Part shown: in pieces, positions 1 through 64,000 of the stretch | How the letters are laid out: each line of letters starts with the position of its first letter | How positions within the stretch are numbered: the first letter of the stretch is position 1 | Assembly: GCA_016928775.1 (NCBI GenBank) | Contig: JAFGKD010000094.1 | Coordinates: 9,504 to 73,503 of the forward strand | DNA: 64,000 nt | Reading direction: 5' to 3' | DNA from: Candidatus Zhuqueibacterota bacterium | GTDB taxonomy: Bacteria > Zhuqueibacterota > Zhuqueibacteria > Residuimicrobiales > Krinioviventaceae | Position numbers and translations under genes: made by a program | Notes under the pieces: generated by a model | The model's database searches: none | What the model was told of the DNA's origin: nothing | What the model saw: only the letters and a program-made list of their open reading frames with translations

Positions 1-1486
1 TTGTTTGAATAATGCCAGATGGCCATTCGACACGAATCTCAGTGATCGTGCTGGCATTCCCCAGGCCAAAATGGGCCAACAGGCTACTTTGGCCAAATCC
101 GGTTATGCCGGCAATTTCGCGCATTTGCTCAACGACCTCGGAATTTATTGTCGCCGTGAGCCGCACCGTGGCGCCAATACCGCTGCGGTTGGATGTTGTG
201 CCAGCAAGTTTTATTTGAATCCAGTGATTGGTGTTGCCGTTGTTGGGCTCATTATTCTTATAAATGAGATTGGCGTTTGATGTCGCGACCAGGATATCCA
301 AAAAACCATCTTTATTATAATCGGCCATGGCCGTGCCAAAGCAGAATCCCGGCCCGTCAATGACGCTACCGGTGAGTCGAGTAAAATATCCGCTGCCATC
401 GTTTATATAAAGCCGGTTGGCATAATCATACGTGGGATCTTCCATATCTCCGGGCGTGGAAACGAACATATCCAAATCGCCATCGTTATCGATATCACCC
501 CAGGCGCTGCCTTTGGAGATGATCGGCTCATCGACGATATCGCCGACTTGCGCCGGGCTCATTTTTGTAAACGTATCGCTGCCGTCGTTTCGGTAGAGAA
601 AATTTTCTTCCTGGGTGGTTTCCGAGGTACCGTAATTGGTGATATAGAGATCGAGATCACCATCATTGTCATAGTCCCCCCAGCTTCCCCCTTGCGACTC
701 GCCTTCATCGAATAGCGTCAGCTTGACGAACACATTGCTGCCGTCATTGCGCCACAAATAGTTTTTTTCGCGATTCGCGCCGCCGCCGCTGGCGGTAAAG
801 ATATCGAGGTCGCCATCACCATCATAATCCGCCCAGCCAAATCCGGCAATGCCGGTGGCATTTGAAGAGCTCACCAGGTCAATGCCGGTGATGCTCGTAA
901 AGGTTTTGTCACCATCGTTGGCATAGAGCGTATTTTCGATGGCGCCGGTATAGCCGTTGGTGACAAACAAATCCAGATAGCTATCGTTGTTATAGTCACC
1001 CCAGCCGACTGCCGCCGAATTTATCGCATCATCAACCGGCGGTCCGGCAGTAGTATTTTTTGTAAAAGTCCCACTGCCCGAGTTTTCGTAGAGACAATTT
1101 TGTTTCCCCGAACCAAGAAAGTTTTGAATTGATGACACGTAGAGATCGAGATCATTGTCATTATCAAAATCACCCCACGTGCAAAATCCTGAAATATAGG
1201 AATCGGTGACAATCGCGCCGGAGGTGATTTTTGTAAACGTATCACTGCCGTCGTTGCGGTACATAAAATTGGCCTGGCCAGTATAGTCAGAGCCGTTACA
1301 AATGTAAATATCCTCATCACCGTCGCCATCATAATCCGCCCAGGAGACACCATTTGAGGCGCCGGCGTCGCTACCGAACGGCGACAGTTCGACAAATGGA
1401 TCTTGAGCAAACAGAACGAATGGTGTGTAAAAAAGGTAAAGCGAGAGAATAAAAACCGCTTTTTTGATTGTGCAGAGCGTATGCAT
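1..1486 (-). CDS. Secreted FG-GAP/VCBS-repeat protein with an ASPIC/UnbV-like distal region (3' end cut by the window edge)
   Basis: Minus-strand ATG at 1486..1484, then a signal-peptide-like N-terminus MHTLCTIKKAVFILSLYLFYTPFVLFAQDP. My own translation shows at least six FG-GAP calcium-binding repeats (WADYDGDGDEDIY, WGDFDNDNDLDLY, WGDYNNDSYLDLF, WADYDGDGDLDIF, WGDYDNDGDLDLY, WGDIDNDGDLDMF). The distal stretch NHWIQIKLAGTTSNRSGIGATVRL resembles the ASPIC/UnbV domain. There is no stop codon before position 1. The ORF track does not list this gene; its entries 1021..1500(-), 5..280(+) and 12..218(+) are other frames across the same gene. Confidence 0.8.
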   Translation of the reverse strand, partial: MHTLCTIKKAVFILSLYLFYTPFVLFAQDPFVELSPFGSDAGASNGVSWADYDGDGDEDIYICNGSDYTGQANFMYRNDGSDTFTKITSGAIVTDSYISGFCTWGDFDNDNDLDLYVSSIQNFLGSGKQNCLYENSGSGTFTKNTTAGPPVDDAINSAAVGWGDYNNDSYLDLFVTNGYTGAIENTLYANDGDKTFTSITGIDLVSSSNATGIAGFGWADYDGDGDLDIFTASGGGANREKNYLWRNDGSNVFVKLTLFDEGESQGGSWGDYDNDGDLDLYITNYGTSETTQEENFLYRNDGSDTFTKMSPAQVGDIVDEPIISKGSAWGDIDNDGDLDMFVSTPGDMEDPTYDYANRLYINDGSGYFTRLTGSVIDGPGFCFGTAMADYNKDGFLDILVATSNANLIYKNNEPNNGNTNHWIQIKLAGTTSNRSGIGATVRLTATINSEVVEQMREIAGITGFGQSSLLAHFGLGNASTITEIRVEWPSGIIQT

Positions 1487-1822
1487 TTCGAATCTCCCAC
1501 AAGTTGACAAGTGTTAGCTCATTGATAAAAGCGCGTGATTTCCTCTGGAATGTCACTCATGTGGATGCAATGCTCGATGTGCACAACAAAGGTGCTTATG
1601 CTGAAAATTTTGAAATGATAAGGACGTGCTCCAAATATTGGGGACAAACTCGTCGATCAAAATTGCTGTTTAGCAGGTGATGATTTTTCCAGTCTCAGTG
1701 CGCATTCATGTCATCACCACAATTTACTGTCAGCGTTATCATTTTGCGTAAAGCAACGGTAATAAACAAAAAAAAGCAGCGCCATTTTCACGACGCTGCT
1801 CATTCTATTAAACCAAGGGCAC

Positions 1823-3211
1823 TTATTTCAGTAGGATCATTCGATGAGTTTGTACAAAATCACCCGCCTCGAGTCGATAGAGATAGATGCCGGAAGGATG
1901 ATTCCCGGCATTCCAGACGACACTAAACGAACCGGCCGTCATCGATTGATTTACAAGCGTTTCTATTAAATGACCCAACATATCATAGACTGCAATTTTT
2001 ACATGACTCTCTTTGGGCAGTTGGAAGCGGATTGTCGTTTTTGGGTTAAAGGGATTCGGGTAATTCTGTTCGAGGACAAAATGTTCCGGTACGCTAACAT
2101 TTTCCACGAGAGGTGCAGTGTCCTTTGACAAGCTTGCCGAATAGGTCCAGGTATCGCCAAAAGTTGCGACATCCGAAGCACCGCCAAAAAGGACGATCGG
2201 TTTGGCATTATTCAGGTTCAGCTCAGCCATACGTGCGCTGCCGCGAGGATCCGGCGATGGCGAGCTCATATCCTGTGTCCACGTGGTGGAGGCGTTGTCG
2301 AAAATCCATGTATCTCCATAAATCATAACTTCGCTGTTGCTATTCGGATCGCTGATGATATCCGCCCTGCCACCAAAGATGACGATCTTGCCATTTGCGA
2401 CGTAGCCTGATGTATGATTGTAGCGTGCCGGGGGTTTGACTGACGGTTTACGCAAAACCCACTTGTTCTTACTGTAGTCAAAACGCCAGGTATCATCGAG
2501 TTGTGTGACACCGTCATAGCCGCCGAACAGGATTGCTTTGTCGCCTCCCAAAAAGGCAAGGCTGGCCGAAGCGCGTGCCGAGGGGCCGCTTGCGGTGCTT
2601 TTCGTCCAGGTATTGTCGCTCAAGTCGTAAATCCAGGTCTGATTGCTGCGCATATTCTGTCTTGGAAACGCGCCGCCGAACAGCAGGACCTTGTCATCGC
2701 CGATATAGCACATGCTTGGATTGGCGAGTCCGGGTGGATTATTTGCAGGCGTCAGTTTTGTCCAGGTGTTTGCCGCCAGATCAAATAACCATGTTTCAAT
2801 AGAAACGTTGGTGGCAAACATGGGAAATTTGATCAATGGATTACCGCCGTACATCAGAACTTTTCCATCACCGATATAGGCCATACCGGCACGAACTCGT
2901 TCGGACGGCGAATTGGCCGGCGTCAAGTTCGTCCATGTATCTTTTTTGCCATTATACAACCAGGTGTCCGCGTAAACAGCCATTGCCCCGTCATATCCGC
3001 CGAATAAGAGTACTTTATTTTTTTCGATAGCGGCCATCATATGCAGTGATCGCGCCGGAGGCGCTATCTGAGTCGCCACATTGGTCCAGGTGTCAGCAAA
3101 AAGTATCACGCTGTTGAGAAAAGCGAATATGATTGTCAAAAAAACAACGGAAAAACACAACCTCTTTAGCGCTAAAGTATTCATTTTTTTCCCCTGAAAA
3201 GTTGAATTCAT
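1823..3211 (-). CDS. Secreted Kelch-repeat beta-propeller protein with a T9SS (Por) type-A C-terminal sorting domain
   Basis: 462 aa. The N-terminal hydrophobic signal is MNTLALKRLCFSVVFLTIIFAFLNS, so the real start may be the second Met near 3184. There are about six Kelch blades (VLLFGGYDG, VLMYGGN, VLLFGGA, AILFGGYDG, IVIFGGR, IVLFGGA with DTW/NTW strands). The C-terminal 80 aa NYPNPFNPKTTIRFQLPKESHVKIAVYDMLGHLIETL...SGIYLYRLEAGDFVQTHRMILLK matches the por_Secre_tail (TIGR04183-like) pattern. Confidence 0.8.
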   Translation of the reverse strand: MNSTFQGKKMNTLALKRLCFSVVFLTIIFAFLNSVILFADTWTNVATQIAPPARSLHMMAAIEKNKVLLFGGYDGAMAVYADTWLYNGKKDTWTNLTPANSPSERVRAGMAYIGDGKVLMYGGNPLIKFPMFATNVSIETWLFDLAANTWTKLTPANNPPGLANPSMCYIGDDKVLLFGGAFPRQNMRSNQTWIYDLSDNTWTKSTASGPSARASASLAFLGGDKAILFGGYDGVTQLDDTWRFDYSKNKWVLRKPSVKPPARYNHTSGYVANGKIVIFGGRADIISDPNSNSEVMIYGDTWIFDNASTTWTQDMSSPSPDPRGSARMAELNLNNAKPIVLFGGASDVATFGDTWTYSASLSKDTAPLVENVSVPEHFVLEQNYPNPFNPKTTIRFQLPKESHVKIAVYDMLGHLIETLVNQSMTAGSFSVVWNAGNHPSGIYLYRLEAGDFVQTHRMILLK

Positions 3212-3282
3212 AAAGATGCTCGAAGAAAAGAATGATCTTTTCTCCGAGCCTTTTGGGTTGATTCTATTTTAAAAACGTACAA

Positions 3283-6200
3283 CTATTTGAGCAGCACCAT
3301 CCGGTTTGTCTGGATAAAATCGCCGGCTTCGATGCGGTAGAGATAGATGCCCGAAGGTTGCTTGGCCGCATCCCAAACAACACTGTGGTAACCGGCAGCA
3401 ATCTGTGCATCAACCAGTGTGACAATGTGTTGACCAATGACATTATAGACGCTGATCTTCACGTGTCGTTCTTCCGGCAACTGGTAATTGATGGTTGTTG
3501 TCGGGTTGAACGGATTTGGATAGTTGTTATCTAATGCAAAGGTTTCCGGCATTGCGGCGATGTCCGCATCTTCCGCCTGGAATCCTTCTTTGCTGTCGAA
3601 CAGAACTTCAAACTCGACCAATTGCACCCAACCGGCAGTCGGTTGCGTGATGACTAGTTTGACATATTTACCGAATTGTGGTGTATCGATACGGTAATAG
3701 GTCATTTCTCCACCATTCTGGCGAGTCGCATCGAGAATGAGCGTCCATGTCGCCATATCATCCGAAACATAAACCTTGAACTGGCGCACCTGACGGCCTT
3801 CATAGACGTCATCATCAAAGCCATTATCCGTCGCCAGGCCAATCTTGTTGACCGGCATTTTGGCATTATTCGAGAATTGGAAAATGGCGTAAAGCGGGTC
3901 ACCTTTTGTGGTCACCGTGCCATCCCAGCCTTCACGATCACCATCAATGGCATTATCCCATCCTTCACCTTTGCTCGTTTCCGAGCCTTCCACAAGGACG
4001 AGCTCGCCTTTTTGTCCTGCGTTGCCAAAGAAGCTGACGAAAGACCCTGATTCATTGTCGCCCGGCTTATCATTCAAAATAATCGCGCCATGCGCAACCG
4101 CAAAAATCTGATAGGTACCAGGATTGGTCGTCTTGAGCGTAGTCTTGTAGACGCCGTTCGCCGCATCCGTCAGATCCAGTGGGCCGAACATGCCAGGCTG
4201 GCAATCGGTCATGTAAAAATGAACATCTTGTTCATCATAAATTGTGATCGGATTGCCGAGATCATCGACCAGTTTTACCGTGATTTGCGCTTCATCTTTT
4301 CCATCCGCGAGGTGCGGCGTGGTGACGGTCAACAGTGATTGTTCCATATCCGGTACCACGATGTCTTCATACGCCTCAAACTCGGAGATTTGTCGCCAAC
4401 CGGCGAGACTGTCGAGATCGGAATCCATGACCTCAAGTTTCAGGTTCGTGACCTGCACGGCCGGACTCAGCTCGAATTCATTCCAGCCACCGCCAACAAT
4501 CAGTGACTCAACGACCGGGGTATAGGGATCGGTCGGTGTCAACGCGTTTGAAGAAATACGGACTTTGCGCACCCAGCGACCGACATTGCCCATGCCGGCA
4601 TCAGCTTTGAGACGGAGTTTCGTGACCATCTTGGTTTTGCCGTCGGCAAAGTTAAATGTCGCCCAGGGATATACACCCGGAGTCTCTTCGCGGACGGTCG
4701 CAACGCCGGTCCAACAATAATCATCGGCATCTACAGCGGCTGCCCACGGTTCGTGCGGATAATCGCCGATACCATCGATGAATTCCAGGGGCGCGTAGCC
4801 GTTTGGCAGATACATTTCAATAAAGTCTTCCTTGATTTCCATCACCGAGCCAGCAGCGTTCGACGCTTTTTTCATCACATCATGGAAACCAAGATGACGT
4901 GGTTGCCAGTAGCAGTAATAGGGTTCCTTGCCGTACATCATCAGGCCCATGGACCAGGATGCATCCCAGATAAACTCTTCCGCCCAGGGATCGTCGGCAA
5001 TCTGGCAATGATCAAAGTAATTCACAAACACCGGCGAATGACCGAGATTGCGATCGGAATCAAAATCGACGACAGCCGGAATACCCACGAGTCGACAATC
5101 GAACGCACCATATGAATCGGCATCACCAAAGAATTCGAACAACGGGCCTTCTTCGACAATTTCAGCCTGAACTTTGAGATAATAAAGACCATCTTCCGGA
5201 AGTGTATAGACAACCCGGGCATCGTCCCACTCGTTCATGGGATTGATGTTTTTATTAACAGCCAGTTTGCCACTCGGTCCAATAAGTGTCACCATCGGAT
5301 TCAAGTCATCCATCCAGTCGGACTGCATCGTGCCGCAGCCGCTTCGATATTGAACAGGAGTCATGACCGTCGCTGCAATGGTTTGGCCTTCCTCGCCTTC
5401 AAACTTGAACCACCACGGCAATGTTGTTACATCTTCATCATCCGGCCACACTTCGCCTGTCCGGGGAATAATGCCGCTGAGTGTCTCGCCAATATTGATT
5501 GGAATCGCTTTGTTTTTATTATTGGGGAAAGAGCTTTTATGGCCTATTTTCTCCAAAGAAATAGAATAGCTGCCACTGCGTTCCCACCAGTTATACCAGG
5601 ACAGCGGGTCAGCGCCGACTTCGAGATAATAGGTGCCGTTTTTCGGCAGCGGTCCCCAGACGATGCGGGCATTCAGGCCAACGCCATCATCCATGGAGCT
5701 GTGCAGCCAGTCCAAATCACCCTGACCCCAGGTGCCATTACCAACGACTCCACCTTCAGCGAACAGCGCAACGCCGGGATCAAGGTCGCCGCACGGTTTG
5801 TCCGAATCGACGAGAACGCGGATATAGTCACCTTTTGCCCCCGTGAATTTAAAGAAATCACCATCAAGAACGGAGGTAATGGTGTGATCGTCAATGGTTT
5901 GACCATAAGCAATACCATTTGCCGCACCCGGCAAATTGTCGGGTTCGTATGCATCCGGTAGCGTCAGGTCAAAGGTGATATCATAGGAACCGACCTGCGT
6001 ATTGTATGCAGTTGCATATGGAGATGCATAAACCTTGGCATAGTATGTACCGGGGATCGGGAACGAGTACATCAACTCAACATCGAACAAACCCAATTCT
6101 GCATTGTAGGGATTGTAGGTATCGTCCATCGTATAGAGTGGCACCATTGCCGCGTCAAAAATCGTGACACAGGGATCAAGATCGCCCATATACGGCAGAA

Positions 6201-7194
6201 AGGTTTTATCCCAATCACCGTTATGCGCGCTTGGACCAGCGACAACGAGACCATGCAGCGCCGTACCCGGAACCGTCACGTCAAACTTGTAGAAATCGAC
6301 ATCGCCGGCAGGCATAATCGTGTGACCTGTCCTGACCGTGCCGTCAGTGAGCGTGTGTGCCTGGGGTTCCGTGTCATCCGGTTCGAATCCATCAGCACTG
6401 AGGAAACGCAATCCGATCTCATAGCTGCCGACAGTCGGCGGCGCCCAATATGGCGAAGATTCAACCGAGATGTAATAAATGCCGCTCTCCGGCACCTGGA
6501 TATTCACATAAGCATCCCAGCCGGTTCCGGAATCATCATCTTGCGCCAGGACGTTGCGATTCGGCAGATAGAGTGTGACAAATGGGTCCAGATCTGCTTC
6601 TGATGGTGGCAGGAGTTGATATGGATCGTCTTTGGAAGACCAGAACGGATTTGGCGTTACAGTGACGATTTCAATAATGTCACCCGCATTGGCGGAGAAC
6701 CAGAAAAAGTCAACATCGCCGGCCGGATAAACGTTATGTTTTACGGAGACAAAACCATCCACCAGCTTTTCGCCCTGATTATGCGAATTATCGGGCTCAA
6801 ACTCATCCGCTTCCATACCAGCGGCAGCGCGCGTTAAAACCGTGCCGCCATCTTTTTTCATAAAATTTGCAATAATAGCTTCTTTTTCAGCGCTGTATTT
6901 CTGTTCGATTTCATAATCTGCTTGCTTTTCTTCAAAAGCAGCATGACGTTCGTAGACCTGTGCCGGATCTTCTGCTTTGATATCCATCTTGGCATCCAGC
7001 ATCGCCGAACGAATAGCTTGAAATCGTTCTGCTCGATCAGCGCCCGTGATTGCAGGTGTTTCGTAGGCTTCCTCGAGCGTTCGAGGTAAATCCGCTTTTT
7101 GAGAGGATATCGTATCTGCTACAACAGAGAACAAACCAACAAAAAGCGTGAGTATGACGAGAAAGCTTGTCATAGCAGTTGTTTTGAATTTCAT
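3283..7194 (-). CDS. Giant secreted protein with repeated pre-peptidase C-terminal (PPC) domains, a discoidin/F5-8-type-C-like domain, and a T9SS type-A C-terminal sorting domain
   Basis: 1303 aa with signal peptide MKFKTTAMTSFLVILTLFVGLFSVVA. PPC-type repeats appear several times (EPDNS...GDVDFFWFSANAGD, EPDDT...GDVDFYKFDVTVPG, EPDNL...DGDFFKFTGAKGD). A jelly-roll-like segment lies near the C-terminus (GWDGTVTTKGD...FKVYVSDDMATWTLI...VQLVEFEV). The C-terminus NYPNPFNPTTTINYQLPEERHVKISVYNVIGQHIVTLV...SGIYLYRIEAGDFIQTNRMVLLK is about 65% identical to the sorting domain of the neighbouring Kelch protein. Confidence 0.75.
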   Translation of the reverse strand: MKFKTTAMTSFLVILTLFVGLFSVVADTISSQKADLPRTLEEAYETPAITGADRAERFQAIRSAMLDAKMDIKAEDPAQVYERHAAFEEKQADYEIEQKYSAEKEAIIANFMKKDGGTVLTRAAAGMEADEFEPDNSHNQGEKLVDGFVSVKHNVYPAGDVDFFWFSANAGDIIEIVTVTPNPFWSSKDDPYQLLPPSEADLDPFVTLYLPNRNVLAQDDDSGTGWDAYVNIQVPESGIYYISVESSPYWAPPTVGSYEIGLRFLSADGFEPDDTEPQAHTLTDGTVRTGHTIMPAGDVDFYKFDVTVPGTALHGLVVAGPSAHNGDWDKTFLPYMGDLDPCVTIFDAAMVPLYTMDDTYNPYNAELGLFDVELMYSFPIPGTYYAKVYASPYATAYNTQVGSYDITFDLTLPDAYEPDNLPGAANGIAYGQTIDDHTITSVLDGDFFKFTGAKGDYIRVLVDSDKPCGDLDPGVALFAEGGVVGNGTWGQGDLDWLHSSMDDGVGLNARIVWGPLPKNGTYYLEVGADPLSWYNWWERSGSYSISLEKIGHKSSFPNNKNKAIPINIGETLSGIIPRTGEVWPDDEDVTTLPWWFKFEGEEGQTIAATVMTPVQYRSGCGTMQSDWMDDLNPMVTLIGPSGKLAVNKNINPMNEWDDARVVYTLPEDGLYYLKVQAEIVEEGPLFEFFGDADSYGAFDCRLVGIPAVVDFDSDRNLGHSPVFVNYFDHCQIADDPWAEEFIWDASWSMGLMMYGKEPYYCYWQPRHLGFHDVMKKASNAAGSVMEIKEDFIEMYLPNGYAPLEFIDGIGDYPHEPWAAAVDADDYCWTGVATVREETPGVYPWATFNFADGKTKMVTKLRLKADAGMGNVGRWVRKVRISSNALTPTDPYTPVVESLIVGGGWNEFELSPAVQVTNLKLEVMDSDLDSLAGWRQISEFEAYEDIVVPDMEQSLLTVTTPHLADGKDEAQITVKLVDDLGNPITIYDEQDVHFYMTDCQPGMFGPLDLTDAANGVYKTTLKTTNPGTYQIFAVAHGAIILNDKPGDNESGSFVSFFGNAGQKGELVLVEGSETSKGEGWDNAIDGDREGWDGTVTTKGDPLYAIFQFSNNAKMPVNKIGLATDNGFDDDVYEGRQVRQFKVYVSDDMATWTLILDATRQNGGEMTYYRIDTPQFGKYVKLVITQPTAGWVQLVEFEVLFDSKEGFQAEDADIAAMPETFALDNNYPNPFNPTTTINYQLPEERHVKISVYNVIGQHIVTLVDAQIAAGYHSVVWDAAKQPSGIYLYRIEAGDFIQTNRMVLLK

Positions 7195-7828
7195 CTTTTC
7201 CTCCAGGAATTAACAGTTAAAGTCGACTACCGTGAAAAATAATCTACGCTACTTTTACCCTTCCACCTCCTTTCGTAACCAACTCTTTTATGATACAGTT
7301 AAAATTGACCTGCATTGTTGCCATTCTCTCTTTTTACCGTTTTGAAACATGAGAGGATGAGCTATCTCCCTCTCATCGAAAAAATGAAAAAAGGATATAG
7401 CCACTTTCACGATGTCTATACCCGTAGCTTAATGTGAATGCAAAACCGAGATGCAAAAAACAGTAGGAAGTTGTGCGGATGCTACCCAGGGGATGCGAAT
7501 CAAGCCGTTTTGTTTGTTACGGCGTTGTCATATACAATATAAGACGTCAAACTATATGCAATTTTCAAACCAAAAAGTAAAAATCATCCAAGCCTCGTTA
7601 TATTCAGTGCGATGACACCGTCTCAGTCAACCTCTATTCAAACCACATAAGTCATGATTTTTCAGTGTCTAAAAAAAATGCAGCTCGCAGAGCAGGCCTG
7701 ATCATCTTGCCTTTTTATATCATCAAGGGTGAAAATCTTCAAGATGCTTTATAAAGGCGATTTTGCCGAAAAAATATGTCTCAACATATTACACTGTTTC
7801 ACTTTGCGACAACGTTCAGCACAATTAG
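7195..7828. promoter_or_regulatory. 634-bp AT-rich non-coding spacer between the last gene of the PKS-NRPS operon (PPTase) and the PPC-repeat gene; it probably holds the operon terminator and the promoter of 3283..7194
   Basis: No minus-strand ORF of 60 aa or more. It is the only gap longer than 170 bp among minus-strand genes in the window. It contains an imperfect hairpin at about 7348..7377 (ATGAGAGG-12 nt-CCTCTCAT). The only + ORF (7729..7914) reads into the PPTase 3' end and has no recognisable features. Confidence 0.4.
7769..7790 (-). terminator. Weak candidate rho-independent terminator about 40 nt downstream of the PPTase stop
   Basis: Read on the minus strand: AATATG-ttgaga-CATATT followed by TTTT(CGGC). 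The stem is only 6 bp and contains no G:C pair, so predicted stability is low. Confidence 0.2.
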
Positions 7829-8617
7829 TCAGACGAATGAATCCGAAAAGAACCATGTCGCAAGTTCCTTCGCGTCGACCGGTTTATGAGAATATTCATA
7901 ATCTATACGATTGACGGCCAAGGCGGCGCGGAAATTGGCCGCACACGCCAGGGGCTGAATTGAAAATTTCAATTCATCGTTTGGATAATGAATAGATCGT
8001 CGCAGGCCACTCTTTGAATCAGTCAGCACATCGACAGAAAACGAGTCCAGAGCAAGTGACAAACCGCGGCCCTTGGCTTTAATATACGCTTCCTTGCGCG
8101 TCCAGCAATCGTAAAAGCGGATCACACGCTCTCTTTCCGGAACCTGCTGCAGATCATCCAACTCGTCAGCGGAAAAGTATTTTTTCGCGATGTCAATGGT
8201 TGCAAAAGAGGGGCGCATATATTCAATATCAACACCGAGCTCATGACTCTGGCTGAACACAAACAGCGCTTGATTTTGGGAGTGCGAGACATTAAAGACC
8301 GTTTGTCTCTCTCGGCGCCTGTTTTCGACAAAAGGTTTGCCATAATCATTATAATCAAAGGTGATCTGGCGTGGATCAGTAGCCAGATAAAAACCTAACA
8401 AAATTCTCAGGATCAACCGGGCTGTTGTAAATCGGTCGCGATCGTGCGCAAAATAGAAACGTTTCGCCCTCTCGAGCTCGTCCTGTGATAAGATGGCATC
8501 TGCAAAAGACAACAAAGATTGACATAAATCCAGGTCAGCCGCCCAAACATGCACGGTTTCTCCGGACAATGGTAAATGGATGAGTGTCTTTTTCCATTCC
8601 ATTTCACGCCATCTCAA
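7829..8617 (-). CDS. Sfp-type 4'-phosphopantetheinyl transferase
   Basis: 262 aa with PPTase core motifs: FNVSHS, GVDIE, WTRKEAYIKAKG (the W/FxxKEAxxKA motif). The start overlaps the upstream thioesterase gene by 4 nt (8614..8617), which indicates translational coupling. Confidence 0.85.
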   Translation of the reverse strand: MRWREMEWKKTLIHLPLSGETVHVWAADLDLCQSLLSFADAILSQDELERAKRFYFAHDRDRFTTARLILRILLGFYLATDPRQITFDYNDYGKPFVENRRRERQTVFNVSHSQNQALFVFSQSHELGVDIEYMRPSFATIDIAKKYFSADELDDLQQVPERERVIRFYDCWTRKEAYIKAKGRGLSLALDSFSVDVLTDSKSGLRRSIHYPNDELKFSIQPLACAANFRAALAVNRIDYEYSHKPVDAKELATWFFSDSFV

Positions 8618-9384
8618 AAATGATTGTCAAGCAAGCTGCTCAAATCCTTTACTAATGTTTGCAATACCTCTTTTTCATGACTGTGCAGAAAAAAATGATC
8701 ACCGTCAAACTGACGCAGTTGGATTCCGGCGGTCGTATGCTGTTCCCAGGCCGCCAGGTCTTCTTGCTGGACATCCGTGTCATTGATACCGCCATAGACA
8801 GTAATAGGACACTCTAACGGCAAACCGGGCTTGAATGCAAAGGTCTCGCACACTTTAAAGTCATTGCGAATAATCGGCAAAAACAATTCTCGTAATTCCG
8901 GATTTGTCAATACGGCATCGGGTGTTCCATTCAAGGTTCTGAGCTTTTGCGTAAATTCGTCTTCTGGCAACCGATGAATGTGCTCCCGATCTTTGGACAC
9001 GTGTGGTGCCGCATGCGCAGATACGAATAAATGTACGGGTTGCGGCAAAAAGTATCGCCGCAGGAACCGTGTTAATTCGAAACTGATCAATGCGCCCATG
9101 CTGTGACCAAAAAACACAAATGGTTTGTCCAGATAGCCGGCGATGCCCTGGGCAATTTCCCTGACGATATCCGAAACAGAGTCCAATAATGGTTCGCCTA
9201 ATCGAGAGCCATGTCCTGGCAGCTCGATCGGCACAATCTGCATCTCCTCCGGAGAGGCATTATCCCAACCGCGAAAGACATTGGCGTTGCCGCCGGCATA
9301 ATGAAAGCAAAAGACGCGCACCCGCACGTCCGGTCGGGGAATAAAATTCAGCAGCCAGGGACTTGTCAGTCGGGTATCGATCAT
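8614..9384 (-). CDS. Type II (editing) thioesterase, alpha/beta-hydrolase
   Basis: 256 aa. GHSMGALISFE is the GxSxG nucleophile elbow typical of TEII. The N-terminal FCFHYAGGNANVFRGW is typical of GrsT/SrfAD-like proteins. A distal His lies in DGDHFFL. Confidence 0.85.
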   Translation of the reverse strand: MIDTRLTSPWLLNFIPRPDVRVRVFCFHYAGGNANVFRGWDNASPEEMQIVPIELPGHGSRLGEPLLDSVSDIVREIAQGIAGYLDKPFVFFGHSMGALISFELTRFLRRYFLPQPVHLFVSAHAAPHVSKDREHIHRLPEDEFTQKLRTLNGTPDAVLTNPELRELFLPIIRNDFKVCETFAFKPGLPLECPITVYGGINDTDVQQEDLAAWEQHTTAGIQLRQFDGDHFFLHSHEKEVLQTLVKDLSSLLDNHF

Positions 9385-9393
9385 ACAGTTTGC

Positions 9394-9609
9394 CTATGCT
9401 GCTTCTTCCATCTTCTTTCTCAGACTCAGGGGACGCATATCTGTCCATACCTCTTTAATATAAGCGAGGCATTCATCTTTTTTGCCGGATTTACCAACGG
9501 ATTTCCAACCGAGAGGTATCTCTTTATCAACCGGCCAGATGGAATATTGTTCTTCATGATTCTTCACAACGTTATAAGTCGTGTTATCGTCTTTGTCATC
9601 CCAACTCAT
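9394..9609 (-). CDS. MbtH-like protein
   Basis: 71 aa. [60 protein letters not shown] carries the invariant MbtH signature (N-x-E-x-Q-x-S-x-WP ... P-x-GW ... C-L-x-Y-I ... WTD-x-RP). Confidence 0.9.
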
Positions 9610-9698
9610 GATTTCTCCTGTACTTTAAGTTGCTAGTTCAAAATAAGAATTTTCATAATGTTTGCTCTCAGCGCAATCGCCGTTTTGTACACAAAAAT

Positions 9699-11030
9699 TT
9701 AGTCTACCGGAAAAATAGCTTGTTCACCAATAGGCGGTCTAATGTCAGGCTGGATATCATCCTTGTCTTTTAACTCACGTGAATCAAATACCAGAAACTG
9801 ACGAAATGCCTTAAAAAATAACATGCTTGATGTTATCAATACCATAGATATACTACATGCCAAATAAATTGGCGGAATATTTTTGTCCATCAGATCAGCC
9901 AGATAGCCTGACAAGGCCATGGCGATCGGCGCAGCAGCGCCCTCAATGGTGGCCAATGCGCCAAATACCCGACCCCGCAATCTGCTTTGTGTTGTGGCCT
10001 GCAAAATCGTCATAATATTTACAATGACAAATCCTCCGAATGCACCGGACAGAAAAGCCAAACCACCCACGATGTAAATATCCCGAACAAACGCCAACGC
10101 GCCATAGAGAACCGCATCGAGCAACAGCAACGTCACAAGCAAAATTGCTCTCTTTTCCTTTTCGAATCGAAGAAGCCCGGCAATAGAGTAGCCGACAATA
10201 CTGCCAACTGCAAAAATAGAAGTCAAATAACCATACCATTCAATCCAAGATTGACCGAGCAGCAATGTATCTTCGAGATAAAAAGGCAAAAGAAGGATAA
10301 CAGCGGTTGCGAAAAAACTGAGCGCTGCTGATACAATGACCAGATTTCGAAGTCCGACATTGCTCCAAATAAATTTGATCCCTTCGACAAGATCTTGTTT
10401 GAAATTTGCAACAACCTCTTCGCTCTCTTTTACTTTGGACGGCAGTTTCTGAGGAATTGTAATAAAGGCTTCGCTGAATGCCGAGAACAAAAAGGTCACA
10501 CCATTGATGAGAAATAAAACAGGTGCACCAAACAGAGCGTATAATTGGCTTCCCAACGGGCGGCCAATGATGGCGGATATGTTCATGGAAATCATACCCA
10601 TCGAATTTGCGCCAGGCAGTTTATTCTTGGGCACAATGTCCGGAATTGCCGCTGAAATCGCCGGACCGAAAAACGAGCTCACAACGGCTGAGAGCGTCGA
10701 TGTAAAAAAAAGTGCGACAATGAGCATTGGCATCCGGTGCGGCATAAAGAAAAAGGCAGCGCCCAAAGCCAGCATGAGGATGCCGTTTAAAATATCGGTC
10801 ACAACGATAATTTTCTTTCGGGAATTCCGATCTGCAAAAACGCCACAAAAAGGCCCGAGGACGATGGCCACGGCACCGGCAATAGCGCTGATCGTTCCGA
10901 GCATGATGCCTGAATCCGTGGTATCTTTGATCCATGCAAGCATGGCGATCAAAAATACTTGCGTGCCCATACGGCTGACAAATTGACCCTGCCAGAGAAG
11001 AAGAAAATTCTTATTGAAAAGTTTACTCAT
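9699..11030 (-). CDS. MFS transporter (EntS/MFS_3-like putative exporter of the pathway product)
   Basis: 443 aa with about 12 hydrophobic segments. The N-terminal FLLLWQGQFVSRMGTQVFLIAMLAWI is typical of the enterobactin-exporter-like MFS subfamily. It sits inside the NRPS operon. Confidence 0.75.
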   Translation of the reverse strand: MSKLFNKNFLLLWQGQFVSRMGTQVFLIAMLAWIKDTTDSGIMLGTISAIAGAVAIVLGPFCGVFADRNSRKKIIVVTDILNGILMLALGAAFFFMPHRMPMLIVALFFTSTLSAVVSSFFGPAISAAIPDIVPKNKLPGANSMGMISMNISAIIGRPLGSQLYALFGAPVLFLINGVTFLFSAFSEAFITIPQKLPSKVKESEEVVANFKQDLVEGIKFIWSNVGLRNLVIVSAALSFFATAVILLLPFYLEDTLLLGQSWIEWYGYLTSIFAVGSIVGYSIAGLLRFEKEKRAILLVTLLLLDAVLYGALAFVRDIYIVGGLAFLSGAFGGFVIVNIMTILQATTQSRLRGRVFGALATIEGAAAPIAMALSGYLADLMDKNIPPIYLACSISMVLITSSMLFFKAFRQFLVFDSRELKDKDDIQPDIRPPIGEQAIFPVD

Positions 11031-11191
11031 CTTTTGGATTCTACTCTTTTAGATAGAAAAAATCGTCATTATTATGATCAAAATCGCTTGCATGAAAACG
11101 GCCTTGCTTTTTTAACATAAGAGCATTACAAAAAAATCCGGTATGAACTACATACTTTAATTGATTGTTAATTATGTGACAAAATCCTGAT

Positions 11192-12313
11192 TCATGGTTC
11201 TTTTGGCTCCATTGTTGCGCGGGCATTTTTCGGATTTACTATCTCGTAATCTAAATTTTCAAAAGTGGATATCCATGCCGTGTTAATCTTTTCTATCTCA
11301 TCCGCCGGCAAACTCGGGAACGTATTCTTTTTATAGTCTTTTATGGATTCGAGATGTTTTTTTAGCGCTGGTTCAAAACGATTAAAATTCGGGATGCGAA
11401 AATATTCGTAAATGGACGCGACATGACCGTAAATGTCCTGTTCAAATTCTTCAAAGGATATCTCAAACAATCGCTCTTTCGGCACGACTGCCTTGTCTCG
11501 CCAAAACGCATCATACATTGTAGAATAGTTTTCCAGGATGTATCGATTCCAATCCTCAAGATTCGGGCGTTGCAGACAAGTATGCTGCAAAGCTTCCGCG
11601 TATAGTTTTTTCGTCGATTGATAAACTCTGTACGGATTCCGATAAATGTGAATAAATCGGGCGTCAGGAAAAATGTCGAGCAATATTTTCATCCGCCCAA
11701 GATGCACAGGTGATTTGAGCACGAGCGGACGTTGATATTTGAACGTCAACTTTTTGTAAAATAGAACCATGGCATCACGCCATCGCTCAAAATCAGCTTG
11801 CGAGGCGCGCTCGAATGTATGATATTTTGCATACTTTTCGTGATTTCTTGTGAATGCCCACGCGATGATCGGCGAACGCTGACACATCATCGAAATCGCG
11901 GTTTCGTCTTCATCCGGACTGGAAAAGGTGATCTTTACATTATCCATATGCCGCTTTTCGGCTTTGGCATTTTCCAGTCTTTTGGCAATCTTTTCTTCCC
12001 GACTGAGAAATACATGCGGATTTGAAATTTCAAATTTATTCGCATAGCCAAATTGCTCATCCAAAGAAAAAATACTGTGCAACAGCGTCGTGCCACAGCG
12101 CCAGTGACCGAGTATAAAAATTGGTGACTCTATCTTTATATTTTCCACCTTGTGCAGAAATTTTCGATCATCAAAATATTTATAAAAGCTGTTCAATCGT
12201 GACAAGTGATTCAAAGCTCCTTTTCTTTGTCTGTACTCGTCATCGATGCTGTTCCCCTCAACTTGTTTTAGTTCCTCCCAATCTTTTTTTATTATTCCAA
12301 GAAGTGAATCCAT
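11192..12313 (-). CDS. Stand-alone PAPS-dependent sulfotransferase (Sulfotransfer_3-like)
   Basis: 373 aa. The 5'-phosphosulfate-binding loop GHWRCGTTLLH lies at 12076..12108. The 3'-phosphate-binding region is KSPVHLGRMKILLDIFPDARFIHIYRNPYRVYQS. It has the same fold signature as the sulfotransferase domain embedded in NRPS B. Confidence 0.75.
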   Translation of the reverse strand: MDSLLGIIKKDWEELKQVEGNSIDDEYRQRKGALNHLSRLNSFYKYFDDRKFLHKVENIKIESPIFILGHWRCGTTLLHSIFSLDEQFGYANKFEISNPHVFLSREEKIAKRLENAKAEKRHMDNVKITFSSPDEDETAISMMCQRSPIIAWAFTRNHEKYAKYHTFERASQADFERWRDAMVLFYKKLTFKYQRPLVLKSPVHLGRMKILLDIFPDARFIHIYRNPYRVYQSTKKLYAEALQHTCLQRPNLEDWNRYILENYSTMYDAFWRDKAVVPKERLFEISFEEFEQDIYGHVASIYEYFRIPNFNRFEPALKKHLESIKDYKKNTFPSLPADEIEKINTAWISTFENLDYEIVNPKNARATMEPKEP

Positions 12314-12368
12314 TTTCGTCTCCGCGTGTTACCTGTGTTCATATCTTATGGGATTTTATGTCGAGTGT

Positions 12369-15300
12369 TTATCCTGCTAATGAGCTTACGACATCCTCCA
12401 ACTCTGAATTGAATGTTTTTGCCAGCCTTCGAATAGTGCGCTCTTTATATAAATGTGCGCTATATAACCAACGAACATGCAATTCTCGTCCACTGACAGA
12501 TGCGACAATGTGCAAAAGCGCACCTTTTGATTCAGTCGAGAATTGCTCATCGCGGATGCGTTCCGGCGCCATCTGAAAGGGCAAAGCCACCTTTGTATCA
12601 AATTGATCGAACTGGCCGAGATAATTAAAATTCACCTGCGCATGATTGGTCTGTAAAAAAGCCGTCGACGCATCATTTTTCAAATATTTCAGAATGCCAT
12701 ACCCGACGCCACGATCGGGGACTGCCGCCAATTGATCGTGTATAGCAAGAATCTGCTCGCGCAAGTCCGTACCGACCAGTTCCAGATTAAGATAAAAAAT
12801 ACTGGTGAACCATCCCACCGTACGAGACAAATCGACATCTTCAAACAATGGCTCTCTTCCATGACCCTCCATTTCAACGGCAAGATAATTCTGTCCCGTC
12901 CATGGCGTCAAAGCACGTAACAGCGCCGTGAGCAGAACATCGTTGATGTTCGTGCCGAGTTTTTTGGGAATATCTTGCAACACCTTGTTCGTCACCTCAG
13001 ATGACAACGACAGGGTCAGTTGCTCGGCAGAACCATAGGTGTTTTCGTGACTGTCAAAATCGCGCGGCAAGGAATAGGGTGCAAAGCGCGCCTGATTCTC
13101 CTGCCAGAAATGAATTTGCTTTGCCGCGGCCTCGGATTGTGCATAATGCACCAGCCTGTTCGCCCAAACCTTGTAGTTAGTCGTTCTCGGCGGCAACTGG
13201 ATCGGTTGGTTTTCGCTCAATTGACCATAAATATTGAGCAAGTCTTCCAGGATAAACCGCCAGGAGACGCCATCGGTGATTAAATGGTGTAATACCAGCA
13301 ACAACCGCGAATGTTTTTTCATCCTGAAATATATAACTTTGAGCAGCGGTGCAGTGCCGAGATCAAAGGTTTTTTGTACTGCCGCAGCTTTCTCCTCGAT
13401 GAGTTTTTTGACCTCCCAGGATCGAGAGTCCGTCACATCGACCATCTCAAAGGGAAGGTTGTCGATGGACTCGACAAATTCCTGTCGCCACTCGCTTTCC
13501 TGCTGCTCAAAACGTAGCCTGAAGCAATCATGATGCTGCGTCATAATTGTCAGTGCATGCTGCAAAATGTCGAGATCGAGATCATACGCCAAAGCAACCA
13601 TGAGTGACGTATTGAACTGCTGCGGTGCCAGTGTATGATGCTCAAAAAACCAGTGCTGAATCGGCGTCAGGGGCGCCGGGCCGACTGCTTTTTCCTGTTC
13701 AACAGATGTCGGATCAACAGCCTGTGCCAGGTCCGCCAACTCTGCCAAATTACCCGCCTGAAACATATGACGCGGCGAAATCTTGAGTCCAGCCTGATTG
13801 GCGCGGGAAATCACTTGAATGCTTAATATCGAATCACCGCCTAGCTCAAAGAAATTATCATAGCGCCCAACCTGTTCAGTGTGCAGCACCTGCTTCCAGA
13901 TATCCGCCAGGATGCGCTCGTCATCGGTTTCCGGTTCTGCAAATTCGTGTTCAAACTCGGGACGAATCGACTCGGGCAGCGGCAGAACTCGCCGGTCAAT
14001 TTTGCCGTGTGCGGTGAGCGGAAAGGCGGTCAATCGAACAAAATGCGCCGGCACCATGTAGTCGGGCAGCTTTTCTTTCAGCACTGTACGCAGCTCATTC
14101 ACCGTCACCGATACCGATTCATCCGGAATAACATAGTAGGCGGCCAATTTTTGATCTCCCGGCTTATCTTCGCGCAGCAGCACAAGAGCCTCTTTGACCT
14201 CCGGATGTGTGTTCAAAACAGATTCGATTTCGCCCAACTCGACGCGGAAGCCGCGGAGTTGAACCTGATGATCGATACGACCGAGATACTCGATATCACC
14301 ATTTGCCGTAACGCGAGCCAGATCGCCGGTCTTGTAGAGTCGTGCTCCCGGTTGATCGGCAAACGGATTCGGAATAAATTTACCTGCTGTCAATTCGGGA
14401 CGCCTCAAATAGCCGCGCGCCAAACCGGCGCCACCAACGTACAGCTCGCCCGGCACCCCGATCGGCAAAGGCTCATAATTTTGGTCAAGAATATAAATCT
14501 GCAAATCCGGTATAGGGCCGCCGATCATACTGCCCGGCGCCGATTCAATATCCAACTGCGCCAGCGGCCGGTAGGTCACATGCACTGTCGTTTCGGTGAT
14601 ACCGTACATATTGATCAACTGCGGCTTGACATAGCCATGTTCTTCAAACCAGGGCTTGAGACTACCGAGCTCCAGCTTGTCACCGCCAAAAATCACATAG
14701 CGTAATTTCAACTCCGGAGCCATACCGTCGAGCTCTTCTTGTTGAATGAGCTGCCGGAACGCTGACGGCGTTTGATTGAGCACGGTCACGCCCTTTTCAG
14801 CCAACAATTTGTAAAAATTCTCCGGTGATCGACTCACCATATAAGGTACAATGACAACCTGACCGCCGTAAAACAGGGCGCCCCATAATTCCCACACCGA
14901 AAAATCAAAGGCAAAAGAGTGGAACAGTGTCCAGATGTCACGTTCGTCAAAATGATACCAGTTTTCGGTGGCATGAAACAAACGCGTGACGTTCTCATGG
15001 CACACCATCACACCTTTGGGCGTGCCCGTCGATCCGGATGTATAGATCACATAGGCAACATTCTGCGGCGACACAGTGACGTTGGTATTTTCGCTGGTCT
15101 CGTATTCAATGAGCGCCCAGTCCGAATCAAGGCAGACTTGTCGGGTTTCCACACCGGATAATTCTTGTGCAATAGCCTCCTGTGTGAGCAGCAGTTTCAT
15201 GCCCGAGTCCATCAGGATAAAATCCTTGCGGTCGGCGGGGTACATTGGATCGATCGGCACATAACCGGCGCCGGCTTTGAGAATGCCAAGAATGCCGATG

Positions 15301-18300
15301 ACCATCTCCAGGGAACGTTCGAGGCACAATCCGACGAGATCATCTTGAGCAACGCCCTGGCGTCTCAGGAAATGCGCTAACTTGTTGGCTTTACGATTCA
15401 GCTCGCCATAGGTTAATTGTGAATCTTTTAATGACACCGCGACCGCGTGCGCATTAATGGCGACCTGTTCTTCAACAATCTGGTGTATGCAACGGGCATC
15501 GTGGAAATCGTGCGATACATCATTGCAAATGGCTAACATCTTTTGCCGTTCATCGGATTGAACCAAAGGAATTTGATAAATCGGCAGTTGCGACGACTCC
15601 GTCACACCCCGCAACACATTTTGCAGATGGGTGATCATCCGCTCGATGGTCCCGGCCTCGAAGAGATCAGTGTTGTATTCAAATGATCCGGTCAAACCCT
15701 GATCCGTCTCCATCAAGGTCAAGGTCAAATCAAATTTGGCAAGATGACTTTCGGCTTCCAGCGGTTCAATGCGCAAATCCGGCATGTCATATCGCTGTGA
15801 CGGAATATTTTGCAAAACAAACATCACCTGAAACAGCGGCGTGTGGCTCATATTACGTTCCGGCTGCACGGCGTCCACAATCATTTCAAACGGCACATCC
15901 TGATGCGCATAGGCGTCCAATGCCACCTGGCGCACCTGGTTCAGGACATCGACGAAGGTCATCGAGTTGGTTATTTCAGAACGCAGCACCAGCGTATTGA
16001 CAAAAAAACCGATGAGTGCTTCTGTCTCTTTGGTGTTGCGATTGGCAATGGGCGTTCCAACAATGATATCATCTTGCCCGGAGTAGCGCTGCAAAAGGAC
16101 GTTGAATGCCGCCAACAGTGTCATAAAAAGCGTGGCATTGTGTTTACGAGACAGCTCATTGAGGCGAGTCAACAACTCACGATCAATTTCAAAGCCGATC
16201 GTGTCGCCGTTAAAGGTCTGAAATGCCGGACGTGGTCGATCCGTTGGTAAATTGAGCACGCCGGCTGCGCCGGCCAATTGTTGCTTCCAATAATTGAGAT
16301 GAAACTCAAGCACCTCATCCTTGAGCCATTGACGTTGCCAATAGGCGTAATCGGGATATTGAATTTTCAGGTCTGGCAGCTCCGGTGCCTGGCCCTGGCG
16401 AAATGCTTCATAATAGGCGGCAACTTCGGCAATAAAAATGCCCATGGACCAGCCGTCCGAGATGATGTGATGCATATTCAGCACAAAAACACTCGTCGTG
16501 ACATTTTGCTTAATCAGATGCAAGCGCACGAGTGGGCCTGTCTGCAAATCAAACGGGGTGGTGAATTCGCGATAAAGAAATTCCGGCACATCTTTTTCCA
16601 GCTCATCCTCGGACTTTTCCCGCCAATCCACAATGTGCAGTTTGAAGGAAATATTGTCCGAGATGACCTGTTGTGGTTTGCCATCTTGGGTGATAAAAGT
16701 CGTGCGCAAGGATTCATGTCGATAGGCGACCGCTTCAAGGCTCTTGCGGAAGGCATCGAGATCGAACTGTCCAACGAGACGTACAGCAGCCGGCAAATTA
16801 TACATGGGACTGCCGGGTTCCAGCTGGTCCAGGAACCAGAGTCGTTGCTGCGCAAAAGAGAGCGGCAGATTTGCCTCGCGCGCCACCGGCTCAATCGGCG
16901 GCGCCATCATCGCGTTCAATCGCGGATCAAAATGTTGCAGACTGAGTGCCATCTGAGCAATGGTGGGTGATTCAAAAATCATTGCAATAGGTACCTGGAG
17001 ACTGAACTGTTCGCGTACACGGGAAATGAGCTGGGTCGCCAACAGAGAGTGGCCACCGATATCGAAAAAGTTGGCGTAGACGCTGATATTGTCCAGGTGC
17101 AGCACATCCATCCATGCAGCGGTTAATTTGCGTTCAATGTCGTTTCGAGGTGTCACCATCTCCACATCGGCTTGTAAATGCTCACTTGTCGGCAGGGGCA
17201 GGGCGCGACGATCCACTTTACCATTGGGCGTCAAGGGTATTGTTGCAAGGCGGAAGACAATGTGCGGCACCATATAATCCGGCAGCGACTCACTGCACCA
17301 CTCGCGCAGTTGCTGATCGTTCGGATGTTCTTGATCTTCGGCAACGATATAAGCCACCAGCTTTTGATCACCGCGTCGCCCGACGATCTCGCGCACCAAC
17401 ACAACCGCCTGCTTTATTTTCTCATGCCGAATGAGCACCTGCTCTATCTCGCCCAACTCGATGCGAAATCCGCGCAACTTGACTTGATGATCGATGCGCC
17501 CCAGGAATTCAATATTGCCATCGGCTAAATAACGCACCAGATCACCCGTGCGATAGAGTCGCTCGCCTGCCCGGCCAAACGGATTAGGGCTAAAGCGCTC
17601 GGCCGTTAAATCCGGTCTGTTGTGATACCCGCGCGCCAGACCAAGACCGGCAATACAGAGCTCGCCGGGAACGCCCGGCGGGACGAGCTGCATCAAATCA
17701 TCAAGGATATACAGACGAACGTTGCCAATGGGTTTGCCAATCGGCATGGTGGGTGCATTAGCTAATTCTGTGACCGGGTAACTCGAGGCGCAGACCGTAT
17801 TTTCGGTTGGCCCGTACGCATTCAAAAATCTTCTTCCCCCCGACCATTTCGCCGCAATGTCTCGCGAGCAGGCTTCACCGGCAGACACGAGCGTCCGCAA
17901 GTGCTCGAGCCCGTCCGGAGACATCACCGACAGCGCAGTTGGCGGCAAGGTGATGGTGGTTATTTTGTGCTCCTGCAAATAGTGCTGCAAATCTGCTCCT
18001 GGCAAAACCTTATCTTTGGGGGCCAGGTAGAGTGTTGCGCCACTCACGAGAGTGGTAAAAATCTCGGATACCGACGCATCAAAACTGAACGACGCAAACT
18101 GCAAACAACGACATGTCTCATCCAGTTGAAAATCCTTGATCTGTTCCAGCGTCAGATTCACTAATCCGCGATGCTGCAGCATGGTGCCTTTGGGTTGACC
18201 GGTTGAGCCGGAGGTATAAATCATATAAGCCAGGTGATCGGCATTCGTCAGATTATCCGGATTCTCGGCGGATTCGTCCGCTATTTTCGCCCATTCGGCA

Positions 18301-21300
18301 TCCAGACGGATAATGTGCAGCTCGGGACGATCAAACTGTCCGGCAAGAAAATCTTGCGTGAGGAGCACCGTAATGTTAGCATCCGCCATTATATAATCGA
18401 TACGATCCTGCGGATAACCTGGATCGATGGGCACATAGACACCACCGGCTTTGAGCACGCCCAAAAGACCAACAACCTGCTCAATAGATTTCTCGACAGA
18501 AATGCCGACGAGTTTTTCCGGCCCAACACCCAACGCTCTTAAATAATGTGCCAGGGTATTGACCCGCTGGTTTAACTCGGCGAATGTCAATAGCTCCCCC
18601 TCAAAGTAGAGCGCCGGCGCATCCGGCGTGCGAGCAATCCTTTCCTCGAACAGTTCATGGATGCATTTGTCACGCGGGAAGCTGACATCCGTTGCATTCC
18701 AGGATTGTATAATGGCTGTCTTTTCCGCTTCTGTGACCAGTTCCAGCTCGCTAATCTGTGCATGCGGACTTTTTACCATCTGCTGTAACAACAAGACAAA
18801 ATGGTCAGCCATACGCTGAATGCTCTCTTTTTTAAAGAGATCTGTATTATATTCGAACTCGGCATAATAGCCGTCGCTGGATTCAGCCATCACCAGAGTG
18901 ATATCAAACTTAGCGGCGCGTTCATCCGCCTCCACGACCTCCATGGCCAAAGAAGACTGTTCAAAACCTATCGATCCTCGAGGTGTATTTTGCAGAACAA
19001 ACATCACCTGGAAGAGCGGTGAGCGGCTCATATCGCGTTCGCGTTCCAGTCTATCGACCAACTGTTCAAACGGTACATCCTGATGCGCGTAAGCATCCAG
19101 GGTGTAATCGCGTACCTGTGTCAGCAGCTCTTCAAAAGTCATTCGATTGGACAATTCGGCGCGCAGCACCAGTGTATTGACAAAAAAGCCGATGAGTGCC
19201 TCGGTCTCGGAATAGTTGCGGTTGGCGATGGGCGATCCGACCAGAATCTCCTCCTGGTGGGTGTAACGGTAGAGCAACGACTGGAAAGCGGCCAACAGGG
19301 TCATGAACATGGTGGCGTCGTGCTTTTGACTCAAGTCGCGTAATCCATCGACAATTGCGCGAGGAATTTTTATCGATACAGCATCGCCATTAAAAGTTTG
19401 TATACCCGGCCTCGGATAATCAGTCGGGAGATCGAGAACCGGCGGATTGACGCCGATCTGATCTTGCCAAAAATTGATCTGCTTCTCGAGGACGGCTTCG
19501 GTCAGCCACTCGCGCTGCCAGGCCGCGTAATCCGCGTATTGAATAGCAAGTTCCGGCAACTGCGGTGGTCGGTTCGCCCGGTAGGCCTGATAGAGTATTC
19601 CGAATTCCTGCATCAGCACATTTGTCGACCAGCCGTCGGAAATAATATGATGCATGGTGAACATCAAAACATGTTCCTCTTGACTCAGGCGGATCAAACC
19701 GCCGCGATACAATGCTCCTTCATCAAGCTTGAATGGCCGCATGGCATTGTCCGTCACCAGTCGGGACATTTCGAGGTCACGCTCTTGCTCCGATTTTTTG
19801 CTGAGATCATAGATCGGCAACTCAACTGGTTGCGGTTGCAGGATGCGCTGTTTCGGCGTGCCGCGCTCTTCAATAAAAATGGTTCGCAAGGCTTCATGTC
19901 GGCGCACGATTTCAGTGATTGACCTTTCAATCGCATCAATATCAAGTTCGCCGCTTATTTTAATAGCGATGGGAATATTATAGTTGGCATTCTCCGGCGC
20001 TAATTGATCCAGGAACCAGAGTCGCTGCTGCGCAAAAGACAGGGGCAGATCACCATGACGAGGTACCGGTTGGAGCGGCGGCGCCATCCGCCCGTCCTGC
20101 TGTTGGCGAGCGCTGTCAATGTGGCGAACCAGGCCGACAATCGTCGGCGTTTCAAAAAGAGACCGCAACGGCAATTCGACAGCAAAAACATCGCGAATCC
20201 GCGACATCAATTGGGTCGCCAACAGCGAATGGCCACCAAGCTCAAAAAAGTTATCCAATACACCAATCCGATCCACATGCAGCAGCTCCAGCCAAATATC
20301 GGCTAACAGCTCTTCCTGCGCATTGCGCGGGGCGACAAATTCTGTTGTGCTCTGCAAATTTTCATATTCTGGCCGAGGCAGGGCGCGCCGGTCCACTTTG
20401 CCACTGGAGGTGAGTGGAAAAGCATCTAATTGCACAAGCGCCACGGGGCGCATATACTCGGGTAATTGCTGCCGCAGCAGCTCAAACAAGGCATCATGTT
20501 CAATACTCTGCCCCGCGACAACGGTATAATAGGACACTAATCGTTTGTCACCTGGTGAGTCCTCCCGGACGAGGCTCAGTGCGCTGTCAATAGCAGGGTG
20601 TTGCTGCAGTACGGCATCTATCTCACCCAGCTCAATCCGGTAGCCTCTAATTTTCACCTGGCTATCCATACGGCCGAGGAAAATCAGCAAACCATCGTTC
20701 AGGTAGCGGACGAGATCGCCGGTTTTATAGAGGCGTTCTCCCGGTTTCTTTCCGAATAGATTGGGGATAAACCGTTCGGCGGTCAAGTCCGGGCGATTCA
20801 AATAGCCGCGCGCCACACCTTCGCCGCCAATATACAGCTCTCCGGCAACACCGGCGGCAACCGGCTCGAGTGTGTCGTTTAGCACATAAACAACGCTGTT
20901 GGTGATGGCCCTGCCGATGGGTACCGAGCCTATGCCACGCCACCCGCTCGCTTCGTACACCACACATCCGACAACTGTTTCTGTTGGTCCGTACTCGTTG
21001 AACAAAAGTGTGTTCGGCGCATTCTTTTGCCAGAAAGAAATCTGCTCGGCGGTCAAATTCTCGCCGCCAATGATAAAGCTGTGCGTCAATCCGGCGGCTT
21101 CTTCCGCCGGCACCTGACGTCCCAACAGCTCCAGATGCGCCGGGGTAATTTTTACGATATTAAAATCTTTATAGTGGCGCAGCGCCCGGCTCAGCGCTTC
21201 GAGATCGGCGTCATCCGGTAACAGGACAGCCGTTTTGCCGTTCAAAAAGGGCGTAAAGACCGCCGTCACCGTGGCATCAAAAGCAATGGTCGAATGAACG

Positions 21301-24300
21301 ATGGAGCCTCTCCCCTTTTCCAGCGGGTATGCTCTGGCTGTCCAATCGAGGTAATTTGTCAAACCACGATGCGTGATCATGGTGCCTTTGGGCTTGCCGG
21401 TTGAGCCGGAGGTATAAATCATGTACGCCAGATTTTCCTGATCGATTTGCACATCCGGATCAAAAGTTGCATGCTGGGCAATAGTCTCCCAATCAGCATC
21501 GAGCCGCAAAACAGCCGCATTGTGCTCTGGCAGCCGATGTGCAGCATCTGCGGTTGTGAAAATAATCGGAGCGTTCGAATCGTTCAGCATGTAGGCGATG
21601 CGTTCCGGCGGGTAATTCATATCAATTGGTACATAAGCCGCGCCGGCCTTGAGGACGCCTAACATACCAACAATCATCTCTATCGAGCGCGGAACACAAA
21701 GTCCGACGAGAACATCCGTGCACACGCCCTGCTTGATCAGATAATGTGCCAAGGCATTTGCCCGGGCATTGAGCTCGGTATAGGTCAAAACCTTGCCGGC
21801 GCATTCAATCGCACTATGCTCCGGAAATCGCGCCGCGGTTTCGTTAAAAGTCTCGACAATATTTTTTTCATAGCGCAGCGGTGCGGTCTTGCCATTCCAC
21901 TCTAATAGAATCTGTTTCTGCTCATGCGGCGTGATCATCGGCAGGGTCGAAATTGTTCGTCTTGAGTTAACGACGATCTCATCCAGCAGTTTGCAAAAAT
22001 GGCTAATCATGCGGTGAATCGTTTCAACATCAAACAGGTCGGTGTTGTATTCGAATCCGCCGCTCAACTGATCGCCTTCTTCGACCATAAACAGGGTCAG
22101 ATCAAACTTGGAGGTGCCACTGTGCGCCAGGATCGGGCTGATCTGCAGCCTTGTCTCCGTGACAATCTCCTGATCAGGGGTGTTTTGCAGAGCAAACATC
22201 ACCTGGAAGAGCGGCGAGTGGCTCATATCGCGCTCGACCTTGAGGGCATCGACGATTTTTTCAAACGGTACATCCTGATGGGCAAAAGCGCCGAGGGCGG
22301 TCTTTTTCACGCGTGCCAACAGATCGTCGAAGGTCGGATTATTCGAGAGATCGCCGCGCATCACCAGAGTATTGACGAAAAATCCAATGAGATTTTCCAG
22401 CTCGCCGCGCGTGCGGTTGGCCACCGGCGTGCCGATGTTGATATCATCCTGACCGCTATAACGATACAGCAGCACATAAAAAGCCGACATCAGCGTCATG
22501 AACAGGGTGACACCTTTGGACTGGCTGATCGCATTCAGCGCATGCGTCAATTCTTTTGACAGATCAAAGCTGATAAAGTCACCATTGGGCGTTTGCATGG
22601 CTGGTCGCGGTCGGTCCGTTGGTAAATTGAGAACCGGCGGTGACCCCTGCAAGGTCTCCTTCCAATAGTTGATCTCGTTCTCCAGCACCGCATCTTTCAA
22701 CCAGTGGCGCTGCCAGTAGGCAAAATCCTGATACTGCAACGGCATCGGCGGCAAGATGGAGGCATCGGCGGCATGGTCATACAACAGGGCAATCTCGCCA
22801 ATCATAATCGTGGATGACCAGCCGTCCGAGATGATATGATGCATGGTAAAGAGGAAAATATAATCTTCATAATCCATGTTCAGCAACCGGATGCGGAACA
22901 GCGGCGCTGTGGTCAAATCAAATGGTTGTTGCGCCTCTTCGGTCGTGAGTCGTTTGGCTTTGGCTTCGCGTTCATCCGGCGGCACATTTCTCAGATCAAC
23001 ATGTTGAATATCAATATCAACAGTGTCGGCAATCTTTAATACCGGTTTGCCGCCCTGCTTGTGAAAAGTCGTTCGCAGCACATCGTGACGTTGGACGACC
23101 GCTCGTATACATTTTTCAAGTCGAAAGATATCCAGCGGACCTTTGATGCGAATCGCATCCGGTATATTGTAAAAAGGACTGTTGGGTTCGAGCTGATCGA
23201 GGAACCAGAGTCGTTCCTGGGCAAACGACAGCACCGGCAACGCCTCCTCCGGCATACGGGTGATAGGCGGAATATCAATGGACGCGCCAATGGCGGCCCG
23301 GTCGATCACCTCGGCCAATTCTCGCACCGTCACATACTCAAAAAGGTTGCGCAGCGGCAGCTCGACATCAAATGTGGCGCGCAGTCGCGACATGACCTGG
23401 GTGGCTAACAAGGAATGGCCGCCAAGCTCGAAAAAATTATCCTCGGCACCGACCTTGTCCACGCGCAGCACTTTGGACCAGATGCCGGCTAATTTTTTCT
23501 CGGTATCAGTCGCCGGCTCGACAAAAGTTTGCAACGCTTCATAAGCGGATTGATCCGGCGCCGGCAGCGCTTTGCGATCCACCTTGCCGTTTGGTGTCAG
23601 CGGCAAAGCGCCTAACACTAAAATGGCGGAGGGAATCATATAGTCCGGTACATGGTCTTTTAAAAAGGCGCGCAGTGTCGAGCTATCCGGTGCCGCATTG
23701 CCGCGGGCGGTGACATAACCCACCAGACGTTGATCACCAGGGATGTCCTCCCGTGCTATAACGACCGCGTTTTTAATGCTCGGATGTTTTTCCAGCATGG
23801 TCTCGATTTCACCCAACTCGACGCGAAAGCCGCGAATTTTGATTTGAAAATCGATGCGTCCAAGAAACTCGATGTTGCCATCCGCCAACCATCGCGCCAA
23901 ATCACCAGTACGATACAAACGTTCGCCGGTCGTGTTGCTGAATGGATTGGGGACGAACTTTTCCGCCGTCAGGTCCGCTCTTTTGAAATAGCCGCGTGCC
24001 AGGTTTGGCCCGGCGACCAACAGCTCGCCGGGAACACCAATGGGCGATAAATTAAAATGTGGATCAACGATATAGATTTTGCTGTTGGGGAATGGTCGAC
24101 CAATGGGCACGAGACGTTCTTCAGCATAACTGGATACATCACCCTCAAAAAAGGTGCTGTCAACAGCTGCTTCGGTCAAGCCAAATGAATTGATGAGGCG
24201 TGTTTTTGGGCCGCAAAATTTGAGAAATTTGGCATATTCCTTGACCGTCCAAACATCCGATCCGGCAATCAGGTTCTTCATAAAATCCAGTTTTTGCCCG

Positions 24301-26522
24301 GTTTCCTCGAGGTAGCCGATCAAATTGCGCAAAACGGCCGGGACAAACTCGGCGCAATTGATATGTTCGCGGCGCATGAGCGCATAGAGTTTTTCAGCCT
24401 CGAGCAGGCTCTCTCGCGGCACCAGCACCAACTTGCCGCCCGACAGCAGCGCTCGAACAAAATCGCCGCCAAAAACATCAAAAGAAAAGCTGGCCATTTG
24501 TAAATGGCTGTCCACGCCGTCACGCAGACGATAATCATGTTCCCAGGCAAGATAAGCGTTGACGATACTTTTATGCGCGACCATGGTGCCTTTGGCTTTG
24601 CCAGTGGAACCGGAGGTATAAATCATGTAGGCAAGATTATCCGCCACTGTCCCACTCGCAGGATTGTCGTGGCTTTGACCGTCAATTTTGGGCCAATCGG
24701 CGTCTAACAACACGACGTTAAAATGACCTTCAGGGAGAAGCGCGGCATAATTTTTTGTTGTCACAACAACAGCAGCTTCGGAATCTTCCAGCATAAAAGC
24801 GATACGGTCTTCCGGATAGCCGGGATCAACCGGCACATAGGCTCCACCGGCTTTCAAAACACCGAGCACAGCCACCGGCAAATTGATGCTTTTATCCAGA
24901 CAAAGACTCACCTTGACATCCGGTCCCACGCCTTTTGCCATCAAATAGTGCGCCAGCTTATTGGCGCGAACATTCAATTCCTTGTAGGTCAAATATTCTT
25001 TCGCGAAAACGACAGCGATCGCATCGGGAGTCTTTTGCACCTGTGCTTCAAACAAGAAGTGCAGACAGGTTGCATAGTCATAGCCTTTATCAAAATTATT
25101 CCACGTCAACACCAGTTGTTGTTTTTCTAGCTGCGGTAAAAAGTCTAATTGCGACAATCGAGCATCGGGAAAAGTCGCGACAGCACCGAGCAGGTTTACG
25201 TAATGCTGCAGGAGCCGCTGCATGGTAGCATCGTCATAAATATCGGTGTTGTATTCGGCGGTGATGCTGAAGGATTTTGCCCCCTCGTTGACCATCAGGG
25301 TCACATCATAGGTCGAAGTCCCGGCATCGACGTCTAATTGCTGAATCGTCACATCCGAAAAAGTGAGGTCAGGGGTCATCGGGGTGTTTTGCAGGATGAA
25401 CATGACCTGAAACAGCGGTGAATGCGCCATATCGCGTTGGGGCTGCAGGATTTCGACGAGCCGTTCAAACGGAATATCCTGATTATCGTAAGCCTGCATG
25501 GTCGTCTGTTTGAGGGCCGCTAACAGCTCGGAAAATTTCGGATCATCGGCCAGGTTAGAGCGCAAAACCAGCGTATTGACAAAAAAACCGATGAGCGGTT
25601 CGATTTCGGCGCGATTTCGATTGGCAATCGGCGAGCCAACGATGATGTCATCCAAACCGGTGTAGCGATGCAGAAGCACTTTGAAAGCCGCCAAAAGACT
25701 CATATAGAGCGTGACACCGGCTCGTCGCGACATTTCTTTGAAGGCATGCGTGATCTCCTCGGGGACGAGAATTTCTGCGTTCGCCCCGACCATTGTCTGC
25801 ACCGTGGGACGCGGACGATCGCCGGGCAATTCCAGAATCGGCAGACTGCCGCCAAGCTGCTTTTTCCAATAGCGCTGTTGTTTTTCCAGCACCTCGCCGG
25901 CAATATAGTGCTGTTGCCACTCGGCAAAATCGCCGTACTGAATCGGCAAAGCCGGTAGCGGGGATTCCTGCCCCGCAGAAAAGGCGGCATAGAGTGTGGT
26001 AATTTCGGAGACAAAAACGCCCATCGACCAGCCATCCGAGATGATGTGGTGCATGGTGATCAAAATGACGTGATCGTGCTCCGCCGCTTTGATGAACGTC
26101 ACTCGAAGCAGCGGCCCTTTGCGCAGATTAAACGGTGTTGCGGCCTCCCGTCGCGCGAGATTGAGGATGCGCGCTTCCTGTTGCCCGGCGGGCACATCGG
26201 TGATGTCGATAACCGGAAACTCGCGTGGTTTGTAGGGATGGATAATTTGTGAGGCTTCATCCTGCACGGTCTCAAAAGTTGTGCGCAGCGTTTCATGTCG
26301 CTCGATCACTTTGTTGATTGCGCGCACCAGTACAGCCTTTTGCAGGTTACCCTTGAAGCGGACGCCGGTGGGGATATTATAAAACGGGCTGTCCGGCTCA
26401 AATTGATCGAGAAACCACAAGCGCTGCTGCGCAAAGGACATGGGCAGGACGTAAACGTCCTCTTCAACCTGTGGAAGTTCAATATTATTTATATCAACAT
26501 TGTTACTATAGTCGTCAGGCAT
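12369..26522 (-). CDS. NRPS F (4717 aa): four C-A-T modules followed by a terminal epimerization domain (C-A-T-C-A-T-C-A-T-C-A-T-E)
   Basis: Four HHIISDGWS condensation motifs. A3 core motifs (LAYMIYTSGSTGxxKG / VAYVIYTSGSTGTPKG) were found in the DNA near 24615, 21405, 18210 and 15040, about 3.2 kb apart. Each module has YRTGDL/YKTGDL, GRxDxQVKxRGxRxELGEIE, LPxYMxP and NGKxDR motifs. T domains are FFELGGHSLLATQ (x3) and FFELGGDSILSIQ (last, E-type partner). The terminal E domain has LTPIQHWFFE, LHHLITDGVSW (about 13262..13315) and MEGHGRE. No TE or R domain. The module 4 A domain begins its specificity code AFDFSVWELW (D-F-W). Confidence 0.9.
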   Translation of the reverse strand: MPDDYSNNVDINNIELPQVEEDVYVLPMSFAQQRLWFLDQFEPDSPFYNIPTGVRFKGNLQKAVLVRAINKVIERHETLRTTFETVQDEASQIIHPYKPREFPVIDITDVPAGQQEARILNLARREAATPFNLRKGPLLRVTFIKAAEHDHVILITMHHIISDGWSMGVFVSEITTLYAAFSAGQESPLPALPIQYGDFAEWQQHYIAGEVLEKQQRYWKKQLGGSLPILELPGDRPRPTVQTMVGANAEILVPEEITHAFKEMSRRAGVTLYMSLLAAFKVLLHRYTGLDDIIVGSPIANRNRAEIEPLIGFFVNTLVLRSNLADDPKFSELLAALKQTTMQAYDNQDIPFERLVEILQPQRDMAHSPLFQVMFILQNTPMTPDLTFSDVTIQQLDVDAGTSTYDVTLMVNEGAKSFSITAEYNTDIYDDATMQRLLQHYVNLLGAVATFPDARLSQLDFLPQLEKQQLVLTWNNFDKGYDYATCLHFLFEAQVQKTPDAIAVVFAKEYLTYKELNVRANKLAHYLMAKGVGPDVKVSLCLDKSINLPVAVLGVLKAGGAYVPVDPGYPEDRIAFMLEDSEAAVVVTTKNYAALLPEGHFNVVLLDADWPKIDGQSHDNPASGTVADNLAYMIYTSGSTGKAKGTMVAHKSIVNAYLAWEHDYRLRDGVDSHLQMASFSFDVFGGDFVRALLSGGKLVLVPRESLLEAEKLYALMRREHINCAEFVPAVLRNLIGYLEETGQKLDFMKNLIAGSDVWTVKEYAKFLKFCGPKTRLINSFGLTEAAVDSTFFEGDVSSYAEERLVPIGRPFPNSKIYIVDPHFNLSPIGVPGELLVAGPNLARGYFKRADLTAEKFVPNPFSNTTGERLYRTGDLARWLADGNIEFLGRIDFQIKIRGFRVELGEIETMLEKHPSIKNAVVIAREDIPGDQRLVGYVTARGNAAPDSSTLRAFLKDHVPDYMIPSAILVLGALPLTPNGKVDRKALPAPDQSAYEALQTFVEPATDTEKKLAGIWSKVLRVDKVGAEDNFFELGGHSLLATQVMSRLRATFDVELPLRNLFEYVTVRELAEVIDRAAIGASIDIPPITRMPEEALPVLSFAQERLWFLDQLEPNSPFYNIPDAIRIKGPLDIFRLEKCIRAVVQRHDVLRTTFHKQGGKPVLKIADTVDIDIQHVDLRNVPPDEREAKAKRLTTEEAQQPFDLTTAPLFRIRLLNMDYEDYIFLFTMHHIISDGWSSTIMIGEIALLYDHAADASILPPMPLQYQDFAYWQRHWLKDAVLENEINYWKETLQGSPPVLNLPTDRPRPAMQTPNGDFISFDLSKELTHALNAISQSKGVTLFMTLMSAFYVLLYRYSGQDDINIGTPVANRTRGELENLIGFFVNTLVMRGDLSNNPTFDDLLARVKKTALGAFAHQDVPFEKIVDALKVERDMSHSPLFQVMFALQNTPDQEIVTETRLQISPILAHSGTSKFDLTLFMVEEGDQLSGGFEYNTDLFDVETIHRMISHFCKLLDEIVVNSRRTISTLPMITPHEQKQILLEWNGKTAPLRYEKNIVETFNETAARFPEHSAIECAGKVLTYTELNARANALAHYLIKQGVCTDVLVGLCVPRSIEMIVGMLGVLKAGAAYVPIDMNYPPERIAYMLNDSNAPIIFTTADAAHRLPEHNAAVLRLDADWETIAQHATFDPDVQIDQENLAYMIYTSGSTGKPKGTMITHRGLTNYLDWTARAYPLEKGRGSIVHSTIAFDATVTAVFTPFLNGKTAVLLPDDADLEALSRALRHYKDFNIVKITPAHLELLGRQVPAEEAAGLTHSFIIGGENLTAEQISFWQKNAPNTLLFNEYGPTETVVGCVVYEASGWRGIGSVPIGRAITNSVVYVLNDTLEPVAAGVAGELYIGGEGVARGYLNRPDLTAERFIPNLFGKKPGERLYKTGDLVRYLNDGLLIFLGRMDSQVKIRGYRIELGEIDAVLQQHPAIDSALSLVREDSPGDKRLVSYYTVVAGQSIEHDALFELLRQQLPEYMRPVALVQLDAFPLTSSGKVDRRALPRPEYENLQSTTEFVAPRNAQEELLADIWLELLHVDRIGVLDNFFELGGHSLLATQLMSRIRDVFAVELPLRSLFETPTIVGLVRHIDSARQQQDGRMAPPLQPVPRHGDLPLSFAQQRLWFLDQLAPENANYNIPIAIKISGELDIDAIERSITEIVRRHEALRTIFIEERGTPKQRILQPQPVELPIYDLSKKSEQERDLEMSRLVTDNAMRPFKLDEGALYRGGLIRLSQEEHVLMFTMHHIISDGWSTNVLMQEFGILYQAYRANRPPQLPELAIQYADYAAWQREWLTEAVLEKQINFWQDQIGVNPPVLDLPTDYPRPGIQTFNGDAVSIKIPRAIVDGLRDLSQKHDATMFMTLLAAFQSLLYRYTHQEEILVGSPIANRNYSETEALIGFFVNTLVLRAELSNRMTFEELLTQVRDYTLDAYAHQDVPFEQLVDRLERERDMSRSPLFQVMFVLQNTPRGSIGFEQSSLAMEVVEADERAAKFDITLVMAESSDGYYAEFEYNTDLFKKESIQRMADHFVLLLQQMVKSPHAQISELELVTEAEKTAIIQSWNATDVSFPRDKCIHELFEERIARTPDAPALYFEGELLTFAELNQRVNTLAHYLRALGVGPEKLVGISVEKSIEQVVGLLGVLKAGGVYVPIDPGYPQDRIDYIMADANITVLLTQDFLAGQFDRPELHIIRLDAEWAKIADESAENPDNLTNADHLAYMIYTSGSTGQPKGTMLQHRGLVNLTLEQIKDFQLDETCRCLQFASFSFDASVSEIFTTLVSGATLYLAPKDKVLPGADLQHYLQEHKITTITLPPTALSVMSPDGLEHLRTLVSAGEACSRDIAAKWSGGRRFLNAYGPTENTVCASSYPVTELANAPTMPIGKPIGNVRLYILDDLMQLVPPGVPGELCIAGLGLARGYHNRPDLTAERFSPNPFGRAGERLYRTGDLVRYLADGNIEFLGRIDHQVKLRGFRIELGEIEQVLIRHEKIKQAVVLVREIVGRRGDQKLVAYIVAEDQEHPNDQQLREWCSESLPDYMVPHIVFRLATIPLTPNGKVDRRALPLPTSEHLQADVEMVTPRNDIERKLTAAWMDVLHLDNISVYANFFDIGGHSLLATQLISRVREQFSLQVPIAMIFESPTIAQMALSLQHFDPRLNAMMAPPIEPVAREANLPLSFAQQRLWFLDQLEPGSPMYNLPAAVRLVGQFDLDAFRKSLEAVAYRHESLRTTFITQDGKPQQVISDNISFKLHIVDWREKSEDELEKDVPEFLYREFTTPFDLQTGPLVRLHLIKQNVTTSVFVLNMHHIISDGWSMGIFIAEVAAYYEAFRQGQAPELPDLKIQYPDYAYWQRQWLKDEVLEFHLNYWKQQLAGAAGVLNLPTDRPRPAFQTFNGDTIGFEIDRELLTRLNELSRKHNATLFMTLLAAFNVLLQRYSGQDDIIVGTPIANRNTKETEALIGFFVNTLVLRSEITNSMTFVDVLNQVRQVALDAYAHQDVPFEMIVDAVQPERNMSHTPLFQVMFVLQNIPSQRYDMPDLRIEPLEAESHLAKFDLTLTLMETDQGLTGSFEYNTDLFEAGTIERMITHLQNVLRGVTESSQLPIYQIPLVQSDERQKMLAICNDVSHDFHDARCIHQIVEEQVAINAHAVAVSLKDSQLTYGELNRKANKLAHFLRRQGVAQDDLVGLCLERSLEMVIGILGILKAGAGYVPIDPMYPADRKDFILMDSGMKLLLTQEAIAQELSGVETRQVCLDSDWALIEYETSENTNVTVSPQNVAYVIYTSGSTGTPKGVMVCHENVTRLFHATENWYHFDERDIWTLFHSFAFDFSVWELWGALFYGGQVVIVPYMVSRSPENFYKLLAEKGVTVLNQTPSAFRQLIQQEELDGMAPELKLRYVIFGGDKLELGSLKPWFEEHGYVKPQLINMYGITETTVHVTYRPLAQLDIESAPGSMIGGPIPDLQIYILDQNYEPLPIGVPGELYVGGAGLARGYLRRPELTAGKFIPNPFADQPGARLYKTGDLARVTANGDIEYLGRIDHQVQLRGFRVELGEIESVLNTHPEVKEALVLLREDKPGDQKLAAYYVIPDESVSVTVNELRTVLKEKLPDYMVPAHFVRLTAFPLTAHGKIDRRVLPLPESIRPEFEHEFAEPETDDERILADIWKQVLHTEQVGRYDNFFELGGDSILSIQVISRANQAGLKISPRHMFQAGNLAELADLAQAVDPTSVEQEKAVGPAPLTPIQHWFFEHHTLAPQQFNTSLMVALAYDLDLDILQHALTIMTQHHDCFRLRFEQQESEWRQEFVESIDNLPFEMVDVTDSRSWEVKKLIEEKAAAVQKTFDLGTAPLLKVIYFRMKKHSRLLLVLHHLITDGVSWRFILEDLLNIYGQLSENQPIQLPPRTTNYKVWANRLVHYAQSEAAAKQIHFWQENQARFAPYSLPRDFDSHENTYGSAEQLTLSLSSEVTNKVLQDIPKKLGTNINDVLLTALLRALTPWTGQNYLAVEMEGHGREPLFEDVDLSRTVGWFTSIFYLNLELVGTDLREQILAIHDQLAAVPDRGVGYGILKYLKNDASTAFLQTNHAQVNFNYLGQFDQFDTKVALPFQMAPERIRDEQFSTESKGALLHIVASVSGRELHVRWLYSAHLYKERTIRRLAKTFNSELEDVVSSLAG
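12400..13715 (-). other. Epimerization domain of NRPS F (approximate bounds); no downstream partner in the window
   Basis: T domain FFELGGDSILSIQ at about 13787..13865. HH motif LHHLITDGVSW at about 13262..13315. MEGHGRE is present. The protein ends ...LEDVVSSLAG at 12369. Confidence 0.75.
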
Positions 26523-26567
26523 TTATATCACCGTAATAATTCTCAACAAAGCTTAAAAGCAACCCGA

Positions 26568-29500
26568 TCAATCTGTTTGGATATCGGCCAATTTGCGACG
26601 TCGGCTCTCGCGAGAGACAGCGGTGATCGCCGGTATGTCCTCTTTGGGCGCTGTTAGTTTGGCGTGTTCGACGGCCTCGGCCAATCCGGCTACGGTAGGT
26701 TGTTCAAACAACACGCGTAGCGGCAACTCGACATGAAATTGCGTGCGCATCCGCGACATAAATTGGGTCGCTAATAAAGAGTGGCCGCCGAGATCAAAAA
26801 AGTTGTCGTTCACACCAACCTTATCGACGCGCAGCAGCTCCTGGCAAATTTCGACGAGCTTTTCTTCCGTCTCATTTCTCGGCGCGACATATTCCACCTG
26901 CAAATCAGGACGTGACAAGTCGGGCGCCGGTAGAGCTTTGCGATCAATTTTGCCGCTCGGCGTCAATGGCATTTCATCTAAATAAACAAAAGTTGCCGGC
27001 ACCATATAATCGGGCAGTCGATTTTTCATATATAGTCGAAGATCATCCACTGTCGGCTTTTCGGTTGTTTCAAAAACACAATAGGCAACCAGTCTCGTAT
27101 CGTCCTGACGTATTTCTTTGGCCAACACAATGACATTTTGCACGGACGGGTGCTCCGAGAGAACCGCTTCAATTTCACCAAGCTCAATGCGGAATCCACG
27201 CACTTTGACCTGATGATCGATGCGACCTAAAAATTCAATATTGCCGTCGGGCAGATAACGAACCAAATCACCGGTGCGATAAAGACGCGAGCCGCCGACC
27301 GGATCAAAAGGATTGGGAATAAATTTTTCCGCGCTCAAGTCGGGCCTGTTCAAATAACCGCGCGCCAGACTCGGTCCACCAACGCACAATTCGCCGGCGA
27401 CACCAATAGGTGTCGGATTAAAGTGTGCATCCAGGATATACAGCTTGGCATTGTCGATCGGGCGACCAATGGGTGGTCCCTGCGGAAAACGGCCATCGCA
27501 CAAAAACATGGAGGCGCAAACGGTCGTTTCCGTCGGTCCGTAGGCGTTAAAATAGTGCCGACCGTGTCGCCAGCGTTCGACCAGTTCCGCCGGACACTTT
27601 TCACCAGCGGTGATGATGGTATGCAGGTCCGGCAAATCGGTCTTTGGCACCACGGCCAGTACCGAAGGCGGCAGTGTGACCGTGGTGATTTTTTGATCGC
27701 GCAAGACGGTGAGCAAACCATCACCCGTGGTCAAATTTTCCTGGTCGGTAAATACCAGGGCAGCGCCATTCAACAACGCCATCACCGTCTCCCACACAGA
27801 CGCATCAAAACTCATCGGCGCAAATTGTAGAATACGTTTGTCGGGATGAATGTTGAATGCCGTCTTTTGTGCCTGTGCCAGATTAATCGCTCCCTGGTGC
27901 TGCAGCATCGTGCCTTTGGGTTTACCGGTCGAGCCGGAAGTGTAAATGACGTATGCCAGATTGGACGACAGTATATTCAAATCTAAATTAGTCTCTGCAA
28001 AAGCCGCACACTGCTCCCAGTCCGTATCGAGACAAAAGACCGTAGCGCCATGCTGCGGCAAATGTTTTTTGATCTCACTTTGAGAGAGCAATATCGAAAT
28101 CCCGGAATCCTCCAGCATATAGGCGATACGGTCTTCCGGATAGGTCGGATCAATGGGCACAAAAGCGGCGCCCGCTTTGAGAACGCCAAGCACGGCGACA
28201 GCCTGATCCAGAGACCGTTGCAGGGAGATGCCGACGAGTTGATCCGGCTCGATGCCCTGGCCGCGCAAATGCCGAGCCAACTGATTGGCGCGAGCATTCA
28301 GCTCCGAGTAGGTCAGCTGCTGCTCATTATATATGGCGGCCACAGCATCCGGATGAGTGAGCACGTGCGCTTCAAACACCTCGTGCGCACATTTGTCCGT
28401 TGGGAACTCGATATCATTGGCATTCCATTCGTGGAGCAGACGATATTCTTCATTCTCGGGAATGATTTTTATATCATCAACGCGCTGATCCGGCTCCATC
28501 AGCATATTCTGCAACAACAATTCGATATGCTGCAACATTCGCTCGATGGTTTCCGGCTTGAACAAATCGGTATTATATTCAAATTCGAGCGAAATGCCGT
28601 CCGGCGATTCGGCAGCCTGCAGGGAGAGATCAAACTTTGCCGTTTTGTTTTCGCTATCCACAGGTGCCATGCTCAATCCGGGCAATTCGAGGCCGCTCAT
28701 CGGCGTATTTTGCATGACAAATACGACCTGAAACAGCGGACTATGACTCAGATCCCGTTCCGGCTGCAGACGTTCGACCAACATCTCAAAGGGGATATCC
28801 TGGTGCGCATAGCCTTCCAGCGCTGTTCGACGCACCTGCTGCAACAGTTCCAGAAACGTTGGACGCTCATCAAATCGACAGCGCAAAACGAGATTGTTGA
28901 CAAAAAAGCCGATGAGTCCCTCTGTTTCGCTTCGATTGCGGTTGGCGATAGGTGTACCGATATTAAAATCATCTTGATTGGAATAACGATAAAGCAGCGT
29001 TGCAAAAGCAGCAAAAAGCGTCATAAAGAGCGTCACGCCCTCCTGGCGACTGAAAGCAATTGTCGCCCGTGAGAGCTCCGGTGACAAGACTCGGCCCAAT
29101 GTGTCGCCGTGAAAAGACTGCACACGAGGACGCGGGAAATCGGTAGGCAATTCCAGCATACCCGGATTGCCGGCTAATTTTTCTTGCCAGTAGTTGAGTT
29201 GTTTTTCGAGGTTTTCACCCTGCAGGGTGCGGCGCTGCCACTCGGCAAAATCAACATATTGCACCGGCAGGGGCGGCAATTGTGGCGTTTCATCAGTGAC
29301 AAACGCGCGATACAGTTCAGCAATCTCCTGTACCAAAATGCTGATAGACCAACCGTCGCTGATGATGTGGTGCATGGTAAAAAAGATAACGTGATCATCC
29401 GGCGCCACGCGTAAAAGGCGCGCGCGAAACAGCGGCGCTTCTGTGAGATTAAACGGCGTTTGCGTCTCCACAGCCGCCTGCTCGGCGATTAATTTCTCCT

Positions 29501-32500
29501 GCTCAACAATCGTTTCAGCATCAATGTCCTCAACCTGCAGTGGAATGGTCAAAGATTCAGCGATGTTTTGCACCGGCTTGCCCTCAATGTCGGTAAAACT
29601 TGTGCGCAGGACTTGATGACGTTCTACCAGGGCATTCAGGCTTTTTCCCAGCGCTGCCACATTTAGCTCGCCTAACAAGCGAAGGGCGATCGGGATATTG
29701 TTAAACGCACTGTCCGGCTCAAGCTGATCCAGGAACCACAAACGTTGCTGGGCAAATGATAATGGCAACTCCTCCTCACGGTTCACCCTGATAATTGGAG
29801 CAACATCGAGTCCGGAATGTGCCGATAAAAGCCGATCAATATGAGCGCTCAATTCGGCCAAAGTGGCGGATTCAAAAACAACCTGCATCGGAATATCGAT
29901 TTCAAAAGCATCCCGCAGGCGACTGAGAAGCTGTGTGGCCAATAGTGAATGCCCACCCAGCGCGAAAAAATTGGCTTTGGAGCTGACATGCTCGATATGC
30001 AATAAATCCTGATAAAGTCCGGCGACCAGCTCCTGAGTTGGCGTGAGTGTAGTGATGGATTGCTCGTCCTCGACCTGGTCGGGTATGGGCAACGCTTTGC
30101 GATCAATTTTTCCGTTTGGCGTCAACGGAAAATCCTCCAACTGAACATAGGACGCGGGCAGCATATAGCCCGGCAGTTTTTCACGCAGGATATCATTGAA
30201 GGGTGCGGGATCAAAGGTTCCGCCCTCTTTGAGAATAACATAGGCGACGATTCGCTGTTGATTTTCTACGTCTTCTCTCGCAACGACCAAAGATTCTTTG
30301 ACATCTTTGATGCTGTCCACCAGCGCCTGAATTTCACCAAGCTCAACCCGAAATCCCCGAATTTTAATCTGGTGATCCACCCGCCCCTGAAAGACAATCT
30401 GGCCACTTGGCAAAAATTTGACGAGATCGCCGGTCGCATACAGGCGTTCACCCGGATTTTTCGCAAAGGGATTGGGGATAAATTTTTCCGCGGTTAAATC
30501 GGGGCGATTGTGATAGCCGCGTGCCAGGCCAATACCGGCAACGTATAATTGCCCAACCACACCAATGGGAACGCAATGATAGTTTTCATCTAAAATAAAG
30601 GTGCGCAAATTGCCGAGGGGTTTGCCAATTGGCGGAATTTCTGCACCGGGAATTCGACCATTCAATTCGGTCCAGGTGGCGGCAATGGTGGTTTCCGTTG
30701 GTCCATAGCCTTGGTACATCTTCCGGCCGGGCAACCAATGTTCAATCATCTCCCAGGAGCATGCTTCGCCGCCGGTCATAAGCGTTTTGATTTCCGATAG
30801 GTCATATTTTTCCAGCGATCTGAGAATTGAAGGAAGAGATAAGGCAATATTTGTATCGTGCTCACGAATGAAAGAGACCAGACGATCTGAATCCAGCAAC
30901 ATATCCGGCGGCACAAGATACAGCGTACTACCGGTTGACAAAGCTTTGAAAAAATCCGAAACAGAGACATCAAAGCTAAAGGACACCGATTGCAGTACCC
31001 GGGTGTTGCAGGACAAACCAAATGTTTCCTTTGCGACGGCAACATAACTGCACAGTCCACGATGCTGTAACAGTGTTCCTTTTGGATTGCCGGTTGATCC
31101 TGATGTATAGATCATATAAGCCAGATTATCTGCCAGGATCGGAAGATTCGGATTTTCGTTCTTTTCCTTCTCAATCTCCGGCCATTCAGCGTCGATGCAA
31201 ACAATTTTGCCGGTGATATCCGGTACATTTTTCAGATTTTCTTGCCAGGTAATTAAAACCTGCAATCCCGAATCTTCAATGAGATAGGAGATTCTCTCCA
31301 CAGGATAGTGCGGATCAATCGGCACGTAAGCTCCACCCGCTTTCATCACGCCAAGGATCGCGACGATCATATTGACACTTTTTTCCAGACAGACACCAAC
31401 GATAGATTCCGTTGTGACGCCAAAGCGGCGCAGATAGTGCGCCAACTGATTCGCCCGTTCATTCAACTCCTGATAGGTTATGGTGTCGCCGTTCGCGTAC
31501 ACCGCCAACTGGTCGTGACAATTGGCTGCTGCCTGCTCAAAAAGGCGGTGAATGGGTGTATCTTCCTTGTAGGGGAAATAAGTTTGATTCCAGCGAGAAA
31601 ATGTCGCTTTTTCCGCTTCCGTCAGAATATCGATATCTTTGATCGGAGCGTTCGGTGCACTGACAAATTGCTGCAAAATGACGCGCACATGCCCCAAAAG
31701 CCGGTGTATTGTGTCCGCAGCAAAAGCGTCACAATCATAAGCGACCTCAAATCCCATCTGCGCGCCCGGGGAACAGACAAAGGTCAATGGAAAGTTGGTT
31801 CTGGAGAAAAATTTCAGATTTTGCAGAGATACGGCTTTTTCCTGTTTGCCCAACGCTTCATCGACTGGATAGTTTTCAAAAACCAAAATGCTGTTAAATA
31901 ACGTCTCGTCACCGGCGATGTCACTCCAGCTCTTAATCTGCGCTAACGAGCTATATTCAAAACGGCGACTATCCGCCTGCTCGGCCTGCAATTTTTTCAG
32001 CCAATCCAGAATGCTCATATCGGGATCAAGATAGGTTCTGACCGGCAGCGTATTGATGAAAAGACCAACCATCTGATCGGCTCCTGCCAACTCGGGTGGG
32101 CGGCCGGAAGCTGTGGCGCCGAATAAAACATCCGGCTCGCCGGAATAACGGGAGAGGATCATGGCCCATACACCCTGGACGAGCGTATTGAGCGTCAAAC
32201 CGGATTCTTTGGTAAAGTCCGACAACCGCTCCGACTCCTCTTTGGACAGCATGATGCCGGTTGTTGTGTACTTGCCGTTGGGCTCGGTTCCGTATTTGAG
32301 CCGATCGACAACGAGCGGCGTCGGAGCCGAGAAACCTTTGAGCTGCTGTCGCCAAAAGGATTCTGCCTTGGCCATATCCTGCTCTTGCAGCCATTCGATA
32401 TAATGGCGAAATGGTGGACGTTCCGGAAAATCAATCGGTCGACCTTTGTCACATGCCTCATAAAGGCTGAAAAATTCCTGAATCAGCAAGGGTTGTGACC

Positions 32501-32951
32501 AGCCATCCAGCAGCAGATGGTGATGCGTCCAGACAAATTTAGTGGTGGTTTGAGTCGTTTGAAACAGCGCGATGCGCATGAGCGGCGCCTGGCTGAGTTC
32601 GAATCCCTTTTTGCGCTCGGCTGCCAGGAATCGTCGCAGTTTGGCCGCTTGTTGCTTGCGGCTTTTCATACGCCAGTCTTGCTGCGTTATCTCAAAATCG
32701 ACATGATCAAACACAACCTGAACGGGCTCATCAACGCCCTCCCAAACGAACGCTGTTCGCAGAATCGGATTACGCTTTATGATCGCCTGCCAGGCTCGCT
32801 GAAAGGCTTCGACATTGAGCGGACCGACAAAGTCACAATAAATTTGTTCAATATACGTTCCCGATTCCGGAGAATAGATGCTGTGGAACAGCATGCCCTG
32901 TTGCATGGGTGATAGTGGATAAATATCTTGAATATTGTTAGTGTTCATCAA
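26568..32951 (-). CDS. NRPS E (2127 aa): DCL-A-T-C-A-T
   Basis: The N-terminus IQDIYPLSPMQQGMLFHS is the C1 motif typical of D-peptidyl-accepting (DCL) condensation domains that start proteins following an E domain. Motifs: HHHLLLDGWS then MHHIISDGWS; A3 motifs near 31100 and 27945; T domains FFALGGHSLLATQ and FFDLGGHSLLATQ. There is no C-terminal catalytic domain. The start overlaps the stop of NRPS D by 4 nt. Confidence 0.9.
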   Translation of the reverse strand: MMNTNNIQDIYPLSPMQQGMLFHSIYSPESGTYIEQIYCDFVGPLNVEAFQRAWQAIIKRNPILRTAFVWEGVDEPVQVVFDHVDFEITQQDWRMKSRKQQAAKLRRFLAAERKKGFELSQAPLMRIALFQTTQTTTKFVWTHHHLLLDGWSQPLLIQEFFSLYEACDKGRPIDFPERPPFRHYIEWLQEQDMAKAESFWRQQLKGFSAPTPLVVDRLKYGTEPNGKYTTTGIMLSKEESERLSDFTKESGLTLNTLVQGVWAMILSRYSGEPDVLFGATASGRPPELAGADQMVGLFINTLPVRTYLDPDMSILDWLKKLQAEQADSRRFEYSSLAQIKSWSDIAGDETLFNSILVFENYPVDEALGKQEKAVSLQNLKFFSRTNFPLTFVCSPGAQMGFEVAYDCDAFAADTIHRLLGHVRVILQQFVSAPNAPIKDIDILTEAEKATFSRWNQTYFPYKEDTPIHRLFEQAAANCHDQLAVYANGDTITYQELNERANQLAHYLRRFGVTTESIVGVCLEKSVNMIVAILGVMKAGGAYVPIDPHYPVERISYLIEDSGLQVLITWQENLKNVPDITGKIVCIDAEWPEIEKEKNENPNLPILADNLAYMIYTSGSTGNPKGTLLQHRGLCSYVAVAKETFGLSCNTRVLQSVSFSFDVSVSDFFKALSTGSTLYLVPPDMLLDSDRLVSFIREHDTNIALSLPSILRSLEKYDLSEIKTLMTGGEACSWEMIEHWLPGRKMYQGYGPTETTIAATWTELNGRIPGAEIPPIGKPLGNLRTFILDENYHCVPIGVVGQLYVAGIGLARGYHNRPDLTAEKFIPNPFAKNPGERLYATGDLVKFLPSGQIVFQGRVDHQIKIRGFRVELGEIQALVDSIKDVKESLVVAREDVENQQRIVAYVILKEGGTFDPAPFNDILREKLPGYMLPASYVQLEDFPLTPNGKIDRKALPIPDQVEDEQSITTLTPTQELVAGLYQDLLHIEHVSSKANFFALGGHSLLATQLLSRLRDAFEIDIPMQVVFESATLAELSAHIDRLLSAHSGLDVAPIIRVNREEELPLSFAQQRLWFLDQLEPDSAFNNIPIALRLLGELNVAALGKSLNALVERHQVLRTSFTDIEGKPVQNIAESLTIPLQVEDIDAETIVEQEKLIAEQAAVETQTPFNLTEAPLFRARLLRVAPDDHVIFFTMHHIISDGWSISILVQEIAELYRAFVTDETPQLPPLPVQYVDFAEWQRRTLQGENLEKQLNYWQEKLAGNPGMLELPTDFPRPRVQSFHGDTLGRVLSPELSRATIAFSRQEGVTLFMTLFAAFATLLYRYSNQDDFNIGTPIANRNRSETEGLIGFFVNNLVLRCRFDERPTFLELLQQVRRTALEGYAHQDIPFEMLVERLQPERDLSHSPLFQVVFVMQNTPMSGLELPGLSMAPVDSENKTAKFDLSLQAAESPDGISLEFEYNTDLFKPETIERMLQHIELLLQNMLMEPDQRVDDIKIIPENEEYRLLHEWNANDIEFPTDKCAHEVFEAHVLTHPDAVAAIYNEQQLTYSELNARANQLARHLRGQGIEPDQLVGISLQRSLDQAVAVLGVLKAGAAFVPIDPTYPEDRIAYMLEDSGISILLSQSEIKKHLPQHGATVFCLDTDWEQCAAFAETNLDLNILSSNLAYVIYTSGSTGKPKGTMLQHQGAINLAQAQKTAFNIHPDKRILQFAPMSFDASVWETVMALLNGAALVFTDQENLTTGDGLLTVLRDQKITTVTLPPSVLAVVPKTDLPDLHTIITAGEKCPAELVERWRHGRHYFNAYGPTETTVCASMFLCDGRFPQGPPIGRPIDNAKLYILDAHFNPTPIGVAGELCVGGPSLARGYLNRPDLSAEKFIPNPFDPVGGSRLYRTGDLVRYLPDGNIEFLGRIDHQVKVRGFRIELGEIEAVLSEHPSVQNVIVLAKEIRQDDTRLVAYCVFETTEKPTVDDLRLYMKNRLPDYMVPATFVYLDEMPLTPSGKIDRKALPAPDLSRPDLQVEYVAPRNETEEKLVEICQELLRVDKVGVNDNFFDLGGHSLLATQFMSRMRTQFHVELPLRVLFEQPTVAGLAEAVEHAKLTAPKEDIPAITAVSRESRRRKLADIQTD

Positions 32952-32953
32952 AT

Positions 32954-35900
32954 CTATTTTCCCTTACCTTTATTCAGTTGTCCCAAAACTTTGCCCAATT
33001 GCCGCTTGTCCAGTTTAGCCAAATCATATTTGGGTGGCGTTTCTGCCTCCGGTTTGTGCTCTGGCGGAGAAATCAGGCGCTGCAAAGATTTTATATAAAA
33101 ATCAGCAAACCTTTCAATAGAAGATCTTTTATGAATTTGCGAACTGTAAGCAAAATGAATACTCAATCGCTCTCCGCTTACCTGAGCCGTCACGTCCAAC
33201 AGATTTTCGCGTCGTGTGGTGGCACTTCGATCCGCACCCTTGTTCTCGCGTGCCGGCTTGAATGGCGAAGACTTTTCCAGCACCTGGTCAAGCTGCCCCA
33301 GATAGTTAAAGCTGATTTCGGGCTGCGGCATGTTCGCCAGCTTTTGGCGGATATCCGGATCATCGGTCATATAACGCAACAATCCGTAGCCAATGCCAAA
33401 ACGCGGCGTTTGATCGAGCTGTCGTTTGATAGAATGTACTGACTCTTTGGCATCTTGCGCACGCTCGGCTTTTAAAAACAGCGGATAGAGCACAGTGAAC
33501 CAACCCATGGTACGCGATGTATCGACATTTTCGAACAGCATTTCGCGGCCGTGCCCTTCCATATCGATGAGCACGGAACGTTTGCCGCTCCATTGTGCAT
33601 ACGCCTCAACAAACGCCGTGAGCAGGAGATGATTTATCTGCGCCCCGAACTGTCCCGGCAGTTCGTGCAAAATTGTATTTGTTTCTTCTCGAGTAAGAGC
33701 CACAAAAACCGCCTCGGTGTCCGCTTCGTAATTATTCGAGCGTTGATCCGGCGCATCGACCGGTATCGGGCTAACCAACTGCCGCTCATAATGGCTCCAG
33801 GTCGGCAATTCGTCTTTTACCGTTTGCGATTGGGCATATTGTGCAAGCTGCTGCGCCCAGTATTGAAACGACGTCGTCTTGGCCGGCAGTCGGATAGCCT
33901 GATCGGCTGCGGCTTGCTGGTACGCCGTCTGTATATCTTCCAACAAGATGCGCCACGAGACACCGTCCATCACCAGATGATGCACGGCAATAAACAATCG
34001 ACTCGTCGAACCCAGATTAAAATTTGCACAAAGAAAAATTGGCCCATTTTGCAGGTTAAAAGACGCCTGTAGCTCGGCGCATTTTTCTTCGATGTGTTGT
34101 CGCTGTTGTGTTTCCTCTATGCGCGAAAGATCGAACTGATACAGCACCTGGTTTGGCTCTTCAGCAACAACGAGCTGCTGCCGGCTCCCATCGAGAATAA
34201 AACGGGCGCGCAGCATATCGTGATGCTGCTGAACGGCATATACCGCCTTTTCCAGAGCGTTGCCATCAAGAGCCTCCATAACGCCTAAAAGCAGCGATTG
34301 ATTCCAGTGATGTGGTGCCGCAAAGTCCTGTTCGAAAAACCAGCGTTGAATCGGTGTGAGCTCCACCGGACCTTCTATCAGACCTTGCTCGGCGACAACA
34401 ACGCCGCCCTGGACGGCAACGGCGGCAAGTCCAGCAATGGTTGGTTTCTCAAAGAGGAGCTTGGGCGTCAGACGAATCCCGGCCTGGTTGGCTTTGGCAA
34501 TGACCTGAATACTCATGATCGAATCGCCGCCAAGCTCAAAAAAATTGTTCCTGGTGCCGATATCCTGACGGCCTAAAATGTCCCGGAATATGCTGAGCAA
34601 CTTTTCTTCGATTTCATTTTCCGGCTCACCGGCAACCGTCTCTCCCTCCAGGTATTGGACATCCGGCCTGGGGAGTGCCTTGCGATTGATTTTGCCGCTG
34701 ATCAATTTTGGCAATTCATCTAATCGCATGAAGGCATGCGGAATCATATAGTCCGGCACACTTTCTTTCAGAAAAGCCCGTAATTCGGCAGCTGTCAACT
34801 CGACATCATTCTCGGTCACAAAATACGCCGCTAATTTTACATCCTTGCCACCGTCACGGCGCGCGACCACAACCACGTCGCGAATGTTTGCATGACCTCG
34901 CGAAGATGCTTCGATCTCACCCAGCTCCACGCGAAAGCCGCGCACCTTTACCTGGTCATCGACACGACCGATAAATTCAATATTCCCGTCCGGCAGAAAA
35001 CGCGCCAGGTCGCCGGTGCGATAAATGCGCGCACCTTCAACCTGACTCCAGGCGTCCGGGATAAATTTCTCGGCCGTCAGGTCCGGGCGATTCAGATAGC
35101 CGCGCGCCACACCGGCACCGCCAATGCACAATTCGCCGGGTACGCCAACAGGCGTAGGATTCAGGCGTTGATCGAGAATATAAATTTTATAATTGGGCAA
35201 CGGCTTGCCAATCGGCATAAAATCCAAACGATGCTGCTCATTTTCCGCCGGATCATACAGGGTTGCAATGATCGTCCCTTCGGTTGGCCCGTAGGTGTTG
35301 ACCCATTGCACGGTTTTGCCTGCCTGTTTGATCCAAAGCGCGTAGCGTTCCGGCGAGGCGGCCTCGCCGCCGGCAATGACCAGTCGAACCGATGGCGGCA
35401 CTATCTTGTCATAGGCATCGAGCTCATGTACCATTTCATGCCAATAGGCGGTCGGCAAATCAAGAATGGTAATCTGCTCACGATCAACAAAATCTAACAA
35501 CTCATCCACCGACATCACCACGCCGGCAGGACGCAGCACCAGCGTTGCGCCGCTGATCAATGTCGGAAAAATTTCTTCGACCGCGCCATCAAAATTGAGG
35601 GAGAAAAATTGCAAAATCTTGTCGCTTGAGGTATAATAAAAATCATGGCGAATGATATTGTTATGGTTGACCACACCTGCGTGCGTCACCAAAACGCCCT
35701 TGGGTGTGCCGGTTGAGCCGGACGTGTAAATGACATAAGCTAAAGCGTTCCCATCGACTGGAACATCGGGATTCACCACCGGCTCCGCCGCAATTTTATC
35801 CCACTCGCTGTCAAGACAAGTGAGATGAATGGTTTCGGAAGCAAATATCGATGCCAATTTCTCTTCTGTGAGCACAATGCGGACAGCCGCATCGTTCAGC

Positions 35901-38900
35901 ATAAAATCAATGCGTTCCTTTGGGTAATTCGGATCGAGTGGCAGATAGCCGGCGCCGCTTTTTAGTATGCCAAACAGCGCAACGATCATCTCCAGAGATC
36001 GATTGTAACAGAGCCCGACAAGCGAATCCGCTTGTGCACCCTGTTTGATCAGATAGTGCGCCACCTGATTGGCGCGCTCATTCAGCTCGGCATAGGTGAG
36101 CTGCTCGCCGCCAGCCTTGACCGCAACAAAATCCGGCGTGCGAATCACTTGTTGTTCAAATAATTGAAAAAGCGGCAACGCGTCGTATGCAACAGCTGTA
36201 TCATTCCATTCATGCACAATACGTTTCCGCTCCGCCTCCGGCAGCAAGCTATAATCGCTCACTGGTTTATCCGGCGCAGCCACGATCTCCTGCAGCAGCG
36301 TTTTCAAGTGCTCGATCATCCGGTGAATTGTTGATGCTTCGAACAAATCCGTATTATATTCAAATCCACCGACCAATTGTCCCGCATGCTCCTCCATGGC
36401 CAAGGTGAGGTCAAAGTTGGAGGTATGGGTCTCAATATTGATCTGTTCAAAAGTCAATCCAGATAAAGTCAAACTTTGAGACGGCATGTTTTGCAGCAGA
36501 AACATCACCTGAAATAGCGGGGTACGACTGGTATCGCGTTCCGGCTCAAGTGCGTCGACCAGTTTTTCAAACGGCACATCCTGGTGCGCATAAGCGCCAA
36601 GCGTCACTTCTTTGACGCGCTCGAGCACCGCGCGAAAACTCGGATGTCCGGAAAAGTCTGTTTTCAGGACAAGTGTATTGACAAAAAAGCCGATCAGATT
36701 TTCGATCTCGCTGTGATTTCGATTGGCGATCGGTGAACCGACCGCAATAAAATCCTGCTGGGTATAGCGGTACAGCAACGTTTGAAATGCCGCCAAGAGC
36801 GTCATAAACAACGTCACATTGTGCTGAGCCGTCAAGGCATTCAATGAGGCGGTTAGCTCGCGGGAGAGCGAAAACGAGCAATGCGCGCCGTTTGTCGTTT
36901 GAAAAGAAGGTCGTTTGAAATCCGTCGGCAGCTCAAGAACCTCATCTCCTGCACCGAGCTGATTTTTCCAATACTCTATTTCTTTTGTCAGCCTCTCCCC
37001 GTGCAGCCACTGTTGCTGCCAATACGCAAAATCCGCATACTGGATTTTTAGCGGAGGTAATGGCGTATTGTCCCCGCGAGACAAACGTTCATAAAGCGTC
37101 CCGACCTCTCGAACGAGCAGTCCAAACGACCAGCCGTCGGAGATGCTGTGGTGCATGGTCGAAGCAAAGATGTGTTCGTCTTCGCTCAGCCTGATCAGCC
37201 TGACTCGAAATAGCGGCGCAAGACCGAGATCGAATCCGGTTTTGGCATTTTCAAGAACAAGCGATTGTGCCTTTGTCTGACGCTCCGCTTCGCTCAACTG
37301 CGATATATCAACAACCGGAATGCTGATATTCAATTCTGCCCATACGCGCAATTTTGGCTTTCCCTCGATCGTGATGAATGCTGTTCGCAATACTTTATGT
37401 CGGTCAACGACTGCTTGTAAACAGCGGGTGAGAATATCGACATTCAGGTCACCCTTTATTCGAACCGCATCCGGAATATTGTATTGCGGATTACCCGGCT
37501 CGAGTTGATCAAGAAACCACATGCGCTGCTGGGCAAAGGAGAGCGGCTTTTCTGTCACCTCAGCCGGGGCAGGCAGGATCGGCGGACGATCAACGCCGTC
37601 TTTGTCACTTTTTTTCCTGTCAATGATCTCAGACAAATGGGCGACGGTCGGCCCGTCGAACAGATGACGCAGCGGTAGTTCGATACCAAGAACATCGCGA
37701 ATACGCGATACCAATTGTGTGGCAATAAGGGAATGGCCGCCGAGATCGAAAAAATTGTCGTGTATGCCGACCCGATCCACGCGTAACAGCTCGGCGTAAA
37801 CCGATGTCAGCATCTCTTCTGTCGGCGTTCGCGGTGCGACAAATTCGCTGGTGGATTCGATGCTCAAATCGGTCGGGATCGGCAACTGACGTTTATTCAG
37901 CTTGCCGCTCGGTGTTTTCGGGATCGTCTCGATGATCACAATTTTTGCCGGCACCATATAGGCCGGTAATCGCTCGGCCACATAGTGGCGCAATGTTTTC
38001 TCGTCAAGGGCAGGATCTCCGGCGACATAGGCCAGAATGATCTTTTCAGTTGTCGAAAGCGTATGCGCAAAAACCGCGCATTCTCTGACACCGGTGTAAT
38101 CGTGCAGCAGCGCCTCAATTTCGCCTAATTCCACGCGAAAGCCGCGTATCTTGACCTGAAAATCGGCCCGCCCGATATAGTCAAGCGCACCGTCTTGCAG
38201 AAAACGCACCAGATCGCCGGTTTTGTACATCACACTGCCGGGTCGCGCACTGAAAGGATCGGGCAAAAAAGACTCGGCCGTGACATCCGGGCGGTTTAAA
38301 TAGCCGCGCGTCACGTTCTTGCCACCCACATAAAGCTCCCCGGGCCAACCCATCGGCACCGGATTAAAATAGTCATCCAGAACATAATTGGTCACATTGG
38401 CGATAGGTCTGCCAATCGGCAACGATGACTTGGTTTCTGCGACAAAGTTTTCTCTTTTGGTAAAAAAAGCCGTACAAACGACCGCTGTTTCAGTCGGACC
38501 ATACGAATTGGTCAACTCGACATCTGCACCGCCATTGGTCTGCCAGGTGACAAATCGTTCCAACGAGGCGCGTTCGCCGCCGATGATGACAACACGCACG
38601 CTCGCCGGCACAGAAACGTTTTTCTGTTCCAACTCATAGACGAGCTGATGCCAATACGCCGTCGGGATATCAAGAATAGTGACCTCTTCTTTTTCGACAA
38701 GCTGGATAAATTCGAAAACCGAAAGCACCGGCCCGGCAGGACGCAACACCAGCGTCGCACCGGCCATCAACGTCGGAAAAATCTCCTCAACCGCAGCATC
38801 AAAATTGATCGAGGAAAATTGCAGCAGTTTGTCTTTCTCGGTGATCTCATAATCCGCAATGGTGGCGAGATTATGGTTGGCGACCGCCGCATGCTGCACC

Positions 38901-40855
38901 AGAACGCCCTTGGGCGTACCGGTGGAACCGGAGGTATAAATGACATAGGCCAGGTTTTTCGGCGTCACCGCCGTCAGCGGACAGTCGGAAGCTTCTGCAG
39001 CGATCGACGACCACTCTTCATCGAGAACAACCAGATCAGCCTGAAAAGCGGCCAACGCTTCTTTTTGTGAGACCTGCGTTACGATCGTTGTGATGCCGGC
39101 GTCCTCGATCATAAACGCGAGACGCTCCGGCGGGTATTCGGGATCGAGCGGCAAATAGGCTGCGCCGGACTTTAGGATGCCTAACAATCCGACGATCATA
39201 TCAATAGATCGTTCAATGGACAGGCCGACAAGCTTTTCCGGTCGCGCGCCCTTTTTGATCAGATAGTGCGCCACCTGGTTGGCGCGCTGCTCCAGCTCGC
39301 CATAGGTTATCTGCTGTGATCCGGCGATAATCGCCACGGTTTCAGGAGAGGCGTGTGCCCGCTGGAGCAAATCGTGTAGACAATAATCGTCGTCAAAATT
39401 TTTGTCGGTGTTGTTCCACTCGACGATGACCTGGTTATATTCGTCCGGCGATACAAGGCTCACCTGCGCAATCGGTTTATCCGGTGCTTCCAGCATTTTT
39501 TCGAGCAACAACGCGAAAAAATGAATCAATCGATCGATCGTCGCCGCTTCGAACAGATCCGTGTTATATTCTAATGAACCGCCTAATTGCTCATCACCTT
39601 CATGGATACCCAGGGTCAAATCAAATGTGGAAATTTCTTTGGGGAGATCGACCTCACTGATATTCAGACCAGGTAGCTGTGCTTCACCTGATTGTTTGTT
39701 TTGCATTACAAACATAATTTGAAACAGCGGCGTGTAGCTGGTATCGCGTTCGGGCTGCAGCTCTTCCACCAGCTTTTCGAACGGCATATCCTGGTGCGCG
39801 TAGGCGTCGAGGGTCACCTCTTTGACGCGCTGAAGGACCTGGCGAAAAGTCGGCGCACCGGCCAGATTTGTGCGCAACACAAGCGTATTGACAAAAAAGC
39901 CGATGAGATTTTCAAGCTGTTTTTTTGTACGATTGGCAATGGGCGTACCGACACAAATATCATCCTGCCCTGAAAAACGGCTGAGCACAATCTGCCAGAC
40001 TGCCAATAACGTCATAAATAGTGTCACGCCTTCTGCGTTGCTGAAATCCTTGACTCGTTTGGATAATTCCTTAGAGAGTGTAAAAAGTGCGGTGGTGCCG
40101 CGATTCGTTTGGAATTGGGGACGCGGTTTATCGGTCGGCAAATTCAAATGCGACGGCGCATCAGCCAGAGTGTTTTTCCAAAAAGATAACTGCTCATCGT
40201 AAACCTGGCCGCTGAGATAGTTTTGCTGCCAGTTGGCAAAATCCGCGTATTGAATGTCCAAATCCCTGAGCGGCGATGGTTGTCCTTGCGCAAGCGAATG
40301 ATAAGTGACGGCTACTTCGCGCAGCAGCACACCATTTGACCAGCCGTCGGTGATGATGTGATGCAGGATAAAAATGAGCACATACTCATCCGCTGCCAAC
40401 TTTAGCAGTCGAGCGCGGAACATCGGTGCTGTAGCAAGATCGAATGGCAGGTGCCATTCATCTACGGCACAACGCTGCACCTCTTGCTCCTGCTGCTCGC
40501 GTGGTTTAATTGTCAAATCATCGACGGGCAAATTAAAATCAATGGATTTTTCTACACGCTGGTAAGGTTTGCCGCTGATTTTGGTGAAACTCGTGCGCAA
40601 AATTTCGTGACGCGCGATGATCGTTTGGATGGTTTTTTCCAACACCGAGACATCGAGTGCTCCCTGAAAACGTGTCACGAGCGGGATGTTATATAAAAAA
40701 CTCTCCGGTTCCAATTGCTGCAGAAACCACAACCGTTGTTGGGAAAATGAAACCGGAAAAGTATTGTACGCGGCGCCCTGTTTTACAAGCTTGAGCTCTA
40801 ATAGCCTGCGTTTTTCGGGTGAAAGGGATGCCAGAACCTGCGAATAATCAGTCAT
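32954..40855 (-). CDS. NRPS D (2633 aa): C-A-T-C-A-T-E with an N-terminal docking peptide
   Basis: N-terminus MTDYSQVLASLSPEKRRLLELKLVK (docking-type). C motifs are LHHIITDGWS and MHHSISDGWS. A3 motifs lie near 38935 and 35720, with A4 regions INFDAAVEEIF and LNFDGAVEEIF. T domains are FFDLGGHSLIATQ and FFELGGDSIMSIQ (about 34500..34560). The terminal E domain has LTPIQRWFFE, VHHLVMDGVSW and MEGHGRE. Confidence 0.9.
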   Translation of the reverse strand: MTDYSQVLASLSPEKRRLLELKLVKQGAAYNTFPVSFSQQRLWFLQQLEPESFLYNIPLVTRFQGALDVSVLEKTIQTIIARHEILRTSFTKISGKPYQRVEKSIDFNLPVDDLTIKPREQQEQEVQRCAVDEWHLPFDLATAPMFRARLLKLAADEYVLIFILHHIITDGWSNGVLLREVAVTYHSLAQGQPSPLRDLDIQYADFANWQQNYLSGQVYDEQLSFWKNTLADAPSHLNLPTDKPRPQFQTNRGTTALFTLSKELSKRVKDFSNAEGVTLFMTLLAVWQIVLSRFSGQDDICVGTPIANRTKKQLENLIGFFVNTLVLRTNLAGAPTFRQVLQRVKEVTLDAYAHQDMPFEKLVEELQPERDTSYTPLFQIMFVMQNKQSGEAQLPGLNISEVDLPKEISTFDLTLGIHEGDEQLGGSLEYNTDLFEAATIDRLIHFFALLLEKMLEAPDKPIAQVSLVSPDEYNQVIVEWNNTDKNFDDDYCLHDLLQRAHASPETVAIIAGSQQITYGELEQRANQVAHYLIKKGARPEKLVGLSIERSIDMIVGLLGILKSGAAYLPLDPEYPPERLAFMIEDAGITTIVTQVSQKEALAAFQADLVVLDEEWSSIAAEASDCPLTAVTPKNLAYVIYTSGSTGTPKGVLVQHAAVANHNLATIADYEITEKDKLLQFSSINFDAAVEEIFPTLMAGATLVLRPAGPVLSVFEFIQLVEKEEVTILDIPTAYWHQLVYELEQKNVSVPASVRVVIIGGERASLERFVTWQTNGGADVELTNSYGPTETAVVCTAFFTKRENFVAETKSSLPIGRPIANVTNYVLDDYFNPVPMGWPGELYVGGKNVTRGYLNRPDVTAESFLPDPFSARPGSVMYKTGDLVRFLQDGALDYIGRADFQVKIRGFRVELGEIEALLHDYTGVRECAVFAHTLSTTEKIILAYVAGDPALDEKTLRHYVAERLPAYMVPAKIVIIETIPKTPSGKLNKRQLPIPTDLSIESTSEFVAPRTPTEEMLTSVYAELLRVDRVGIHDNFFDLGGHSLIATQLVSRIRDVLGIELPLRHLFDGPTVAHLSEIIDRKKSDKDGVDRPPILPAPAEVTEKPLSFAQQRMWFLDQLEPGNPQYNIPDAVRIKGDLNVDILTRCLQAVVDRHKVLRTAFITIEGKPKLRVWAELNISIPVVDISQLSEAERQTKAQSLVLENAKTGFDLGLAPLFRVRLIRLSEDEHIFASTMHHSISDGWSFGLLVREVGTLYERLSRGDNTPLPPLKIQYADFAYWQQQWLHGERLTKEIEYWKNQLGAGDEVLELPTDFKRPSFQTTNGAHCSFSLSRELTASLNALTAQHNVTLFMTLLAAFQTLLYRYTQQDFIAVGSPIANRNHSEIENLIGFFVNTLVLKTDFSGHPSFRAVLERVKEVTLGAYAHQDVPFEKLVDALEPERDTSRTPLFQVMFLLQNMPSQSLTLSGLTFEQINIETHTSNFDLTLAMEEHAGQLVGGFEYNTDLFEASTIHRMIEHLKTLLQEIVAAPDKPVSDYSLLPEAERKRIVHEWNDTAVAYDALPLFQLFEQQVIRTPDFVAVKAGGEQLTYAELNERANQVAHYLIKQGAQADSLVGLCYNRSLEMIVALFGILKSGAGYLPLDPNYPKERIDFMLNDAAVRIVLTEEKLASIFASETIHLTCLDSEWDKIAAEPVVNPDVPVDGNALAYVIYTSGSTGTPKGVLVTHAGVVNHNNIIRHDFYYTSSDKILQFFSLNFDGAVEEIFPTLISGATLVLRPAGVVMSVDELLDFVDREQITILDLPTAYWHEMVHELDAYDKIVPPSVRLVIAGGEAASPERYALWIKQAGKTVQWVNTYGPTEGTIIATLYDPAENEQHRLDFMPIGKPLPNYKIYILDQRLNPTPVGVPGELCIGGAGVARGYLNRPDLTAEKFIPDAWSQVEGARIYRTGDLARFLPDGNIEFIGRVDDQVKVRGFRVELGEIEASSRGHANIRDVVVVARRDGGKDVKLAAYFVTENDVELTAAELRAFLKESVPDYMIPHAFMRLDELPKLISGKINRKALPRPDVQYLEGETVAGEPENEIEEKLLSIFRDILGRQDIGTRNNFFELGGDSIMSIQVIAKANQAGIRLTPKLLFEKPTIAGLAAVAVQGGVVVAEQGLIEGPVELTPIQRWFFEQDFAAPHHWNQSLLLGVMEALDGNALEKAVYAVQQHHDMLRARFILDGSRQQLVVAEEPNQVLYQFDLSRIEETQQRQHIEEKCAELQASFNLQNGPIFLCANFNLGSTSRLFIAVHHLVMDGVSWRILLEDIQTAYQQAAADQAIRLPAKTTSFQYWAQQLAQYAQSQTVKDELPTWSHYERQLVSPIPVDAPDQRSNNYEADTEAVFVALTREETNTILHELPGQFGAQINHLLLTAFVEAYAQWSGKRSVLIDMEGHGREMLFENVDTSRTMGWFTVLYPLFLKAERAQDAKESVHSIKRQLDQTPRFGIGYGLLRYMTDDPDIRQKLANMPQPEISFNYLGQLDQVLEKSSPFKPARENKGADRSATTRRENLLDVTAQVSGERLSIHFAYSSQIHKRSSIERFADFYIKSLQRLISPPEHKPEAETPPKYDLAKLDKRQLGKVLGQLNKGKGK
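33000..34410 (-). other. Epimerization domain of NRPS D (approximate bounds)
   Basis: T domain FFELGGDSIMSIQ at about 34500..34560, then LTPIQRWFFEQ, VHHLVMDGVSWRIL and MEGHGRE. Confidence 0.75.
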
Positions 40856-40860
40856 AATCC

Positions 40861-43800
40861 TTATCGTATTTTATCATTTTCTTCTGCTGCTAACAACGCC
40901 TGCACCTCTTCCTCGGACAAGCTCTCGAGTTCGGCCAACATATCATCAATACTCTGCTCTCCGCGTTCCAGTTTTTCGACGGTTTCACTTGTGGATGGTC
41001 CCGCCGCTTCAAGGCTGTGGAGGAGCGTTGCCAACTCGGCAATTGTCGGTTTTTCAAAAATGGTTCTCAGCGGCATATCGATGTGGAACGTCTCTTCCAG
41101 CTCCGCCATAAATTGGGTGGCGAGGAGTGAATGACCACCCAGTTCGAAAAAATTATCATGTACGCCGACGTGTTCAACCTTGAGCAATTGTGCAACAATC
41201 GCTGCCAATTTTTTCTCGCGCTCATTCCGTGGTGCGACAAATTCGCTGCTCAAGTCCTCGCGAGAAATTTCCGGTTTGGGCAAGGCGCGCCGATCGATTT
41301 TGCCGCTGGGCGTGAGAGGAAATTCATCCAAAATCACAAAAGCGGACGGGATCATATAATCCGGCAATTCAGTGCGACAGTTCGATTTCAAATCAGCCGG
41401 AGAGCTATCCTGTTTTGCAACAATATAAGCAACGATGCGCAAATCGCCGGGCGTATCTTCGCGAACCAGCACGATCACATCGGTCACGCCCGGCTGTTTG
41501 GACAGCACTGCTTCGATCTCGCCCAGCTCGATGCGAAAACCGCGTACTTTGACCTGAAAATCAATGCGGCCAAGGAATTCGATATTGCCGTCCGGCAAAT
41601 AGCGGACAAGATCACCCGTGCGATACAGCCGCTCTCCCGGTTTACTGCTGTATGGATTGGGAATGAACTTGTCGGCGGTCAAGTCCGGGCGATGCAAATA
41701 GCCGCGCGCCAGGCCAACGCCGCCGACGCACAGCTCTCCGGGGACGCCAATCGGCACATGCGACCAATATTTATCCAGAATATAGAGCTGAAAATTCTGC
41801 AACGGCTTGCCAATGGGCGGCGCTTTGCTATCATTTTCATGCGTTTCATAATAAGATGCACAAACCGTGGTCTCGGTTGGTCCGTAGGCATTCACATATT
41901 GCCGTCCCACACCCCACTGCTTGACGAGCTCCAGCGAACACGCTTCACCGGCAGTGACAATGGTTTTGAGCGAAAACAGCTCATCTCTGGGCATCACGGA
42001 CAACACCGACGGCGGCAAGGTCACAATATTTACTTGCTGTTCCTTGATGACATCTCGTAGTCCCTGACCCGTCGTGAGATTTTCCTGCGGTGCGTAAACG
42101 AGACACGCACCGTTGAGCAGGGCCATCACCGTCTCCCACACCGACGCATCAAAGCTCAGAGGTGCAAATTGCAGCACCCGATGGCCGGCTTCTATATGGA
42201 AGGCCGCCCGCTGGGCGCGAAACAGATTACACAATCCCCGATGCGGCAGCAGTGTGCCCTTGGGCTTGCCGGTGGAGCCGGAGGTATAAATAACATACGA
42301 CAGGTTTTCCGGACTGACCACCACATGTGGTGCTGTATTCGGCAGAGCGGCAATTTTATCCCACTCTGAATCAAGACACAGATGCGTCGCTGAATTCTTT
42401 GGCAATGTCTCGGCGATGGCCGCTTGTGTCAGCAGCACTGCAATCGCCGAGTCTTCGATCATATAGGCTTTGCGATCTTCGGGATAGGTTGGATCGATAT
42501 TTAAAAATCCGGCACCGGCTTTCAAAATGCCCAAAATGGCGACGGGCACATTCAGCGAGCGCTCCAGACAAAGGCCGACAATATCGTCCACGCGGATGCC
42601 CTTGTTCACAAGATAATGCGCTAATTGATTGGCACGTCGATTCAGCTCGGCATAGGACAAAAACTCGGAACCGCAGCGCGCCGCTTCAGCCTCGGGTTGC
42701 CGGAGGACCCACTCGGCAAAAAGCTGATGCACAGTATGGTTATCGGGATAATCGACAGCGGTATTATTCCAGGCATAAATCACCCGCTGGATTTCATCGT
42801 TCGACAACAGCGGCAGCTCGGAGACCGGGCATGTGGGATGAGACAAGATACCCTCGACTATAATCTGGTAGTGTCTGAGCATTCTCTCTATTGTCGAGCG
42901 GTCGAACAAATCTGTATTATATTCAAAATGACAAAACAGTCCTTCGTCGGTCTCGGCTGTATTCAACGTCAGATCATATTTGGAGGTTTTGCTGTCCGCT
43001 TCCACCGGACTGATCGTGATATTCGGCAGATTGAGCGGCTTTAACGGAGTATTTTGCAGAATAAAAGCCACCTGAAACAACGGCGAATGGCTCATTTCAC
43101 GCGCAGGCTGCAAAGCATCGACCAATTGCTCGAACGGAATGTCCTGATGCGCATAAGCATTCAGGGTCATGTCGCGCACCTGGCGCAACAGCGATCGAAA
43201 ATCCATATCTCGCGAAAAATTCGCTTTGAGTACCAGGGTATTGACAAAAAAGCCGATCAGTTTTTCCGTTTGCGAGCTGGTGCGATTGGCGATGGGTGAA
43301 CCGACCAGGATTTCATTCTGACCGGAATAACGATGCAACATGGTCTGAAAGGCGGCTAACAGGAACATAAACGGCGTTACGCCTTCTTTTTGGCAAAATG
43401 TCCTGATGCGGTCGGCAAGTGATTTTGGCAATATCGACCTGACGTTAGCGCCGACAAACGTCTGCATGACCGGTCGCGGTCGATCGGTCGGCAGCTCGAG
43501 CACCGGCGGATTGAGGCCGATCGTCTCTTTCCAAAAATTGAGTTGTTTGTCCAGCACATCACCCTGCAACCAGTTATGCTGCCACACCGCATAGTCGGCA
43601 TATTGAATGGGCAGTTCTTCCAACGGGGACGGTTGATCCTGTGAGAATGCTGTGTAAAGCTGGGCAAACTCATTGACCAGCACACCGACCGACCAGCCAT
43701 CAGCAATGGTGTGGTGCATATTAAAAACAACGACATGCTCTCTGTCGTTCATTTTCAGCAATTTGATACGAAAAAGCGGTCCCTGTTCAAGATTAAACGG

Positions 43801-46800
43801 TTTCTGCGCCTCCTCGGTCGCTTTTCTTTTGGCACGATTGTCCTGCTCATCCTGCGGCACATCAGATAAATCAATCTTTTCAATATCGCCGGGGAAATCA
43901 TCATGGATAATCTGTCTGGGTTTGCCTTTCGTGGCAGCAAACGTTGTTCGCAAGGCTTCGTGTCGGCGAGTGATTTCAGTGATACTTTTTTCGAAAGCCT
44001 CAATGTTCAAGTGTCCTGACAGTTTGATCGCGCCCGGGATATTATAAAACGCATTATTCGGCGCCAATTGATCGAGGAACCACAAGCGTTTCTGTGAAAA
44101 CGACAATGGAATGTCGCCGGTGCGGTCGGCTTTTTCAATGGGCGGTGCAACGTTTTGTTCGCGCAAGCGTGCTTGCTCGACGAGCAATGTCAGACTGGCG
44201 ATGGTGGGTGTTTCGAAAATATCCCGCAGCGGCAATTCGACGCCAAAAGCATCGCGAATACGCGACACAAGCTGTGTGGCCATAAGCGAATGACCGCCGA
44301 GATCAAAAAAGCTGTCCGTGACGCCCACGCGGTCAAGGCTCAGAATATCCTGCCAAATGGCAGCAAGCTGCGTTTCCGTTTCGTTTCGCGGCGCGACATA
44401 TTCGCGAGACTTGGCAAAGGCTTCCATGTCCGGTTCCGGCAAGGCGCGGCGATCCACCTTGCCGCTCGAGGTGAGCGGAAAGCTCTCGAGCGTGAGAATA
44501 ATGGACGGCACCATATAATCCGGCAACTGATCGCGGACAAAAGATTGCAATTGCGACTGATCGATCGCGCTTCCTTGTTGCGGAATGACGTAGCCAATGA
44601 GCATGGTCTGCCCGTTGGCGTCTTCTTTGGCCAAAACAACCGCATCGCGCACATTATCATGGTGACTCAGTACCGCCTCGATTTCTCCCAACTCGATGCG
44701 AAAACCGCGAATCTTGACCTGAAAATCGATGCGGCCTAAAAATTCAATGTTGCCCTCCGAGGTGTAGCGCGTCAGATCACCGCTACGATACATTCGCTCG
44801 CCCGGAAAATCACTGAACGGATTGGGAATAAATTTTTCCGCCGTCAAGTCCGGCCGGTGCAGATAACCCCGAGCCAGGCCAGAGCCGGCAATGCAGAGCT
44901 CGCCGGGAACACCAATGGGAACAGGTTCAAGATACTTGTTGAGAATATAAAGCTGCATATTGGCAAAAGGTCGACCGATTGGAACGCTGCCGGTGGGCAG
45001 TTTTTCACGCGGTGCTTCATAGCTGGAAGCTGCGACTGTATTTTCTGTCGGCCCATAGCCGTTGATATAGGTGCGTCCGGGCGCCCATCGTCGCACAATA
45101 TCAGGAGTGACGGCTTCGCCGGCGGACACCACAACGCTCAAACGCGACAAATCCTGATGATCCAAAACTGCGAGCAGCGACGGCGGCAATGTGACTGTGG
45201 AAATCGCTTCTTCGTGTAAAAGCTGGTGTAGCTTGTCAAGCGACAAGATAGTCTCGCGCTCCACCAGATACAATGTAGCGCCATTACAAAGGGCCATGTA
45301 AATTTCTGCGACTGAGCCGTCGAATGCCAGCGAAGCAAATTGTAAAACACGGCTTTTTGTGTGAATATAAAAACGCTCACCCAGCGTTTGCACCATGTTG
45401 ATGGCACCACGATGCTGCAGCAGGGTGCCTTTTGGCCTGCCGGTTGAACCGGAGGTGTAAATCATATAAGCCAAATTTTCCGGCAAGGTGACATTTTCGG
45501 GATTTGCTGTCGGCTCGTTTTTGATCTCGGCAGCAAGCCCGAACAGATCAATGGCCTGGATATTATTGTCTATGGAGGATAGAAGTGAGGCGTGTGACAA
45601 TAACAATTTTGCTGCAGAATCCTCAAGAATATAATTCACCCGTTCTGCCGGATAGCCGGGATCAATCGGCACATAGGCGCCACCGGCTTTTTGAATCGCC
45701 AATATGGCGACGATCATCTCAATCGAACGCTCCAGGTAAATGGCGACACGATCTTCGGGACAAATACCTTTTTCCCGCAGATAGTGCGCCAATTGATTCG
45801 CACGATTATTCAGCCCCCGATAAGTCAGCCTGGTTTCCTTGAATTTAAGCGCAATTCGCCGCGGTTGTCGCTCGACCCAGTTCTCAAAAAGCTGATGCAG
45901 ACAGATTGTTTTATCGAACGCTTTGCCTGTCCTGTTCCAATCGGCTACTATTTTCTTTTCCTCAGCCGGATTCAAAAGTTTGATATGAGCAAGCGGCTCC
46001 GAGGCGCGATCGACAAAAGTATACAGAATTCGCTCCAACATGGAGAGATAACGCTCGACTGTATCGTGACGGTATTTTTTTGTTTCATAAGCAATATCCA
46101 GGACCAGCCGATCAGAGAATCCGGCGACCAATGACATCGGGTAATTCACCCGCTCAATCGTATGAAAATCGCTGAATTGCAGACTCGTGACCTGGTTCTG
46201 CATGCTTGCATCAACGGGATAATTTTCAAAAACAACAATGCTGTTGAAAAGGGGCATATTTCGCGGCACACGGCTCCAGCCATGGATATCGACGAGCGGC
46301 GTATATTCATAATCACGCATCTCAACAGCGAGTTTTTGCACATCTTGAAGAAAAGTCAGGCCGGTTTTTTGATCATCAACCCACACCCGGATCGGAAGCG
46401 TGTTGATGAACAGCCCAACCATTTTTTCCACCTCCGGCAATTCCGGCGGCCGTCCGGAAACCGTGGCACCAAAAACGATATCTGTTTCGTTCGTCAAGCG
46501 TGCCAATAACAGTGCCCATGCACCTTGCACGAGCGTATTGACGGTCAACTGATTTTGTCGTGCAAAAGCAAACAGGCGACGGGAAAAATCAACTGAAAAT
46601 TCTCGGGATAGTTTGACATAATCGGCCTGTTCAGCAATCTCCTCATCCCGAATCCGATCTTCGAGCACACAAACCGGAGCACTAAAATCACCTATGATCT
46701 TTTTCCAGAATAACTCGGCATTCTCAAGACTCTGCCGCTGAATCCAGTCAATATAATGCGAATAGGGGCGAGCCGGCGGGAGTTGCACTGGCAGGTTTAT

Positions 46801-47331
46801 CGAATAGGCTTCATACAAGGTAAAAACTTCTTTTAAAACAATCGGCATGGACCAGCCATCCGTGAGCAAGTGATGAAAAGCCCAATAGAGCTTGACCTCG
46901 CTAAAACCGAGGCGGATAATATAAAAGCGCATGAGAGGCGCCCTGGCCAGGTTGAATCCGCGCTGACGATCGGTTTGCAAAAGCTCGGCGAACTTTTGCT
47001 TTTGCTCTTCGGGAGGCAAGGCCGACCAATCCAGCTTGTGCAGTGGCAACTCGACTTCTTTATGCACCACCTGCAGCATTTTGGCGACTTTTTTCCACAC
47101 AAAAGCGGTGCGCAAGCTCGAGTGCCGTTGTATGATGGTGGACAGCGCCCTGGCAAAGGCATCCTCATTCAAGTCACCGTGGATCGTGCAAAAAAATTGC
47201 TCAAAATATTCGCCCACACCTTCATTAAAAACCGAATGAAACAGCATGCCCTGCTGCATGGGGGAAAGCGGATAAATAGCCTCTATATTTTTTGCCTTGT
47301 TTTCTTTCATTTTTTCAACTTTCAAGTTCAA
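40861..47331 (-). CDS. NRPS C (2156 aa): DCL-A-T-C-A-T with a C-terminal docking tail
   Basis: N-terminus IEAIYPLSPMQQGMLFHS (DCL-type C1 motif) and FHHLLTDGWS, then MHHTIADGWS. A3 motifs lie near 45455 and 42280. T domains are FFDLGGHSLMATQ and FFELGGHSLLATQ. The acidic C-terminal tail is AELESLSEEEVQALLAAEENDKIR. Confidence 0.9.
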   Translation of the reverse strand: MNLKVEKMKENKAKNIEAIYPLSPMQQGMLFHSVFNEGVGEYFEQFFCTIHGDLNEDAFARALSTIIQRHSSLRTAFVWKKVAKMLQVVHKEVELPLHKLDWSALPPEEQKQKFAELLQTDRQRGFNLARAPLMRFYIIRLGFSEVKLYWAFHHLLTDGWSMPIVLKEVFTLYEAYSINLPVQLPPARPYSHYIDWIQRQSLENAELFWKKIIGDFSAPVCVLEDRIRDEEIAEQADYVKLSREFSVDFSRRLFAFARQNQLTVNTLVQGAWALLLARLTNETDIVFGATVSGRPPELPEVEKMVGLFINTLPIRVWVDDQKTGLTFLQDVQKLAVEMRDYEYTPLVDIHGWSRVPRNMPLFNSIVVFENYPVDASMQNQVTSLQFSDFHTIERVNYPMSLVAGFSDRLVLDIAYETKKYRHDTVERYLSMLERILYTFVDRASEPLAHIKLLNPAEEKKIVADWNRTGKAFDKTICLHQLFENWVERQPRRIALKFKETRLTYRGLNNRANQLAHYLREKGICPEDRVAIYLERSIEMIVAILAIQKAGGAYVPIDPGYPAERVNYILEDSAAKLLLSHASLLSSIDNNIQAIDLFGLAAEIKNEPTANPENVTLPENLAYMIYTSGSTGRPKGTLLQHRGAINMVQTLGERFYIHTKSRVLQFASLAFDGSVAEIYMALCNGATLYLVERETILSLDKLHQLLHEEAISTVTLPPSLLAVLDHQDLSRLSVVVSAGEAVTPDIVRRWAPGRTYINGYGPTENTVAASSYEAPREKLPTGSVPIGRPFANMQLYILNKYLEPVPIGVPGELCIAGSGLARGYLHRPDLTAEKFIPNPFSDFPGERMYRSGDLTRYTSEGNIEFLGRIDFQVKIRGFRIELGEIEAVLSHHDNVRDAVVLAKEDANGQTMLIGYVIPQQGSAIDQSQLQSFVRDQLPDYMVPSIILTLESFPLTSSGKVDRRALPEPDMEAFAKSREYVAPRNETETQLAAIWQDILSLDRVGVTDSFFDLGGHSLMATQLVSRIRDAFGVELPLRDIFETPTIASLTLLVEQARLREQNVAPPIEKADRTGDIPLSFSQKRLWFLDQLAPNNAFYNIPGAIKLSGHLNIEAFEKSITEITRRHEALRTTFAATKGKPRQIIHDDFPGDIEKIDLSDVPQDEQDNRAKRKATEEAQKPFNLEQGPLFRIKLLKMNDREHVVVFNMHHTIADGWSVGVLVNEFAQLYTAFSQDQPSPLEELPIQYADYAVWQHNWLQGDVLDKQLNFWKETIGLNPPVLELPTDRPRPVMQTFVGANVRSILPKSLADRIRTFCQKEGVTPFMFLLAAFQTMLHRYSGQNEILVGSPIANRTSSQTEKLIGFFVNTLVLKANFSRDMDFRSLLRQVRDMTLNAYAHQDIPFEQLVDALQPAREMSHSPLFQVAFILQNTPLKPLNLPNITISPVEADSKTSKYDLTLNTAETDEGLFCHFEYNTDLFDRSTIERMLRHYQIIVEGILSHPTCPVSELPLLSNDEIQRVIYAWNNTAVDYPDNHTVHQLFAEWVLRQPEAEAARCGSEFLSYAELNRRANQLAHYLVNKGIRVDDIVGLCLERSLNVPVAILGILKAGAGFLNIDPTYPEDRKAYMIEDSAIAVLLTQAAIAETLPKNSATHLCLDSEWDKIAALPNTAPHVVVSPENLSYVIYTSGSTGKPKGTLLPHRGLCNLFRAQRAAFHIEAGHRVLQFAPLSFDASVWETVMALLNGACLVYAPQENLTTGQGLRDVIKEQQVNIVTLPPSVLSVMPRDELFSLKTIVTAGEACSLELVKQWGVGRQYVNAYGPTETTVCASYYETHENDSKAPPIGKPLQNFQLYILDKYWSHVPIGVPGELCVGGVGLARGYLHRPDLTADKFIPNPYSSKPGERLYRTGDLVRYLPDGNIEFLGRIDFQVKVRGFRIELGEIEAVLSKQPGVTDVIVLVREDTPGDLRIVAYIVAKQDSSPADLKSNCRTELPDYMIPSAFVILDEFPLTPSGKIDRRALPKPEISREDLSSEFVAPRNEREKKLAAIVAQLLKVEHVGVHDNFFELGGHSLLATQFMAELEETFHIDMPLRTIFEKPTIAELATLLHSLEAAGPSTSETVEKLERGEQSIDDMLAELESLSEEEVQALLAAEENDKIR

Positions 47332-47373
47332 AAAAAATCACATTCTCGCGCTTATTCCAGCGGGCGTATTCGG

Positions 47374-50300
47374 TCACTCCAAATCCAATTCGGAAAGGAC
47401 ATCTTCTAAAACGTTCCCCGTACCACTCTTCGCATGGATATGTATCGATTCACGGCTATAACCGTCCCCGGATTTACTGTGCTCAACAATATCCCGCACA
47501 TGTTGAATATAGCTGTTCGCAAGCGCTTTGATGGTTTCGGCTTTATAGATTTTGTCACTAAAAAGAAAGCTCATCTGCAATTGATCCTGGACAATTTTGC
47601 CACTCACAAAAATTCGGAACGGTCGACGGCTGTTCGGATCACGTTCATCACGAGATTGCTCATCCGATACGCGAAACCGCGGATCATTCGCCACGTGTTT
47701 AAACTGACCTAAATAATTAAAAGCGACTTGCGGTTCCGGGATGGCCGCCAATTTTGTCGTTATATCAGTGTCCGAGCTGAGATAGCGCGCCAAACCATAA
47801 TAAAAACCGTTTTGCGGAACGGCAGCCAATTGCGCTTTGACAGCCTGGACTTTTTCCGAGAGCGTACCGCTGCCGCTGATATCCAGTTGCACCGGATACA
47901 GTGTCGTGAACCAGCCAATGGTTCGGGAAATATCAATATCTTCAAATAGATCCTCACGTCCGTGCCCTTCGAGCGCAACGCGTAGTTCTGGCTCGCCGGT
48001 CCACGCCGAAAACGCCGTAACCAGCGCAGTCAGGAGTATATCAGTTATTTGCGTTTGAAAAATCCTCGGTACCTCCTGTAACAGAGCGAACGTTTCACTC
48101 ACGGACAACTCGACTGTGAGACTTTTTGTGGATGCTTCCACATCTTCTCCCGGAAAATCAACCGGTAGATCAACGGGGCGCGGCGCCTTCAACCACGGCG
48201 CAACGACCTCATTCGCCAGCGAATCGGCATGCTCGCGCAATTTTGTCGCCCATTGCTTGAATGATGTCGTTTTGGCCGGCAACTGAATCTCCTGGCCGTT
48301 CACCGCAGTATCATAGGCGTGCACAATATCTTCCAATAGAATACGCCATGACAAGCCGTCAATGGCCATATGATGAATGGTGATGAACAATTTATCCGGG
48401 CGCCCTTCCCCCATGTTGAAATAAGCACAGCGGAAGATTGGTCCGTGCATCACATCATGGTTGGATTGCAGCTCGCGCATATGTACTTCCAGCGCCTTGG
48501 CCGCCTCGGCATCAGAGAGCGACATCAAATCAAAAACCTGAAACGGTACATTGTTTTCCGGTCTTGTTATAAACGCAGACCATTGATCTGCCTGCTTGTT
48601 GAAGCGAAGCCGAAGAATGTCATGGTGCTCTATAACTTTGACGATTACTTTTTCCAATAGATCGGTGTTGAGCGAGACCATAACATCCAAGACCAATGAC
48701 TGGTTCCAGTGGTTCACATTGGCAAATCCCTGTTCAAAAAACCAGTGCTGGACGGGGGTCAACGGCACATCACCGGTGACAAGACCTTGTTCCGCATCAA
48801 TGTGAATCCCGATCCCGGCATGCGCGGCCAGGCCGCGGATCGTTGGCGTAGTAAAAATCTGTTTAGGAGAAAGTTTCAAACCGCGCTGAAACGCGCGCGC
48901 GATCACCTGAATGCTGAGAATCGAATCACCGCCGAGCTCAAAGAAATTGTCGTCGATACCAATATCTTCGACACCAAGAACCTGTTGCCACACCTCGACC
49001 AGCACTTTTTCCGTCTCGGTTGACGCCTCCGCATAGTCGGATGCCAGGTCCGAGCGTTCAATCTGCGGCCTGGGCAAGGCCTTGCGATCAATTTTTGCAT
49101 TGGGGGTGAGTGGAAACTTGTCCAAGACGACAAAATAGGACGGGATCATATAGTCCGGCAAGCGCGGCAGCAAAAAGTCGCGCAGTTCAACTGCAGTTGG
49201 TTTTTCCTCGCCCACCAGCGTGTAGTAACTAACCAGACGCTTGTCGCCCGGTTCGTCTTCACGCACCAAAACAATGGTTTCCTTGATGGCGGGGTGCTCT
49301 TTCAGATTCGCTTCGATTTCGCCCAATTCCATGCGATAGCCGCGCAACTTGACCTGATGATCCAGGCGACCGAGGAATTGAATATTGCCGTCTCGCATAA
49401 ACCGCCCGAGGTCGCCGGTACAATAGAGACGTTCACCGTTGTCAGAGAACGGATTGGGGATAAATTTTTCCGCTGTCAACTCCGGACGATTCCAGTAGCC
49501 GCGCGCCAAACCGTCGCCGGAAATACAAATTTCGCCCACAACACCAATGGGCACAGCGCGGCGATTCTTGTCGAGAATATAAATCTGTGCATTGGTCAAA
49601 GGTTGTCCGATGGTCGGCTGGTCTGGAGCGTGATTGACATAACAAGTGGTCGCATCAACCGTGCATTCGGTGGGGCCGTACATATTGTAAATCTGAGTGC
49701 CGCATGTTTGCAAAACCCTCCAGGTTGCTTCGTCGATTGCTTCGCCACCTGGCAGCAGCGCCAGAGGCTTCCAGATGTCTTGTTCAAAAAGCCCGGCGTT
49801 CATTAATAGCTTGAGCTGCGAAGGCACGCAGTCCAGAACATCGATTCGATGATCCTGAATGTAGCACAGAAGTGCCTCACCGTCTGTGCGCACATCCGCC
49901 GGAATGATGCAGAGGTGGTTACCACGCAATAAAGTGACCAATTGCTGTACTGAAGCATCAAACAACAACGGCGCGTTAAGACTGGCAACGAGTTGGCGCT
50001 CCGGCAGATTGGTGTAGATTTGATCCTGCAAGCCGACGAAAAGATTGTATGCCGAGCGCTGCGAAATCATCACACCCTTGGGTTTGCCGGTTGAACCGGA
50101 TGTATAAATAACATAGGCGATATTATCCGGCGCGGACAGATGCACCGGATTTGTACATGGATATTCAGACAGTTTTTCACTGTCGCGATCGATGAGAAAA
50201 ACCTGCTGATTCGAAATCGGTAATTGATCCACAACATGCGATTGGGTGAGCAGATGCGCAAGTCCGGTGTCCGCAAAAATAAACTCGAGTCGTTCTCTCG

Positions 50301-53300
50301 GATAATCCGGATCGAGCGGCACATAACCGGCGCCAGCCTTGAGGATGGCTAAAATAGCAACAACCGAATCCACCGAACGCGTCATGCTCACACCGACGAG
50401 TGATTCCGAGCCCACACCGTGCTTGCGTAGATAATGGGCACATCGGTTGGCACGTTCATTCAATTCGGCGAACGTTACTTGATTATCCTGATCAGAAACG
50501 GCTAAACGATGCGGTGTCCTGTCCACTTGTGCTTCAAACAACGCAGGAAGACAAATGTCCTCCGGCAAGGATTTGCGGTTGCTGTTGAAATCACAGACAA
50601 TCGTATGATAATCAACAGTATCGAGCAAAGTCACATCCCCGACCGGCATGTCGGGATTGCTTGTGAGATTGTGCAGCAAAATTTCGAAATGGTGCACCAA
50701 AGACTGTATGGTCGATTCGTCAAACAGATCGGCGTCGTACTCTAATTGGCCGCGCAGTGTGCCAAAACGTTCGACCATGCTCATGGATAGATCAAACTTG
50801 GCAGCGCCGCTGGAAATCTGGAAGACCGACAGCCTCACGTTTGTGAGCTCGAGACTCTCTAATGCCGATTCCTGCATAGCGAACATGACCTGGAAAAAAG
50901 GCGTATGTTGGGTGTCGCGTTCGGGTTGCAGGGCATCGACCAGCTTTTCAAACGGAATGTTTTGATGATCGTAAGCCTCCAGCGCTGCATTCTTGACTTG
51001 CCGTAAAAGTTGTGCGAATGAAGGATTATCGGATAAATCCGCTCGCAGCACCAGGGTGTTGACGAAAAATCCGATGAGCGGTTCAATTTCCTTGCGCGTC
51101 CGGTTGGCGATTGGCGTGCCCACCAAAATATCGGTCTGATTGGCATAGCGGGCAAGGAGTACCTGAAATGCCGCCATCAGGGTCATAAAAACAGTAGTGC
51201 CGTGGTCACGACTCATTTTCTTAATCGCCTCCGACAGCTCTTTCGAGAGATTGTAAATCACTTCACGTCCCTTGTGCGTCCTGGTCATGGATCGAGGATG
51301 GTCTGTGGGCAATTCCAGAGCCGGCGGCACATCGGCTAATTGATTTTTCCAATAGGACAATTCAGTCTCAAGACGCTCGCCCGAAAGCCATTGGCGTTGC
51401 CAGGCGGCAAAATCAGCGTACTGCACAGTGAGTGGCGGCAATGTCAATGGTTTCTTGTGCAGCAGCGCTTCATGAATTTCCGTGAACTCACGGATAAAAA
51501 CATTCACCGACCAGCCATCGGAGATGATATGATGCATGACAATCACCAGCACATATTCTGTGATCGCCAGACGAATCATTTTCGCGCGAATCAGCGGACC
51601 GTGCTGCAAATCAAAAGGTTTGGCAGCCTCGGCATTGGCGATCTGCTGCGCCAAATGCTCACGATTCTCACCAGCATAGTCGCGCAAATCGACTAATGGC
51701 AATTCGATTTTTAACGCCGGACGTACAATCTGCCGCACGCGACCATCCGCCATAGTATCGAACGTCGTACGCAACGTCTCGTGTCGCTCGATGATAGTGT
51801 TCAAGGTCAATTCAAACACACCCAAGTCGACATCACCCAACAAACGTACAGCTATCGGAATATTGTATTGATTATTACCCGGTTCAAACTGATCGAGAAA
51901 CCAGAGGCGCTGCTGGGCAAACGACAAGTGCAGGTCTTTGTCGCGCGGAACGCGGGCAATGTGCACAACTTTATCAGCCTCGCGCAATTGTTCGGCCAAA
52001 TCTTTTTCCACCGGATAGCCAAACTGCGCTGCCAGGTCCCAGCCAATGTCGCATAAAAAATCATGCTTGTGAAATGTTTTCCATTTATCCGCCACGCTGG
52101 TGTTGATATTTTTGTGCAGATAAAATTTAAAATCTCCGACCATTTGCACATTCTTTTGTACGCCGTCGGTCATCTTTTTGCCTTTGTACGGTTCCAGCAT
52201 GGCGGGCTGGAAGTCGATGCCCAAAAATTTGCACATATGTTCAAGCTCGGCCTGCGGATTGAGCAGAATATCCTCAAAACGCACGCGATGTTGACGCTCC
52301 TGCGGCACATCCTGCAGAAATGCCAAAATATTTTGATTGCTGATAATCCAGATGATTTCGGCCAACTCGCGTCGCGTAAAAGCATGCTCATAGCGAAAAA
52401 AGTTCTGATCCAGCTTGGCTTCGATGAACGAATAAATCATTGCGTAAGGATGGCGCACGAGATGAATATAATGTGCATCCGCAAAATTTTCCTCCGCCCG
52501 CTTGAGAATGTGCGGATCGAACGGATAGGTCGGCGTTTTATCGACAAGCAATCGACCGCCCAAAAGAAGTTGTAGTTCACGATAAAATTCTTTGGTCGAC
52601 AGATTACGCTCCTCATACGCACTCATCAATTGTGTCGCCTCATCGACAGCACACTGTTTAAGCTCCATCAAGGCACGTACGGTCGCCTGCAGCCAGATTT
52701 CCAGGCCTTCCTGGGAAAAGGCAGCTTTGCGTTCCCGCAATGTATTAAAGGTGAGCAGGTCCAATTCCGGCGGCGAGAAGAGCTGTGAATTGCCGGCCAA
52801 CATGACGCGCAGCAATGTCGAACCGGAGCGCGGCGGCGACAGCACAAATACTGCTTTGCTGTTTTTCGGCATGGATTTGATATTTTCCGGTTGTGGCCGC
52901 AGGGGATTGATCAAATCGCGAAATTTCTGCAATTTATTTGCATCAACCGTCACGTCAATCCTGGATTCATCAACGGCCACCTCAAAGTGATAGTCTTTTG
53001 TCGCCTCTTCGCCAAACCTGGATTTTACCTGGTCCGTATAATACTCAGCGATATACATGGACAGCTCGTCGATGGTGGGGGCCTTGAAAACAGCGGCGAC
53101 GTGCGCGGATTCACCCAGGTCTTTTTGCAGCCGATTCATCAGCACCGCCGCCTTTAGCGAATTGCCGCCCAGATCGAAAAAATTATCGTGGATGCCAATT
53201 TTTTCAATGCCCAGCAGTTCTTGCCAGACACCAGCTAAATAAGATTCCAGTTTGTTCCGTGGCGCAACAAAATCGCTGCCGCGCCTTTCAAGTGAGGTCG

Positions 53301-56300
53301 TTGGATCCGGCAAAGCTTTCTTATCGACCTTGCCATTCGGTGTGAGTGGCAGCGCCGCAATCGATACAAAAAAGGTCGGCACCATATAGTCCGGCAGTTT
53401 TTCCAGGAGTGACGTTTTGAGCCGGCCGAGGTCAAGCTCGACGTTTTCGCACGGCACCACATAAGCGACAAGTTGTTTTTCGCCGAGCTTGTTGGCCCGC
53501 GCTAACACCACCGTGTCGGAAATCAGCTCATTCTGCTTGAGCAACGATTCTATTTCCCCCAACTCGATGCGGAATCCGCGGATTTTGACCTGCTGGTCGA
53601 TCCGCTCCAAAAATTCAACAGAACCATCGGTCGTGTAGCGCACGAGATCGCCGGTTTTGTACAAGCGATCACCGGTCACACCAAATGGATTTTGAATGAG
53701 TTTCTCGGCGTTTAATTCCGGACGATTCAAATATTCGATCATCAAACCATCGCCGCCGAGATAGAGCTCGCCCGGCACGCCAACCGGACAAATATGGAGA
53801 TGCCTGTCCAGCACATAATGTATTGAATTGGCAATGGGTTTACCAATAGGAACATTATTCACCCAATCGTCGTCAACTCTGATTTCGTAAAACGTAGAAA
53901 AAGTTGTATTCTCGGTTGGACCATATACATTTAGCAAATGCTGGGGCGGTTCATGGTTTATTGCATGCCTGGTTGCGCTTGCATCAGCCGCTTCGCCGCC
54001 AAACATCATTGTTTTCAGCGATCGAAATGCGCCCGGAATTTCATTTGTCATCTGGTTAAAATAGGCGACCGTCAAAAACATTGCCGTGATGTTTTCGGCC
54101 CGCAACCGCTCGACAAAGGTTTGCGAAGACAGCATCACCTCTTTGCTGATACCGACGAGTCGTGCGCCGGTTAAAAAAGCGCCCCAGATTTCAAAAGTAG
54201 CGGCATCAAACGCCGCATTGGAAACCTGCGCAATAATGTCTTCCGGAGTAATAGTGATGTAATTGGTCTTGATCACCAATCGCGTGATCGCACGATGCGG
54301 CACGACAACACCTTTGGGTTTTCCGGTGGAACCAGACGTGTAAATGATGTACGCCGCAGCCGTCGCCTCGACATGAATGTTCGGATTAGTTATCGGCTGC
54401 GCTGCAATCCTTTCCCAGTCCGCATCCACGGCAATACGGGAAAAATCGCCCAACGGCACCTCATCTGCCAATTGACGCTGCGTCAATACGACCGGCGCCT
54501 GGGTATCGTCCAACATAAAATCAATTCGCGCCGCGGGATAAGCCAAATCGAGCGGCACATAACACGCCCCGGCTTTGAGGATCGCCATGATGCTCACGAT
54601 CATGTCGACCGAACGTTCCATATATATCGCCACTCTGGCCCCGGGCTGAACGCCTATATCGATCAAATGCCGAGTCAGTTGATTTGCTCTTTCATTCAAC
54701 TGACGATAGGTTAATATGTCGTTTTCATACTTGACTGCGACAGCATCAGGTGATTTTTCGACCTGTTCCTCGAACAGGGTGTGCACAGCCCGGTCTCGCG
54801 GATAGTCCGTTTGGGTGTCATTCCATTCGTGTATAATCTGATGCTGCTGTGCGGTTGTGAGCAGTGAATATTTGTCAATTGTATACTCCGGATGTTGCGC
54901 AATGTGACGAAGCAGGGTGAGATAATAAACCGCCATCAATTCAACAGTCGAGCTCTTGAATAGCTCGGTGTTGTACTCGATGGTGCACTGTATCGTCTCA
55001 TCTTTGTCCATCAGCAAAAACAGCAGATCAAACTTGGCGGTCTCGAGCTCCATTTCATAAATATCCATGTTGATATCGGACAGCGACATGGCCTTGAGCG
55101 GCGAGGTTTGCAGATCAAACATGACCTGGAAAAGTGGCGAATGGCTCAAATCGCGATGCGGCTGCACGGTTTCGACGATTTTTTCAAAAGGGATATCCTG
55201 GTTCTCGGTCGCCAGCAGGATGTCGTTTTTCACCCGCTTGAGCAGATCAATAAAGGTGATCTGTTCAGAAAACTGCGCGCGCAGGGCAATAGTGTTGACA
55301 AAAAAACCAACGATGGATTCCAGCTCCTTGCGAAAACGATTGGCAATAGGCGCACCAATGCCAAAATCCTCTTGCTGGGTATATTTGTAAAAAAACAGCT
55401 GTGTCGCGGCCATCAGCGTGTTGAACAGGGATGATTGTTGTTCACGGCTCAACTGTCGCAGCGCTGCCGTGGTCGCCGCATCCAATTCGACTTTGAAATG
55501 GTCACCTTTATGAGATAACACGGACGGACGCTGAAAGTCAGTGAAAATCTCCAGAACCGGCGGCATGCCGTGCAGATAATTTTTCCAATAGACCAATTGT
55601 TTGTCGAGATTGTTAGCCGATACTTTATTGTTTTGCCACTCGGCGTAATCGGCAAACTGTAACATGGGTTCCGGCAACGGCGAAGGTTTGTTGCGACGTT
55701 CCGCTTCGTACAATGTCAAAACTTCCTGCAAAATGATGCCGATTGACCAGCCATCCACAATGATGTGATGCATATTGAGCATCAACACATGCTCGGTTTG
55801 GCTTTTGCTGAGCAGAAACGCGCGCAGCAATGGCGCTTCCTGTAACTGAAAGGCCGTTGCAGCGATTGTTTTGAGCCGGGAAGCGATCTCACCTTCCACA
55901 CTTTCCGCTGCCACATCGGACAAGTCAATGCGCTCAAGAGGGATATCGAGCTGCGCATGTACCTTTTGCTGCGGATTGCCGGTATCATCAATGATATAAC
56001 AGGATCGCAGAATTTCATGTCGCGCCACAACTTGATTGATCGCTTTTTCCATGGCACCAGCATCGATCCGTCCGTTTATCGTGACGGCAGAGGGCACGTT
56101 GTAAAATGCACTGCCGTGGTCGAGCTGATCCAAAAACCACAGCCGCATTTGCGCGGCTGACATGGGATAGGCGTCATGATCGGTCCGCTTGGTGATTCGT
56201 TCTTTCGGTGTCGCCGCCATTCCCTTGAGGCGCATTTTTTTACGCAGTAACTCTAGTTGTTCAGGCGACAAATTTTTCAGTTTTTCAGATATATTCATGG

Positions 56301-56310
56301 GTATTCTCAA
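47374..56310 (-). CDS. NRPS B (2978 aa): C-A-T-[sulfotransferase domain]-C-A-T-E with an N-terminal docking peptide
   Basis: Residue-by-residue count. Docking head EKLKNLSPEQLELLRKK. C1 has HHIIVDGWS at aa 181-189. A1 spans aa ~500-1005, with A3 AAYIIYTSGSTGKPKG at 54340, A4 AAFDAATFEIWGAF, and an atypical A6 LYLGGDGLMIEYLNRPEL. T1 is FFDLGGNSLKAA (aa 1045-1054). The sulfotransferase domain spans aa ~1105-1445. C2 has VMHHIISDGWS at aa 1592-1600. A2 has A3 IAYVIYTSGSTGKPKG and A4 LLFDASVQQLV. T2 is FFELGGDSILSIQ (aa 2456-2468). The E domain has LTPVQHWFFE, HHMAIDGLSW and LEGHGRE. A3-to-A3 spacing in this protein is about 4245 nt, against about 3.2 kb in every other protein. Confidence 0.9.
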   Translation of the reverse strand: MRIPMNISEKLKNLSPEQLELLRKKMRLKGMAATPKERITKRTDHDAYPMSAAQMRLWFLDQLDHGSAFYNVPSAVTINGRIDAGAMEKAINQVVARHEILRSCYIIDDTGNPQQKVHAQLDIPLERIDLSDVAAESVEGEIASRLKTIAATAFQLQEAPLLRAFLLSKSQTEHVLMLNMHHIIVDGWSIGIILQEVLTLYEAERRNKPSPLPEPMLQFADYAEWQNNKVSANNLDKQLVYWKNYLHGMPPVLEIFTDFQRPSVLSHKGDHFKVELDAATTAALRQLSREQQSSLFNTLMAATQLFFYKYTQQEDFGIGAPIANRFRKELESIVGFFVNTIALRAQFSEQITFIDLLKRVKNDILLATENQDIPFEKIVETVQPHRDLSHSPLFQVMFDLQTSPLKAMSLSDINMDIYEMELETAKFDLLFLLMDKDETIQCTIEYNTELFKSSTVELMAVYYLTLLRHIAQHPEYTIDKYSLLTTAQQHQIIHEWNDTQTDYPRDRAVHTLFEEQVEKSPDAVAVKYENDILTYRQLNERANQLTRHLIDIGVQPGARVAIYMERSVDMIVSIMAILKAGACYVPLDLAYPAARIDFMLDDTQAPVVLTQRQLADEVPLGDFSRIAVDADWERIAAQPITNPNIHVEATAAAYIIYTSGSTGKPKGVVVPHRAITRLVIKTNYITITPEDIIAQVSNAAFDAATFEIWGAFLTGARLVGISKEVMLSSQTFVERLRAENITAMFLTVAYFNQMTNEIPGAFRSLKTMMFGGEAADASATRHAINHEPPQHLLNVYGPTENTTFSTFYEIRVDDDWVNNVPIGKPIANSIHYVLDRHLHICPVGVPGELYLGGDGLMIEYLNRPELNAEKLIQNPFGVTGDRLYKTGDLVRYTTDGSVEFLERIDQQVKIRGFRIELGEIESLLKQNELISDTVVLARANKLGEKQLVAYVVPCENVELDLGRLKTSLLEKLPDYMVPTFFVSIAALPLTPNGKVDKKALPDPTTSLERRGSDFVAPRNKLESYLAGVWQELLGIEKIGIHDNFFDLGGNSLKAAVLMNRLQKDLGESAHVAAVFKAPTIDELSMYIAEYYTDQVKSRFGEEATKDYHFEVAVDESRIDVTVDANKLQKFRDLINPLRPQPENIKSMPKNSKAVFVLSPPRSGSTLLRVMLAGNSQLFSPPELDLLTFNTLRERKAAFSQEGLEIWLQATVRALMELKQCAVDEATQLMSAYEERNLSTKEFYRELQLLLGGRLLVDKTPTYPFDPHILKRAEENFADAHYIHLVRHPYAMIYSFIEAKLDQNFFRYEHAFTRRELAEIIWIISNQNILAFLQDVPQERQHRVRFEDILLNPQAELEHMCKFLGIDFQPAMLEPYKGKKMTDGVQKNVQMVGDFKFYLHKNINTSVADKWKTFHKHDFLCDIGWDLAAQFGYPVEKDLAEQLREADKVVHIARVPRDKDLHLSFAQQRLWFLDQFEPGNNQYNIPIAVRLLGDVDLGVFELTLNTIIERHETLRTTFDTMADGRVRQIVRPALKIELPLVDLRDYAGENREHLAQQIANAEAAKPFDLQHGPLIRAKMIRLAITEYVLVIVMHHIISDGWSVNVFIREFTEIHEALLHKKPLTLPPLTVQYADFAAWQRQWLSGERLETELSYWKNQLADVPPALELPTDHPRSMTRTHKGREVIYNLSKELSEAIKKMSRDHGTTVFMTLMAAFQVLLARYANQTDILVGTPIANRTRKEIEPLIGFFVNTLVLRADLSDNPSFAQLLRQVKNAALEAYDHQNIPFEKLVDALQPERDTQHTPFFQVMFAMQESALESLELTNVRLSVFQISSGAAKFDLSMSMVERFGTLRGQLEYDADLFDESTIQSLVHHFEILLHNLTSNPDMPVGDVTLLDTVDYHTIVCDFNSNRKSLPEDICLPALFEAQVDRTPHRLAVSDQDNQVTFAELNERANRCAHYLRKHGVGSESLVGVSMTRSVDSVVAILAILKAGAGYVPLDPDYPRERLEFIFADTGLAHLLTQSHVVDQLPISNQQVFLIDRDSEKLSEYPCTNPVHLSAPDNIAYVIYTSGSTGKPKGVMISQRSAYNLFVGLQDQIYTNLPERQLVASLNAPLLFDASVQQLVTLLRGNHLCIIPADVRTDGEALLCYIQDHRIDVLDCVPSQLKLLMNAGLFEQDIWKPLALLPGGEAIDEATWRVLQTCGTQIYNMYGPTECTVDATTCYVNHAPDQPTIGQPLTNAQIYILDKNRRAVPIGVVGEICISGDGLARGYWNRPELTAEKFIPNPFSDNGERLYCTGDLGRFMRDGNIQFLGRLDHQVKLRGYRMELGEIEANLKEHPAIKETIVLVREDEPGDKRLVSYYTLVGEEKPTAVELRDFLLPRLPDYMIPSYFVVLDKFPLTPNAKIDRKALPRPQIERSDLASDYAEASTETEKVLVEVWQQVLGVEDIGIDDNFFELGGDSILSIQVIARAFQRGLKLSPKQIFTTPTIRGLAAHAGIGIHIDAEQGLVTGDVPLTPVQHWFFEQGFANVNHWNQSLVLDVMVSLNTDLLEKVIVKVIEHHDILRLRFNKQADQWSAFITRPENNVPFQVFDLMSLSDAEAAKALEVHMRELQSNHDVMHGPIFRCAYFNMGEGRPDKLFITIHHMAIDGLSWRILLEDIVHAYDTAVNGQEIQLPAKTTSFKQWATKLREHADSLANEVVAPWLKAPRPVDLPVDFPGEDVEASTKSLTVELSVSETFALLQEVPRIFQTQITDILLTALVTAFSAWTGEPELRVALEGHGREDLFEDIDISRTIGWFTTLYPVQLDISGSGTLSEKVQAVKAQLAAVPQNGFYYGLARYLSSDTDITTKLAAIPEPQVAFNYLGQFKHVANDPRFRVSDEQSRDERDPNSRRPFRIFVSGKIVQDQLQMSFLFSDKIYKAETIKALANSYIQHVRDIVEHSKSGDGYSRESIHIHAKSGTGNVLEDVLSELDLE
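47440..48800 (-). other. Epimerization domain of NRPS B (approximate bounds)
   Basis: It is preceded by an E-type T domain (GGDSI). Motifs are PLTPVQHWFFEQ, HHMAIDGLSWRIL and LEGHGRE. It occupies the C-terminal ~460 aa. Confidence 0.75.
51976..52998 (-). other. Integrated PAPS-type sulfotransferase domain inside NRPS B, between T1 and C2
   Basis: About 340 aa. The 5'-PSB loop VFVLSPPRSGSTLLRVML lies at about 52810..52836. The 3'-PB region KTPTYPFDPHILKRAEENFADAHYIHLVRHPYAMIYSF lies at about 52447..52539. It shares these motifs with the stand-alone sulfotransferase at 11192..12313. It is flanked by an intact T domain upstream and a C domain downstream (LHLSFAQQRLWFLDQ). Confidence 0.8.
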
Positions 56311-56316
56311 GCAAGT

Positions 56317-59300
56317 CTATTCTTCACTGAGCAATCGTTGCAATTCCTCTTCAGACAGATTTTCAACTTCCGACAGCATTGAGGCCAGCTCCTGTTCATC
56401 AACCTGAGCAGCTTGTTCTTCGGCGATGGCGCGCGCAATACCTTCGGCTGTGGGATTTTCAAATAAAACGCGCAAAGGCAGCTCAACCTGATATTCTTCC
56501 CGTAATTGCGACACAATTTGTGTTCCCAACATGGAATGCCCCCCCAGCTCAAAAAAATTGTCCAGCACACCGACGTGCTCGACTTTGAGCACCTCAGCTA
56601 AAATCTCGGTCAAACGTTTTTCAGTCGCCGTGCGCGGTGCGATATATTCTGTCTCGACATGTGGTCGCAGTTGATCAGGTTCTGGCAAAGCGCGGCGGTT
56701 TATTTTGCCGGCAGGAGTCATCGGCATTCTTTCAAGCTGCATAAAAGCGCCTGGAATCATATAGTCCGGCAATCTCGTTTGTAAAAAGTCGCGCAGATTA
56801 GTCACCGACGGCTCGTTTTCACCAACAAATTCATAATACGCCACAAGCACCTTTTCTGCAGAACCGCTCTGGCGAGAAATCACAATGCCGTTTTTCATCC
56901 CAGGGTATTGATTCAGCATCGCTTCAATTTCACCCAATTCAATACGATAGCCGCGGATTTTCACCTGTTGATCGACACGGCCTAGAAACTCAATATGTCC
57001 GCGATTGTTATAGCGTACCAGATCACCGGTTCGATACAACCGCTCACCTGCGCCATAAAATGGATTGGGGACAAAACGCTCGGCTGTCAAATCCGGCCGG
57101 TTCAAGTAACCGCGCGCCAGCGTGTACCCGCCAATATAGAGCTCGCCGGGAAGACCGATTGGAACGGGAAAACCATGCGCGTCCAAAATATAAACCGCTC
57201 GTTGCAAAAGCGCTTGACCAATCGGGATGCTACCTTCATCCACTTCCTCGCGCCACTGTACAGGAATATCAAAAGCTGTAGCCGTGATCGTTGTTTCTGT
57301 TGGCCCATAGGCGTTAATGAGCCTCGCCTGTCGCAAGGGCGACTGCTGCCACGGCGTGAGGGAATCTGTGGACATGAGATCGCCGCCAATAATCACGAGC
57401 CGAACTGACGACTCTTTCAAGCCATCCTCAGCCCAGATTTTAACACACTGGTTCCAATACGCCGTCGGCAGATTGATCACAGTCAACTGCTGGTCACGGA
57501 TAAAACGAATCAATTCTTCCGGTGACCATACTGTATTATCCCGCATGAACAGCGAAGCGCCCGTCAACAGGGTTGGGAAAATTTGCTCGAGAGCAGCGTC
57601 AAAATTTGTCGAGGCAAATTGCAAAATCCTGTCCTGCGGCGTCAGTTGATAGAATTGCTGCATGCCCAAACAGTGCTGCACAAATGCCGCATGTGTGATG
57701 AGCACGCCTTTGGGAGCGCCGGTTGATCCGGAGGTGTAAATAATGTACGCGCTTTGTTGCGGATGGATCGTTGGGCTGATATTTTGTGCATCCGAATCTG
57801 AATTTGGCTCAAGATGTTCATCCACAAACAAAATCGATAACGAATCCGTTTTGATTAACGTGGCAATTTTACTGTGCGATATCACAACCGAAACTTTTGA
57901 ATCCGCCAGCATGTACTCAATTCGATCCGGCGGATAATCGGGATCGAGTGGCAGGAACGCGGCGCCGGCTTTCAGGATTGCCAGCATGCAAACGAGAAGG
58001 TCAATCGAACGCTCCAAATAGATGCCGACAATAGAATCAGGCTGGACACCCCGCTCGAGCAGTTGACGCGCTAATTGGTTGGCGCGCGCGTTGAAAGCGG
58101 CGTAAGAAAGAGTTTCCGAGCCGCAGGAAATGGTCGCATCGGGCGTCCTTACGACTTGGTGCTCGAGATAATAACATATAGAATGCTCAAAGTGCAGCGG
58201 CTGTCGCGCTGATTCATTTTTTGCGCTTAATAATACCGCTTTTTCATGTGCTGTTAAATATTGAATATCCGAGATCGGCTGATCGGCATGATCACCGATC
58301 TCTTTGAATAATGTTTTGATGTGCCCGATCATCCGTTCGATGGTCGCGCTATCGAACAGGTCCGTATTATAAACGATCTGACCATCGAGTCCGCCGTTTT
58401 TCGGCTCGAGCACAAATGTCAAATCAAATTTTGCCGTCGGTGTATGAAGCTGCAGGGGTTCAATAGTGACATTGGGCAAAACAAGCTGTTGTGCCGGTGC
58501 ATTCTGCATGACAAACATGGTTTGAAAGTAAGGTGGTCGACTCATGTCGCGTTCGGGTTTGAGCTCTTCCACAATCATTTCAAACGGGATGTCCTGATGC
58601 GCAAAAGCACCCAGGGCTGTTTCCTTGACCCGCTTTACCAGATCGATAAACGATGGATTACCCGACAAGCTCGTGCGCATAACCAACGTATTGACAAAGA
58701 CACCAAGCAGCGATTCAAGCTCGGAACGGTTTCGATTGGCGATCGGGGTGCCAATCGAAATATCGTCCTGCCCCGAATAGCGACGCAGTAAAAGCGCCAG
58801 CGCCCCCAGCAAGGTCATAAACAGCGTGACATCATATTTTTTGCTCAAACTCTCGAGGTTTTTTGTGATATCCTGCCTAATAGTGAAATAAAAAACATCT
58901 CCATTATGCGTTTGGATTTTCGGTCGCGGATGATCAATCGGCACATTGAGCGCTGTATCGCCGCCTGCTAACTTTTCGTGCCAAAAGCCCAATTGCTGCT
59001 GCAATACCTCACCCTGCAAATAGTCGCGTTGCCAGCACGCATAATCGACATATTGAATGGGCAAATCCGGTAAAACGACCGAAGTGCCGGAAGTATAGCT
59101 TTGATATAACGCCGCAAATTCTTTGATAAAAACAGTCAGCGTCCAGGCATCCGAAATAATATGATGCATGGTCACTAAAAAGACATAGTCATTGGTGTCC
59201 ATTTTGATCAGCAGCGCACGCATCATCGGGCCGGTTTGCAGATTGAACGGTGCTTGAGAAATCTGAACGGATTCCTGGTGCAGGCGTTTTTGCCGCTCGT

Positions 59301-59700
59301 CGAGCGGCAGACTCGACACATCCAGTTGCTCTAATTGAATAGCGCTTTCGGCCTGCAGTCGTTGCACCGGCACACCATTTTTGCTCTCGAAAACAGTGCG
59401 TAGCACCTCGTGCCGCTGCCCCAGGCTTGTCAAGACATGCTCAATCGCAGCAATATTGATGATGCCCTTGATGGATACGGCAGCGGGATTGTTATACATG
59501 GGATTCCCCGGTTCCAGTTGGTCGAGGAACCACATCCGCTGTTGGGCATAGGAGAGCGGAAAGTGTTCTCGCTCGCGGCTCTGCGGCAAAATGCGAGTTT
59601 TCTTTAAATCAACATTTTGCTCGGCTAGTATTTTTTCCAAAAGCTTTCTCTTTTCCGGAGAGAGCTTGCTGATGTCTCTGAAAATATCGTTCATAGGCAA
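56317..59700 (-). CDS. NRPS A (1127 aa): C-A-T single module with N- and C-terminal docking peptides; first amino-acid module after the PKS
   Basis: Docking head FRDISKLSPEKRKLLEKIL. C domain: LSYAQQRMWFLDQLEPGNPMYN with MHHIISDAW (a D-A variant of HHxxxDG). A3 SAYIIYTSGSTGAPKG lies near 57745, A4 is ASTNFDAALEQIF, and A5 is NAYGPTETT. The T domain is FFELGGHSMLGTQ. The acidic tail is ASMLSEVENLSEEELQRLLSEE. Confidence 0.9.
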   Translation of the reverse strand: MPMNDIFRDISKLSPEKRKLLEKILAEQNVDLKKTRILPQSREREHFPLSYAQQRMWFLDQLEPGNPMYNNPAAVSIKGIINIAAIEHVLTSLGQRHEVLRTVFESKNGVPVQRLQAESAIQLEQLDVSSLPLDERQKRLHQESVQISQAPFNLQTGPMMRALLIKMDTNDYVFLVTMHHIISDAWTLTVFIKEFAALYQSYTSGTSVVLPDLPIQYVDYACWQRDYLQGEVLQQQLGFWHEKLAGGDTALNVPIDHPRPKIQTHNGDVFYFTIRQDITKNLESLSKKYDVTLFMTLLGALALLLRRYSGQDDISIGTPIANRNRSELESLLGVFVNTLVMRTSLSGNPSFIDLVKRVKETALGAFAHQDIPFEMIVEELKPERDMSRPPYFQTMFVMQNAPAQQLVLPNVTIEPLQLHTPTAKFDLTFVLEPKNGGLDGQIVYNTDLFDSATIERMIGHIKTLFKEIGDHADQPISDIQYLTAHEKAVLLSAKNESARQPLHFEHSICYYLEHQVVRTPDATISCGSETLSYAAFNARANQLARQLLERGVQPDSIVGIYLERSIDLLVCMLAILKAGAAFLPLDPDYPPDRIEYMLADSKVSVVISHSKIATLIKTDSLSILFVDEHLEPNSDSDAQNISPTIHPQQSAYIIYTSGSTGAPKGVLITHAAFVQHCLGMQQFYQLTPQDRILQFASTNFDAALEQIFPTLLTGASLFMRDNTVWSPEELIRFIRDQQLTVINLPTAYWNQCVKIWAEDGLKESSVRLVIIGGDLMSTDSLTPWQQSPLRQARLINAYGPTETTITATAFDIPVQWREEVDEGSIPIGQALLQRAVYILDAHGFPVPIGLPGELYIGGYTLARGYLNRPDLTAERFVPNPFYGAGERLYRTGDLVRYNNRGHIEFLGRVDQQVKIRGYRIELGEIEAMLNQYPGMKNGIVISRQSGSAEKVLVAYYEFVGENEPSVTNLRDFLQTRLPDYMIPGAFMQLERMPMTPAGKINRRALPEPDQLRPHVETEYIAPRTATEKRLTEILAEVLKVEHVGVLDNFFELGGHSMLGTQIVSQLREEYQVELPLRVLFENPTAEGIARAIAEEQAAQVDEQELASMLSEVENLSEEELQRLLSEE

Positions 59701-59714
59701 TTGTTGTATCAGAA

Positions 59715-62700
59715 TTATTTACTCTGCTGCGCAAGCAAAGCCTGCACTTGTTCATCGGAAAGACTATCCACCATTTTGAGCGCTTGAGCGATTTTTTCAG
59801 CTTCGTCATCCTGTTCTGTTTTTACCTTTTGCACAAGTTCACTAATTGTTGCGATGGTTGGTGACTCGAACAAATCGCGCAGTGGCAGCTCAACGCGGTA
59901 GGTATCGCGCATGCGGGAGACCAATTGCGTCGCTAACAAGGAGTGACCGCCGAGATCGAAAAAATCATCGTAAATACCGATGCCATCGATACCTAATAAT
60001 TCACCCCAGATATCCGCCATATGTTTTTCCAGCTCATTGCGCGGCTCGACAAAAGGCGTCGTCATATTGGGACGGGGTTGACGTGTCCCTGACGTTTGCA
60101 TGCTCTGGTCAGCGCTTTCGGATTCAAATCGTACCCATATTTTAATCCGTTGCGATAAATCACCCGTCGAGACCACGATTTGCGGCAATCCCATGTTTTG
60201 TAAAATGATATCAAATGCTCGCACGCCTTCGCTCGCGCTCATGACGAATTCTTCAATATCCATTCTGCTCGCTGTCTCGCCAAAAGACCAGCCATCCCAA
60301 TTGACACTCGTCCAGATTGTGTTGCCCTTTTTGTTCTGAATGGCTGCCAAAGCATCAAGATAGGCATTGGCCGCAGCATAGGCATACATACCAAGACCGC
60401 CGAGAATGGTGGAGAGTGAGGACTGGAAAATAACAAAGTCGAGGCCATCTTCTTTCGACAGTATTGATGCGAGCACCCGGCTACCGTAGATTTTTGAAGT
60501 AAACTGGTTTTCGCTGGTATCCACGTCCGTATCCTGGATCGTCACGGTCGCGCGTTCCCCAACCAGTCCGGCGGCATGAATGATACCGTTCAGGCCACCA
60601 AAATGCTCGCGTGTCCAATTGAGGATATTGAGCATCTGATTTTGATCAGAGATATTGGCATGCAGCACCAACACTTCGGCGCCTTTTTCCTCATATTCCT
60701 GAATGAGCTTTATTTTGCCAGCAATCCGGGAATCATCTTTTTTGATGATCTCACTCCATTCATCCCGCTCCGGCAGGGCGATCTGATCGACAAGCACAAG
60801 TTTTGCCTGATAATTTTCCGCCAGATGGCCGGCCAGGGTGAGGCCAATATTGCCGAGTCCTCCGGTGATCAGATAAATTCCCTCCTGGCGCAGGAGACTT
60901 GCAACATCTGTAGAGGATTCAGCAGCAAACGGCTCAAATCGTTGCACCCATCGTAGCTTGTTTCGGTAAGCGATCACTGTATCGGTTGATCGCGCTTCAA
61001 ACTCCTGCAACAAGACATCGAGGTTATACTCATCTGTATCTATCATATGACAACGCATGTTGGAGTATTCTTGCGGCACAATCTTGCATGCGCCAAGAAA
61101 AGCCGCGTTGTCAGGATTGAGCGCTTCTGCACCGGTGATGTCAAAGGCCTCTCGCGTGCCAATATTCATATGGATGGGATTGGTGATGCCGTGCCGCGCC
61201 AGATTTTTCACCAACCAGAGCAGCGAATAATAACCCTTTTGCAAAGAATTTCTGACATCTCGGCTCGACATCGTCCAGGCGTGCACGATTCGATCGGGGA
61301 TGTAATTTTCAGCCACCAAATGGTCGACCAGCTTTTCGTAATGCTCCTGTTGCTCCGGGCGGACGATCATTTTGTGTTCATCAACATAAAAATCCGAACC
61401 TGTTTGTATGATCTTGTAGTGGTGTTTTGCACTCGTGAGTCGATTAATGAGATTTTCATCAATATCCTGGTCAATGAAAAACAGGTATTTCAAGTTTTCA
61501 TGACTTTCATCAGAAGACCGAAAGAGCGCCCGTTTCCAGGTCGGGGTATAAAACCAATCAATAATATTTTTGCTTTTGCCTTTCGAACGTCTTGCTGCAC
61601 CCGATGCCGGCAAGTGAACATTCAACCAATAGCGTTGCCTTTCGAACGGATAGGTCGGCAACGGAATGCGGTGACGGACCTCGTAGGTATCAAATCCCTC
61701 CCAATTCACATCGCCACCCACCAGCCAGATTCGCGCTAATGTATTCAAAAGAAAAGCCTGATCATGAGCTTGGTCTTTCGGATGGCGAATGGACGACAAG
61801 ATCACTTGATCTGCTGACGCTGAGTCGTGAAGGCGCGTGAGCGTATTGAGCGTTTTTCCGGGACCGACTTCAAGATAAATATAATCAAAGCCGCCCAGCA
61901 GTTCACCAATGCCTTGATGAAATTTGACCGGCGAACGGAGATGTTCGGCATAATATCGCGGATCAGTCGCTTCATCAGCGGTAATCCATGTACCTGTCAC
62001 ATTTGAAATATACGGAATTTCCGGGGGATTAAAATGGACGTGTGCACAACGTTGTTGAAATGTCTCGATGATTGGCTCCATCATATAGCTATGAAAAGCG
62101 TGCGAGGTGTGCAGTCGGGTAAATTCAACCTGGTCTTTTTCAAGACTTTTTACGAGCTCATTTACCGCTTCAAAGGTCCCACTCAAGACCGTTAGATGTG
62201 CAGCATTCAAGGCCGAAATATTCAGATCCTTGTTTAAATATTTCCCCAGGTCCTGGACGCCCAGATTCACGCTCAACATGGCGCCACCCGGCATTCGCTG
62301 CATTAAATCACCGCGCAAAGCGACGAGCATCAAAGCGTCTTCCAGACTCAGCACGCCGGCCAGACAGGCAGCCACGTATTCGCCAATACTATGACCGATC
62401 ATGGCTTGCGGTTCCACACCCCATTCTTTCAAAAGCATGGCCATCGCATATTCTATAACAAACAAGGCAGGCTGGGTAAAACGGGTTTGTGCGAGTTGTT
62501 CTTGAGCTAACTGCTTCTCTCCTTCGTTCGGATAAATCACCGTACGCAAATCAACTCCGAGAGTGGAATCCAGCAGGTCACAGCAGGTATTGATACTCTC
62601 TCGAAAAGTCGGTTCATTCTCATAAAGATCGCGACCCATATTGACGTATTGAGCGCCCTGGCCACTGAACATAAACACGATTGACTTTTCCTCGATATCT

Positions 62701-64000
62701 TCCGGATGGCTGTAGACCAAAACGCGCTCCGGATCAACCGAACCCAAAACAGCAATTGCATCCTGGCGCGATTGACAAACAACCGCCATACGGTGGGGAA
62801 AACTTTTGCGGCCCAATTGCAGGGTAAACGCCACATCGGCCAGATTCACTTCAGGATTGTTTTCCAGAAAGACGACAAAATTTTCTCTGGCTTTCGACAG
62901 AGCCTGCTGTGATCTGGCGGACAGCAGCAGCAGTTGATGTTGGCGCGACTGCGTTGTTTTCACACGCTCGGGAGCGTCCTCCAATATCAGATGAACATTG
63001 GTGCCGCCTATGCCGAACGAGCTTACTCCGGCGAAACGCGGTGTACCCTCTGGGTGCCAATCGCGCAATTCGCTATTGACAAAAAAAGGTGAACTCTCAA
63101 GCTCCAATTTGGGATTGGGCGCAGTGAAATTGATGTTAGGTGGAATTTTTTTATGTTTTATCGCCAAAGCTGTTTTGATCAGGCTGGTGACACCGGCCGC
63201 AGCGTCGAGATGACCAACATTCGGTTTGACCGAGCCAATCGCGCAATATTGGGTCCGTTCCGTTCTCTCGCGAAACACTTTGGTGAGCGCGGTAATTTCA
63301 ATAGGATCACCCAGATTTGTTCCTGTTCCGTGCGTTTCTATATAGGTAATATCATCCGGCTCCACGCCTGAGACCAGTTGCGCTTCAGCAACAACATGCG
63401 CCTGGCCATCCACACTCGGCGCCGTATAGCCGACCTTGAGCGCGCCGTCATTATTGCACGCTGCGCCTTTGATGACCGCATAAATATTGTCATTGTCGGC
63501 CAGTGCATCTTCCAGGCGTTTGAGCAGCACCACACCGCAACCATTACCGGGCATGGTACCATTGGCATCAGCATCAAAGGCACGACAATGCCCATCAGGT
63601 GACAATATCATGCCTTCCTGATACAGGAATCCCGATTTTTGTGGAAATGTGATTGTACAGCCGCCGGCCAATGCCATGTCGGACTGATAGTTCACCAAAC
63701 TCTGGCATGCCAAAAAAACTGCGGTCAGGGAAGTCGAGCAGGCAGTTTGCACATCCAGACTGGGACCGCGCAGATTCAGCTTGTAGGAAACTTTGGTCGT
63801 TAAAAAGTCTTTTTCATTGCCGATGGAAATTTGGTAACCTTCCGCTGTGTCTATTTTACCTTCCGTGGCTGCGAGAAAAGGGATGATATAGGTGTTCATT
63901 CCGGCACCGGCAAATGTACCGATGAGACCGGGGAAACTATCCGGACAATAGCCGGCATTTTCCAAAGCTTCCCAGGCACATTCCAAAAACAAACGATGCT
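59715..64000 (-). CDS. Type I PKS module KS-AT-KR-carrier protein; N-terminus (start of KS and anything upstream) lies outside the window
   Basis: The frame stays open to the window edge. The ORF-track M is a TTG inside the conserved KS motif ASLFLECAWEALENAGY. KS: TACSTSL (Cys at about 63738..63740), HGTGTNLGDP, NVGHLDAAAG, GGTNVHLILED. AT: GQGAQY, GHSIGE (Ser about 62391..62393), HAFHS (malonyl-type). KR: LITGGLGNIGLTLAGHLA (about 60843..60866) and a K...S...YAYAAANAYLD catalytic set. Carrier: FFDLGGHSLLATQ. C-terminal docking tail: ALKMVDSLSDEQVQALLAQQSK. Confidence 0.9.
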   Translation of the reverse strand, partial: HRLFLECAWEALENAGYCPDSFPGLIGTFAGAGMNTYIIPFLAATEGKIDTAEGYQISIGNEKDFLTTKVSYKLNLRGPSLDVQTACSTSLTAVFLACQSLVNYQSDMALAGGCTITFPQKSGFLYQEGMILSPDGHCRAFDADANGTMPGNGCGVVLLKRLEDALADNDNIYAVIKGAACNNDGALKVGYTAPSVDGQAHVVAEAQLVSGVEPDDITYIETHGTGTNLGDPIEITALTKVFRERTERTQYCAIGSVKPNVGHLDAAAGVTSLIKTALAIKHKKIPPNINFTAPNPKLELESSPFFVNSELRDWHPEGTPRFAGVSSFGIGGTNVHLILEDAPERVKTTQSRQHQLLLLSARSQQALSKARENFVVFLENNPEVNLADVAFTLQLGRKSFPHRMAVVCQSRQDAIAVLGSVDPERVLVYSHPEDIEEKSIVFMFSGQGAQYVNMGRDLYENEPTFRESINTCCDLLDSTLGVDLRTVIYPNEGEKQLAQEQLAQTRFTQPALFVIEYAMAMLLKEWGVEPQAMIGHSIGEYVAACLAGVLSLEDALMLVALRGDLMQRMPGGAMLSVNLGVQDLGKYLNKDLNISALNAAHLTVLSGTFEAVNELVKSLEKDQVEFTRLHTSHAFHSYMMEPIIETFQQRCAHVHFNPPEIPYISNVTGTWITADEATDPRYYAEHLRSPVKFHQGIGELLGGFDYIYLEVGPGKTLNTLTRLHDSASADQVILSSIRHPKDQAHDQAFLLNTLARIWLVGGDVNWEGFDTYEVRHRIPLPTYPFERQRYWLNVHLPASGAARRSKGKSKNIIDWFYTPTWKRALFRSSDESHENLKYLFFIDQDIDENLINRLTSAKHHYKIIQTGSDFYVDEHKMIVRPEQQEHYEKLVDHLVAENYIPDRIVHAWTMSSRDVRNSLQKGYYSLLWLVKNLARHGITNPIHMNIGTREAFDITGAEALNPDNAAFLGACKIVPQEYSNMRCHMIDTDEYNLDVLLQEFEARSTDTVIAYRNKLRWVQRFEPFAAESSTDVASLLRQEGIYLITGGLGNIGLTLAGHLAENYQAKLVLVDQIALPERDEWSEIIKKDDSRIAGKIKLIQEYEEKGAEVLVLHANISDQNQMLNILNWTREHFGGLNGIIHAAGLVGERATVTIQDTDVDTSENQFTSKIYGSRVLASILSKEDGLDFVIFQSSLSTILGGLGMYAYAAANAYLDALAAIQNKKGNTIWTSVNWDGWSFGETASRMDIEEFVMSASEGVRAFDIILQNMGLPQIVVSTGDLSQRIKIWVRFESESADQSMQTSGTRQPRPNMTTPFVEPRNELEKHMADIWGELLGIDGIGIYDDFFDLGGHSLLATQLVSRMRDTYRVELPLRDLFESPTIATISELVQKVKTEQDDEAEKIAQALKMVDSLSDEQVQALLAQQSK
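59838..60050 (-). other. Carrier protein domain of the PKS module (PCP-like GGHSL phosphopantetheine site)
   Basis: EKHMADIWGELLGIDGIGIYDDFFDLGGHSLLATQLVSRMRDTY. Confidence 0.75.
60123..61565 (-). other. Ketoreductase domain (structural plus catalytic subdomains); no LDD motif seen
   Basis: Rossmann motif TGGLGNIG and catalytic Lys (FTSKIYG), Ser (FQSSLS) and Tyr (YAYAAANAY). The region before the catalytic subdomain reads HAAGLVGERAT and lacks an LDD triad. Confidence 0.7.
61713..62690 (-). other. Acyltransferase domain, malonyl-CoA-type (HAFH)
   Basis: GHSIGEYVAACLAG and HAFHSYMMEP; aa about 435-760. Confidence 0.75.
62973..64000 (-). other. Ketosynthase domain (partial)
   Basis: Motifs as listed for the PKS CDS; aa 1 to about 340 of the in-window translation. 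Confidence 0.8.

Follow-up and report, generated by a model that had tools for sequence, protein, structure and literature searches.

A stand-alone Stf1/Stf9-type sulfotransferase beside an NRPS assembly line with an embedded CurM-type sulfotransferase domain: a candidate trans-acting tailoring enzyme of a lipopeptide

Gene content of the locus

The 64-kb window, by which we mean the whole stretch of DNA analysed here, carries a PKS/NRPS assembly line followed by a separate sulfotransferase (ST) gene and several accessory genes. The plus-strand frame at 11192..12313 was rejected, its translation being full of stops, and the ST gene is read from the minus strand together with its neighbours:

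11192..12313, minus strand: stand-alone sulfotransferase gene, 373 aa, an ATG-to-stop ORF encoding an Stf1/Stf9-type PAPS-dependent ST
9699..11030, minus strand: MFS transporter gene, likely exporter (Pfam MFS_1, E 9e-42), adjoining the ST gene in related loci
9394..9609, minus strand: MbtH-like gene, 71 aa, 69-97% identical to the PF03621 MbtH genes in L001-L003
8614..9384, minus strand: stand-alone thioesterase gene, 256 aa (Pfam Thioesterase, E 2e-45)
7829..8617, minus strand: phosphopantetheinyl transferase (PPTase) gene (Pfam ACPS and AASDHPPT_N)

The stand-alone ST gene runs in the same direction as the NRPS genes, beginning 55 nt past the stop of the last of them (12369..26522); 161 nt separate its end from the MFS gene. 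This bears out an earlier note on the same DNA, which had placed the gene directly between the last NRPS gene and the exporter. No terminator-like sites were found in either of the two intergenic gaps flanking it. Matches to the sigma-70 promoter consensus occur near the gene but carry no weight here, that consensus not being valid for bacteria of this group. The encoded protein is identical to NCBI RQW04808.1 / MBN1481962.1, annotated as “sulfotransferase [candidate division KSB1 bacterium]”. Of the assembly line itself, the following domains bear on the role of the two STs:

60288..60881, minus strand: ketoreductase (KR) domain of a KS-AT-KR-ACP PKS module (Pfam KR, E 2e-34)
53341..54771, minus strand: adenylation domain of module 2, ahead of the embedded ST, with the Ile/Val-type code DAFFMGVTFK
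52015..52857, minus strand: CurM/OLS-type ST domain, residues ~1152-1432 of the product of NRPS gene 47374..56310 (Pfam and PDB matches)
17211..18647, minus strand: adenylation domain of module 12, last NRPS gene, with the Tyr-type code DASTVAAVCK (proposed acceptor residue)
14001..15473, minus strand: adenylation domain of the final module, number 13, with the Thr code DFWNIGMVHK (alternative acceptor)
12372..13715, minus strand: terminal epimerisation (E) domain of the last NRPS, with all canonical E motifs

We take DASTVAAVCK to be a Tyr code; a literature search for Tyr code strings, including this one, gave no match. The code DFWNIGMVHK has been published as Thr (PMC2533009, PMC12283262), and DAFFLGVTFK stands for Ile/Val in oscillapeptin (PMC2533009). 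Adenylation codes furthermore predict basic residues in the peptide at M1, M6, M7, and M10 (Orn), and the predicted C-terminus reads ...Phe-Orn-Asn-Tyr-D-Thr. The module-1 NRPS gene shows a TTG start, with an ATG at codon 3. At the head of the line, the PKS module gene (59715..63992) is truncated by the window end. Its KR module extends a Tyr-type module, the upstream context being read from the related locus L167, and the beta-hydroxyl that it would make could serve either ST as acceptor. L167 also shows an FAAL-PKS gene, with which the whole cluster would span about 75 kb. At the other end, the terminal E domain groups with the two internal ones of its kind, their identity being 36%, and the last NRPS is devoid of a thioesterase in cis, the stand-alone thioesterase being the sole candidate for chain release or editing.

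An intact sulfotransferase of the Stf1/Stf9 type

All three motifs quoted in the earlier note are located in the 373-aa ORF, namely GHWRCGTTLL at residues 69-78, KSPVHLG at 200-206, and FIHIYRNPY at 220-228. As the note had predicted, the protein falls into Pfam Sulfotransfer_3 (PF13469), with an E-value of 5e-33 over profile positions 1-213 of 216; at 115.6 bits against a cut-off of 27 bits, the match is far beyond chance. No NCBIfam model was matched.

The 5'-phosphosulfate-binding loop, G69-H-W-R72-C73-G74-T75-T76, comes after a model strand at residues 65-68, and both the Lys of the K-S/T-P motif and the 3'-phosphate-binding Arg...Ser motif are present. Among 56 homologues, G69, W71, R72, G74, T75, T76, K200, R225, and S233 are invariant, as are E135, E137, H79, and H204, with H100 conserved in 50 of them; hhalign aligned K200, R225, and S233 with DKTP and RHPY...S, the corresponding motifs in the CurM-type family. 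Retaining all 24 family-invariant residues, the enzyme does not look like the pseudo-enzyme that the earlier note had considered. For the individual catalytic base, E135, E137, H79, H204, and H100 are candidates; the E135-E137 region is ambiguous in phmmer and profile alignments to Stf9 and Stf1, and the N-terminal half gave no alignment, by profile or hhalign, with families of known catalytic base.

The family profile of the stand-alone ST matched Stf9 with an E-value of 4.6e-20 and Stf1 with 1.1e-16, and phmmer gave 1e-6 and 1e-4, respectively. Similarity to the Stf1/Stf9 fold extends over the full length, including the large alpha-helical insertions on the acceptor side. The protein is a predicted PAPS-dependent O-sulfotransferase of the mycobacterial Stf1/Stf9 fold, and the gene is intact, its catalytic competence being predicted from the conserved residues.

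Two features could nevertheless be read as signs of a decaying passenger gene, acquired together with an MFS/MbtH cassette. The GC3 of the gene is the lowest in the cluster (0.43, compared with 0.55-0.58 in the NRPS genes), with low values in the MbtH and MFS genes too, which is compatible with a different history and gives no assurance that the gene co-evolved with the assembly line beside it. In addition, Cys73 in the PAPS loop replaces the usual Ser, a substitution seen in one of 56 homologues. Position 73 is, however, variable in the family, tolerating S, T, N, and M, the ORF is of full length and free of frameshifts, and an orthologue of 92% identity from another sample has the same neighbour genes.

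The embedded domain represents a different lineage

The NRPS-embedded ST described in the earlier note does exist. It matched PF13469 at residues 1154-1369 (E 2e-27) and displays motifs analogous to those of the stand-alone enzyme (PPRSGSTLL, DKTPTYP, and YIHLVRHPY). According to the domain order derived from motifs, it is positioned between the module 2 carrier domain and the next condensation domain. It closely resembles PDB 4GBM (E 9e-69) and 4GOX (E 9.5e-59), its catalytic motif reads PPELDLL with the Glu of PPEL kept, and among NCBIfam models only a sub-threshold match to NoeE appeared.

In a pairwise alignment, both STs share 26% identity over 141 aa and are therefore not recent duplicates, just as the note had argued. 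Its statement that they belong to the same family stands at the level of Pfam PF13469 only, since the embedded domain is of the CurM/OLS type and the alignment is limited to the PAPS-binding half: profile-profile comparison (hhalign, probability 96%) joined the two types from K200 to the C-terminus. The common motifs reflect a shared cofactor site and provide no evidence for a common acceptor. We also considered the stand-alone ST as a CurM-type activating domain and rejected this assignment. The PPE(L/M)xLL catalytic motif is absent from the protein, phmmer against CurM/OLS returned 4GOX with an E-value of 0.062 and did not find 4GBM, and the enzyme is not fused behind a carrier domain, its 373-aa ORF having a start and a stop of its own.

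In the loci compared, the ELD-type embedded ST is always found at module 2 behind a PKS, and the same ST class is preceded by the same Ile/Val code class in 11 other loci. As the module ahead of the embedded ST is here of the Ile/Val type and does not supply a beta-hydroxy residue, a CurM-like leaving-group role is not obvious.

Related clusters and recurrence of the two enzymes

In a neighbor-joining tree of 90 homologues, which is distance-based and without support values, all NRPS-linked homologues, including the stand-alone ST, formed one clade, apart from the homologues in Planctomycetota, Verrucomicrobiota, cyanobacteria, and gut Bacteroidales. Members of this clade were found only next to NRPS genes, and their hosts are mostly FCB-group MAGs, plus Chloroflexota. 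In the same tree, tandem stand-alone ST paralogues split into two old orthologous groups, and an adjacent non-NRPS clade comprises ST-P450 pairs in three Verrucomicrobiota members (L010, L011, L020). A scan of representative genomes gave a closest match of 61%. The gene order NRPS-ST-MFS-MbtH-TE-PPTase or NRPS-MFS-MbtH-TE-PPTase-ST is kept in ~20 loci, down to 35% identity, showing synteny of the block across phyla. Judged from the sequences, the stand-alone ST belongs to a sub-clade dedicated to NRPS lipopeptide clusters of mostly uncultured FCB-group bacteria, the host here being candidate division KSB1.

Both ST types lie 40 kb apart in the window, 6.5 kb apart in L118, and about 40 kb apart on a 414,246-bp Melioribacteraceae contig (L108 and L025), while contig Ga0256841_1000106 harbours two embedded and two stand-alone STs. 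At least three clusters besides the window carry the cis and trans pair, and the head of the assembly line is conserved in clusters known to contain both types. Literature searches yielded nothing on the NRPS T-ST-C architecture, on sulfated lipopeptides of Bacteroidota/Calditrichota, or on Stf9 biochemistry.

Tyrosine modules upstream of the stand-alone enzyme

Of the 24 modules that lie no more than 12 kb upstream of a stand-alone ST, 12 have Tyr-type codes, compared with 3 of 186 elsewhere (Fisher p 9e-11), an enrichment that is confounded by the common descent of the clusters and by a comparison mostly of tails with heads. A Tyr-type or closely related aromatic code is present in every one of the 13 tails with a stand-alone ST and in none of the four tails without. 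All four visible tails with two such STs contain a Tyr-like DA(E/D)T code, accompanied by a canonical Tyr-type code in three of them (L012, L013, L166). In L007 and L009, the last residue is Tyr-type instead of Thr, and the stand-alone ST is still there. The number of stand-alone STs does not always match that of Tyr-type modules, as L009, L021, and L025 reveal two of these modules for one ST in the visible stretch. Sulfonation of Tyr in peptides by dedicated bacterial STs is known from SslST and RaxST (PMC11143521).

Weighing the acceptors against each other, we infer that Tyr is the leading candidate, at slightly under even odds, with an aliphatic hydroxyl of the head clearly behind it and Thr13 or another group further back still.

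Discussion

Our preferred explanation, to which we assign a probability of roughly 0.55, is that the stand-alone ST is a trans-acting tailoring O-sulfotransferase of the lipopeptide and not a backup of the embedded ST, Tyr12 being its most likely acceptor. The upstream genes would make a PKS/NRPS lipopeptide of ~14 residues. The embedded CurM-type ST would come first, modifying the acyl-peptide while it is bound to the module 2 carrier in the conserved head, and the stand-alone ST, either on-line or post-release, would act in trans on the lipopeptide, most likely at the phenol of the module 12 Tyr, the penultimate residue. The sulfate ester formed by it is expected to be retained, with the MFS transporter encoded next to the ST exporting the finished compound, and the pathway would thus probably install two different sulfates.

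A broader proposal, considerably more tentative, is that uncultured FCB-group bacteria (KSB1, Calditrichota, Ignavibacteriota, Cytophagia) make a widespread and as yet uncharacterised family of lipopeptides bearing several O-sulfates, with two unrelated ST lineages dividing the work. The CurM-derived ELD domain would be fixed at module 2 of a FAAL-PKS-Tyr-PKS(KR) head, its substrate differing from the usual beta-hydroxy thioester, and one or two Stf-derived trans enzymes, descended from lipid-sulfating ancestors, would each sulfate one aromatic residue of the C-terminal tail.

The main rival explanation, unlikely in our view, is that the acceptor of the stand-alone ST is an aliphatic hydroxyl in the head, namely the KS-AT-KR-ACP beta-hydroxyl in a Tyr-statine-like unit, with the embedded ST acting elsewhere, e.g., on the module 0 Tyr. 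In vitro, ErSULT, with a predicted Stf1-like fold, transfers sulfate to 3- and 16-hydroxyhexadecanoic acid (PMC13449962), and many homologues of the stand-alone ST bear, as ErSULT does, the automatic Stf3 label EC 2.8.2.40. The ST-P450 pairs in three Verrucomicrobiota members of the adjacent clade suggest that an aliphatic OH is first installed by an enzyme and then sulfated, the pathway of the window includes a hydroxyl made by a KR, and the head is conserved in the clusters known to carry both ST types. A single hydroxyl, however, cannot account for the two tandem, anciently diverged stand-alone STs of several clusters, and whether stand-alone STs occur, and how many, follows the aromatic modules of the tail. 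Being locked to the head, the ELD-type embedded ST is also the more natural candidate for the head hydroxyl.

Alternatively, the stand-alone ST could sulfonate the carrier-bound Thr13 beta-hydroxyl, or another one, as a leaving group, the sulfate then being lost as the trans thioesterase brings about release, dehydration, or cyclisation, so that none from this enzyme would stay in the product. The CurM ST-TE is an established case of sulfate serving as a leaving group, the last NRPS ends in Thr-T-E without a cis TE and directly ahead of the ST gene, the same end is found in L003, and many metagenomic NRPSs terminate in A(Thr)-T-ST-TE. Yet this chemistry belongs to the CurM-type lineage, outside of which the stand-alone ST falls. 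Its homologues are found equally in clusters ending in a Tyr-type residue (L007, L009) or in a cis TE without Thr (L006, L012, L021, L025), and in many clusters the ST gene is located after the PPTase gene, away from the NRPS end. We regard this activation role as improbable; the division of tailoring and activation between the two STs suggested in the earlier note is possible.

Still a little less probable is a role in self-protection, the sulfate neutralising a cationic lipopeptide inside the producer and being removed outside the cell as in a pro-drug. The several predicted basic residues and the adjoining exporter gene would fit, but no sulfatase gene was found in the window or the related loci examined, and no precedent was found in the literature; the proposal is moreover a statement of purpose that is compatible with the chemistry of Tyr tailoring rather than an alternative to it. 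Least credible of all is that the stand-alone ST is a decaying remnant or redundant with the embedded ST: of the two outcomes offered in the earlier note, two sulfation events or redundancy, the first is better supported, as the cis and trans pair recurs and the two ST types show no relationship in the half that binds the acceptor.

To our knowledge, sulfate esters are rare in non-ribosomal peptides, and the few tailoring STs that we know of for such peptides (StaL/Teg, SulN, and the OciA domain) represent other lineages. For the Stf1/Stf9 family, we are aware of two crystal structures and almost no substrates. The stand-alone ST defines an NRPS-dedicated branch of this family, and assembly lines that unite a CurM-type ST in cis with an Stf-type ST in trans recur in phyla without cultured producers. 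Relative to the unsulfated peptide, the product masses predicted for the cluster are +80 or +160 Da. If the acceptor is confirmed, the Stf family would gain a defined peptide substrate, the count of stand-alone STs versus Tyr modules would offer a genome-mining handle for sulfated lipopeptides, and the enzyme would be a candidate biocatalyst for regioselective peptide sulfation. Should the reading of two cooperating lineages be true, the stand-alone ST would be the first Stf-type enzyme shown to act on a non-ribosomal peptide.

Comparison with known systems

The structurally characterised relatives, Stf9 of M. avium (PDB 2Z6V) and Stf1 of M. tuberculosis (Rv1373, PDB 2ZQ5), reveal 15-19% identity to the stand-alone ST and, unlike it, are not encoded in NRPS clusters. 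The physiological substrate of Stf1 is stated as unknown, and ErSULT of Eubacterium ramulus has a predicted Stf1-like fold (PMC13449962). The characterised Stf1-like relatives act on aliphatic lipid hydroxyls, not on phenols. Stf3 (EC 2.8.2.40) belongs to the sulfomenaquinone pathway, its gene being paired with cyp128, an arrangement that the ST-P450 pairs of the three adjacent-clade Verrucomicrobiota members resemble; no P450 gene was found within the 64-kb window. ErSULT and Stf3 act on free hydroxylated lipids, whereas the stand-alone ST belongs to a separate NRPS-linked clade, the likeness noted here being one of fold and label.

With the CurM/OLS ST domains (PDB 4GBM, 4GOX), the stand-alone ST has the superfamily, the Pfam model, and the PAPS-binding half in common. 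SslST (acting on lanthipeptides), RaxST, and TPST1/2 use ribosomal peptide or protein substrates and share the core fold only, at 13-17% identity. In sulfazecin biosynthesis, SulN N-sulfonates carrier-bound diaminopropionate, a prerequisite for beta-lactam formation. SulN, which is mentioned in PMC11298585, resembles the proposed enzyme in being a trans-acting ST that works with an NRPS. The cluster described here has no Dap-type module and no TE domain of the kind used there. The ST domain of OciA, the oscillapeptin/cyanopeptolin synthetase of Planktothrix, sets a precedent for an NRPS-pathway ST with a lasting sulfate, which the product bears on its glyceric acid side chain (PMC2533009). This domain works in cis, within the loading region and on a glyceric acid starter, whereas the stand-alone ST is a separate enzyme.

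Membership of the stand-alone ST in the StaL/Teg lineage was rejected on fold and sequence. StaL/Teg12-14 and Cpz8 are stand-alone PAPS-dependent STs from NRPS and other natural-product clusters, which O-sulfonate scaffold hydroxyls including phenols. This is the same kind of job as that proposed for the stand-alone ST, which represents a new lineage in a known kind of job.

Stand-alone sulfotransferase and its gene cluster

The stand-alone sulfotransferase (ST) gene at 11192..12313 (minus strand) forms an ORF of 373 aa from ATG to stop, and the plus-strand translation of the same interval contains many stops. Its product, deposited as NCBI RQW04808.1 / MBN1481962.1 ("sulfotransferase [candidate division KSB1 bacterium]"), matches Pfam Sulfotransfer_3 (PF13469) with an E-value of 5e-33 and 115.6 bits (cut-off 27), an HMM assignment as expected, and it carries the motifs GHWRCGTTLL, KSPVHLG, and FIHIYRNPY reported in an earlier note. 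The start codon is backed by homologues, whose N-terminus is conserved from Met1. In an alignment of 56 homologues of 36-92% identity, the protein has 24 of 24 invariant positions, including G69, W71, R72, G74, and T75 of the 5'-phosphosulfate loop as well as K200, R225, S233, H79, R121, D124, E135, E137, and H204; judging by its sequence, it is an intact enzyme. Cys73 in the PAPS-binding loop GHWRCGTT (12096..12098, minus strand) is unique among these homologues, 43 of the 56 having Ser, the consensus residue also found in the 92%-identical orthologue; T, N, and M are tolerated here too.

All large genes of the window share the minus strand and make up a single PKS/NRPS cluster:

59715..63992, minus strand: PKS module KS-AT-KR-ACP, truncated where the window stops
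six NRPS genes, minus strand: 13 modules (M1-M13)
47374..56310, minus strand: the one of these six NRPSs that carries the embedded ST, 2978 aa
9699..11030, minus strand: MFS transporter
9394..9609, minus strand: MbtH-like gene
8614..9384, minus strand: thioesterase (TE)
7829..8617, minus strand: PPTase

The stand-alone gene indeed sits between the last NRPS gene and the exporter, as first described: its start follows the NRPS stop by 55 nt, its end precedes the MFS gene by 161 nt, and no terminator-like sites were found in either gap. GC3 is 0.43 for the ST, 0.43 for MbtH, and 0.47 for the MFS gene versus 0.55-0.58 for the NRPS genes and 0.57 for the embedded ST domain, which hints at another history or expression regime of this accessory cassette (9394..12313, minus strand). 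Beyond the downstream end of the cluster lie two genes for large secreted proteins (1823..3211 and 3283..7194, both minus strand), one a Kelch beta-propeller and the other a 1,303-aa protein with PPC, F5_F8 type C, and Ig-like domains; since both bear type IX secretion C-terminal sorting domains, the host falls in the FCB group.

The gene neighbourhood (NRPS end, ST, MFS, MbtH) is repeated around homologues of 92%, 68%, and 61% identity, with TE and PPTase as well around the first two. A scan of representative genomes revealed about 20 loci with the same tail, the ST following either the NRPS directly or the PPTase. These loci belong to Calditrichota, Cytophagia, other Bacteroidota, Melioribacteraceae, Anaerolineales, and Chloroflexia, and tandem pairs of STs occur in several of them. 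In Planctomycetota, Verrucomicrobiota, cyanobacteria, and gut Bacteroidales, by contrast, relatives whose identity is comparable or lower have no NRPS nearby. In a neighbour-joining tree, all NRPS-linked members fall into one clade; within it, the members of the tandem pairs separate into two old orthologous groups, while the window's stand-alone ST belongs to a third, whose NRPSs end in T-E. We consider, with a probability of roughly 85%, that the enzyme acts in trans as a tailoring sulfotransferase for this cluster.

Relationship to the embedded domain

The embedded ST exists as reported, between the module 2 carrier domain and the next condensation domain of the 2978-aa NRPS. It is close to the ST domains of curacin CurM and olefin synthase (4GBM, E 9e-69; 4GOX, E 9.5e-59) and retains the Glu of the PPEL motif (PPELDLL); the following residue varies (H/E/D/Q/Y) across the embedded-type family, ST-TE proteins included. 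That the two STs belong to the same family holds only at the coarsest level: both match PF13469, but their identity is 26% over 141 residues in pairwise alignment and their N-terminal halves do not align. Profile-profile comparison aligns the C-terminal half alone, from K200 onward and including R225 and S233, which means that the matching signatures noted earlier reflect the shared PAPS site. The acceptor-binding halves are, as far as sequence can tell, unrelated.

Both types occur together elsewhere. In the metagenomic locus L118, which also has MFS and TE genes, 6.5 kb separate an embedded ST of the window's motif class (ELD-type) from a stand-alone Stf-type ST. Contig Ga0256841_1000106 carries two embedded STs (L089); downstream of them, at a distance of about 55 kb and in the same orientation, come MFS-MbtH-TE-PPTase and then two tandem stand-alone STs (L166). 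In a Melioribacteraceae MAG, L108 (embedded) and L025 (stand-alone) share one orientation and are separated by about 40 kb, like the two STs of the window; because the loci do not overlap, a single contig is inferred here from the equal length of both sequences ("scaffold_2" and "_1000002", 414,246 bp each). Because both types are conserved across phyla, the stand-alone ST is quite likely not redundant with the embedded domain. Of the two options originally offered, two sulfations or redundancy, two events are favoured.

Assembly line and predicted product

Motif mapping and clustering of C-type domains gave the order PKS(KS-AT-KR-ACP); C-A-T; C-A-T-ST-C-A-T-E; DCL-A-T-C-A-T; C-A-T-C-A-T-E; DCL-A-T-C-A-T; (C-A-T)x4-E. 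A canonical E domain with all epimerase motifs (12372..13715, minus strand) closes the last NRPS, and L001-L005, L007, and L009 have the same T-E ending; the NRPS has no cis TE, and the small stand-alone thioesterase is the sole visible candidate for release. Specificity codes were numbered on GrsA-PheA, with verified spacing.

Predicted specificities of NRPS modules
M1: DAENIGAITK, basic-type
M2: DAFFMGVTFK, Ile/Val-type
M3: DAQDLGMVDK, Gln
M5, M9: Phe-type
M10: Orn
M11: Asn
M12: DASTVAAVCK, Tyr-type
M13: DFWNIGMVHK, Thr

We take the code of M12 to be Tyr-type; a literature search for this string found it in no paper. The related DAFFLGVTFK denotes Ile/Val in oscillapeptin (PMC2533009).

The DNA past window end 64000 (L167, 1..9980) shows that the first protein of the cluster is a FAAL-ACP-KS-...-DH-ACP-C-A-T protein of 3,097 aa with a Tyr-type code (DASTIAAVCK) in its A domain. 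As this domain stands ahead of the KS-AT-KR-ACP module, the latter probably makes a Tyr-statine-like gamma-amino-beta-hydroxy unit. This first protein and the KS-AT-KR-ACP module are separated by an odd ORF of 238 aa, made up of a C-domain fragment and a carrier domain. The first C domain of the NRPS at 56317..59700, which accepts the PKS-bound chain, reads HHIISDA instead of the usual HHxxxDG at residue ~179 (59161..59166, minus strand); this ORF probably does not start at its TTG, as the public annotation places the start at an ATG two codons later (59694). Groups that could accept sulfate are the phenol of the head Tyr, the hydroxyl formed by the KR, Tyr12, and Thr13.

Embedded sulfotransferases in metagenomes

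NRPS-embedded STs of the CurM type are frequent in metagenomes: the best 80 metagenome loci for the embedded type (L086-L165) are all NRPS contexts (80/80), and their domains form two classes. STs of the PPELELL class lie behind Thr (30) or Ser (~10) modules, followed by C or, in 18 cases, by TE. The PPEL/MDLL class, comprising the window's domain and its closest relatives (55-66% identity), lies behind Ile/Val-type DAFFxGVTFK modules and ahead of a C domain. It is fixed in a conserved head that the window shares with at least 12 loci, recovered from different samples, which places the window in a widespread orphan lipopeptide family. Since no beta-hydroxy amino acid precedes the domain, a CurM-like role in activating a beta-hydroxyl is not evident, and we found no publication describing an NRPS T-ST-C architecture.

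Loci with the conserved head and with A-T-ST-TE ends
Conserved head, PKS(AT-KR-ACP) - M1[DxENIGAITK] - M2[DAFFxGVTFK]-T-ST - M3[Gln]-T-E - aromatic-like module: window 47374..63992 (minus strand); L087-L090 (L089 included), L093, L094, L099, L104, L143, L108
A-T-ST-TE ends: L122, L127, L131-L137, L141, L145-L147, L150, L151, L156-L158, L164

The 18 metagenomic NRPSs ending in A-T-ST-TE are mostly A(Thr)-T-ST-TE, with the ST at ~10,000 in most loci. Some lines have back-to-back ST domains (L085 4866..6985; L108 8789..10933; L102 8681..10849), a tandem T-ST-T-ST being directly seen in L085 only, and several ST-bearing modules occur in L084, L089, L095, L114, L132, and L138.

Acceptor of the stand-alone sulfotransferase

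Tyr12 emerges as the likeliest acceptor, a tentative choice at a little under even odds. In the fetched loci, Tyr-type codes account for 12 of the 24 modules in the 12 kb upstream of a stand-alone ST versus 3 of 186 other modules (Fisher p 9e-11), in clusters of common ancestry and with tails set mostly against heads. Each of the 13 tails that include a stand-alone ST has a code of Tyr-type or an aromatic one close to it; in four tails with MFS, MbtH, or TE but without the ST, the codes are exclusively for Thr, Ser, or other residues. Tails with two STs have a DA(E/D)T... aromatic-like code (4/4 visible), plus a canonical Tyr-type code in three (L012, L013, L166); the numbers of STs and Tyr-type modules do not always match. 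A role specific to Thr13 is disfavoured, because the ST is kept in L007 and L009, relatives that end with a Tyr-type module instead of Thr. Dedicated bacterial peptide Tyr sulfotransferases, SslST and RaxST, exist (PMC11143521).

The main rival, second to Tyr12 and in our view unlikely, is an aliphatic hydroxyl of the head. ErSULT, which has a Stf1-like fold, sulfonates 3- and 16-hydroxyhexadecanoic acid (PMC13449962) and shares the automatic label EC 2.8.2.40 with many homologues of the stand-alone ST, and the KR-derived hydroxyl is available in the pathway; however, the head is tied to the embedded and not to the stand-alone ST, and one head hydroxyl cannot serve both of two anciently diverged tandem STs.

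Comparison with known systems

Mycobacterial cyp128 and stf3 form a gene pair. A similar pair occurs among the nearest non-NRPS relatives of the stand-alone ST: in three Verrucomicrobiota sequences of the adjacent clade, a P450 gene directly follows the ST (L010 8859..11272; L011 6095..8508; L020 10001..12405), as identified by Pfam for L010 and L020 and by the heme-binding motif alone for L011. The CurM off-loading didomain is matched in the A-T-ST-TE ends, there behind an aminoacyl carrier; this order would predict that the beta-hydroxyl of carrier-bound Thr/Ser is sulfonated before release. The tailoring STs already known from NRPS pathways come from other lineages; the stand-alone ST is of the Stf1/Stf9-type, recruited to NRPS clusters, where it has been paired more than once with a cis domain of the CurM type. 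More surprising are the two NRPS-embedded ST classes and the conserved sulfated-lipopeptide head.

Follow-up and report, generated by a model that had tools for sequence, protein, structure and literature searches.

The window, the whole 64,000-nt stretch of DNA that was analysed, probably covers the greater part of a single hybrid PKS/NRPS lipopeptide assembly line, in which the junctions from protein B to protein C and from protein D to protein E would be COM junctions and protein F would be the last synthetase of a TE-less line released in trans. All cluster genes lie on the minus strand in the window's ORF list. In the proposed order the chain would pass from a FAAL-PKS-NRPS hybrid to a KS-AT-KR-ACP polyketide module, then to a C-A-T protein and on through B, C, D, E and F, which would bring the total to about 14 amino acids. 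The polyketide module (59715..64000, assigned with Pfam) is cut by the window end, and the whole protein has 1525 aa on contig L001. The upstream C-A-T protein (56317..59694, from motifs and the Logan gene call) has an LSPEKR head and the tail ..NLSEEELQRLLSEE. A 238-aa ORF elsewhere in the cluster is a module remnant. Exact-pattern scans of genome and metagenome contigs gave no match to the window's own sequence.

The five synthetases that follow differ in how they begin and end. Protein B (C-A-T-ST-C-A-T-E) occupies the ORF at 47374..56310, or 47374..56298 and 2974 aa when counted from its ATG, as given by the ORF, its motifs and the Logan gene call. Motifs and translation delimit protein C (DCL-A-T-C-A-T; 40861..47310), which has the docking tail ..LESLSEEEVQALLAAEENDKIR at its end; protein D (C-A-T-C-A-T-E; 32954..40855) has the head ..LASLSPEKRRLLELKL. 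Protein E (DCL-A-T-C-A-T; 26568..32948) carries the basic tail ..SRESRRRKLADIQTD and no SLSxEE motif. Protein F (12369..26522; 4717 aa) has the acidic head MPDDYSNNVDINNIELPQVEEDVY and four modules, three of C-A-T and then C-A(Thr)-T-E, and no TE domain. A stand-alone sulfotransferase (11192..12313; PF13469 in Pfam) begins 55 nt downstream of F. It is followed by an MFS exporter (9699..11030; Pfam), an MbtH-like protein (9394..9609; PF03621 on the Logan gene call, and translation), a free-standing type II thioesterase with a GHSMG motif (8614..9384; PF00975) and, at the downstream end of the cluster, an Sfp-type phosphopantetheinyl transferase (7829..8602; Pfam and gene call).

Regular-expression searches and translation confirmed a C-terminal T(GGDSI)-E in each of B, D and F, as the original prediction had stated. 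Each of the three E domains is preceded by an E-type carrier, with GGDSI in place of GGHSL. The motif positions in B are aa 2459 (GGDSI), 2646 (HHMAIDGLSW) and 2781 (EGHGRE); the corresponding positions are 2108, 2292 (HHLVMDGVSW) and 2433 in D and 4227, 4412 (HHLITDGVSW) and 4552 in F. A six-frame scan of the window returned EGHGRE and GGDSI three times each and no more. The E domains of B (47479..48768), D (33065..34366) and F (12372..13676) scored 99, 114 and 97 bits, respectively, against NCBIfam TIGR01720, for which the cutoff is 74.2, and PF00668 scores on the E domains were 241-268 bits (B 241, D 268). HHxxxDGxSW and EGHGRE, also claimed beforehand, are present in 3/3 domains, with the second His and the EGHGRE glutamate intact in every case, and the domains are bona fide E domains (TIGR01720). 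Their closest solved relatives are the E domains of PvdL, GrsA, TycA and BacC. Domain-level homologies with E-values from 1e-70 to 1e-125 indicate that these are not chance motifs. The E domains of B and D fix the predicted D-residues at NRPS positions 4 (B module 2, with a Gln-like code) and 8 (D module 2, with a basic-type code).

Proteins C and E start with ...NIEAIYPLSPMQQGMLFHS and ...NIQDIYPLSPMQQGMLFHS, respectively, and carry the DCL C1 signature IYPLSPMQQGMLFHS that had been taken to mark C domains accepting a D-peptidyl donor. Comparison with solved structures bore this out for the N-terminal domains of C (45940..47310) and E (31587..32948). The best match to both was McyB, at 391 bits for C (a domain that also aligns to NCBIfam PRK05691, over positions 3251-3716) and 423 bits for E, followed for C/E by the post-E C domain of PvdL (329/316), BacC (267/312; the reference domain is BacC C5), SrfA-C (257/294) and TycB (245/243), as against at most 156/120 bits for the LCL structures Txo and TycC. 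The DCL references in this comparison are solved structures of known donor stereochemistry; the homolog collection held just one cis E-C case. An internal C domain gave the reverse score pattern, nearer to LCL than to DCL structures, and PLSF(A/S)Q(Q/K/E)R(L/M)WFLDQ or a near variant is present in all the remaining C domains, in agreement with the LCL type proposed for them. A neighbour-joining tree of 17 C-like domains resolved three clades, E, DCL and LCL, and did not place the N-terminal C domains of C and E with LCL.

The count of exactly two DCL-initiating proteins also stood. DCL-type C1 motifs were found in the six-frame scan of the window at 47239..47271 and 32886..32918 only, and the proteins start 11 and 8 residues ahead of these motifs (ATG at 47310 for C and 32948 for E), within the 20 residues claimed. 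Both DCL domains adjoin E-containing modules in the gene order B(E)-C and D(E)-E, across gaps of 63 and 5 nt. Dual E/C domains are recognized by an N-terminal HH[I/L]xxxxGD motif (PMC1894796). The DCL domains of C and E are not of this kind: they read ..GMLFHSVFNEGVGEY and ..GMLFHSIYSPESGTY, with a single His, and lack the N-terminal motif.

The C-termini quoted in the original prediction, ..LEDVLSELDLE for B and ..LNKGKGK for D, are as described, but the claim drawn there that the E-domain junctions use no docking tails was wrong. B and D extend 34 and 36 residues past the last E helix, the usual length of a COM donor. A COM donor comprises about 30 residues (seam, lid and amphipathic helix) after the last E helix, its acceptor is an N-terminal 'thumb', and COM is the only docking type known at E/C interfaces (PMC12402864, PMC9113145). 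The E core of B ends at ..RDIVEH in alignments to PvdL and TycB, and the extension that follows (47377..47478) closes with the acidic helix NVLEDVLSELDLE. This tail showed no alignment to solved COM donors and lacks a TPSDF-like lid; its length and terminal helix fit, and it is COM-donor-like in these respects. The tail of D (32957..33064), PEHKPEAETPPKYDLAKLDKRQLGKVLGQLNKGKGK, is basic in flavour and aligns with both the TycA COM donor ..TPSDFSVKGLQMEEM and the PvdL cis E-C linker ..TPSDFPLAQLSQAQLD. Measured from EGHGRE to the C-terminus, the distance is 198 in B and 201 in D, and it falls between 193 and 208 in 67/73 E-terminated homologs. The tail in those 67 homologs reads ..HCxSPxAGGxTPSDFxLAxLDxxKLDKVLxxLxKGKK or is an acidic variant of the same length.

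On the acceptor side, the heads MKENKAKNIEAIYPLSPMQ of C (47272..47310) and MNTNNIQDIYPLSPMQ of E form a short N-terminal stretch directly before the (Y)PL(S/T)PMQ strand and align from residue 5-10 of McyB, SrfA-C and TycB. As judged by sequence, these short N-termini are the COM-acceptor 'thumb' as defined in PMC12402864. Further evidence came from an orthologous locus, L018, whose proteins are 63-75% identical overall to those of the window. The C tail is identical there at 30/30 positions, the heads of D and E match almost completely, and the helix of the D tail (P0190) is identical at 18/18 positions with a diverged linker. The docking peptides have changed much less in this ortholog than the remainder of the proteins, which lends indirect support to partner-specific docking. 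B-to-C and D-to-E are probably ordinary split E/C junctions, a view that forms part of the favoured reading as a whole. The E domain of B or D would epimerise the T-bound peptidyl residue, and the tail of about 35 residues (seam, lid, helix) would dock on the COM-acceptor 'hand' of the next protein, formed by the first residues and the beta-strands of its DCL domain. That domain would take only a D-configured donor.

The remaining junctions had been assigned to SLSxEE / LSPEKR peptides. The peptides are as described, except that the E-to-F junction has neither kind and would use a third pair, formed by the basic tail of E and the acidic head of F. At the T-to-C junctions the SLSxEE / LSPEKR pair would act as a separate helical system, of a type found widely in cyanobacteria-like NRPSs. 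When the C tail (SLSxEE) fused to the D head (LSPEKR) was compared with the PDB by phmmer, to look for solved class 2 (cyanobacterial/myxobacterial) helical docking domains, no relevant match came back, the peptides being too short for such a search. The proposal that two recognition systems coexist in one line is true, and the arrangement is an ordinary one that bacitracin synthetase shares. Non-collinear orders, with F docking onto C or E, were rejected. Collinear order was kept because tails and heads pair off in gene order, three SLSxEE tails with three LSPEKR heads and two tailed E domains with two DCL heads. The collinear subunit order shown by the E, DCL and COM features is textbook and of annotation value only.

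Protein F ends differently. It stops at the last E-core helix, ..LAKTFNSELEDVVSSLAG, with 0 residues beyond the core and no COM donor. Its E domain aligns with PvdL up to ..LAQAYLAELQALI(EHC), and the EGHGRE-to-end distance is 166, as against the 193-208 of 67/73 homologs. The end of F, ..LEDVVSSLAG, was considered as an acidic COM helix like that of B and rejected. In a distance tree, where support was not decisive, F formed a clade with L011, P0134, P0204 and P0119 (83/100 bootstrap), and the COM helix is absent in 5/5 members. The A-domain codes of F are DVGEIGSVDK, DATKIGEVGK, DASTVAAVCK and DFWNIGMVHK; the last of these, a Thr code, is common to the terminal modules of L011, L022 and P0110. 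The lack of a COM donor on F argues for the lack of a downstream condensation partner.

The same ending was found elsewhere. A tail-less E domain directly followed by a sulfotransferase of the same family (d1) occurs in five loci, namely the window, L011, L015, L021 and L022, which come from diverse organisms with GC contents of 46-67%. The sulfotransferases are 43%, 43%, 61% and 42% identical to that of the window in L011, L015, L021 and L022, respectively. An MFS gene comes next in all four loci that extend far enough (window, L011, L021, L022), and the type II thioesterase and the phosphopantetheinyl transferase are present in three (window, L011, L022). Both are absent at this position from L021, the closest ortholog locus. 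The control locus L024 has a tailed E domain (distance 201), then a DCL-starting ORF. At the other end of the line, the related clusters L016 and L017 have FAAL as their first gene; the genes upstream of it are unrelated and include no extra NRPS. A second contig (50-200 kb) was reported with the sulfotransferase; identical D and up1 proteins are absent there.

Taken together, the missing COM donor, the recurrent sulfotransferase ending and the FAAL-start clusters indicate that the line, which is TE-less, most likely does end at the E domain of F, with a predicted C-terminal D-allo-Thr and release in trans. The original prediction had read this E domain as unpaired and as calling for a third DCL protein. 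In that account it sits at an ordinary internal junction, and the chain is taken over by a third DCL-starting protein outside the window, probably one that ends in TE. Classical systems do have a DCL domain after every E domain, and neither the window nor the 5.7 kb past its end yielded a TE domain. The ORF expected to start with a DCL C1 motif beyond the window did not appear, there being no third such motif in the window and the same 5.7 kb; 8.1 kb of contig upstream of the first PKS gene lies outside the scanned sequence. We consider a third protein improbable, and the expectation of one unsupported: the COM donor of B, D and 67/73 homologs is absent from F, the genes after F serve tailoring, export and accessory functions and give way to unrelated secreted proteins, four other loci end in the same way, and related clusters lack an NRPS gene upstream of their FAAL start.

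If F is the true end, the full-length chain would sit on its last T domain, undergo epimerisation there to give a C-terminal D-allo-Thr, and come off in trans. For this release the cluster offers one candidate hydrolase only, the type II thioesterase, an alpha/beta enzyme. It matched RifR at 170 bits and also two more free-standing thioesterase chains, 3qmv and 5ugz, which we take to be RedJ and ClbQ. RifR-like type II thioesterases usually edit. Neither the window genes nor the L011/L022 flanks include a PBP-type thioesterase or a beta-lactamase-fold protein. O-sulfation of the product would fall to the adjacent sulfotransferase, and its export to the MFS pump. The compound expected from this line is a sulfated lipopeptide of about 14 residues whose sequence closes with ..Orn-Asn-Tyr-Thr.

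A more specific role for the sulfotransferase was also considered. The tail-less terminal E domain in its C-A(Thr)-T-E module, the sulfotransferase and the MFS gene, with or without MbtH, type II thioesterase and phosphopantetheinyl transferase, could form a distinct conserved termination cassette in which the sulfotransferase sulfonates the beta-hydroxyl of the T-bound (D-allo-)Thr and sulfate serves as leaving group, either while the thioester is cleaved or afterwards. Such a reaction could be CurM-like, for example a decarboxylative elimination that off-loads the chain as a C-terminal enamide, or it could resemble the on-carrier sulfonation of sulfazecin, ahead of a release of unusual kind. 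The strict adjacency to a tail-less E domain in five loci speaks for this, as do the terminal Thr code kept in the window, L011 and L022, the CurM-type ST domain already present in B and the absence of a TE domain. The stand-alone enzyme, however, is not CurM-like and has only weak matches to 2z6v and 2zq5, which are deposited as uncharacterized proteins and are presumably mycobacterial sulfotransferases. P0134 and P0119 have the terminal code DGALLGAVAK, yet a Tyr-like penultimate code, so that plain Tyr O-sulfation fits equally well. Moreover, sulfotransferase homologs of 34-40% identity are found away from any NRPS, and 9/10 genome loci with such homologs have none nearby, so that the family as a whole is not tied to NRPSs. 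On balance we think a part for the sulfotransferase in chain termination unlikely, and a cassette of this kind just as doubtful. If true, sulfate-activated off-loading would be a release logic new for NRPSs; we know of no description of it for these enzymes.

It is more unlikely still that the E domain of F is inactive and left over from a downstream module since lost, with the chain hydrolysed to an L-configured C-terminus, for although loss of the COM tail could go along with loss of a partner and a 238-aa module remnant exists in the cluster, the core motifs PIQxWFF, HHxxxDGxSW, EGHGRE, RTVGWFT and FNYLGQ are all intact in F and throughout the tail-less clade, and conservation of the domain across loci of 46-67% GC argues for selection.

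The preferred reading, with F as the last synthetase, has consequences beyond this cluster. A line ending without TE, with a COM-less E domain usually on Thr and an adjoining sulfotransferase, recurs in five loci and was seen in several uncultured lineages; to our knowledge it has so far been uncharacterised. It suggests a lipopeptide family whose members are probably sulfated and have a D-configured C-terminus. For genome mining, a C-terminal E domain need not mean a missing downstream protein, and the COM tail of about 35 residues offers a simple discriminator.

The closest known counterparts of the B-to-C and D-to-E junctions are TycA/TycB, SrfA-B/SrfA-C, BacB/BacC and McyA/McyB, which show the same split, with T(GGDSI)-E and a tail of about 35 aa on one side and a start about 10 residues before (Y)PLSPMQ(Q/E)GMLFH on the other. 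The DCL domains of the window are closest to those of McyB, PvdL, BacC, SrfA-C and TycB, and the tail of D aligns to the TycA donor. Two differences were noted, and no further one: the strongly basic tail of D, common in cyanobacterial, Chloroflexi and KSB1 homologs, and the lack of the TPSDF lid motif in the tail of B. For the end of the line, the nearest parallels are surugamide (SurE) and pentaminomycin/BE-18257 (CppA), made by TE-less NRPSs whose last module carries an E domain and off-loaded by a trans-acting PBP-type thioesterase. The final C-A-T-E of F likewise has no TE domain, a predicted D-configured C-terminal residue and a need for release in trans. Here, by contrast, neither the window nor the syntenic loci contain a PBP or beta-lactamase-fold protein, the RifR-like type II thioesterase is the only hydrolase, the conserved neighbour is a sulfotransferase, and the hosts are uncultured, non-actinobacterial lineages. 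Because the PBP-like thioesterase is absent, the system would be a functional analogue of the SurE type and not a member of it. Bacitracin synthetase combines a T-to-C pair (BacA/BacB) with a COM pair (BacB/BacC) in one line, and two docking systems likewise meet in the present line, where the T-to-C pair differs in being of the SLSxEE / LSPEKR helical type. Integrated ST domains are known from the CurM ACP-ST-TE and, in NRPSs, from the cyanopeptolin protein OciA. The in-line ST domain of B is strongly homologous to the CurM ST (235 bits) and differs in lying mid-line, with a T domain before it and a C domain after it, and not ahead of a TE domain.

All large ORFs in the window lie on the minus strand in one operon-like array. 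First in transcription order is a KS-AT-KR-ACP polyketide module identified with Pfam (59715..64000, truncated by the window end), followed by a C-A-T protein (56317..59694) and the successive NRPS proteins B (47374..56298), C (40861..47310), D (32954..40855), E (26568..32948) and F (12369..26522). A PF13469 sulfotransferase begins 55 nt past the F stop (11192..12313), followed by an MFS transporter (9699..11030), an MbtH protein (9394..9609), a type II thioesterase (8614..9384) and a PPTase (7829..8602). Two minus-strand genes unrelated to the cluster (3283..7194 and 1823..3211) encode secreted proteins with T9SS sorting tails (Por_Secre_tail domains), one with PPC, Ig-like and F5_F8 domains and the other with Kelch repeats. 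Among named sources, the synthetases have their closest relatives in KSB1 and Calditrichota MAGs; with the T9SS sorting domains, this suggests an uncultured, FCB-group-like host. A Logan contig (L001), 100% identical to the window across 17.7 kb, adds 5.7 kb past position 64000; there the KS-AT-KR-ACP protein is complete, then come a 238-aa ORF and the end of a 3097-aa hybrid. The C-terminal half of this FAAL-PKS-NRPS hybrid is in view as DH-ACP-C-A-T, and its gene-table families are AMP-binding (FAAL-type), KS and a CurL-like KS-AT linker. The 238-aa ORF (L001 4607..5323, about 64.4-65.1 kb in window numbering, beyond the window), which separates the hybrid from the KS-AT-KR-ACP protein, joins about 100 N-terminal residues from a C domain to the C-terminal portion of an A domain and a T domain. 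It resembles what a deletion would leave of an entire module, and the ortholog L016 lacks a counterpart. L016 and L017 (72%) cover the upstream end of the cluster. The FAAL gene is the first gene in both, and the genes before it are unrelated (a T9SS-sorted protein in one, SDR and ATP-citrate lyase in the other).

Motif scans confirmed all sequence statements of the original prediction, save for one correction at the E-to-F junction. B, D and F each carry one GGDSI carrier motif in their C-terminal part (three in all), with HHxxxDGxSW and EGHGRE after it. All three C-terminal domains exceed the cutoff of the E-specific NCBIfam model TIGR01720 (97-114 bits versus 74), and among solved structures they come closest to the E domains of PvdL, GrsA, TycA, BacC and TycB; with intact motifs, including HHxxxDGxSW, they are epimerization domains as proposed. 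A six-frame scan of the window found exactly two IYPLSPMQQGMLFHS motifs, at the N-termini of C and protein E, and all remaining C domains carry a C1 motif of the LSF(A/S)Q(Q/K/E)R(L/M)WFLDQ type. The N-terminal C domains of C and protein E scored 391 and 423 bits, respectively, against that of McyB, 243-329 bits against post-E C domains (PvdL, BacC, SrfA-C, TycB) and at most 156 bits against LCL structures (Txo1/2, TycC), a ranking that was reversed for an internal C domain. On the NCBIfam PvdL-type profile these two domains fell on the post-E C domain (positions 3251-3716) and the internal C domains on the LCL position 1717-2196. Placed together in one tree, the 17 C-like domains separated cleanly into E (3), DCL (2) and LCL-like (12) groups, with both starters apart from LCL, and the second His motif of dual E/C domains is absent from the two. 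These profile, structure and tree results bear out the proposed E and DCL domain types, which are ordinary ones.

COM docking at E/C interfaces, the sole type known there, pairs a donor (seam, lid and helix after the last E-domain helix) with an acceptor built from the N-terminus and beta-strands of the following C domain (PMC12402864; PMC9113145). The proposal that the E junctions lack docking tails was wrong. Past the last E-core helix, B has a further 34 residues and D a further 36, and their EGHGRE-to-C-terminus distances (198 and 201) fall within the 193-208 residues seen in 67 of the 73 E-domain-terminated proteins among 206 collected homologs. The tails of those 67 read ..HCxSPxAGGxTPSDFxLAxLDxxKLDKVLxxLxKGKKK, or the acidic variant ..LSxDELDxLLxEI(E/D). 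The D tail can be aligned with that of TycA (..TPSDFSVKGLQMEEM) and with the PvdL cis E-C linker. In the orthologous cluster L018 (63-75% overall identity), the D terminal helix DKRQLGKVLGQLNKGKGK is identical at 18/18 positions while the linker before it has diverged, the C tail is identical at 30/30, and the heads of D and protein E are near-identical. The B tail has a COM-donor-like length and an amphipathic acidic end; insofar as it has no TPSDF-like lid and an attempted alignment was unsuccessful, its COM assignment is weaker. With that qualification, the sequences indicate that the B-C and D-E junctions carry docking tails of the classical COM kind and that the short N-termini of C and protein E are COM acceptor parts. 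Two recognition systems do coexist in the line as predicted, with COM tails present where tail-free junctions had been expected. A T-to-C docking pair and a COM pair also occur together in bacitracin synthetase, so that the two side by side are not unusual. The E-to-F junction, previously grouped with the SLSxEE / LSPEKR peptides, is neither of that type nor of the COM type. It is a terminal pair of a third kind, with a basic tail ..SRESRRRKLADIQTD and an acidic head MPDDYSNNVDINNIELPQVEEDVYVLP (E stop/F start, 26522..26610). Acidic heads resembling that of F were also seen in homologs P0116 and P0087.

The finding of note is how the line stops, with a conserved TE-less terminus in which an E domain that lacks a COM donor, in most cases on Thr, has a sulfotransferase as its neighbour. 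F ends ..LAKTFNSELEDVVSSLAG, 166 residues from EGHGRE, and contains no COM-donor residues. When the cores of 75 terminal E domains were placed in a tree, F clustered with L011, P0134, P0204 and P0119 (83/100 bootstrap), and the COM helix is absent in all five. A tail-less E domain followed by an orthologous sulfotransferase was found in the window and at four other loci, a genomic context that agrees with this grouping. These are L011 (Cytophagia MAG; sulfotransferase 43% identity, then MFS, TEII and PPTase), L015 (ENA contig; sulfotransferase 43% identity), L021 (JGI contig Ga0105103_10002349; F end 59%, sulfotransferase 61%, MFS 53%, secreted-protein neighbour 66% identity) and L022 (JGI contig Ga0315298_1007724, GC 67%; sulfotransferase, MFS, TEII and PPTase at 39-42%). 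L011 has an additional gene between MFS and TEII (13571..15421), for a 617-aa choline/carnitine O-acyltransferase-like protein. In the same scan the control L024 had a tailed E domain (distance 201) followed by a DCL-starting ORF. On the sequence covered (the window, the 5.7 kb of L001 beyond it and the related loci), the third DCL-initiating protein postulated outside the window is thus not supported, though it keeps a low probability, given F without a COM donor, the sulfotransferase next to it, the ending repeated in four other loci and the FAAL-first relatives.

A-domain codes were extracted with a PheA reference that gave back DAWTIAAICK. The codes of F are, in order, Orn-like, Asn, Tyr and Thr, the last (DFWNIGMVHK) being the canonical Thr code common to the terminal modules of L011, L022 and P0110. 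The first A domain of F differs from the cluster's others in its A3 core motif, YTSGSTGKAKG, with Pro replaced by Ala (aa ~636; window ~24600). Most likely the line would be collinear and end on F, whose E domain would convert the C-terminal Thr to D-allo-Thr before the chain is off-loaded in trans. TE-less NRPSs with an E domain in the last module are known from surugamide and pentaminomycin, where a PBP-type thioesterase releases the product; no such enzyme was found here, and the sole hydrolase of the cluster is the RifR-like type II thioesterase. Two more stand-alone thioesterases, 3qmv and 5ugz, match this protein as well; they are taken to be RedJ and ClbQ, enzymes that off-load intermediates. 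At the closest ortholog locus, L021, the equivalent place (4787..5627, versus window 7195..9609) lacks both the type II thioesterase and the PPTase, MbtH being directly followed by the secreted T9SS protein homolog, so the releasing enzyme is uncertain.

The sulfotransferase is the invariant partner of the tail-less E domain. A Tyr-like penultimate code (DASTVAAVCK or DASTIAAIGK) is kept in F, L011, P0134 and P0119 even with differing last codes, which makes Tyr a candidate substrate. The enzyme may simply sulfate this penultimate Tyr or the terminal Thr; involvement in termination chemistry is a low-probability alternative. A second sulfotransferase domain lies within B, between the first T and second C domains (52012..52857, minus strand), in a module with a Val/Ile-like A code. 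This domain shows strong homology to the "activating" sulfotransferases of CurM and OLS (PDB 4gbm, 235 bits; 4gox, 202 bits). Candidate target hydroxyls are a KR-derived one from the preceding PKS module and that of a Tyr loaded by the upstream hybrid seen in L001. An integrated sulfotransferase domain such as that of B is known from the cyanopeptolin synthetase OciA.

Follow-up and report, generated by a model that had tools for sequence, protein, structure and literature searches.

We confirm that a nonribosomal peptide synthetase gene, NRPS B, contains a genuine and intact PAPS-type sulfotransferase (ST) of the CurM family, fused in cis to the T domain that precedes it and the C domain that follows. 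The gene lies in the 64,000-nt stretch of DNA analysed here (the window, from contig JAFGKD010000094.1). A preliminary description of this DNA had proposed such a domain with no TE adjacent to it, and the Pfam assignment, the match to the CurM ST and the predicted fold all bear this out. On-carrier sulfation is the most reasonable role for the ST, and the encoded lipopeptide is probably sulfated during its assembly. The features discussed below are located in Table 1.

Table 1. Position of NRPS B, its domains and other cluster features within the window.
Feature	Position	Strand	Motif, code or remark	Basis
NRPS B gene	47374..56298	-	2974 aa from ATG; C-A-T-ST-C-A-T-E	ORF list/translation, Pfam, own HMMs
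C1, condensation domain, module aa2	54841..56178	-	HHIIVDG	
A1, adenylation domain	53281..54783	-	Stachelhaus code DAFFMGVTFK	
T1, carrier domain serving ST	53041..53253	-	phosphopantetheine Ser in GGNS, aa 1051 (53158..53160)	
T-ST linker, ~60 aa	52858..53040	-		AF2 model
ST domain core, aa 1152-1433	52012..52857	-		Pfam, CurM/OLS ST matches, AF2 + Foldseek
C2, LCL-type condensation domain, accepts chain from T1 after ST	50602..51936	-	HHIISDG	
A2	49081..50538	-	code DAQDLGMVDK, Gln-like	
T2, carrier domain	48820..49005	-		Pfam
E, epimerisation domain	47431..48783	-	HHMAIDG, EGHGRE	
NRPS A, C-A-T, module aa1	56317..59694	-	code DAENIGAITK, invariant across cluster family	
PKS module KS-AT-KR-ACP	59715..64000	-	N-terminus cut by window end	
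Second, free-standing sulfotransferase, 373 aa	11192..12313	-	Sulfotransfer_3; just past last NRPS gene	

The insert had been placed correctly in the preliminary description, which gave no strand; NRPS B is encoded on the minus strand. Its open reading frame (47374..56310) translates without a stop or a frameshift, and translation likely starts at the ATG at 56298. An independent public assembly (Logan SRR13394437_26196) is 100% identical to the window DNA over 17,684 nt and NRPS B is predicted there as one 2974-aa product, so that a sequencing frameshift is unlikely and the fusion stands as a single intact gene. Pfam gives the domain order C-A-T-ST-C-A-T-C/E and finds no TE domain in the NRPS B protein; the ST is followed by C-A-T-E within the same protein and then by four further NRPS genes. 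The module spacing said earlier to be larger in NRPS B than in all other modules is 4236 nt from A3 to A3, versus 3165-3210 nt for all other module pairs, an excess that corresponds to an insert of ~350 aa. Every motif quoted in the preliminary description is present in the translation, including the T-domain motif FFDLGGNSLKAA at aa 1044-1055.

On either side of the ST the assembly line appears conventional. The code of A1 is aliphatic and Ile/Val-like, for a residue without a side-chain hydroxyl (the same extraction recovered DAWTIAAICK for the control GrsA). C2, which begins at about aa 1459, is an ordinary LCL domain with 43-47% identity to other LCL domains in the cluster, and the idea of a specialised C domain downstream of the ST was rejected on this ground. 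In the AF2 model the first ~20 residues of the T-ST linker are of low confidence and one helix of it packs against the ST core.

The identity of the ST domain, roughly 285 residues in length, is supported by sequence and fold. Pfam assigns aa 1154-1369 to Sulfotransfer_3 (PF13469) with 97.2 bits (cutoff 27; E=2e-27), the match spanning profile positions 2-216 of 216, and the weaker second match is Sulfotransfer_1; these were the two families anticipated. The closest solved relatives are the CurM ST (4gbm, E=8e-69) and the OLS ST (4gox, E=9e-59), at ~42-45% identity. The AF2 model (pLDDT 89.5) superimposes well on the same structures, the best Foldseek PDB matches listed being 4gbm with a TM of 0.91, as the proposed comparison with CurM had foreseen, and 4gox with a TM of 0.95; the 50 matches listed of 70 (E<=0.001) are all sulfotransferases except for the related retinol dehydratase.

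The residues that line the PAPS site are likewise in place. The 5'-PSB loop PPRSGSTLL (aa 1159-1167, 52810..52836) provides R1161, S1162, G1163 and T1165, the 3'-PB stretches quoted earlier, KTPTYPFDPHIL and HYIHLVRHP, are found at aa 1258-1269 and 1280-1288, Arg1286 and Ser1294 are the 3'-PB residues, and the catalytic Glu1182 is found in SPPELDLL (52753..52776). In an alignment of 52 homologues, the PSB loop, Glu1182, Lys1258, Arg1286 and Ser1294 are invariant, and Glu1182 and Lys1258 align with the catalytic Glu (SPPEL) and Lys (VDK(S/T)P) of CurM and OLS. McCarthy et al. reportedly assigned catalytic roles to Glu60, His62 and Lys133 of the CurM ST in 2012. A PAPS pocket with a catalytic His/Lys pair had been expected, and the pocket and the Lys are indeed present; the His is not, its place (SPPELH in CurM) being taken by Asp1184, two residues past the catalytic Glu, and acceptor handling may therefore differ from that in CurM. 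With its binding and catalytic residues intact and its fold confidently modelled, the domain is predicted to be a competent, PAPS-dependent enzyme.

A scan of genome contigs with NRPS B alone yielded four relatives, all from Calditrichota MAGs. Their STs are 64-69% identical to that of the window, while identities are 41-51% for the C, 41-57% for the A and 37-39% for the E domains, and only 16-28% for the T-ST linker; the ST and the T1 carrier are the best-conserved portion of NRPS B among orthologues. As judged by these identities, the ST domain is under purifying selection.

A mid-line ST in an NRPS had been taken for an architecture without established precedent, a view that finds no support. 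AerB (suomilide, varlaxin), DysB (dysinosin) and OciA (cyanopeptolin) have a published PCP-ST-C arrangement (PMC10143770, PMC6520454, PMC2533009) in which the unit held by the PCP just before the ST becomes sulfated (PMC10143770, PMC6520454), and glycerate retains its sulfate in the NRPS-embedded examples that have been published (PMC10143770). NRPS B shares with them the carrier-ST-condensation order (here T1-ST-C2) and the continued elongation. However, those STs (Planktothrix OciA among them) belong to a glycerate loading module fed by FkbH and place the sulfate on the starter unit, whereas the window ST comes after a complete C-A-T elongation module whose code is aliphatic, the lineage is not cyanobacterial, and the acceptor seems to be located at an earlier point of the chain. 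Neither an FkbH nor an MT was found in NRPS B or the cluster. One protein of the cyanobacterium Limnofasciculus baicalensis (P0175) shares this layout and has an FkbM-type methyltransferase and an FkbH-like region followed by T-ST-C-A-T-E, with an ST 53% identical to ours; its FkbH-like region was assigned by eye from a HAD-type motif, and Pfam gave no FkbH family.

The STs of CurM (curacin A) and OLS (Synechococcus PCC 7002) resemble the window ST in sequence family, fold, PAPS loops and catalytic Glu and Lys, and they too are fused straight after an assembly-line carrier domain. They are part of a PKS terminus, ACP-ST-TE, whereas the ST in the window is flanked by the T of an NRPS elongation module and a C domain, and a TE is lacking. 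Their substrate is a beta-hydroxyacyl thioester that the KR of their own module produces, and sulfation activates the beta-hydroxyl for elimination (PMC11730487, PMC6274090) and drives decarboxylative release; in the window, by contrast, no KR is closer than two modules upstream, and the line continues for another eleven modules.

Another point of comparison, made by description only, is SulN of sulfazecin biosynthesis, which carries out PAPS-dependent N-sulfonation of a T-bound peptide in trans (PMC11298585). It is similar in that a sulfotransferase works on a peptide still on an NRPS carrier domain, and differs in being free-standing and in N-sulfonating Dap in preparation for beta-lactam closure by the TE. 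StaL, TotS, Cpz8/Cpz4 and the mycobacterial Stf1/Stf9 share with the role proposed for the window ST the PAPS-dependent decoration of peptide or lipid natural products; these free-standing tailoring sulfotransferases are unfused and generally act after release. The cluster has an enzyme of this latter kind (StaL/TotS/Stf1/Stf9), unlike the in-line ST: the closest solved structures to its free-standing sulfotransferase are Stf9 and Stf1, and the two STs of the cluster are distant kin, with ~27% identity over a 145-residue local alignment.

An exhaustive search of representative proteins with the ST returned 1163 representatives at E<=1e-30 (a word-indexed search gave short fragments only), and the best 150 of these are almost all NRPS-embedded STs. 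With architectures called from HMMs built on the window's own domains, the order A-T-ST-C accounts for 72 of the 152 ST domains in the 144 proteins newly returned among the best 150 of 1163, which makes it the prevailing context among the nearest relatives in the database, and 16 of these proteins have the exact NRPS B architecture; the 'ST-end' class mixes true ST-TE termini (one confirmed by Pfam) with truncated proteins. A search of the literature, mostly outside subscription journals, for an ST after an aminoacyl NRPS module, an NRPS ST-TE or sulfated lipopeptides recovered only the glycerate cases and SulN. The ST-in-NRPS layout is common in uncultured bacteria, and the literature covered describes it only for a cyanobacterial special case. 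The A domain adjacent to the ST has a Ser/Thr/Tyr code in 44 cases among 110 NRPS-embedded STs, compared with 11 of the 89 A domains located elsewhere in these proteins (Fisher p=1.3e-5), an enrichment that, together with the AerB/DysB/OciA precedent, favours the view that these STs would act in cis on the carrier-bound chain.

The window cluster is near-complete, with ~14 residues and FAAL/PKS priming, and comes from a Calditrichota-like uncultured bacterium. Downstream of the last NRPS gene are genes for the free-standing ST, an MFS transporter, an MbtH, a TE and a PPTase, and no PAPS-synthesis gene was found within the window. Upstream of NRPS B, the pocket segment of NRPS A is closest to ApnA A1 (4d4g), an Arg/Tyr bispecific adenylation domain. 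The PKS module that precedes it, 1525 aa when complete (in the corresponding cluster DNA, L005), has no DH, and its KR makes a beta-hydroxyl; stereochemistry motifs of this KR (LDD or W), sought for comparison with the preference of CurM for an (R)-hydroxyl, were absent or ambiguous. In the L005 DNA, gene 1 of the cluster lies further upstream and ends in DH-ACP-C-A(Tyr)-T. Since the KR module extends Tyr, its hydroxyl is expected within the chain, as part of a gamma-amino-beta-hydroxy (statine-like) unit; the KR-made 3-OH named in the preliminary description is still the most likely acceptor, but its placement on a 3-hydroxyacyl lipid cap is not tenable.

The same upstream series recurs in related clusters. 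A window-type ST is present once per cluster in at least nine of them, from Calditrichota-like MAGs and unlabelled metagenome contigs (window/L005, L004, L007, L008, L009, L010, L011, L014 and L013), with Asp at the position of CurM His62 except in the divergent L013 (50% identity), which has Glu there. In all nine the ST comes after KR-ACP and then A(D[AQ]ENIGAITK), and a Tyr or Tyr-like module lies ahead of the PKS in 5/5 clusters with readable DNA at that point. The A code beside the ST, on the other hand, varies (Ile/Val-like, Gln, Lys-like and the unassigned DAQLMGGFTK), and in L010 the ST directly follows the DAENIGAITK module as T-T-ST and so precedes the residue-2 module. This combination of a conserved Tyr/PKS/DAENIGAITK series before the ST and a variable residue adjacent to it argues for an acceptor upstream rather than on residue 2. 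The same clusters carry a second ST subtype, always directly after Lys-like DAEDIGT[IV]VK modules (L006, L011, L014), and STs follow Dab-like DIWExTADDK modules 7 times, so that amine-bearing residues also seem to be ST partners. Related clusters have 1-3 in-line STs in addition to free-standing ones. At the position equivalent to His62, CurM, OLS and cyanobacterial ACP-ST proteins have H, the window clade has D, and 43 of the 44 NRPS STs that adjoin Ser/Thr/Tyr A domains have E.

As a whole, these observations are explained best by a model that we judge somewhat likelier to be right than wrong, in which the ST sulfonates the T1-bound chain at a site in its upstream segment, most likely the KR alcohol. 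While the growing lipopeptide is held on T1, the ST would move the sulfonate group from PAPS onto the chain, and the LCL domain C2 would then hand the sulfated chain over for extension by the Gln module and by ten further modules after it. The acceptor would lie within the conserved N-terminal segment contributed by the three upstream modules (Tyr, KS-AT-KR-ACP and the DAENIGAITK residue), with the KR-made secondary alcohol on the Tyr-derived statine-like unit as the likeliest candidate; in chemical terms, CurM and OLS use an acceptor of this type too. As a counterpoint, the CurM, OLS and glycerate STs act on the hydroxyl beta to the thioester itself, and a KR-made hydroxyl would here sit two residues from the thioester.

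Co-occurrence cannot separate the KR alcohol from the Tyr phenol or the side chain of aa1, as all three are equally well conserved, and it is possible, if distinctly less probable, that sulfonation on the carrier is directed to one of the latter two. A basic aa1 (Arg or Lys-like) would leave the product with an N-sulfonate (sulfamate), much as SulN modifies carrier-bound Dap (PMC11298585). The DAENIGAITK code is kept with little or no change in all related clusters, the L010 ST is fused directly to that module, the pocket segment of NRPS A points to ApnA A1, and amine-bearing residues seem to be partners of other STs. Nevertheless, the KR and Tyr modules are no less conserved, and we know of no N-sulfotransferase activity in the CurM family. 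Alternatively, the sulfate might be a transient leaving group on the KR-made hydroxyl, as in CurM, and its elimination would give a vinylogous tyrosine although the module has no DH, or its displacement by a nearby nucleophile would give a ring. The activating role of the closest characterised relatives, CurM and OLS (PMC11730487, PMC6274090), speaks for such chemistry, but no TE or other eliminating partner adjoins the ST, C2 is an ordinary LCL domain, the published NRPS-embedded enzymes leave the sulfate on glycerate (PMC10143770), and the number of in-line and free-standing STs per related cluster fits decoration better; we regard this outcome as improbable.

Sulfation of residue 2, which the preliminary description had offered as an option, would call for beta-hydroxylation in trans of the T1-bound Ile/Val-like residue, and we rejected it as the main acceptor. 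The usual acceptor of the family is a beta-hydroxyl next to the thioester, and STs of the wider family tend to follow hydroxyl-bearing residues. However, the A1 code is aliphatic, no hydroxylase gene was found on the downstream side, from the last NRPS gene to the cluster end, the adjacent code varies widely between orthologous clusters to include Gln and Lys-like residues, and the orthologous ST of L010 precedes the residue-2 module, which together make this reading very unlikely. The formal null, that the ST is a relic without activity or serves only for structure or docking, is harder still to credit when all PAPS-binding and catalytic residues are intact, the ST is with T1 the best-conserved part of NRPS B, and the domain is kept in every related cluster examined.

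Sulfation alters the charge, solubility and target binding of peptides and is usually credited to free-standing tailoring enzymes. The window, along with the many uncharacterised A-T-ST-C and A-T-ST-TE proteins, suggests that sulfonation is often built into the assembly line and that the ST subtype goes with the context in which it is found. A bolder proposal, which we consider doubtful, is that the ST reaches back to a remote site, either to N-sulfonate the invariant basic residue or to place a transient sulfate on the KR alcohol. If true, this would go beyond any characterised CurM-family enzyme known: the former would yield sulfamate-bearing cationic lipopeptides, the latter a vinylogous tyrosine or a ring, with the ST as a DH surrogate inside an NRPS, and together with the distinct in-line ST subtypes of sister clusters it would amount to a programmable, module-encoded sulfonation logic. 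Returning to assembly-line sulfonation in general, if the acceptor rules were worked out, genome mining could predict from sequence which positions are sulfated, and T-ST units could serve as a movable engineering part; the window cluster offers a concrete, near-complete test case.

The segment at 51976..52998 lies within the single open reading frame of NRPS B, whose translation contains every motif on which the description of a sulfotransferase (ST) domain inside one NRPS had rested: the T-domain motif FFDLGGNSLKAA (aa 1044-1055), PPRSGSTLL (aa 1159-1167), and two further ST motifs (aa 1258-1269 and aa 1280-1288). Pfam assigns aa 1154-1369 to Sulfotransfer_3 with 97 bits against a cutoff of 27, between T and C domains in the order C-A-T-ST-C-A-T-C/E, and both motif and HMM identify the terminal domain as E. 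The wider A3-to-A3 spacing claimed for NRPS B is also present (4236 nt as against 3165-3210 nt for all other module pairs). Since an independently assembled public contig matches the window DNA with 100% identity across 17.7 kb and has NRPS B called as one 2974-aa product, the fusion is not an artefact of assembly or frameshift, and the segment does not represent two genes.

By sequence and predicted fold, the insert is a member of the ST family of CurM (the curacin A PKS) and the olefin synthases (OLS). When compared with all PDB sequences, it matches the STs of CurM (4gbm, E=8e-69) and OLS (4gox, E=9e-59), and the next matches are tyrosylprotein sulfotransferases at about 1e-3. From 52 homologues an AlphaFold2 model was built (mean pLDDT 89.5); its closest matches among those listed are the same two structures, with target-normalised TM scores of 0.91 and 0.95. 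The residues R1161, S1162, G1163, and T1165 of the 5'-phosphosulfate loop, Glu1182 (aligned with the catalytic Glu of CurM), Lys1258, and the 3'-phosphate residues Arg1286 and Ser1294 are all invariant in the 52-sequence alignment; both the superposition on CurM and the conservation of the PAPS-binding residues are thereby borne out. Comparison of NRPS B with four orthologues from Calditrichota MAGs gives 64-69% identity for the ST and 58-70% for T1, the carrier domain before it, with 41-51% for the C domains, 41-57% for the A domains, 37-39% for the E domain, and 16-33% for the two linkers. Judged by these identities, the ST and its carrier are the most strongly constrained part of NRPS B, and it is very unlikely that the ST is an inactive relic.

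The preliminary description held that a mid-line NRPS ST with no TE is not an established architecture, which is too strong. PCP-ST-C has been published for the cyanobacterial NRPSs AerB (suomilide, varlaxin), DysB (dysinosin), and OciA (Planktothrix cyanopeptolin), where the ST sulfates an FkbH-loaded glycerate starter (PMC10143770, PMC6520454, PMC2533009), and 'sulfotransferase domain' is among the symbols for predicted NRPS clusters in the genome-mining figure of the SulM paper (PMC11298585). The database protein P0175, from the cyanobacterium Limnofasciculus baicalensis, likewise carries an FkbM-type methyltransferase, an FkbH-like region (assigned by eye from its motif, not by Pfam), and T-ST-C-A-T-E, with an ST 53% identical to the window's. 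The window ST has the PCP-ST-C order in common with the AerB/DysB/OciA class, but their FkbH-glycerate loading is absent from NRPS B; unlike CurM and OLS, it has no ACP-ST-TE tridomain context, no same-module KR substrate, and no His after the catalytic Glu. It is an in-line NRPS sulfotransferase that follows an ordinary elongation module and apparently has a remote acceptor; no description of an ST after an ordinary aminoacyl elongation module was found in the literature searched.

When 1.84 billion representative proteins were searched exhaustively with HMMER, 1163 matched at E<=1e-30, and the 144 proteins newly returned among the best 150 of these were annotated with HMMs that had been built on domains of the window itself. 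Within this set (152 ST domains, best 150 of 1163), 72/152 stand in the order A...T-ST-C and 16 representatives, of about 2950-3180 aa, have the exact C-A-T-ST-C-A-T-E layout, so that the architecture does recur in other genomes. Another 53 of the 152 are in A...T-ST followed by the protein end (a ~290-aa TE or truncation), only 3 follow KR-T, and seven proteins contain two ST domains. Source labels of the fragment matches include Calditrichota, Zixibacteria, Thermoanaerobaculia, Aminicenantes, Methylomirabilota, Chloroflexota, and cyanobacteria.

Dozens of NRPS termini among database proteins P0121-P0264 consist of C-A-T-ST and a ~290-aa tail, which in one case (P0148) is a PF00975 thioesterase by Pfam; their last A domain frequently has a Ser, Thr, Tyr, or Dab-like (DIWExTADDK) code. 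By analogy, such termini could release an enamide by CurM-like decarboxylation or follow, in fused form, the monobactam route of SulN, the free-standing on-carrier sulfotransferase of sulfazecin; no paper on C-A-T-ST-TE NRPS termini was found in the literature searched. A large cyanobacterial group (P0011, P0024, P0033-P0118) consists of free-standing proteins, about 430-450 aa long, whose only annotation is 'sulfotransferase' or 'acyl carrier protein'; they combine a carrier-like N-terminus with a CurM-type ST that has His at the position of CurM His62, two residues after the catalytic Glu. In the NRPS P0233 (aa 980-1333), a lipid A acyltransferase-like domain (PF03279, E=5e-5) takes the place of C or TE after the ST.

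Ser, Thr, or Tyr codes lie upstream of 44 of the 110 STs with a readable A domain (best 150 of 1163), compared with 11/89 for other A domains of the same proteins (odds ratio 4.7, Fisher p=1.3e-5). This enrichment supports a general rule, read from sequence, that an in-line ST would modify whatever its own carrier domain holds. The His62 position is Glu in 43/44 of the Ser/Thr/Tyr-adjacent STs, His in CurM, OLS, and many cyanobacterial ACP-ST proteins, Asp in the window clade (aa 1184, 52759..52761), and Ala in a further subtype, and it may be a specificity marker. Ala-subtype STs stand directly after a Lys-like DAEDIGT[IV]VK module in 3/3 cases and may perform N-sulfonation of a basic residue.

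Genes of the cluster and its flank within the window, in cluster order
Feature	Position	Strand	Remarks
PKS module KS-AT-KR-ACP	cut by window end	minus	first in cluster order
NRPS A, C-A-T	after PKS module	minus	code DAENIGAITK
NRPS B	47374..56310	minus	single ORF containing 51976..52998; probable ATG at 56298
Four NRPS genes	after NRPS B	minus	ten modules
Last NRPS	12369..26522	minus	last of these four genes; 4717 aa; ends T-E; TIGR01720 match
Free-standing ST	11192..12313	minus	373 aa; Sulfotransfer_3; directly after last NRPS gene
MFS transporter	between free-standing ST and MbtH-like genes	minus	
MbtH-like protein	9394..9609	minus	71 aa; between MFS transporter and thioesterase genes
Thioesterase	8614..9384	minus	256 aa; separate protein; cluster's only thioesterase
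PPTase	downstream part of cluster, listed after thioesterase	minus	
Secreted protein	3283..7194	minus	T9SS C-terminal sorting domain (Por_Secre_tail)
Secreted protein	1823..3211	minus	T9SS C-terminal sorting domain (Por_Secre_tail)

All cluster genes in the window are on one strand, and no TE, R, or terminal C domain was found in the last NRPS. Stachelhaus codes, read by alignment to GrsA (with DAWTIAAICK recovered for GrsA itself as a control), are DAFFMGVTFK (Ile/Val-like) for the A domain adjoining the ST and Gln for the following module; the later modules read, in order, DGATVAGVAK, Phe, Lys-like, Lys-like, DVSLMGGIAK, Phe, Orn-like, Asn, Tyr, and Thr. The free-standing ST shares only about 27% identity with the in-line ST over a 145-residue local alignment, and among solved structures it is nearest to mycobacterial Stf9 and Stf1. 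Two sulfates may be present in the product; Tyr and Thr are encoded by later modules. One of the two T9SS-tailed proteins is a Kelch beta-propeller, and PPC, Big_1, and F5/8-type C domains are present in the other. Their sorting domains suggest a host of the FCB group, in agreement with the Calditrichota labels that the closest relatives bear.

Upstream of the window, on the public contig L005, a 3097-aa protein starts FAAL-ACP-KS-AT and ends DH-ACP-C-A-T, with the A-domain code DASTIAAVCK (Tyr); the KR module is therefore predicted to extend a tyrosyl residue. By this reading the KR-made hydroxyl is on a gamma-amino-beta-hydroxy (statine-like) unit within the chain, and not on a 3-hydroxyacyl lipid cap as first proposed. 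A 238-aa ORF (L005 4607..5323), in which an N-terminal C-domain stub is joined to a T domain, sits between this megasynthase, whose end it overlaps, and the KR-containing PKS; it could represent a remnant, a frameshift, or a docking or carrier protein.

DNA around relatives was compared on ten further contigs (L004 and L006-L014). L012 falls outside the window clade, with Glu at the His62 position, an ST after a Ser module, and no KR found upstream of the ST within the short stretch of DNA available; L006 starts too late for upstream genes and was left out of the comparison of upstream order. The nine window-type clusters (window/L005, L004, L007-L011, L013, and L014) have in common KS-AT-KR-ACP, C-A(DAENIGAITK)-T, and C-A(variable)-T-ST-C-A-T-E, with DQENIGAITK replacing DAENIGAITK once, and the module before the PKS is Tyr or Tyr-like in 5/5 readable cases. 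The ST-adjacent codes comprise DAFFMGVTFK, DALWLGGTFK, DAFFYGATFK, DAFFLGVTFK, DAFFLGCTFK, DAQLMGGFTK, DAQDLGMVDK (Gln), and DAEDIGTIVK (Lys-like). L010 is an exception: there the orthologous ST comes one module earlier, joined straight to the DAENIGAITK module (T-T-ST). Each cluster has exactly one window-type ST, which is of the Asp subtype and shares 54-69% identity with that of the window, the L013 copy being more divergent (Glu at the His62 position, 50% identity). Additional STs accompany it: L011 (9097..19359) has a T-ST-T-ST tandem and a third ST later, L006 (13172..22120), L010 (14745..20351), and L014 (19271..28255) each have a pair of in-line STs, in L013 two further free-standing Sulfotransfer_1 genes (13108..15008) lie directly after the ST-bearing NRPS gene, amid synthetase genes, and the window has one in-line and one free-standing ST.

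The conserved upstream series, the variable ST-adjacent codes, and the placement in L010 argue that the acceptor of the window ST lies within the conserved acyl-Tyr-psi[CH(OH)CH2CO]-aa1 segment (aa1 being the NRPS A residue) and not on residue 2, the alternative site suggested earlier, whose A code varies between clusters and which in L010 comes after the ST. Within this segment we rank first the KR-made secondary alcohol because the characterised relatives act on an acceptor of this same chemical type; the original choice of this hydroxyl is thus retained and its position on a lipid cap is not. The acceptor may instead be the Tyr phenol or the aa1 side chain. In its pocket segment, the aa1 A domain most resembles ApnA A1 (4d4g), which accepts Arg and Tyr, and aa1 may therefore be basic or phenolic; a basic aa1 would yield a sulfamate. 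The window ST might also have an activating role as in CurM, the sulfate then serving as leaving group, but it has no supporting partner domain.

In the proposed mechanism, the chain would be built to residue 2, held on T1 as a thioester, and offered by the phosphopantetheine arm to the fused ST, where Glu1182 would deprotonate the acceptor and the sulfonate would move from PAPS held by the PSB loop, Lys1258, Arg1286, and Ser1294. C2, an LCL domain with an intact HHIISDG motif (43-47% identical to other LCL domains), would then condense the modified chain with Gln on T2. Once the neighbouring carbonyl belongs to an amide and no longer to a thioester, a sulfate ester on the KR-made alcohol would, we infer, be more stable.

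The window ST belongs to a family of multi-ST lipopeptide clusters, which the labels of its relatives and the T9SS sorting domains encoded nearby would place in Calditrichota-like bacteria. As a finding it is genuine and useful, though much less exceptional than the preliminary description suggested: many public sequences show this architecture and there is published precedent, even if the biochemistry of in-line STs of aminoacyl modules appears untouched.

Follow-up and report, generated by a model that had tools for sequence, protein, structure and literature searches.

A ketoreducing KS-AT-KR-PCP module predicted to elongate within a FAAL-primed lipopeptide assembly line of an uncultured KSB1-type bacterium

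Statine-type units serve as the warhead in inhibitors of aspartic proteases. In the bleomycin system (BlmIX/BlmVIII/BlmVII), a KR-bearing PKS module is situated between NRPS modules on separate proteins, and the downstream C domain takes a beta-hydroxy-gamma-amino acyl chain; BlmVIII also carries a C-methyltransferase. FAAL-primed starters are found in lipopeptide systems such as mycosubtilin/iturin MycA and those of the puwainaphycin type. To our knowledge, no natural products are known for uncultured KSB1, Zhuqueibacterota or Cytophagia-type bacteria. By the accepted account, the 3-hydroxy-4-amino units of didemnin, burkholdac, hapalosin, thalassospiramide and nosperin arise by a KR-dependent NRPS-PKS route, even though the canonical statine route itself is without experimental verification; pepstatin is made with a different, F420-dependent reductase (PMC12081711).

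We analyzed a PKS gene at the edge of a 64,000-nucleotide stretch of DNA (the window). With a probability of about 0.8, this PKS elongates the chain in the interior of a hybrid NRPS/PKS lipopeptide line primed by a FAAL, and forms a statine-like unit. It is a hybrid module of known kind, present here in an uncultured KSB1-type bacterium. As for didemnin, hapalosin, thalassospiramide, burkholdac and nosperin, an NRPS T domain is followed by a KR-only PKS without DH or ER, and the line continues thereafter. Unlike in the didemnin-type pairs, the PKS stands alone as a protein, with docking tails and a carrier of PCP type; its predicted donor, close to the lipid end, is an aromatic residue bearing an N-acyl group, and the gene comes from an uncultured bacterium of the FCB group (labelled KSB1). 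The placement of a single KR PKS protein between NRPSs is like that in BlmIX/BlmVIII/BlmVII. The cluster as a whole begins with FAAL-ACP-KS-AT as in the MycA and puwainaphycin types, but the starter role belongs to an upstream gene outside the window and not to the KS-AT-KR-T module. CurM and the olefin synthases (KS-AT-KR-ACP-ST-TE) share with this cluster a KR-only module giving a 3-hydroxyacyl thioester and a homologous sulfotransferase (ST) in line. Here, however, the ST lies outside the PKS module, behind the T domain of the NRPS module two places downstream. As a C domain comes next and a TE is missing, no alkene is expected to form by decarboxylation. The module is ordinary in kind, and its worth lies in structure prediction and cluster prioritizing: it predicts a statine-like residue in a large lipopeptide that may be sulfated. 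What is unusual nearby is the CurM-like ST, which is embedded in an NRPS and co-conserved with the module. A literature search on KSB1/Zhuqueibacterota gene clusters of such type gave nothing relevant.

The PKS open reading frame is on the minus strand with its stop codon at 59715-59717, directly preceded by the tail SLSDEQVQALLAQQSK. The translated frame is open through base 64000 with no start within the window; the start listed at a TTG at 63992 is an ORF-listing artefact. The window does not cover the first ~98 residues of the KS or any of the upstream genes. The full gene of 1525 codons was recovered at 5403-9980 of a contig, L001, that is identical to the window (17,684 bp overlap, 0 mismatches). 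Comparison with an 89%-identical ortholog gave a dN/dS of 0.07, and the gene is under purifying selection. The features of the gene in window coordinates are as follows.

59715..64000, minus strand: PKS gene, 3' 4.3 kb (open frame, and full gene on L001)
63126..64000, minus strand: KS domain, residues ~99-389 of the full protein (Pfam PF00109/PF02801)
63738-63740, minus strand: KS Cys185 (TACSTS; motif)
63330-63332, minus strand: KS His321 (ETHGTGT; motif)
63210-63212, minus strand: KS His361 (NVGHLD; motif)
62745..63119, minus strand: KS-AT linker, KAsynt_C_assoc / CurL-like (Pfam PF16197, PF22621, PF22336)
61860..62678, minus strand: AT domain, malonyl type (Pfam PF00698, E 1e-50)
62388-62390, minus strand: AT Ser635 (GHSIGE; motif)
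starts 62100-62102, minus strand: AT HAFH, residue 731 (motif)
61029..61466, minus strand: KR structural (pseudo-KR) subdomain (Pfam PF21394)
60288..60881, minus strand: KR catalytic subdomain (Pfam PF08659, E 2e-34)
60561-60563, minus strand: KR VGE (HAAGLVGE) at the LDD position (family alignment)
60402-60404, minus strand: KR Leu1297 at the A-type Trp position (family alignment and HMMER alignments)
59832..60017, minus strand: carrier domain, PCP type, FFDLGGHSLLAT (Pfam PF00550)
59940-59942, minus strand: carrier Ser1451 (FFDLGGHSL; motif)
59718..59810, minus strand: docking-type C-terminal tail of the PKS (...KIAQALKMVDSLSDEQVQALLAQQSK), kept in orthologs

The Pfam architecture is KS-AT-KR-carrier, with matches to ketoacyl-synt/Ketoacyl-synt_C (E 1e-44 to 1e-70), Acyl_transf_1 (1e-50), the KR structural subdomain plus KR (2e-34) and PP-binding (8e-16). 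No Pfam match for DH, ER or MT was obtained at E<=1e-3, PS-DH and ADH_zinc_N being absent. The Cys-His-His catalytic triad of the KS is complete; its best PDB match, 8xju, is titled only 'Polyketide synthase', and no literature on this entry was found. HAFH is an AT motif tied to malonyl specificity, and the AT motifs point to a malonyl extender. The KR carries GGLGNIG, Lys1267, Ser1292 and Tyr1305 (YAAAN), and its Tyr and Ser regions align to solved KRs; the K/S/Y triad is intact, neither the catalytic Tyr nor the Lys being missing. All the sequence features described in the initial annotation of this DNA were present at their coordinates, as checked by Pfam and by motifs in the translation. 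Its reading of a malonyl-type, KR-only module that would leave a 3-hydroxyacyl thioester agrees with the HAFH-type AT, the KR triad and the lack of DH and ER. To judge from its domains and motifs, the gene is a genuine ketoreducing, cis-AT modular type I elongation module.

The proposal of A-type stereochemistry for the KR fared less well. The diagnostic A-type Trp, 8 residues before the catalytic Tyr, is replaced by Leu in 58/58 family members, and in HMMER alignments Leu1297 lies opposite the Trp of PlmKR1 (4hxy) and that of 4imp, so that the A-type call is weak. The B-type LDD with its invariant last Asp is not found either, P144 and N148 are also absent, and the third LDD position varies within the PKS family (E, T, S, A, R, D, N). 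Since both the LDD and the A-type Trp are missing, the stereochemistry is not callable.

On L001, where the upstream view of the source cluster reaches as far as the FAAL gene, the order is FAAL-ACP-KS-AT-DH-ACP-C-A(Tyr-like)-T, then a 238-aa C-A-T remnant, then the PKS. The module is not the first extension after fatty-acid loading, a C-A-T already preceding it. The code of the upstream A domain is DASTIAAVCK, which we take to be Tyr-like after the Stachelhaus codes; no relevant literature on this code, or on that of the related module described below, was found. A separate C domain (HHIVMDMWS) is located right behind the ACP, and this domain, rather than the C domain of the downstream protein NRPS A, is predicted to couple lipid to peptide. 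The order NRPS-T, KS-AT-KR-T, C-A-T, C-A-T-ST is kept in relatives whose PKS is 51-89% identical.

L002: PKS 76%; NRPS-T then PKS, with stop/start overlap
L015: PKS 89%; full C-A-T module before the PKS
L016/17: PKS 69%; NRPS-T then PKS
L018/19: PKS 66%; NRPS-T then PKS
L020, L022: PKS 51%; NRPS-T then PKS

The NRPS-T-then-PKS order in the relatives indicates that the module is internal and fed by a peptidyl carrier. The KS-AT-KR-T module was found in every relative examined and is constant, whereas the lipid-side PKS domains vary among them (none, DH alone, or DH-ER-KR). Apart from distant PKSs, a scan of genome contigs detected a single contig, from a Cytophagia MAG, with 76% identity.

The initial annotation took the module for the first extension step, producing a 3-hydroxy fatty acyl N-cap for a lipo-initiation-like C domain of NRPS A. 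The KS is at the very edge of the window, with no upstream gene in view, and a KS-AT-KR-carrier protein with a C domain behind it would fit a lipid starter; moreover, two 45%-identical cyanobacterial relatives (L006, L007) are parts of longer ORFs of 2,640-2,680 aa, the starts of which lie ~1.8 kb upstream of the matching region. A window edge, however, can make an internal module look like a starter, and L001 together with six related loci shows FAAL-ACP-PKS and at least one C-A-T module upstream. With the lipid cap made earlier and coupled to the peptide by the HHIVMDMWS domain, and with an LCL-like C domain in NRPS A, we regard an N-cap as very improbable; that reading is unsupported because the module is internal and most likely makes a statine-like unit. 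It is even harder to credit that the module is inactive or skipped, as a relic like the neighboring remnant: module decay is clear at the PKS locus, but the catalytic motifs of the PKS are all intact, its dN/dS is low and no relative examined lacks it.

The remnant bears on which carrier feeds the KS. It occupies the place of a complete 1119-aa C-A-T module in L015, whose A-domain code, DAWTIAAVCK, is presumably Phe-like by the same Stachelhaus reading. On either side of a clean in-frame gap the remnant matches the L015 module; the C and A domains have both been largely lost, ~850 residues in all, and the linker contains a premature stop. Its T-domain core (GGHSLLMMKLHA, GGHSL) looks intact, and for this reason the exact donor carrier in the source strain is uncertain. 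Collapse of a repeat between the two neighboring A-T regions was considered and rejected, as these regions are only 55% identical and the gap against L015 is clean and in frame. Two forms of another donor can be imagined, either the remnant T domain loaded or fed in trans (acyl-Tyr-X), or a full C-A(Phe)-T hidden by an artefact, the remnant having been seen in one short-read assembly. The intact T core at the site of the L015 module and the in-frame junction speak for such a donor. Against it stand the loss of most of the C and A domains, the linker stop, and a dN/dS of 0.23-0.33 for the remnant against 0.07 for the PKS, raised 3-4 fold over neighboring genes. In addition, L016/L017 are without the extra module; their Tyr-module protein, which ends in the same basic tail, is the direct neighbor of the PKS on its upstream side. 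We therefore consider a donor at the remnant unlikely.

For the internal elongation module, the following course is proposed. Gene order suggests that the NRPS module ahead of the KS would supply it, from its T domain, with an aromatic aminoacyl chain that is N-acylated. By collinearity and the A-domain codes, this chain would most likely be fatty-acyl-Tyr in the source strain and acyl-Tyr-Phe in some relatives, because the extra C-A-T module is kept there. The AT would put malonate on the PCP-type carrier of the same module, the KS would carry out decarboxylative condensation, and the KR would then reduce the 3-keto group, with no DH or ER step to follow. The expected result is a 4-(acylamino)-3-hydroxy-5-arylpentanoyl thioester, that is, a γ-acylamino-β-hydroxy (statine-like) unit. 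The C-terminal tail of the carrier would dock on the head of NRPS A, the LCL-like C domain of which would make the amide with the next residue. The 3-OH might be left as it is, receive a sulfate from the CurM-like ST, or be lost by elimination.

The features of NRPS A, the protein to which the product would be handed, are as follows.

56317-59694, minus strand: NRPS A, starting MNDIFRDISKLSPEKRKLLEKIL; the next gene, C-A-T, 20 nt downstream of the PKS
59560..59694, minus strand: N-terminal head (MNDIFRDISKLSPEKRKLLEKILAEQ...), presumed docking partner, conserved in orthologs
58228..59571, minus strand: C domain (HHIISDAWT), predicted acceptor of the PKS product (Pfam PF00668, E 1.5e-116)
56317..58227, minus strand: A-T part, A-domain code DAENIGAITK

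The best PDB matches of the PKS carrier are PCPs (PvdL, LgrA, PaxA and TycC), and its identity is 47-69% to the cluster T domains preceding LCL domains as against 23% to the upstream ACP. By these comparisons the carrier is a true PCP and not a PKS ACP, in agreement with the NRPS-like GGHSL site described before. Hand-off in trans to the C domain of NRPS A, as proposed from the beginning, is likewise favored by conserved synteny, by homologs at ~50% identity that are single KS-AT-KR-T-C-A-T proteins, and by the docking-type extensions, which are missing from the T-C linkers of these fused homologs. As to the pairing of the PKS tail with the NRPS A head, both sequences are present, and we infer a docking interaction between them; the motif pair is generic, however, as it recurs at three interfaces in the cluster. 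The tail motif class of the PKS also ends NRPS A and NRPS C, and the LSPEKRxLL-type head is also found on NRPS B and NRPS D.

A special PKS- or lipid-accepting subtype had been suspected for the C domain of NRPS A. In pairwise comparison, this domain is 44-50% identical to C domains fused behind homologous PKS modules and 46-49% identical to the LCL domains nearest to it in the cluster (37-49% over all), being as close to the one group as to the other. It looks like an ordinary LCL type. The DAW motif is kept in close orthologs, and the DAENIGAITK code is unchanged across the family. The G-to-A change in HHIISDAW was considered as a PKS-accepting signature and rejected, as the fused homologs, with canonical HHxxxDGWS, and L020 have DGW.

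One further domain of the cluster could act on the product of the KR.

52204..52851, minus strand: CurM-type ST domain after T1 of NRPS B (Pfam PF13469)

NRPS B has the domain order C-A-T-ST-C-A-T-E, and its ST matches the CurM ST 4gbm (E 7.9e-69) and 4gox (E 1e-58) in PDB. It is co-conserved with the PKS in L016, L018, L020 and L022. No relevant literature on ST domains within NRPSs was found. Because the embedded ST is CurM-like, sulfonation of the 3-OH by this domain is plausible. The idea that the ST acts on the 3-OH, already raised in the initial annotation, thus stands as to the enzyme family, that of the CurM beta-hydroxyacyl sulfotransferase, but not as to the layout, ACP-ST-TE being absent.

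In an extended form of this proposal, the 3-OH is an intermediate: the sulfate placed by the ST would either be kept, giving an O-sulfated statine, or leave by elimination, so that an alpha,beta-unsaturated (vinylogous) amino acid would arise without DH. We treat this as possible but on the whole not probable. The ST is two modules downstream, behind an NRPS T and before a C rather than a TE, Tyr-like residues in the predicted peptides are alternative acceptors, and a second, stand-alone ST exists. Still more tentatively, the KR-only module and the embedded ST may form a conserved functional pair, the 3-OH being sulfonated on the assembly line, which we think doubtful. If true, the pair would give O-sulfated statine or, after elimination of the sulfate, a vinylogous aromatic amino acid formed without a DH, and CurM-style hydroxyl activation would extend from polyketide termination to mid-chain peptide editing. 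In favor of sulfonation at the 3-OH, the match to the CurM beta-hydroxyacyl-carrier sulfotransferase is strong (E 8e-69), and NRPS B, which bears the ST, is conserved together with the PKS-KR module in relatives down to 51% identity. By A-domain code, the residue loaded by the module with the ST is not constant and in most cases has no hydroxyl group, and the KR-derived OH is the sole hydroxyl invariant across the family.

The PKS frame (minus strand, stop at 59715-59717) is composed, from the window edge inward, of KS, KS-AT linker, AT, KR structural subdomain, KR catalytic subdomain and carrier, these domains being matched in Pfam with E-values of 1e-16 to 1e-50, and no Pfam match to DH, ER or MT was obtained within the ORF. 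All the motifs quoted in the initial annotation were found in the translations of the PKS and of NRPS A, the synthetase directly downstream, and the KR retains its catalytic Lys, Ser and Tyr. However, the frame is still open at base 64000, where the window ends; the first 98 or so residues of the KS, the start of the gene and all that precedes it are therefore out of view, a point missed in that annotation. The upstream region was recovered on a 40-kb Logan contig (L001), detected by exact-protein look-up with NRPS A and identical to the window over 17,684 bp of overlap (0 mismatches). On this contig, the full-length PKS (1525 aa) occupies positions 5403-9980, and is preceded by two genes, one for a 3097-aa protein with a fatty acyl-AMP ligase-type (FAAL) starter and then a 238-aa ORF, the remnant of a synthetase module. 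The features are as follows.

59715-64000, minus strand: PKS module, cut by the window edge; KS motifs TACSTS, ETHGTGT and NVGHLD; AT motifs GHSIGE and HAFH; KR motifs GGLGNIG, Lys1267, Ser1292 and Tyr1305 (YAAAN), with HAAGLVGE where LDD is expected; carrier motif FFDLGGHSL; C-terminal tail SLSDEQVQALLAQQSK
56317-59694, minus strand: NRPS A (C-A-T); head LSPEKRKLLEKIL; C-domain motif HHIISDAW
52204-52851, minus strand: CurM-type sulfotransferase (ST) domain within NRPS B (47374-56310), after T1
L001 4607-5323: 238-aa remnant, just upstream of the PKS, outside the window
L001 1-4677: FAAL gene, outside the window; complete ortholog at 248-9538 of the related locus L016

The visible part of the 3097-aa protein and its complete ortholog on L016, taken together, give the order FAAL-ACP-KS-AT-DH-ACP-C-A-T. 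The proposal that the PKS module builds a beta-hydroxyacyl N-cap is thus not supported, because a FAAL-ACP-PKS with C-A-T is already present upstream; the PKS module follows the first amino acid(s), and collinearity points to a statine-like unit. The A domain feeding the PKS carries the code DASTIAAVCK in the window strain and in L015, L016 and L018, which we take to be Tyr-like. By this collinearity, the KS would take an N-acyl-aminoacyl (or dipeptidyl) chain from the peptidyl carrier and extend it with malonate, and the KR would then reduce the 3-keto group. Since the module has neither DH nor ER, the 3-hydroxy group should be retained, which predicts a 4-(acylamino)-3-hydroxy-5-arylpentanoyl thioester as product. 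The DH encoded upstream is part of the lipid-side module that precedes the PKS, with no indication that it acts on the PKS product; no aminotransferase or DH gene in trans was found in the window. This lipid-side module is of KS-AT-DH-ACP type, with an apparently intact DH (HPLLG..., DACCQ) and without KR in cis. The PKS module represents an NRPS-PKS(KR)-NRPS interface of the statine type, a well-known kind. For didemnin, hapalosin, thalassospiramide, burkholdac and nosperin, the 3-OH-4-NH2 units are conventionally ascribed to such a PKS(KR) route, although this route has been deduced from the analysis of clusters and the reductase of pepstatin is a different one (PMC12081711). A literature search found no published work on the present cluster family.

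The comparison covered seven related loci, whose PKS is 89% to 51% identical and which are labelled uncultured Cytophagia, KSB1 or Zhuqueibacterota or come from unlabelled metagenomes. All those reaching far enough downstream (L015, L016, L018, L020 and L022) share the order NRPS ending in T, KS-AT-KR-T, C-A-T and C-A-T-ST-C-A-T, and in several related loci the NRPS stop and the PKS start overlap. The reductive domains of the lipid-side PKS vary, being none in L022, DH alone in the window strain, L016 and L018, and DH-ER-KR in L020, while KS-AT-KR-T stays constant; the lipid cap is thus both built and diversified upstream, and the KS-AT-KR-T module is the invariant piece after the first amino acid(s). 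The A-domain code of NRPS A (56317-58227, minus strand) is DAENIGAITK without change in L001, L015, L016, L018, L020 and L022, indicating strict conservation of the residue right after the PKS unit, and a fused Blastocatellia homolog carries DPENIGAVTK at the equivalent A domain. In the KSB1 relative (GCA_034506215, L020), a stand-alone methyltransferase gene (14903-15952) lies between the PKS and NRPS A, which hints that O- or N-methylation takes place close to the statine-like unit in that lineage.

In L015, the closest relative (PKS 89% identical), the position of the remnant is occupied by a complete 1119-aa C-A-T module, of which the A-domain code DAWTIAAVCK is presumably Phe-like. The remnant consists of the first 100 or so residues of a C domain fused in frame to the final part of an A domain and an intact T domain, and contains a premature stop. 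It matches both ends of the L015 module (residues 1-100 at 79% identity and about 932-1085 at 64%), so that it lacks about 850 residues. Against L015, the remnant has a dN/dS of 0.23-0.33, whereas the PKS has 0.07 and the flanking synthetases have 0.09-0.14, and in L016 and L017 the module is wholly absent, with 463 bp of non-coding DNA in its place. From these observations the loss of the extra C-A-T module appears to be a real and recurrent event in the cluster family. Collapse of a local A-T duplicate was ruled out as the origin of the remnant, since it shares just 55% identity with the neighbouring A-T region. Within a single BGC family, a whole module is thus polymorphic for presence and absence (complete in L015, remnant in L001, none in L016 and L017).

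The narrower part of the initial proposal, transfer of a 3-hydroxyacyl thioester to the C domain of NRPS A, is backed by single proteins of the order KS-AT-KR-T-C-A-T, which occur in a large homolog family at about 50% identity and provide a gene-fusion argument for direct carrier-to-C transfer. The T-C linkers of these fused homologs are short and of the ordinary NRPS type, without the LS(D/E)E..LL tail and the LSPEKRxLL head of the split version, and the tail and head extensions fit the role of docking elements as judged from sequence. The identical motif class is also present at the NRPS A-B and NRPS C-D junctions, indicating a generic interface; the docking match stands, but not as evidence of PKS-specific recognition. 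Two docking classes are seen in the cluster (N-termini of 40861-47331 and 26568-32951, minus strand; C-termini of NRPS B and D), proteins ending in T having LS(D/E)E..LL tails paired with LSPEKRxLL heads, and those ending in E being paired with COM-domain-like heads, ...IEAIYPLSPMQ.

The NRPS-like nature of the carrier proved even stronger than claimed. Among solved structures it is closest to PCPs (PvdL, LgrA, PaxA and TycC), and its identity is 47-69% to T domains preceding LCL-type C domains of the same cluster, 33-38% to those preceding KS, 36-39% to those preceding an E domain and 23% to the upstream ACP. That ACP, too, hands its chain to a C domain, so PKS-to-NRPS transfer does not depend on a PCP-like carrier. 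Pairwise identities gave no sign that the C domain of NRPS A belongs to a special PKS-accepting subtype: against the C domains that follow homologous PKS modules in the fused proteins they are 44-50%, and against its closest own-cluster LCL domains 46-49% (37-49% over all). Those fused C domains have HHI(I/V)SDGWS, the canonical form, and HHIISDAWT is kept in close orthologs of NRPS A but not in L020. The simplest reading would be an ordinary LCL domain meeting an ordinary PCP.

As for KR stereochemistry, the LDD motif is absent as described, and the residue at the key Asp position varies among 58 family members. The A-type assignment does not follow, because the diagnostic Trp is also missing: in HMMER alignments with PlmKR1 (4hxy) and 4imp, the Trp of both falls on Leu1297, which is found in 58 of the 58 members. 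A-type is what a default rule would give, but these fingerprints single out neither type. The closest solved KRs are from hybrid or trans-AT systems (MlnE, PksJ), together with an NRPS-embedded KR (6ulw).

The CurM-like ST within an NRPS is a more unusual feature than the PKS module itself. NRPS B has the order C-A-T-ST-C-A-T-E, and its ST matches the CurM ST (PDB 4gbm) with an E-value of 8e-69 and the olefin-synthase ST with 1e-58. The CurM-type family sulfonates 3-hydroxyacyl carrier thioesters, and we know of no characterised example embedded in an NRPS after T and before C. The T domain before the ST has GGNSL instead of GGHSL, and a C domain, not TE, follows the ST.

Action of this ST on the KR-made 3-OH, as suggested initially, is plausible from its homology to the CurM family and from the co-conservation of ST-bearing NRPS B with the KR module in every relative reaching that far, the most distant having a PKS of 51% identity. 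The ST-bearing module itself varies in its A-domain code (DAFFMGVTFK, DAFTMGVTFK, DASTIAGI- and DAYFSGV-T), which speaks against a reaction on the side chain of that residue; the sole hydroxyl that stays invariant is then the KR-made 3-OH. On the other hand, the ST is two modules away from the PKS and has no TE partner, the Tyr-like residues are alternative acceptors, and a second ST gene is present. The latter (11192-12313, minus strand; Sulfotransfer_3, E 5e-33) is stand-alone, with weak PDB matches to 2z6v and 2zq5, and is not CurM-like.

At the end of the last large synthetase (12369-26522, minus strand; 4717 aa) stands an E-type domain (T with GGDSI, then HHLITDGVSW), and a thioesterase in cis is lacking; a separate protein of 256 aa (8614-9384, minus strand) is the sole TE encoded in the window. 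Two secreted proteins with T9SS C-terminal sorting domains (Por_Secre_tail) are encoded at 1823-7194 on the minus strand, one with Kelch repeats and the other with PPC, Big_1 and F5/8 type C domains. The NCBI entry of a protein identical to the PKS carries the label candidate division KSB1, and this label and the sorting tails fit a host of the FCB superphylum.
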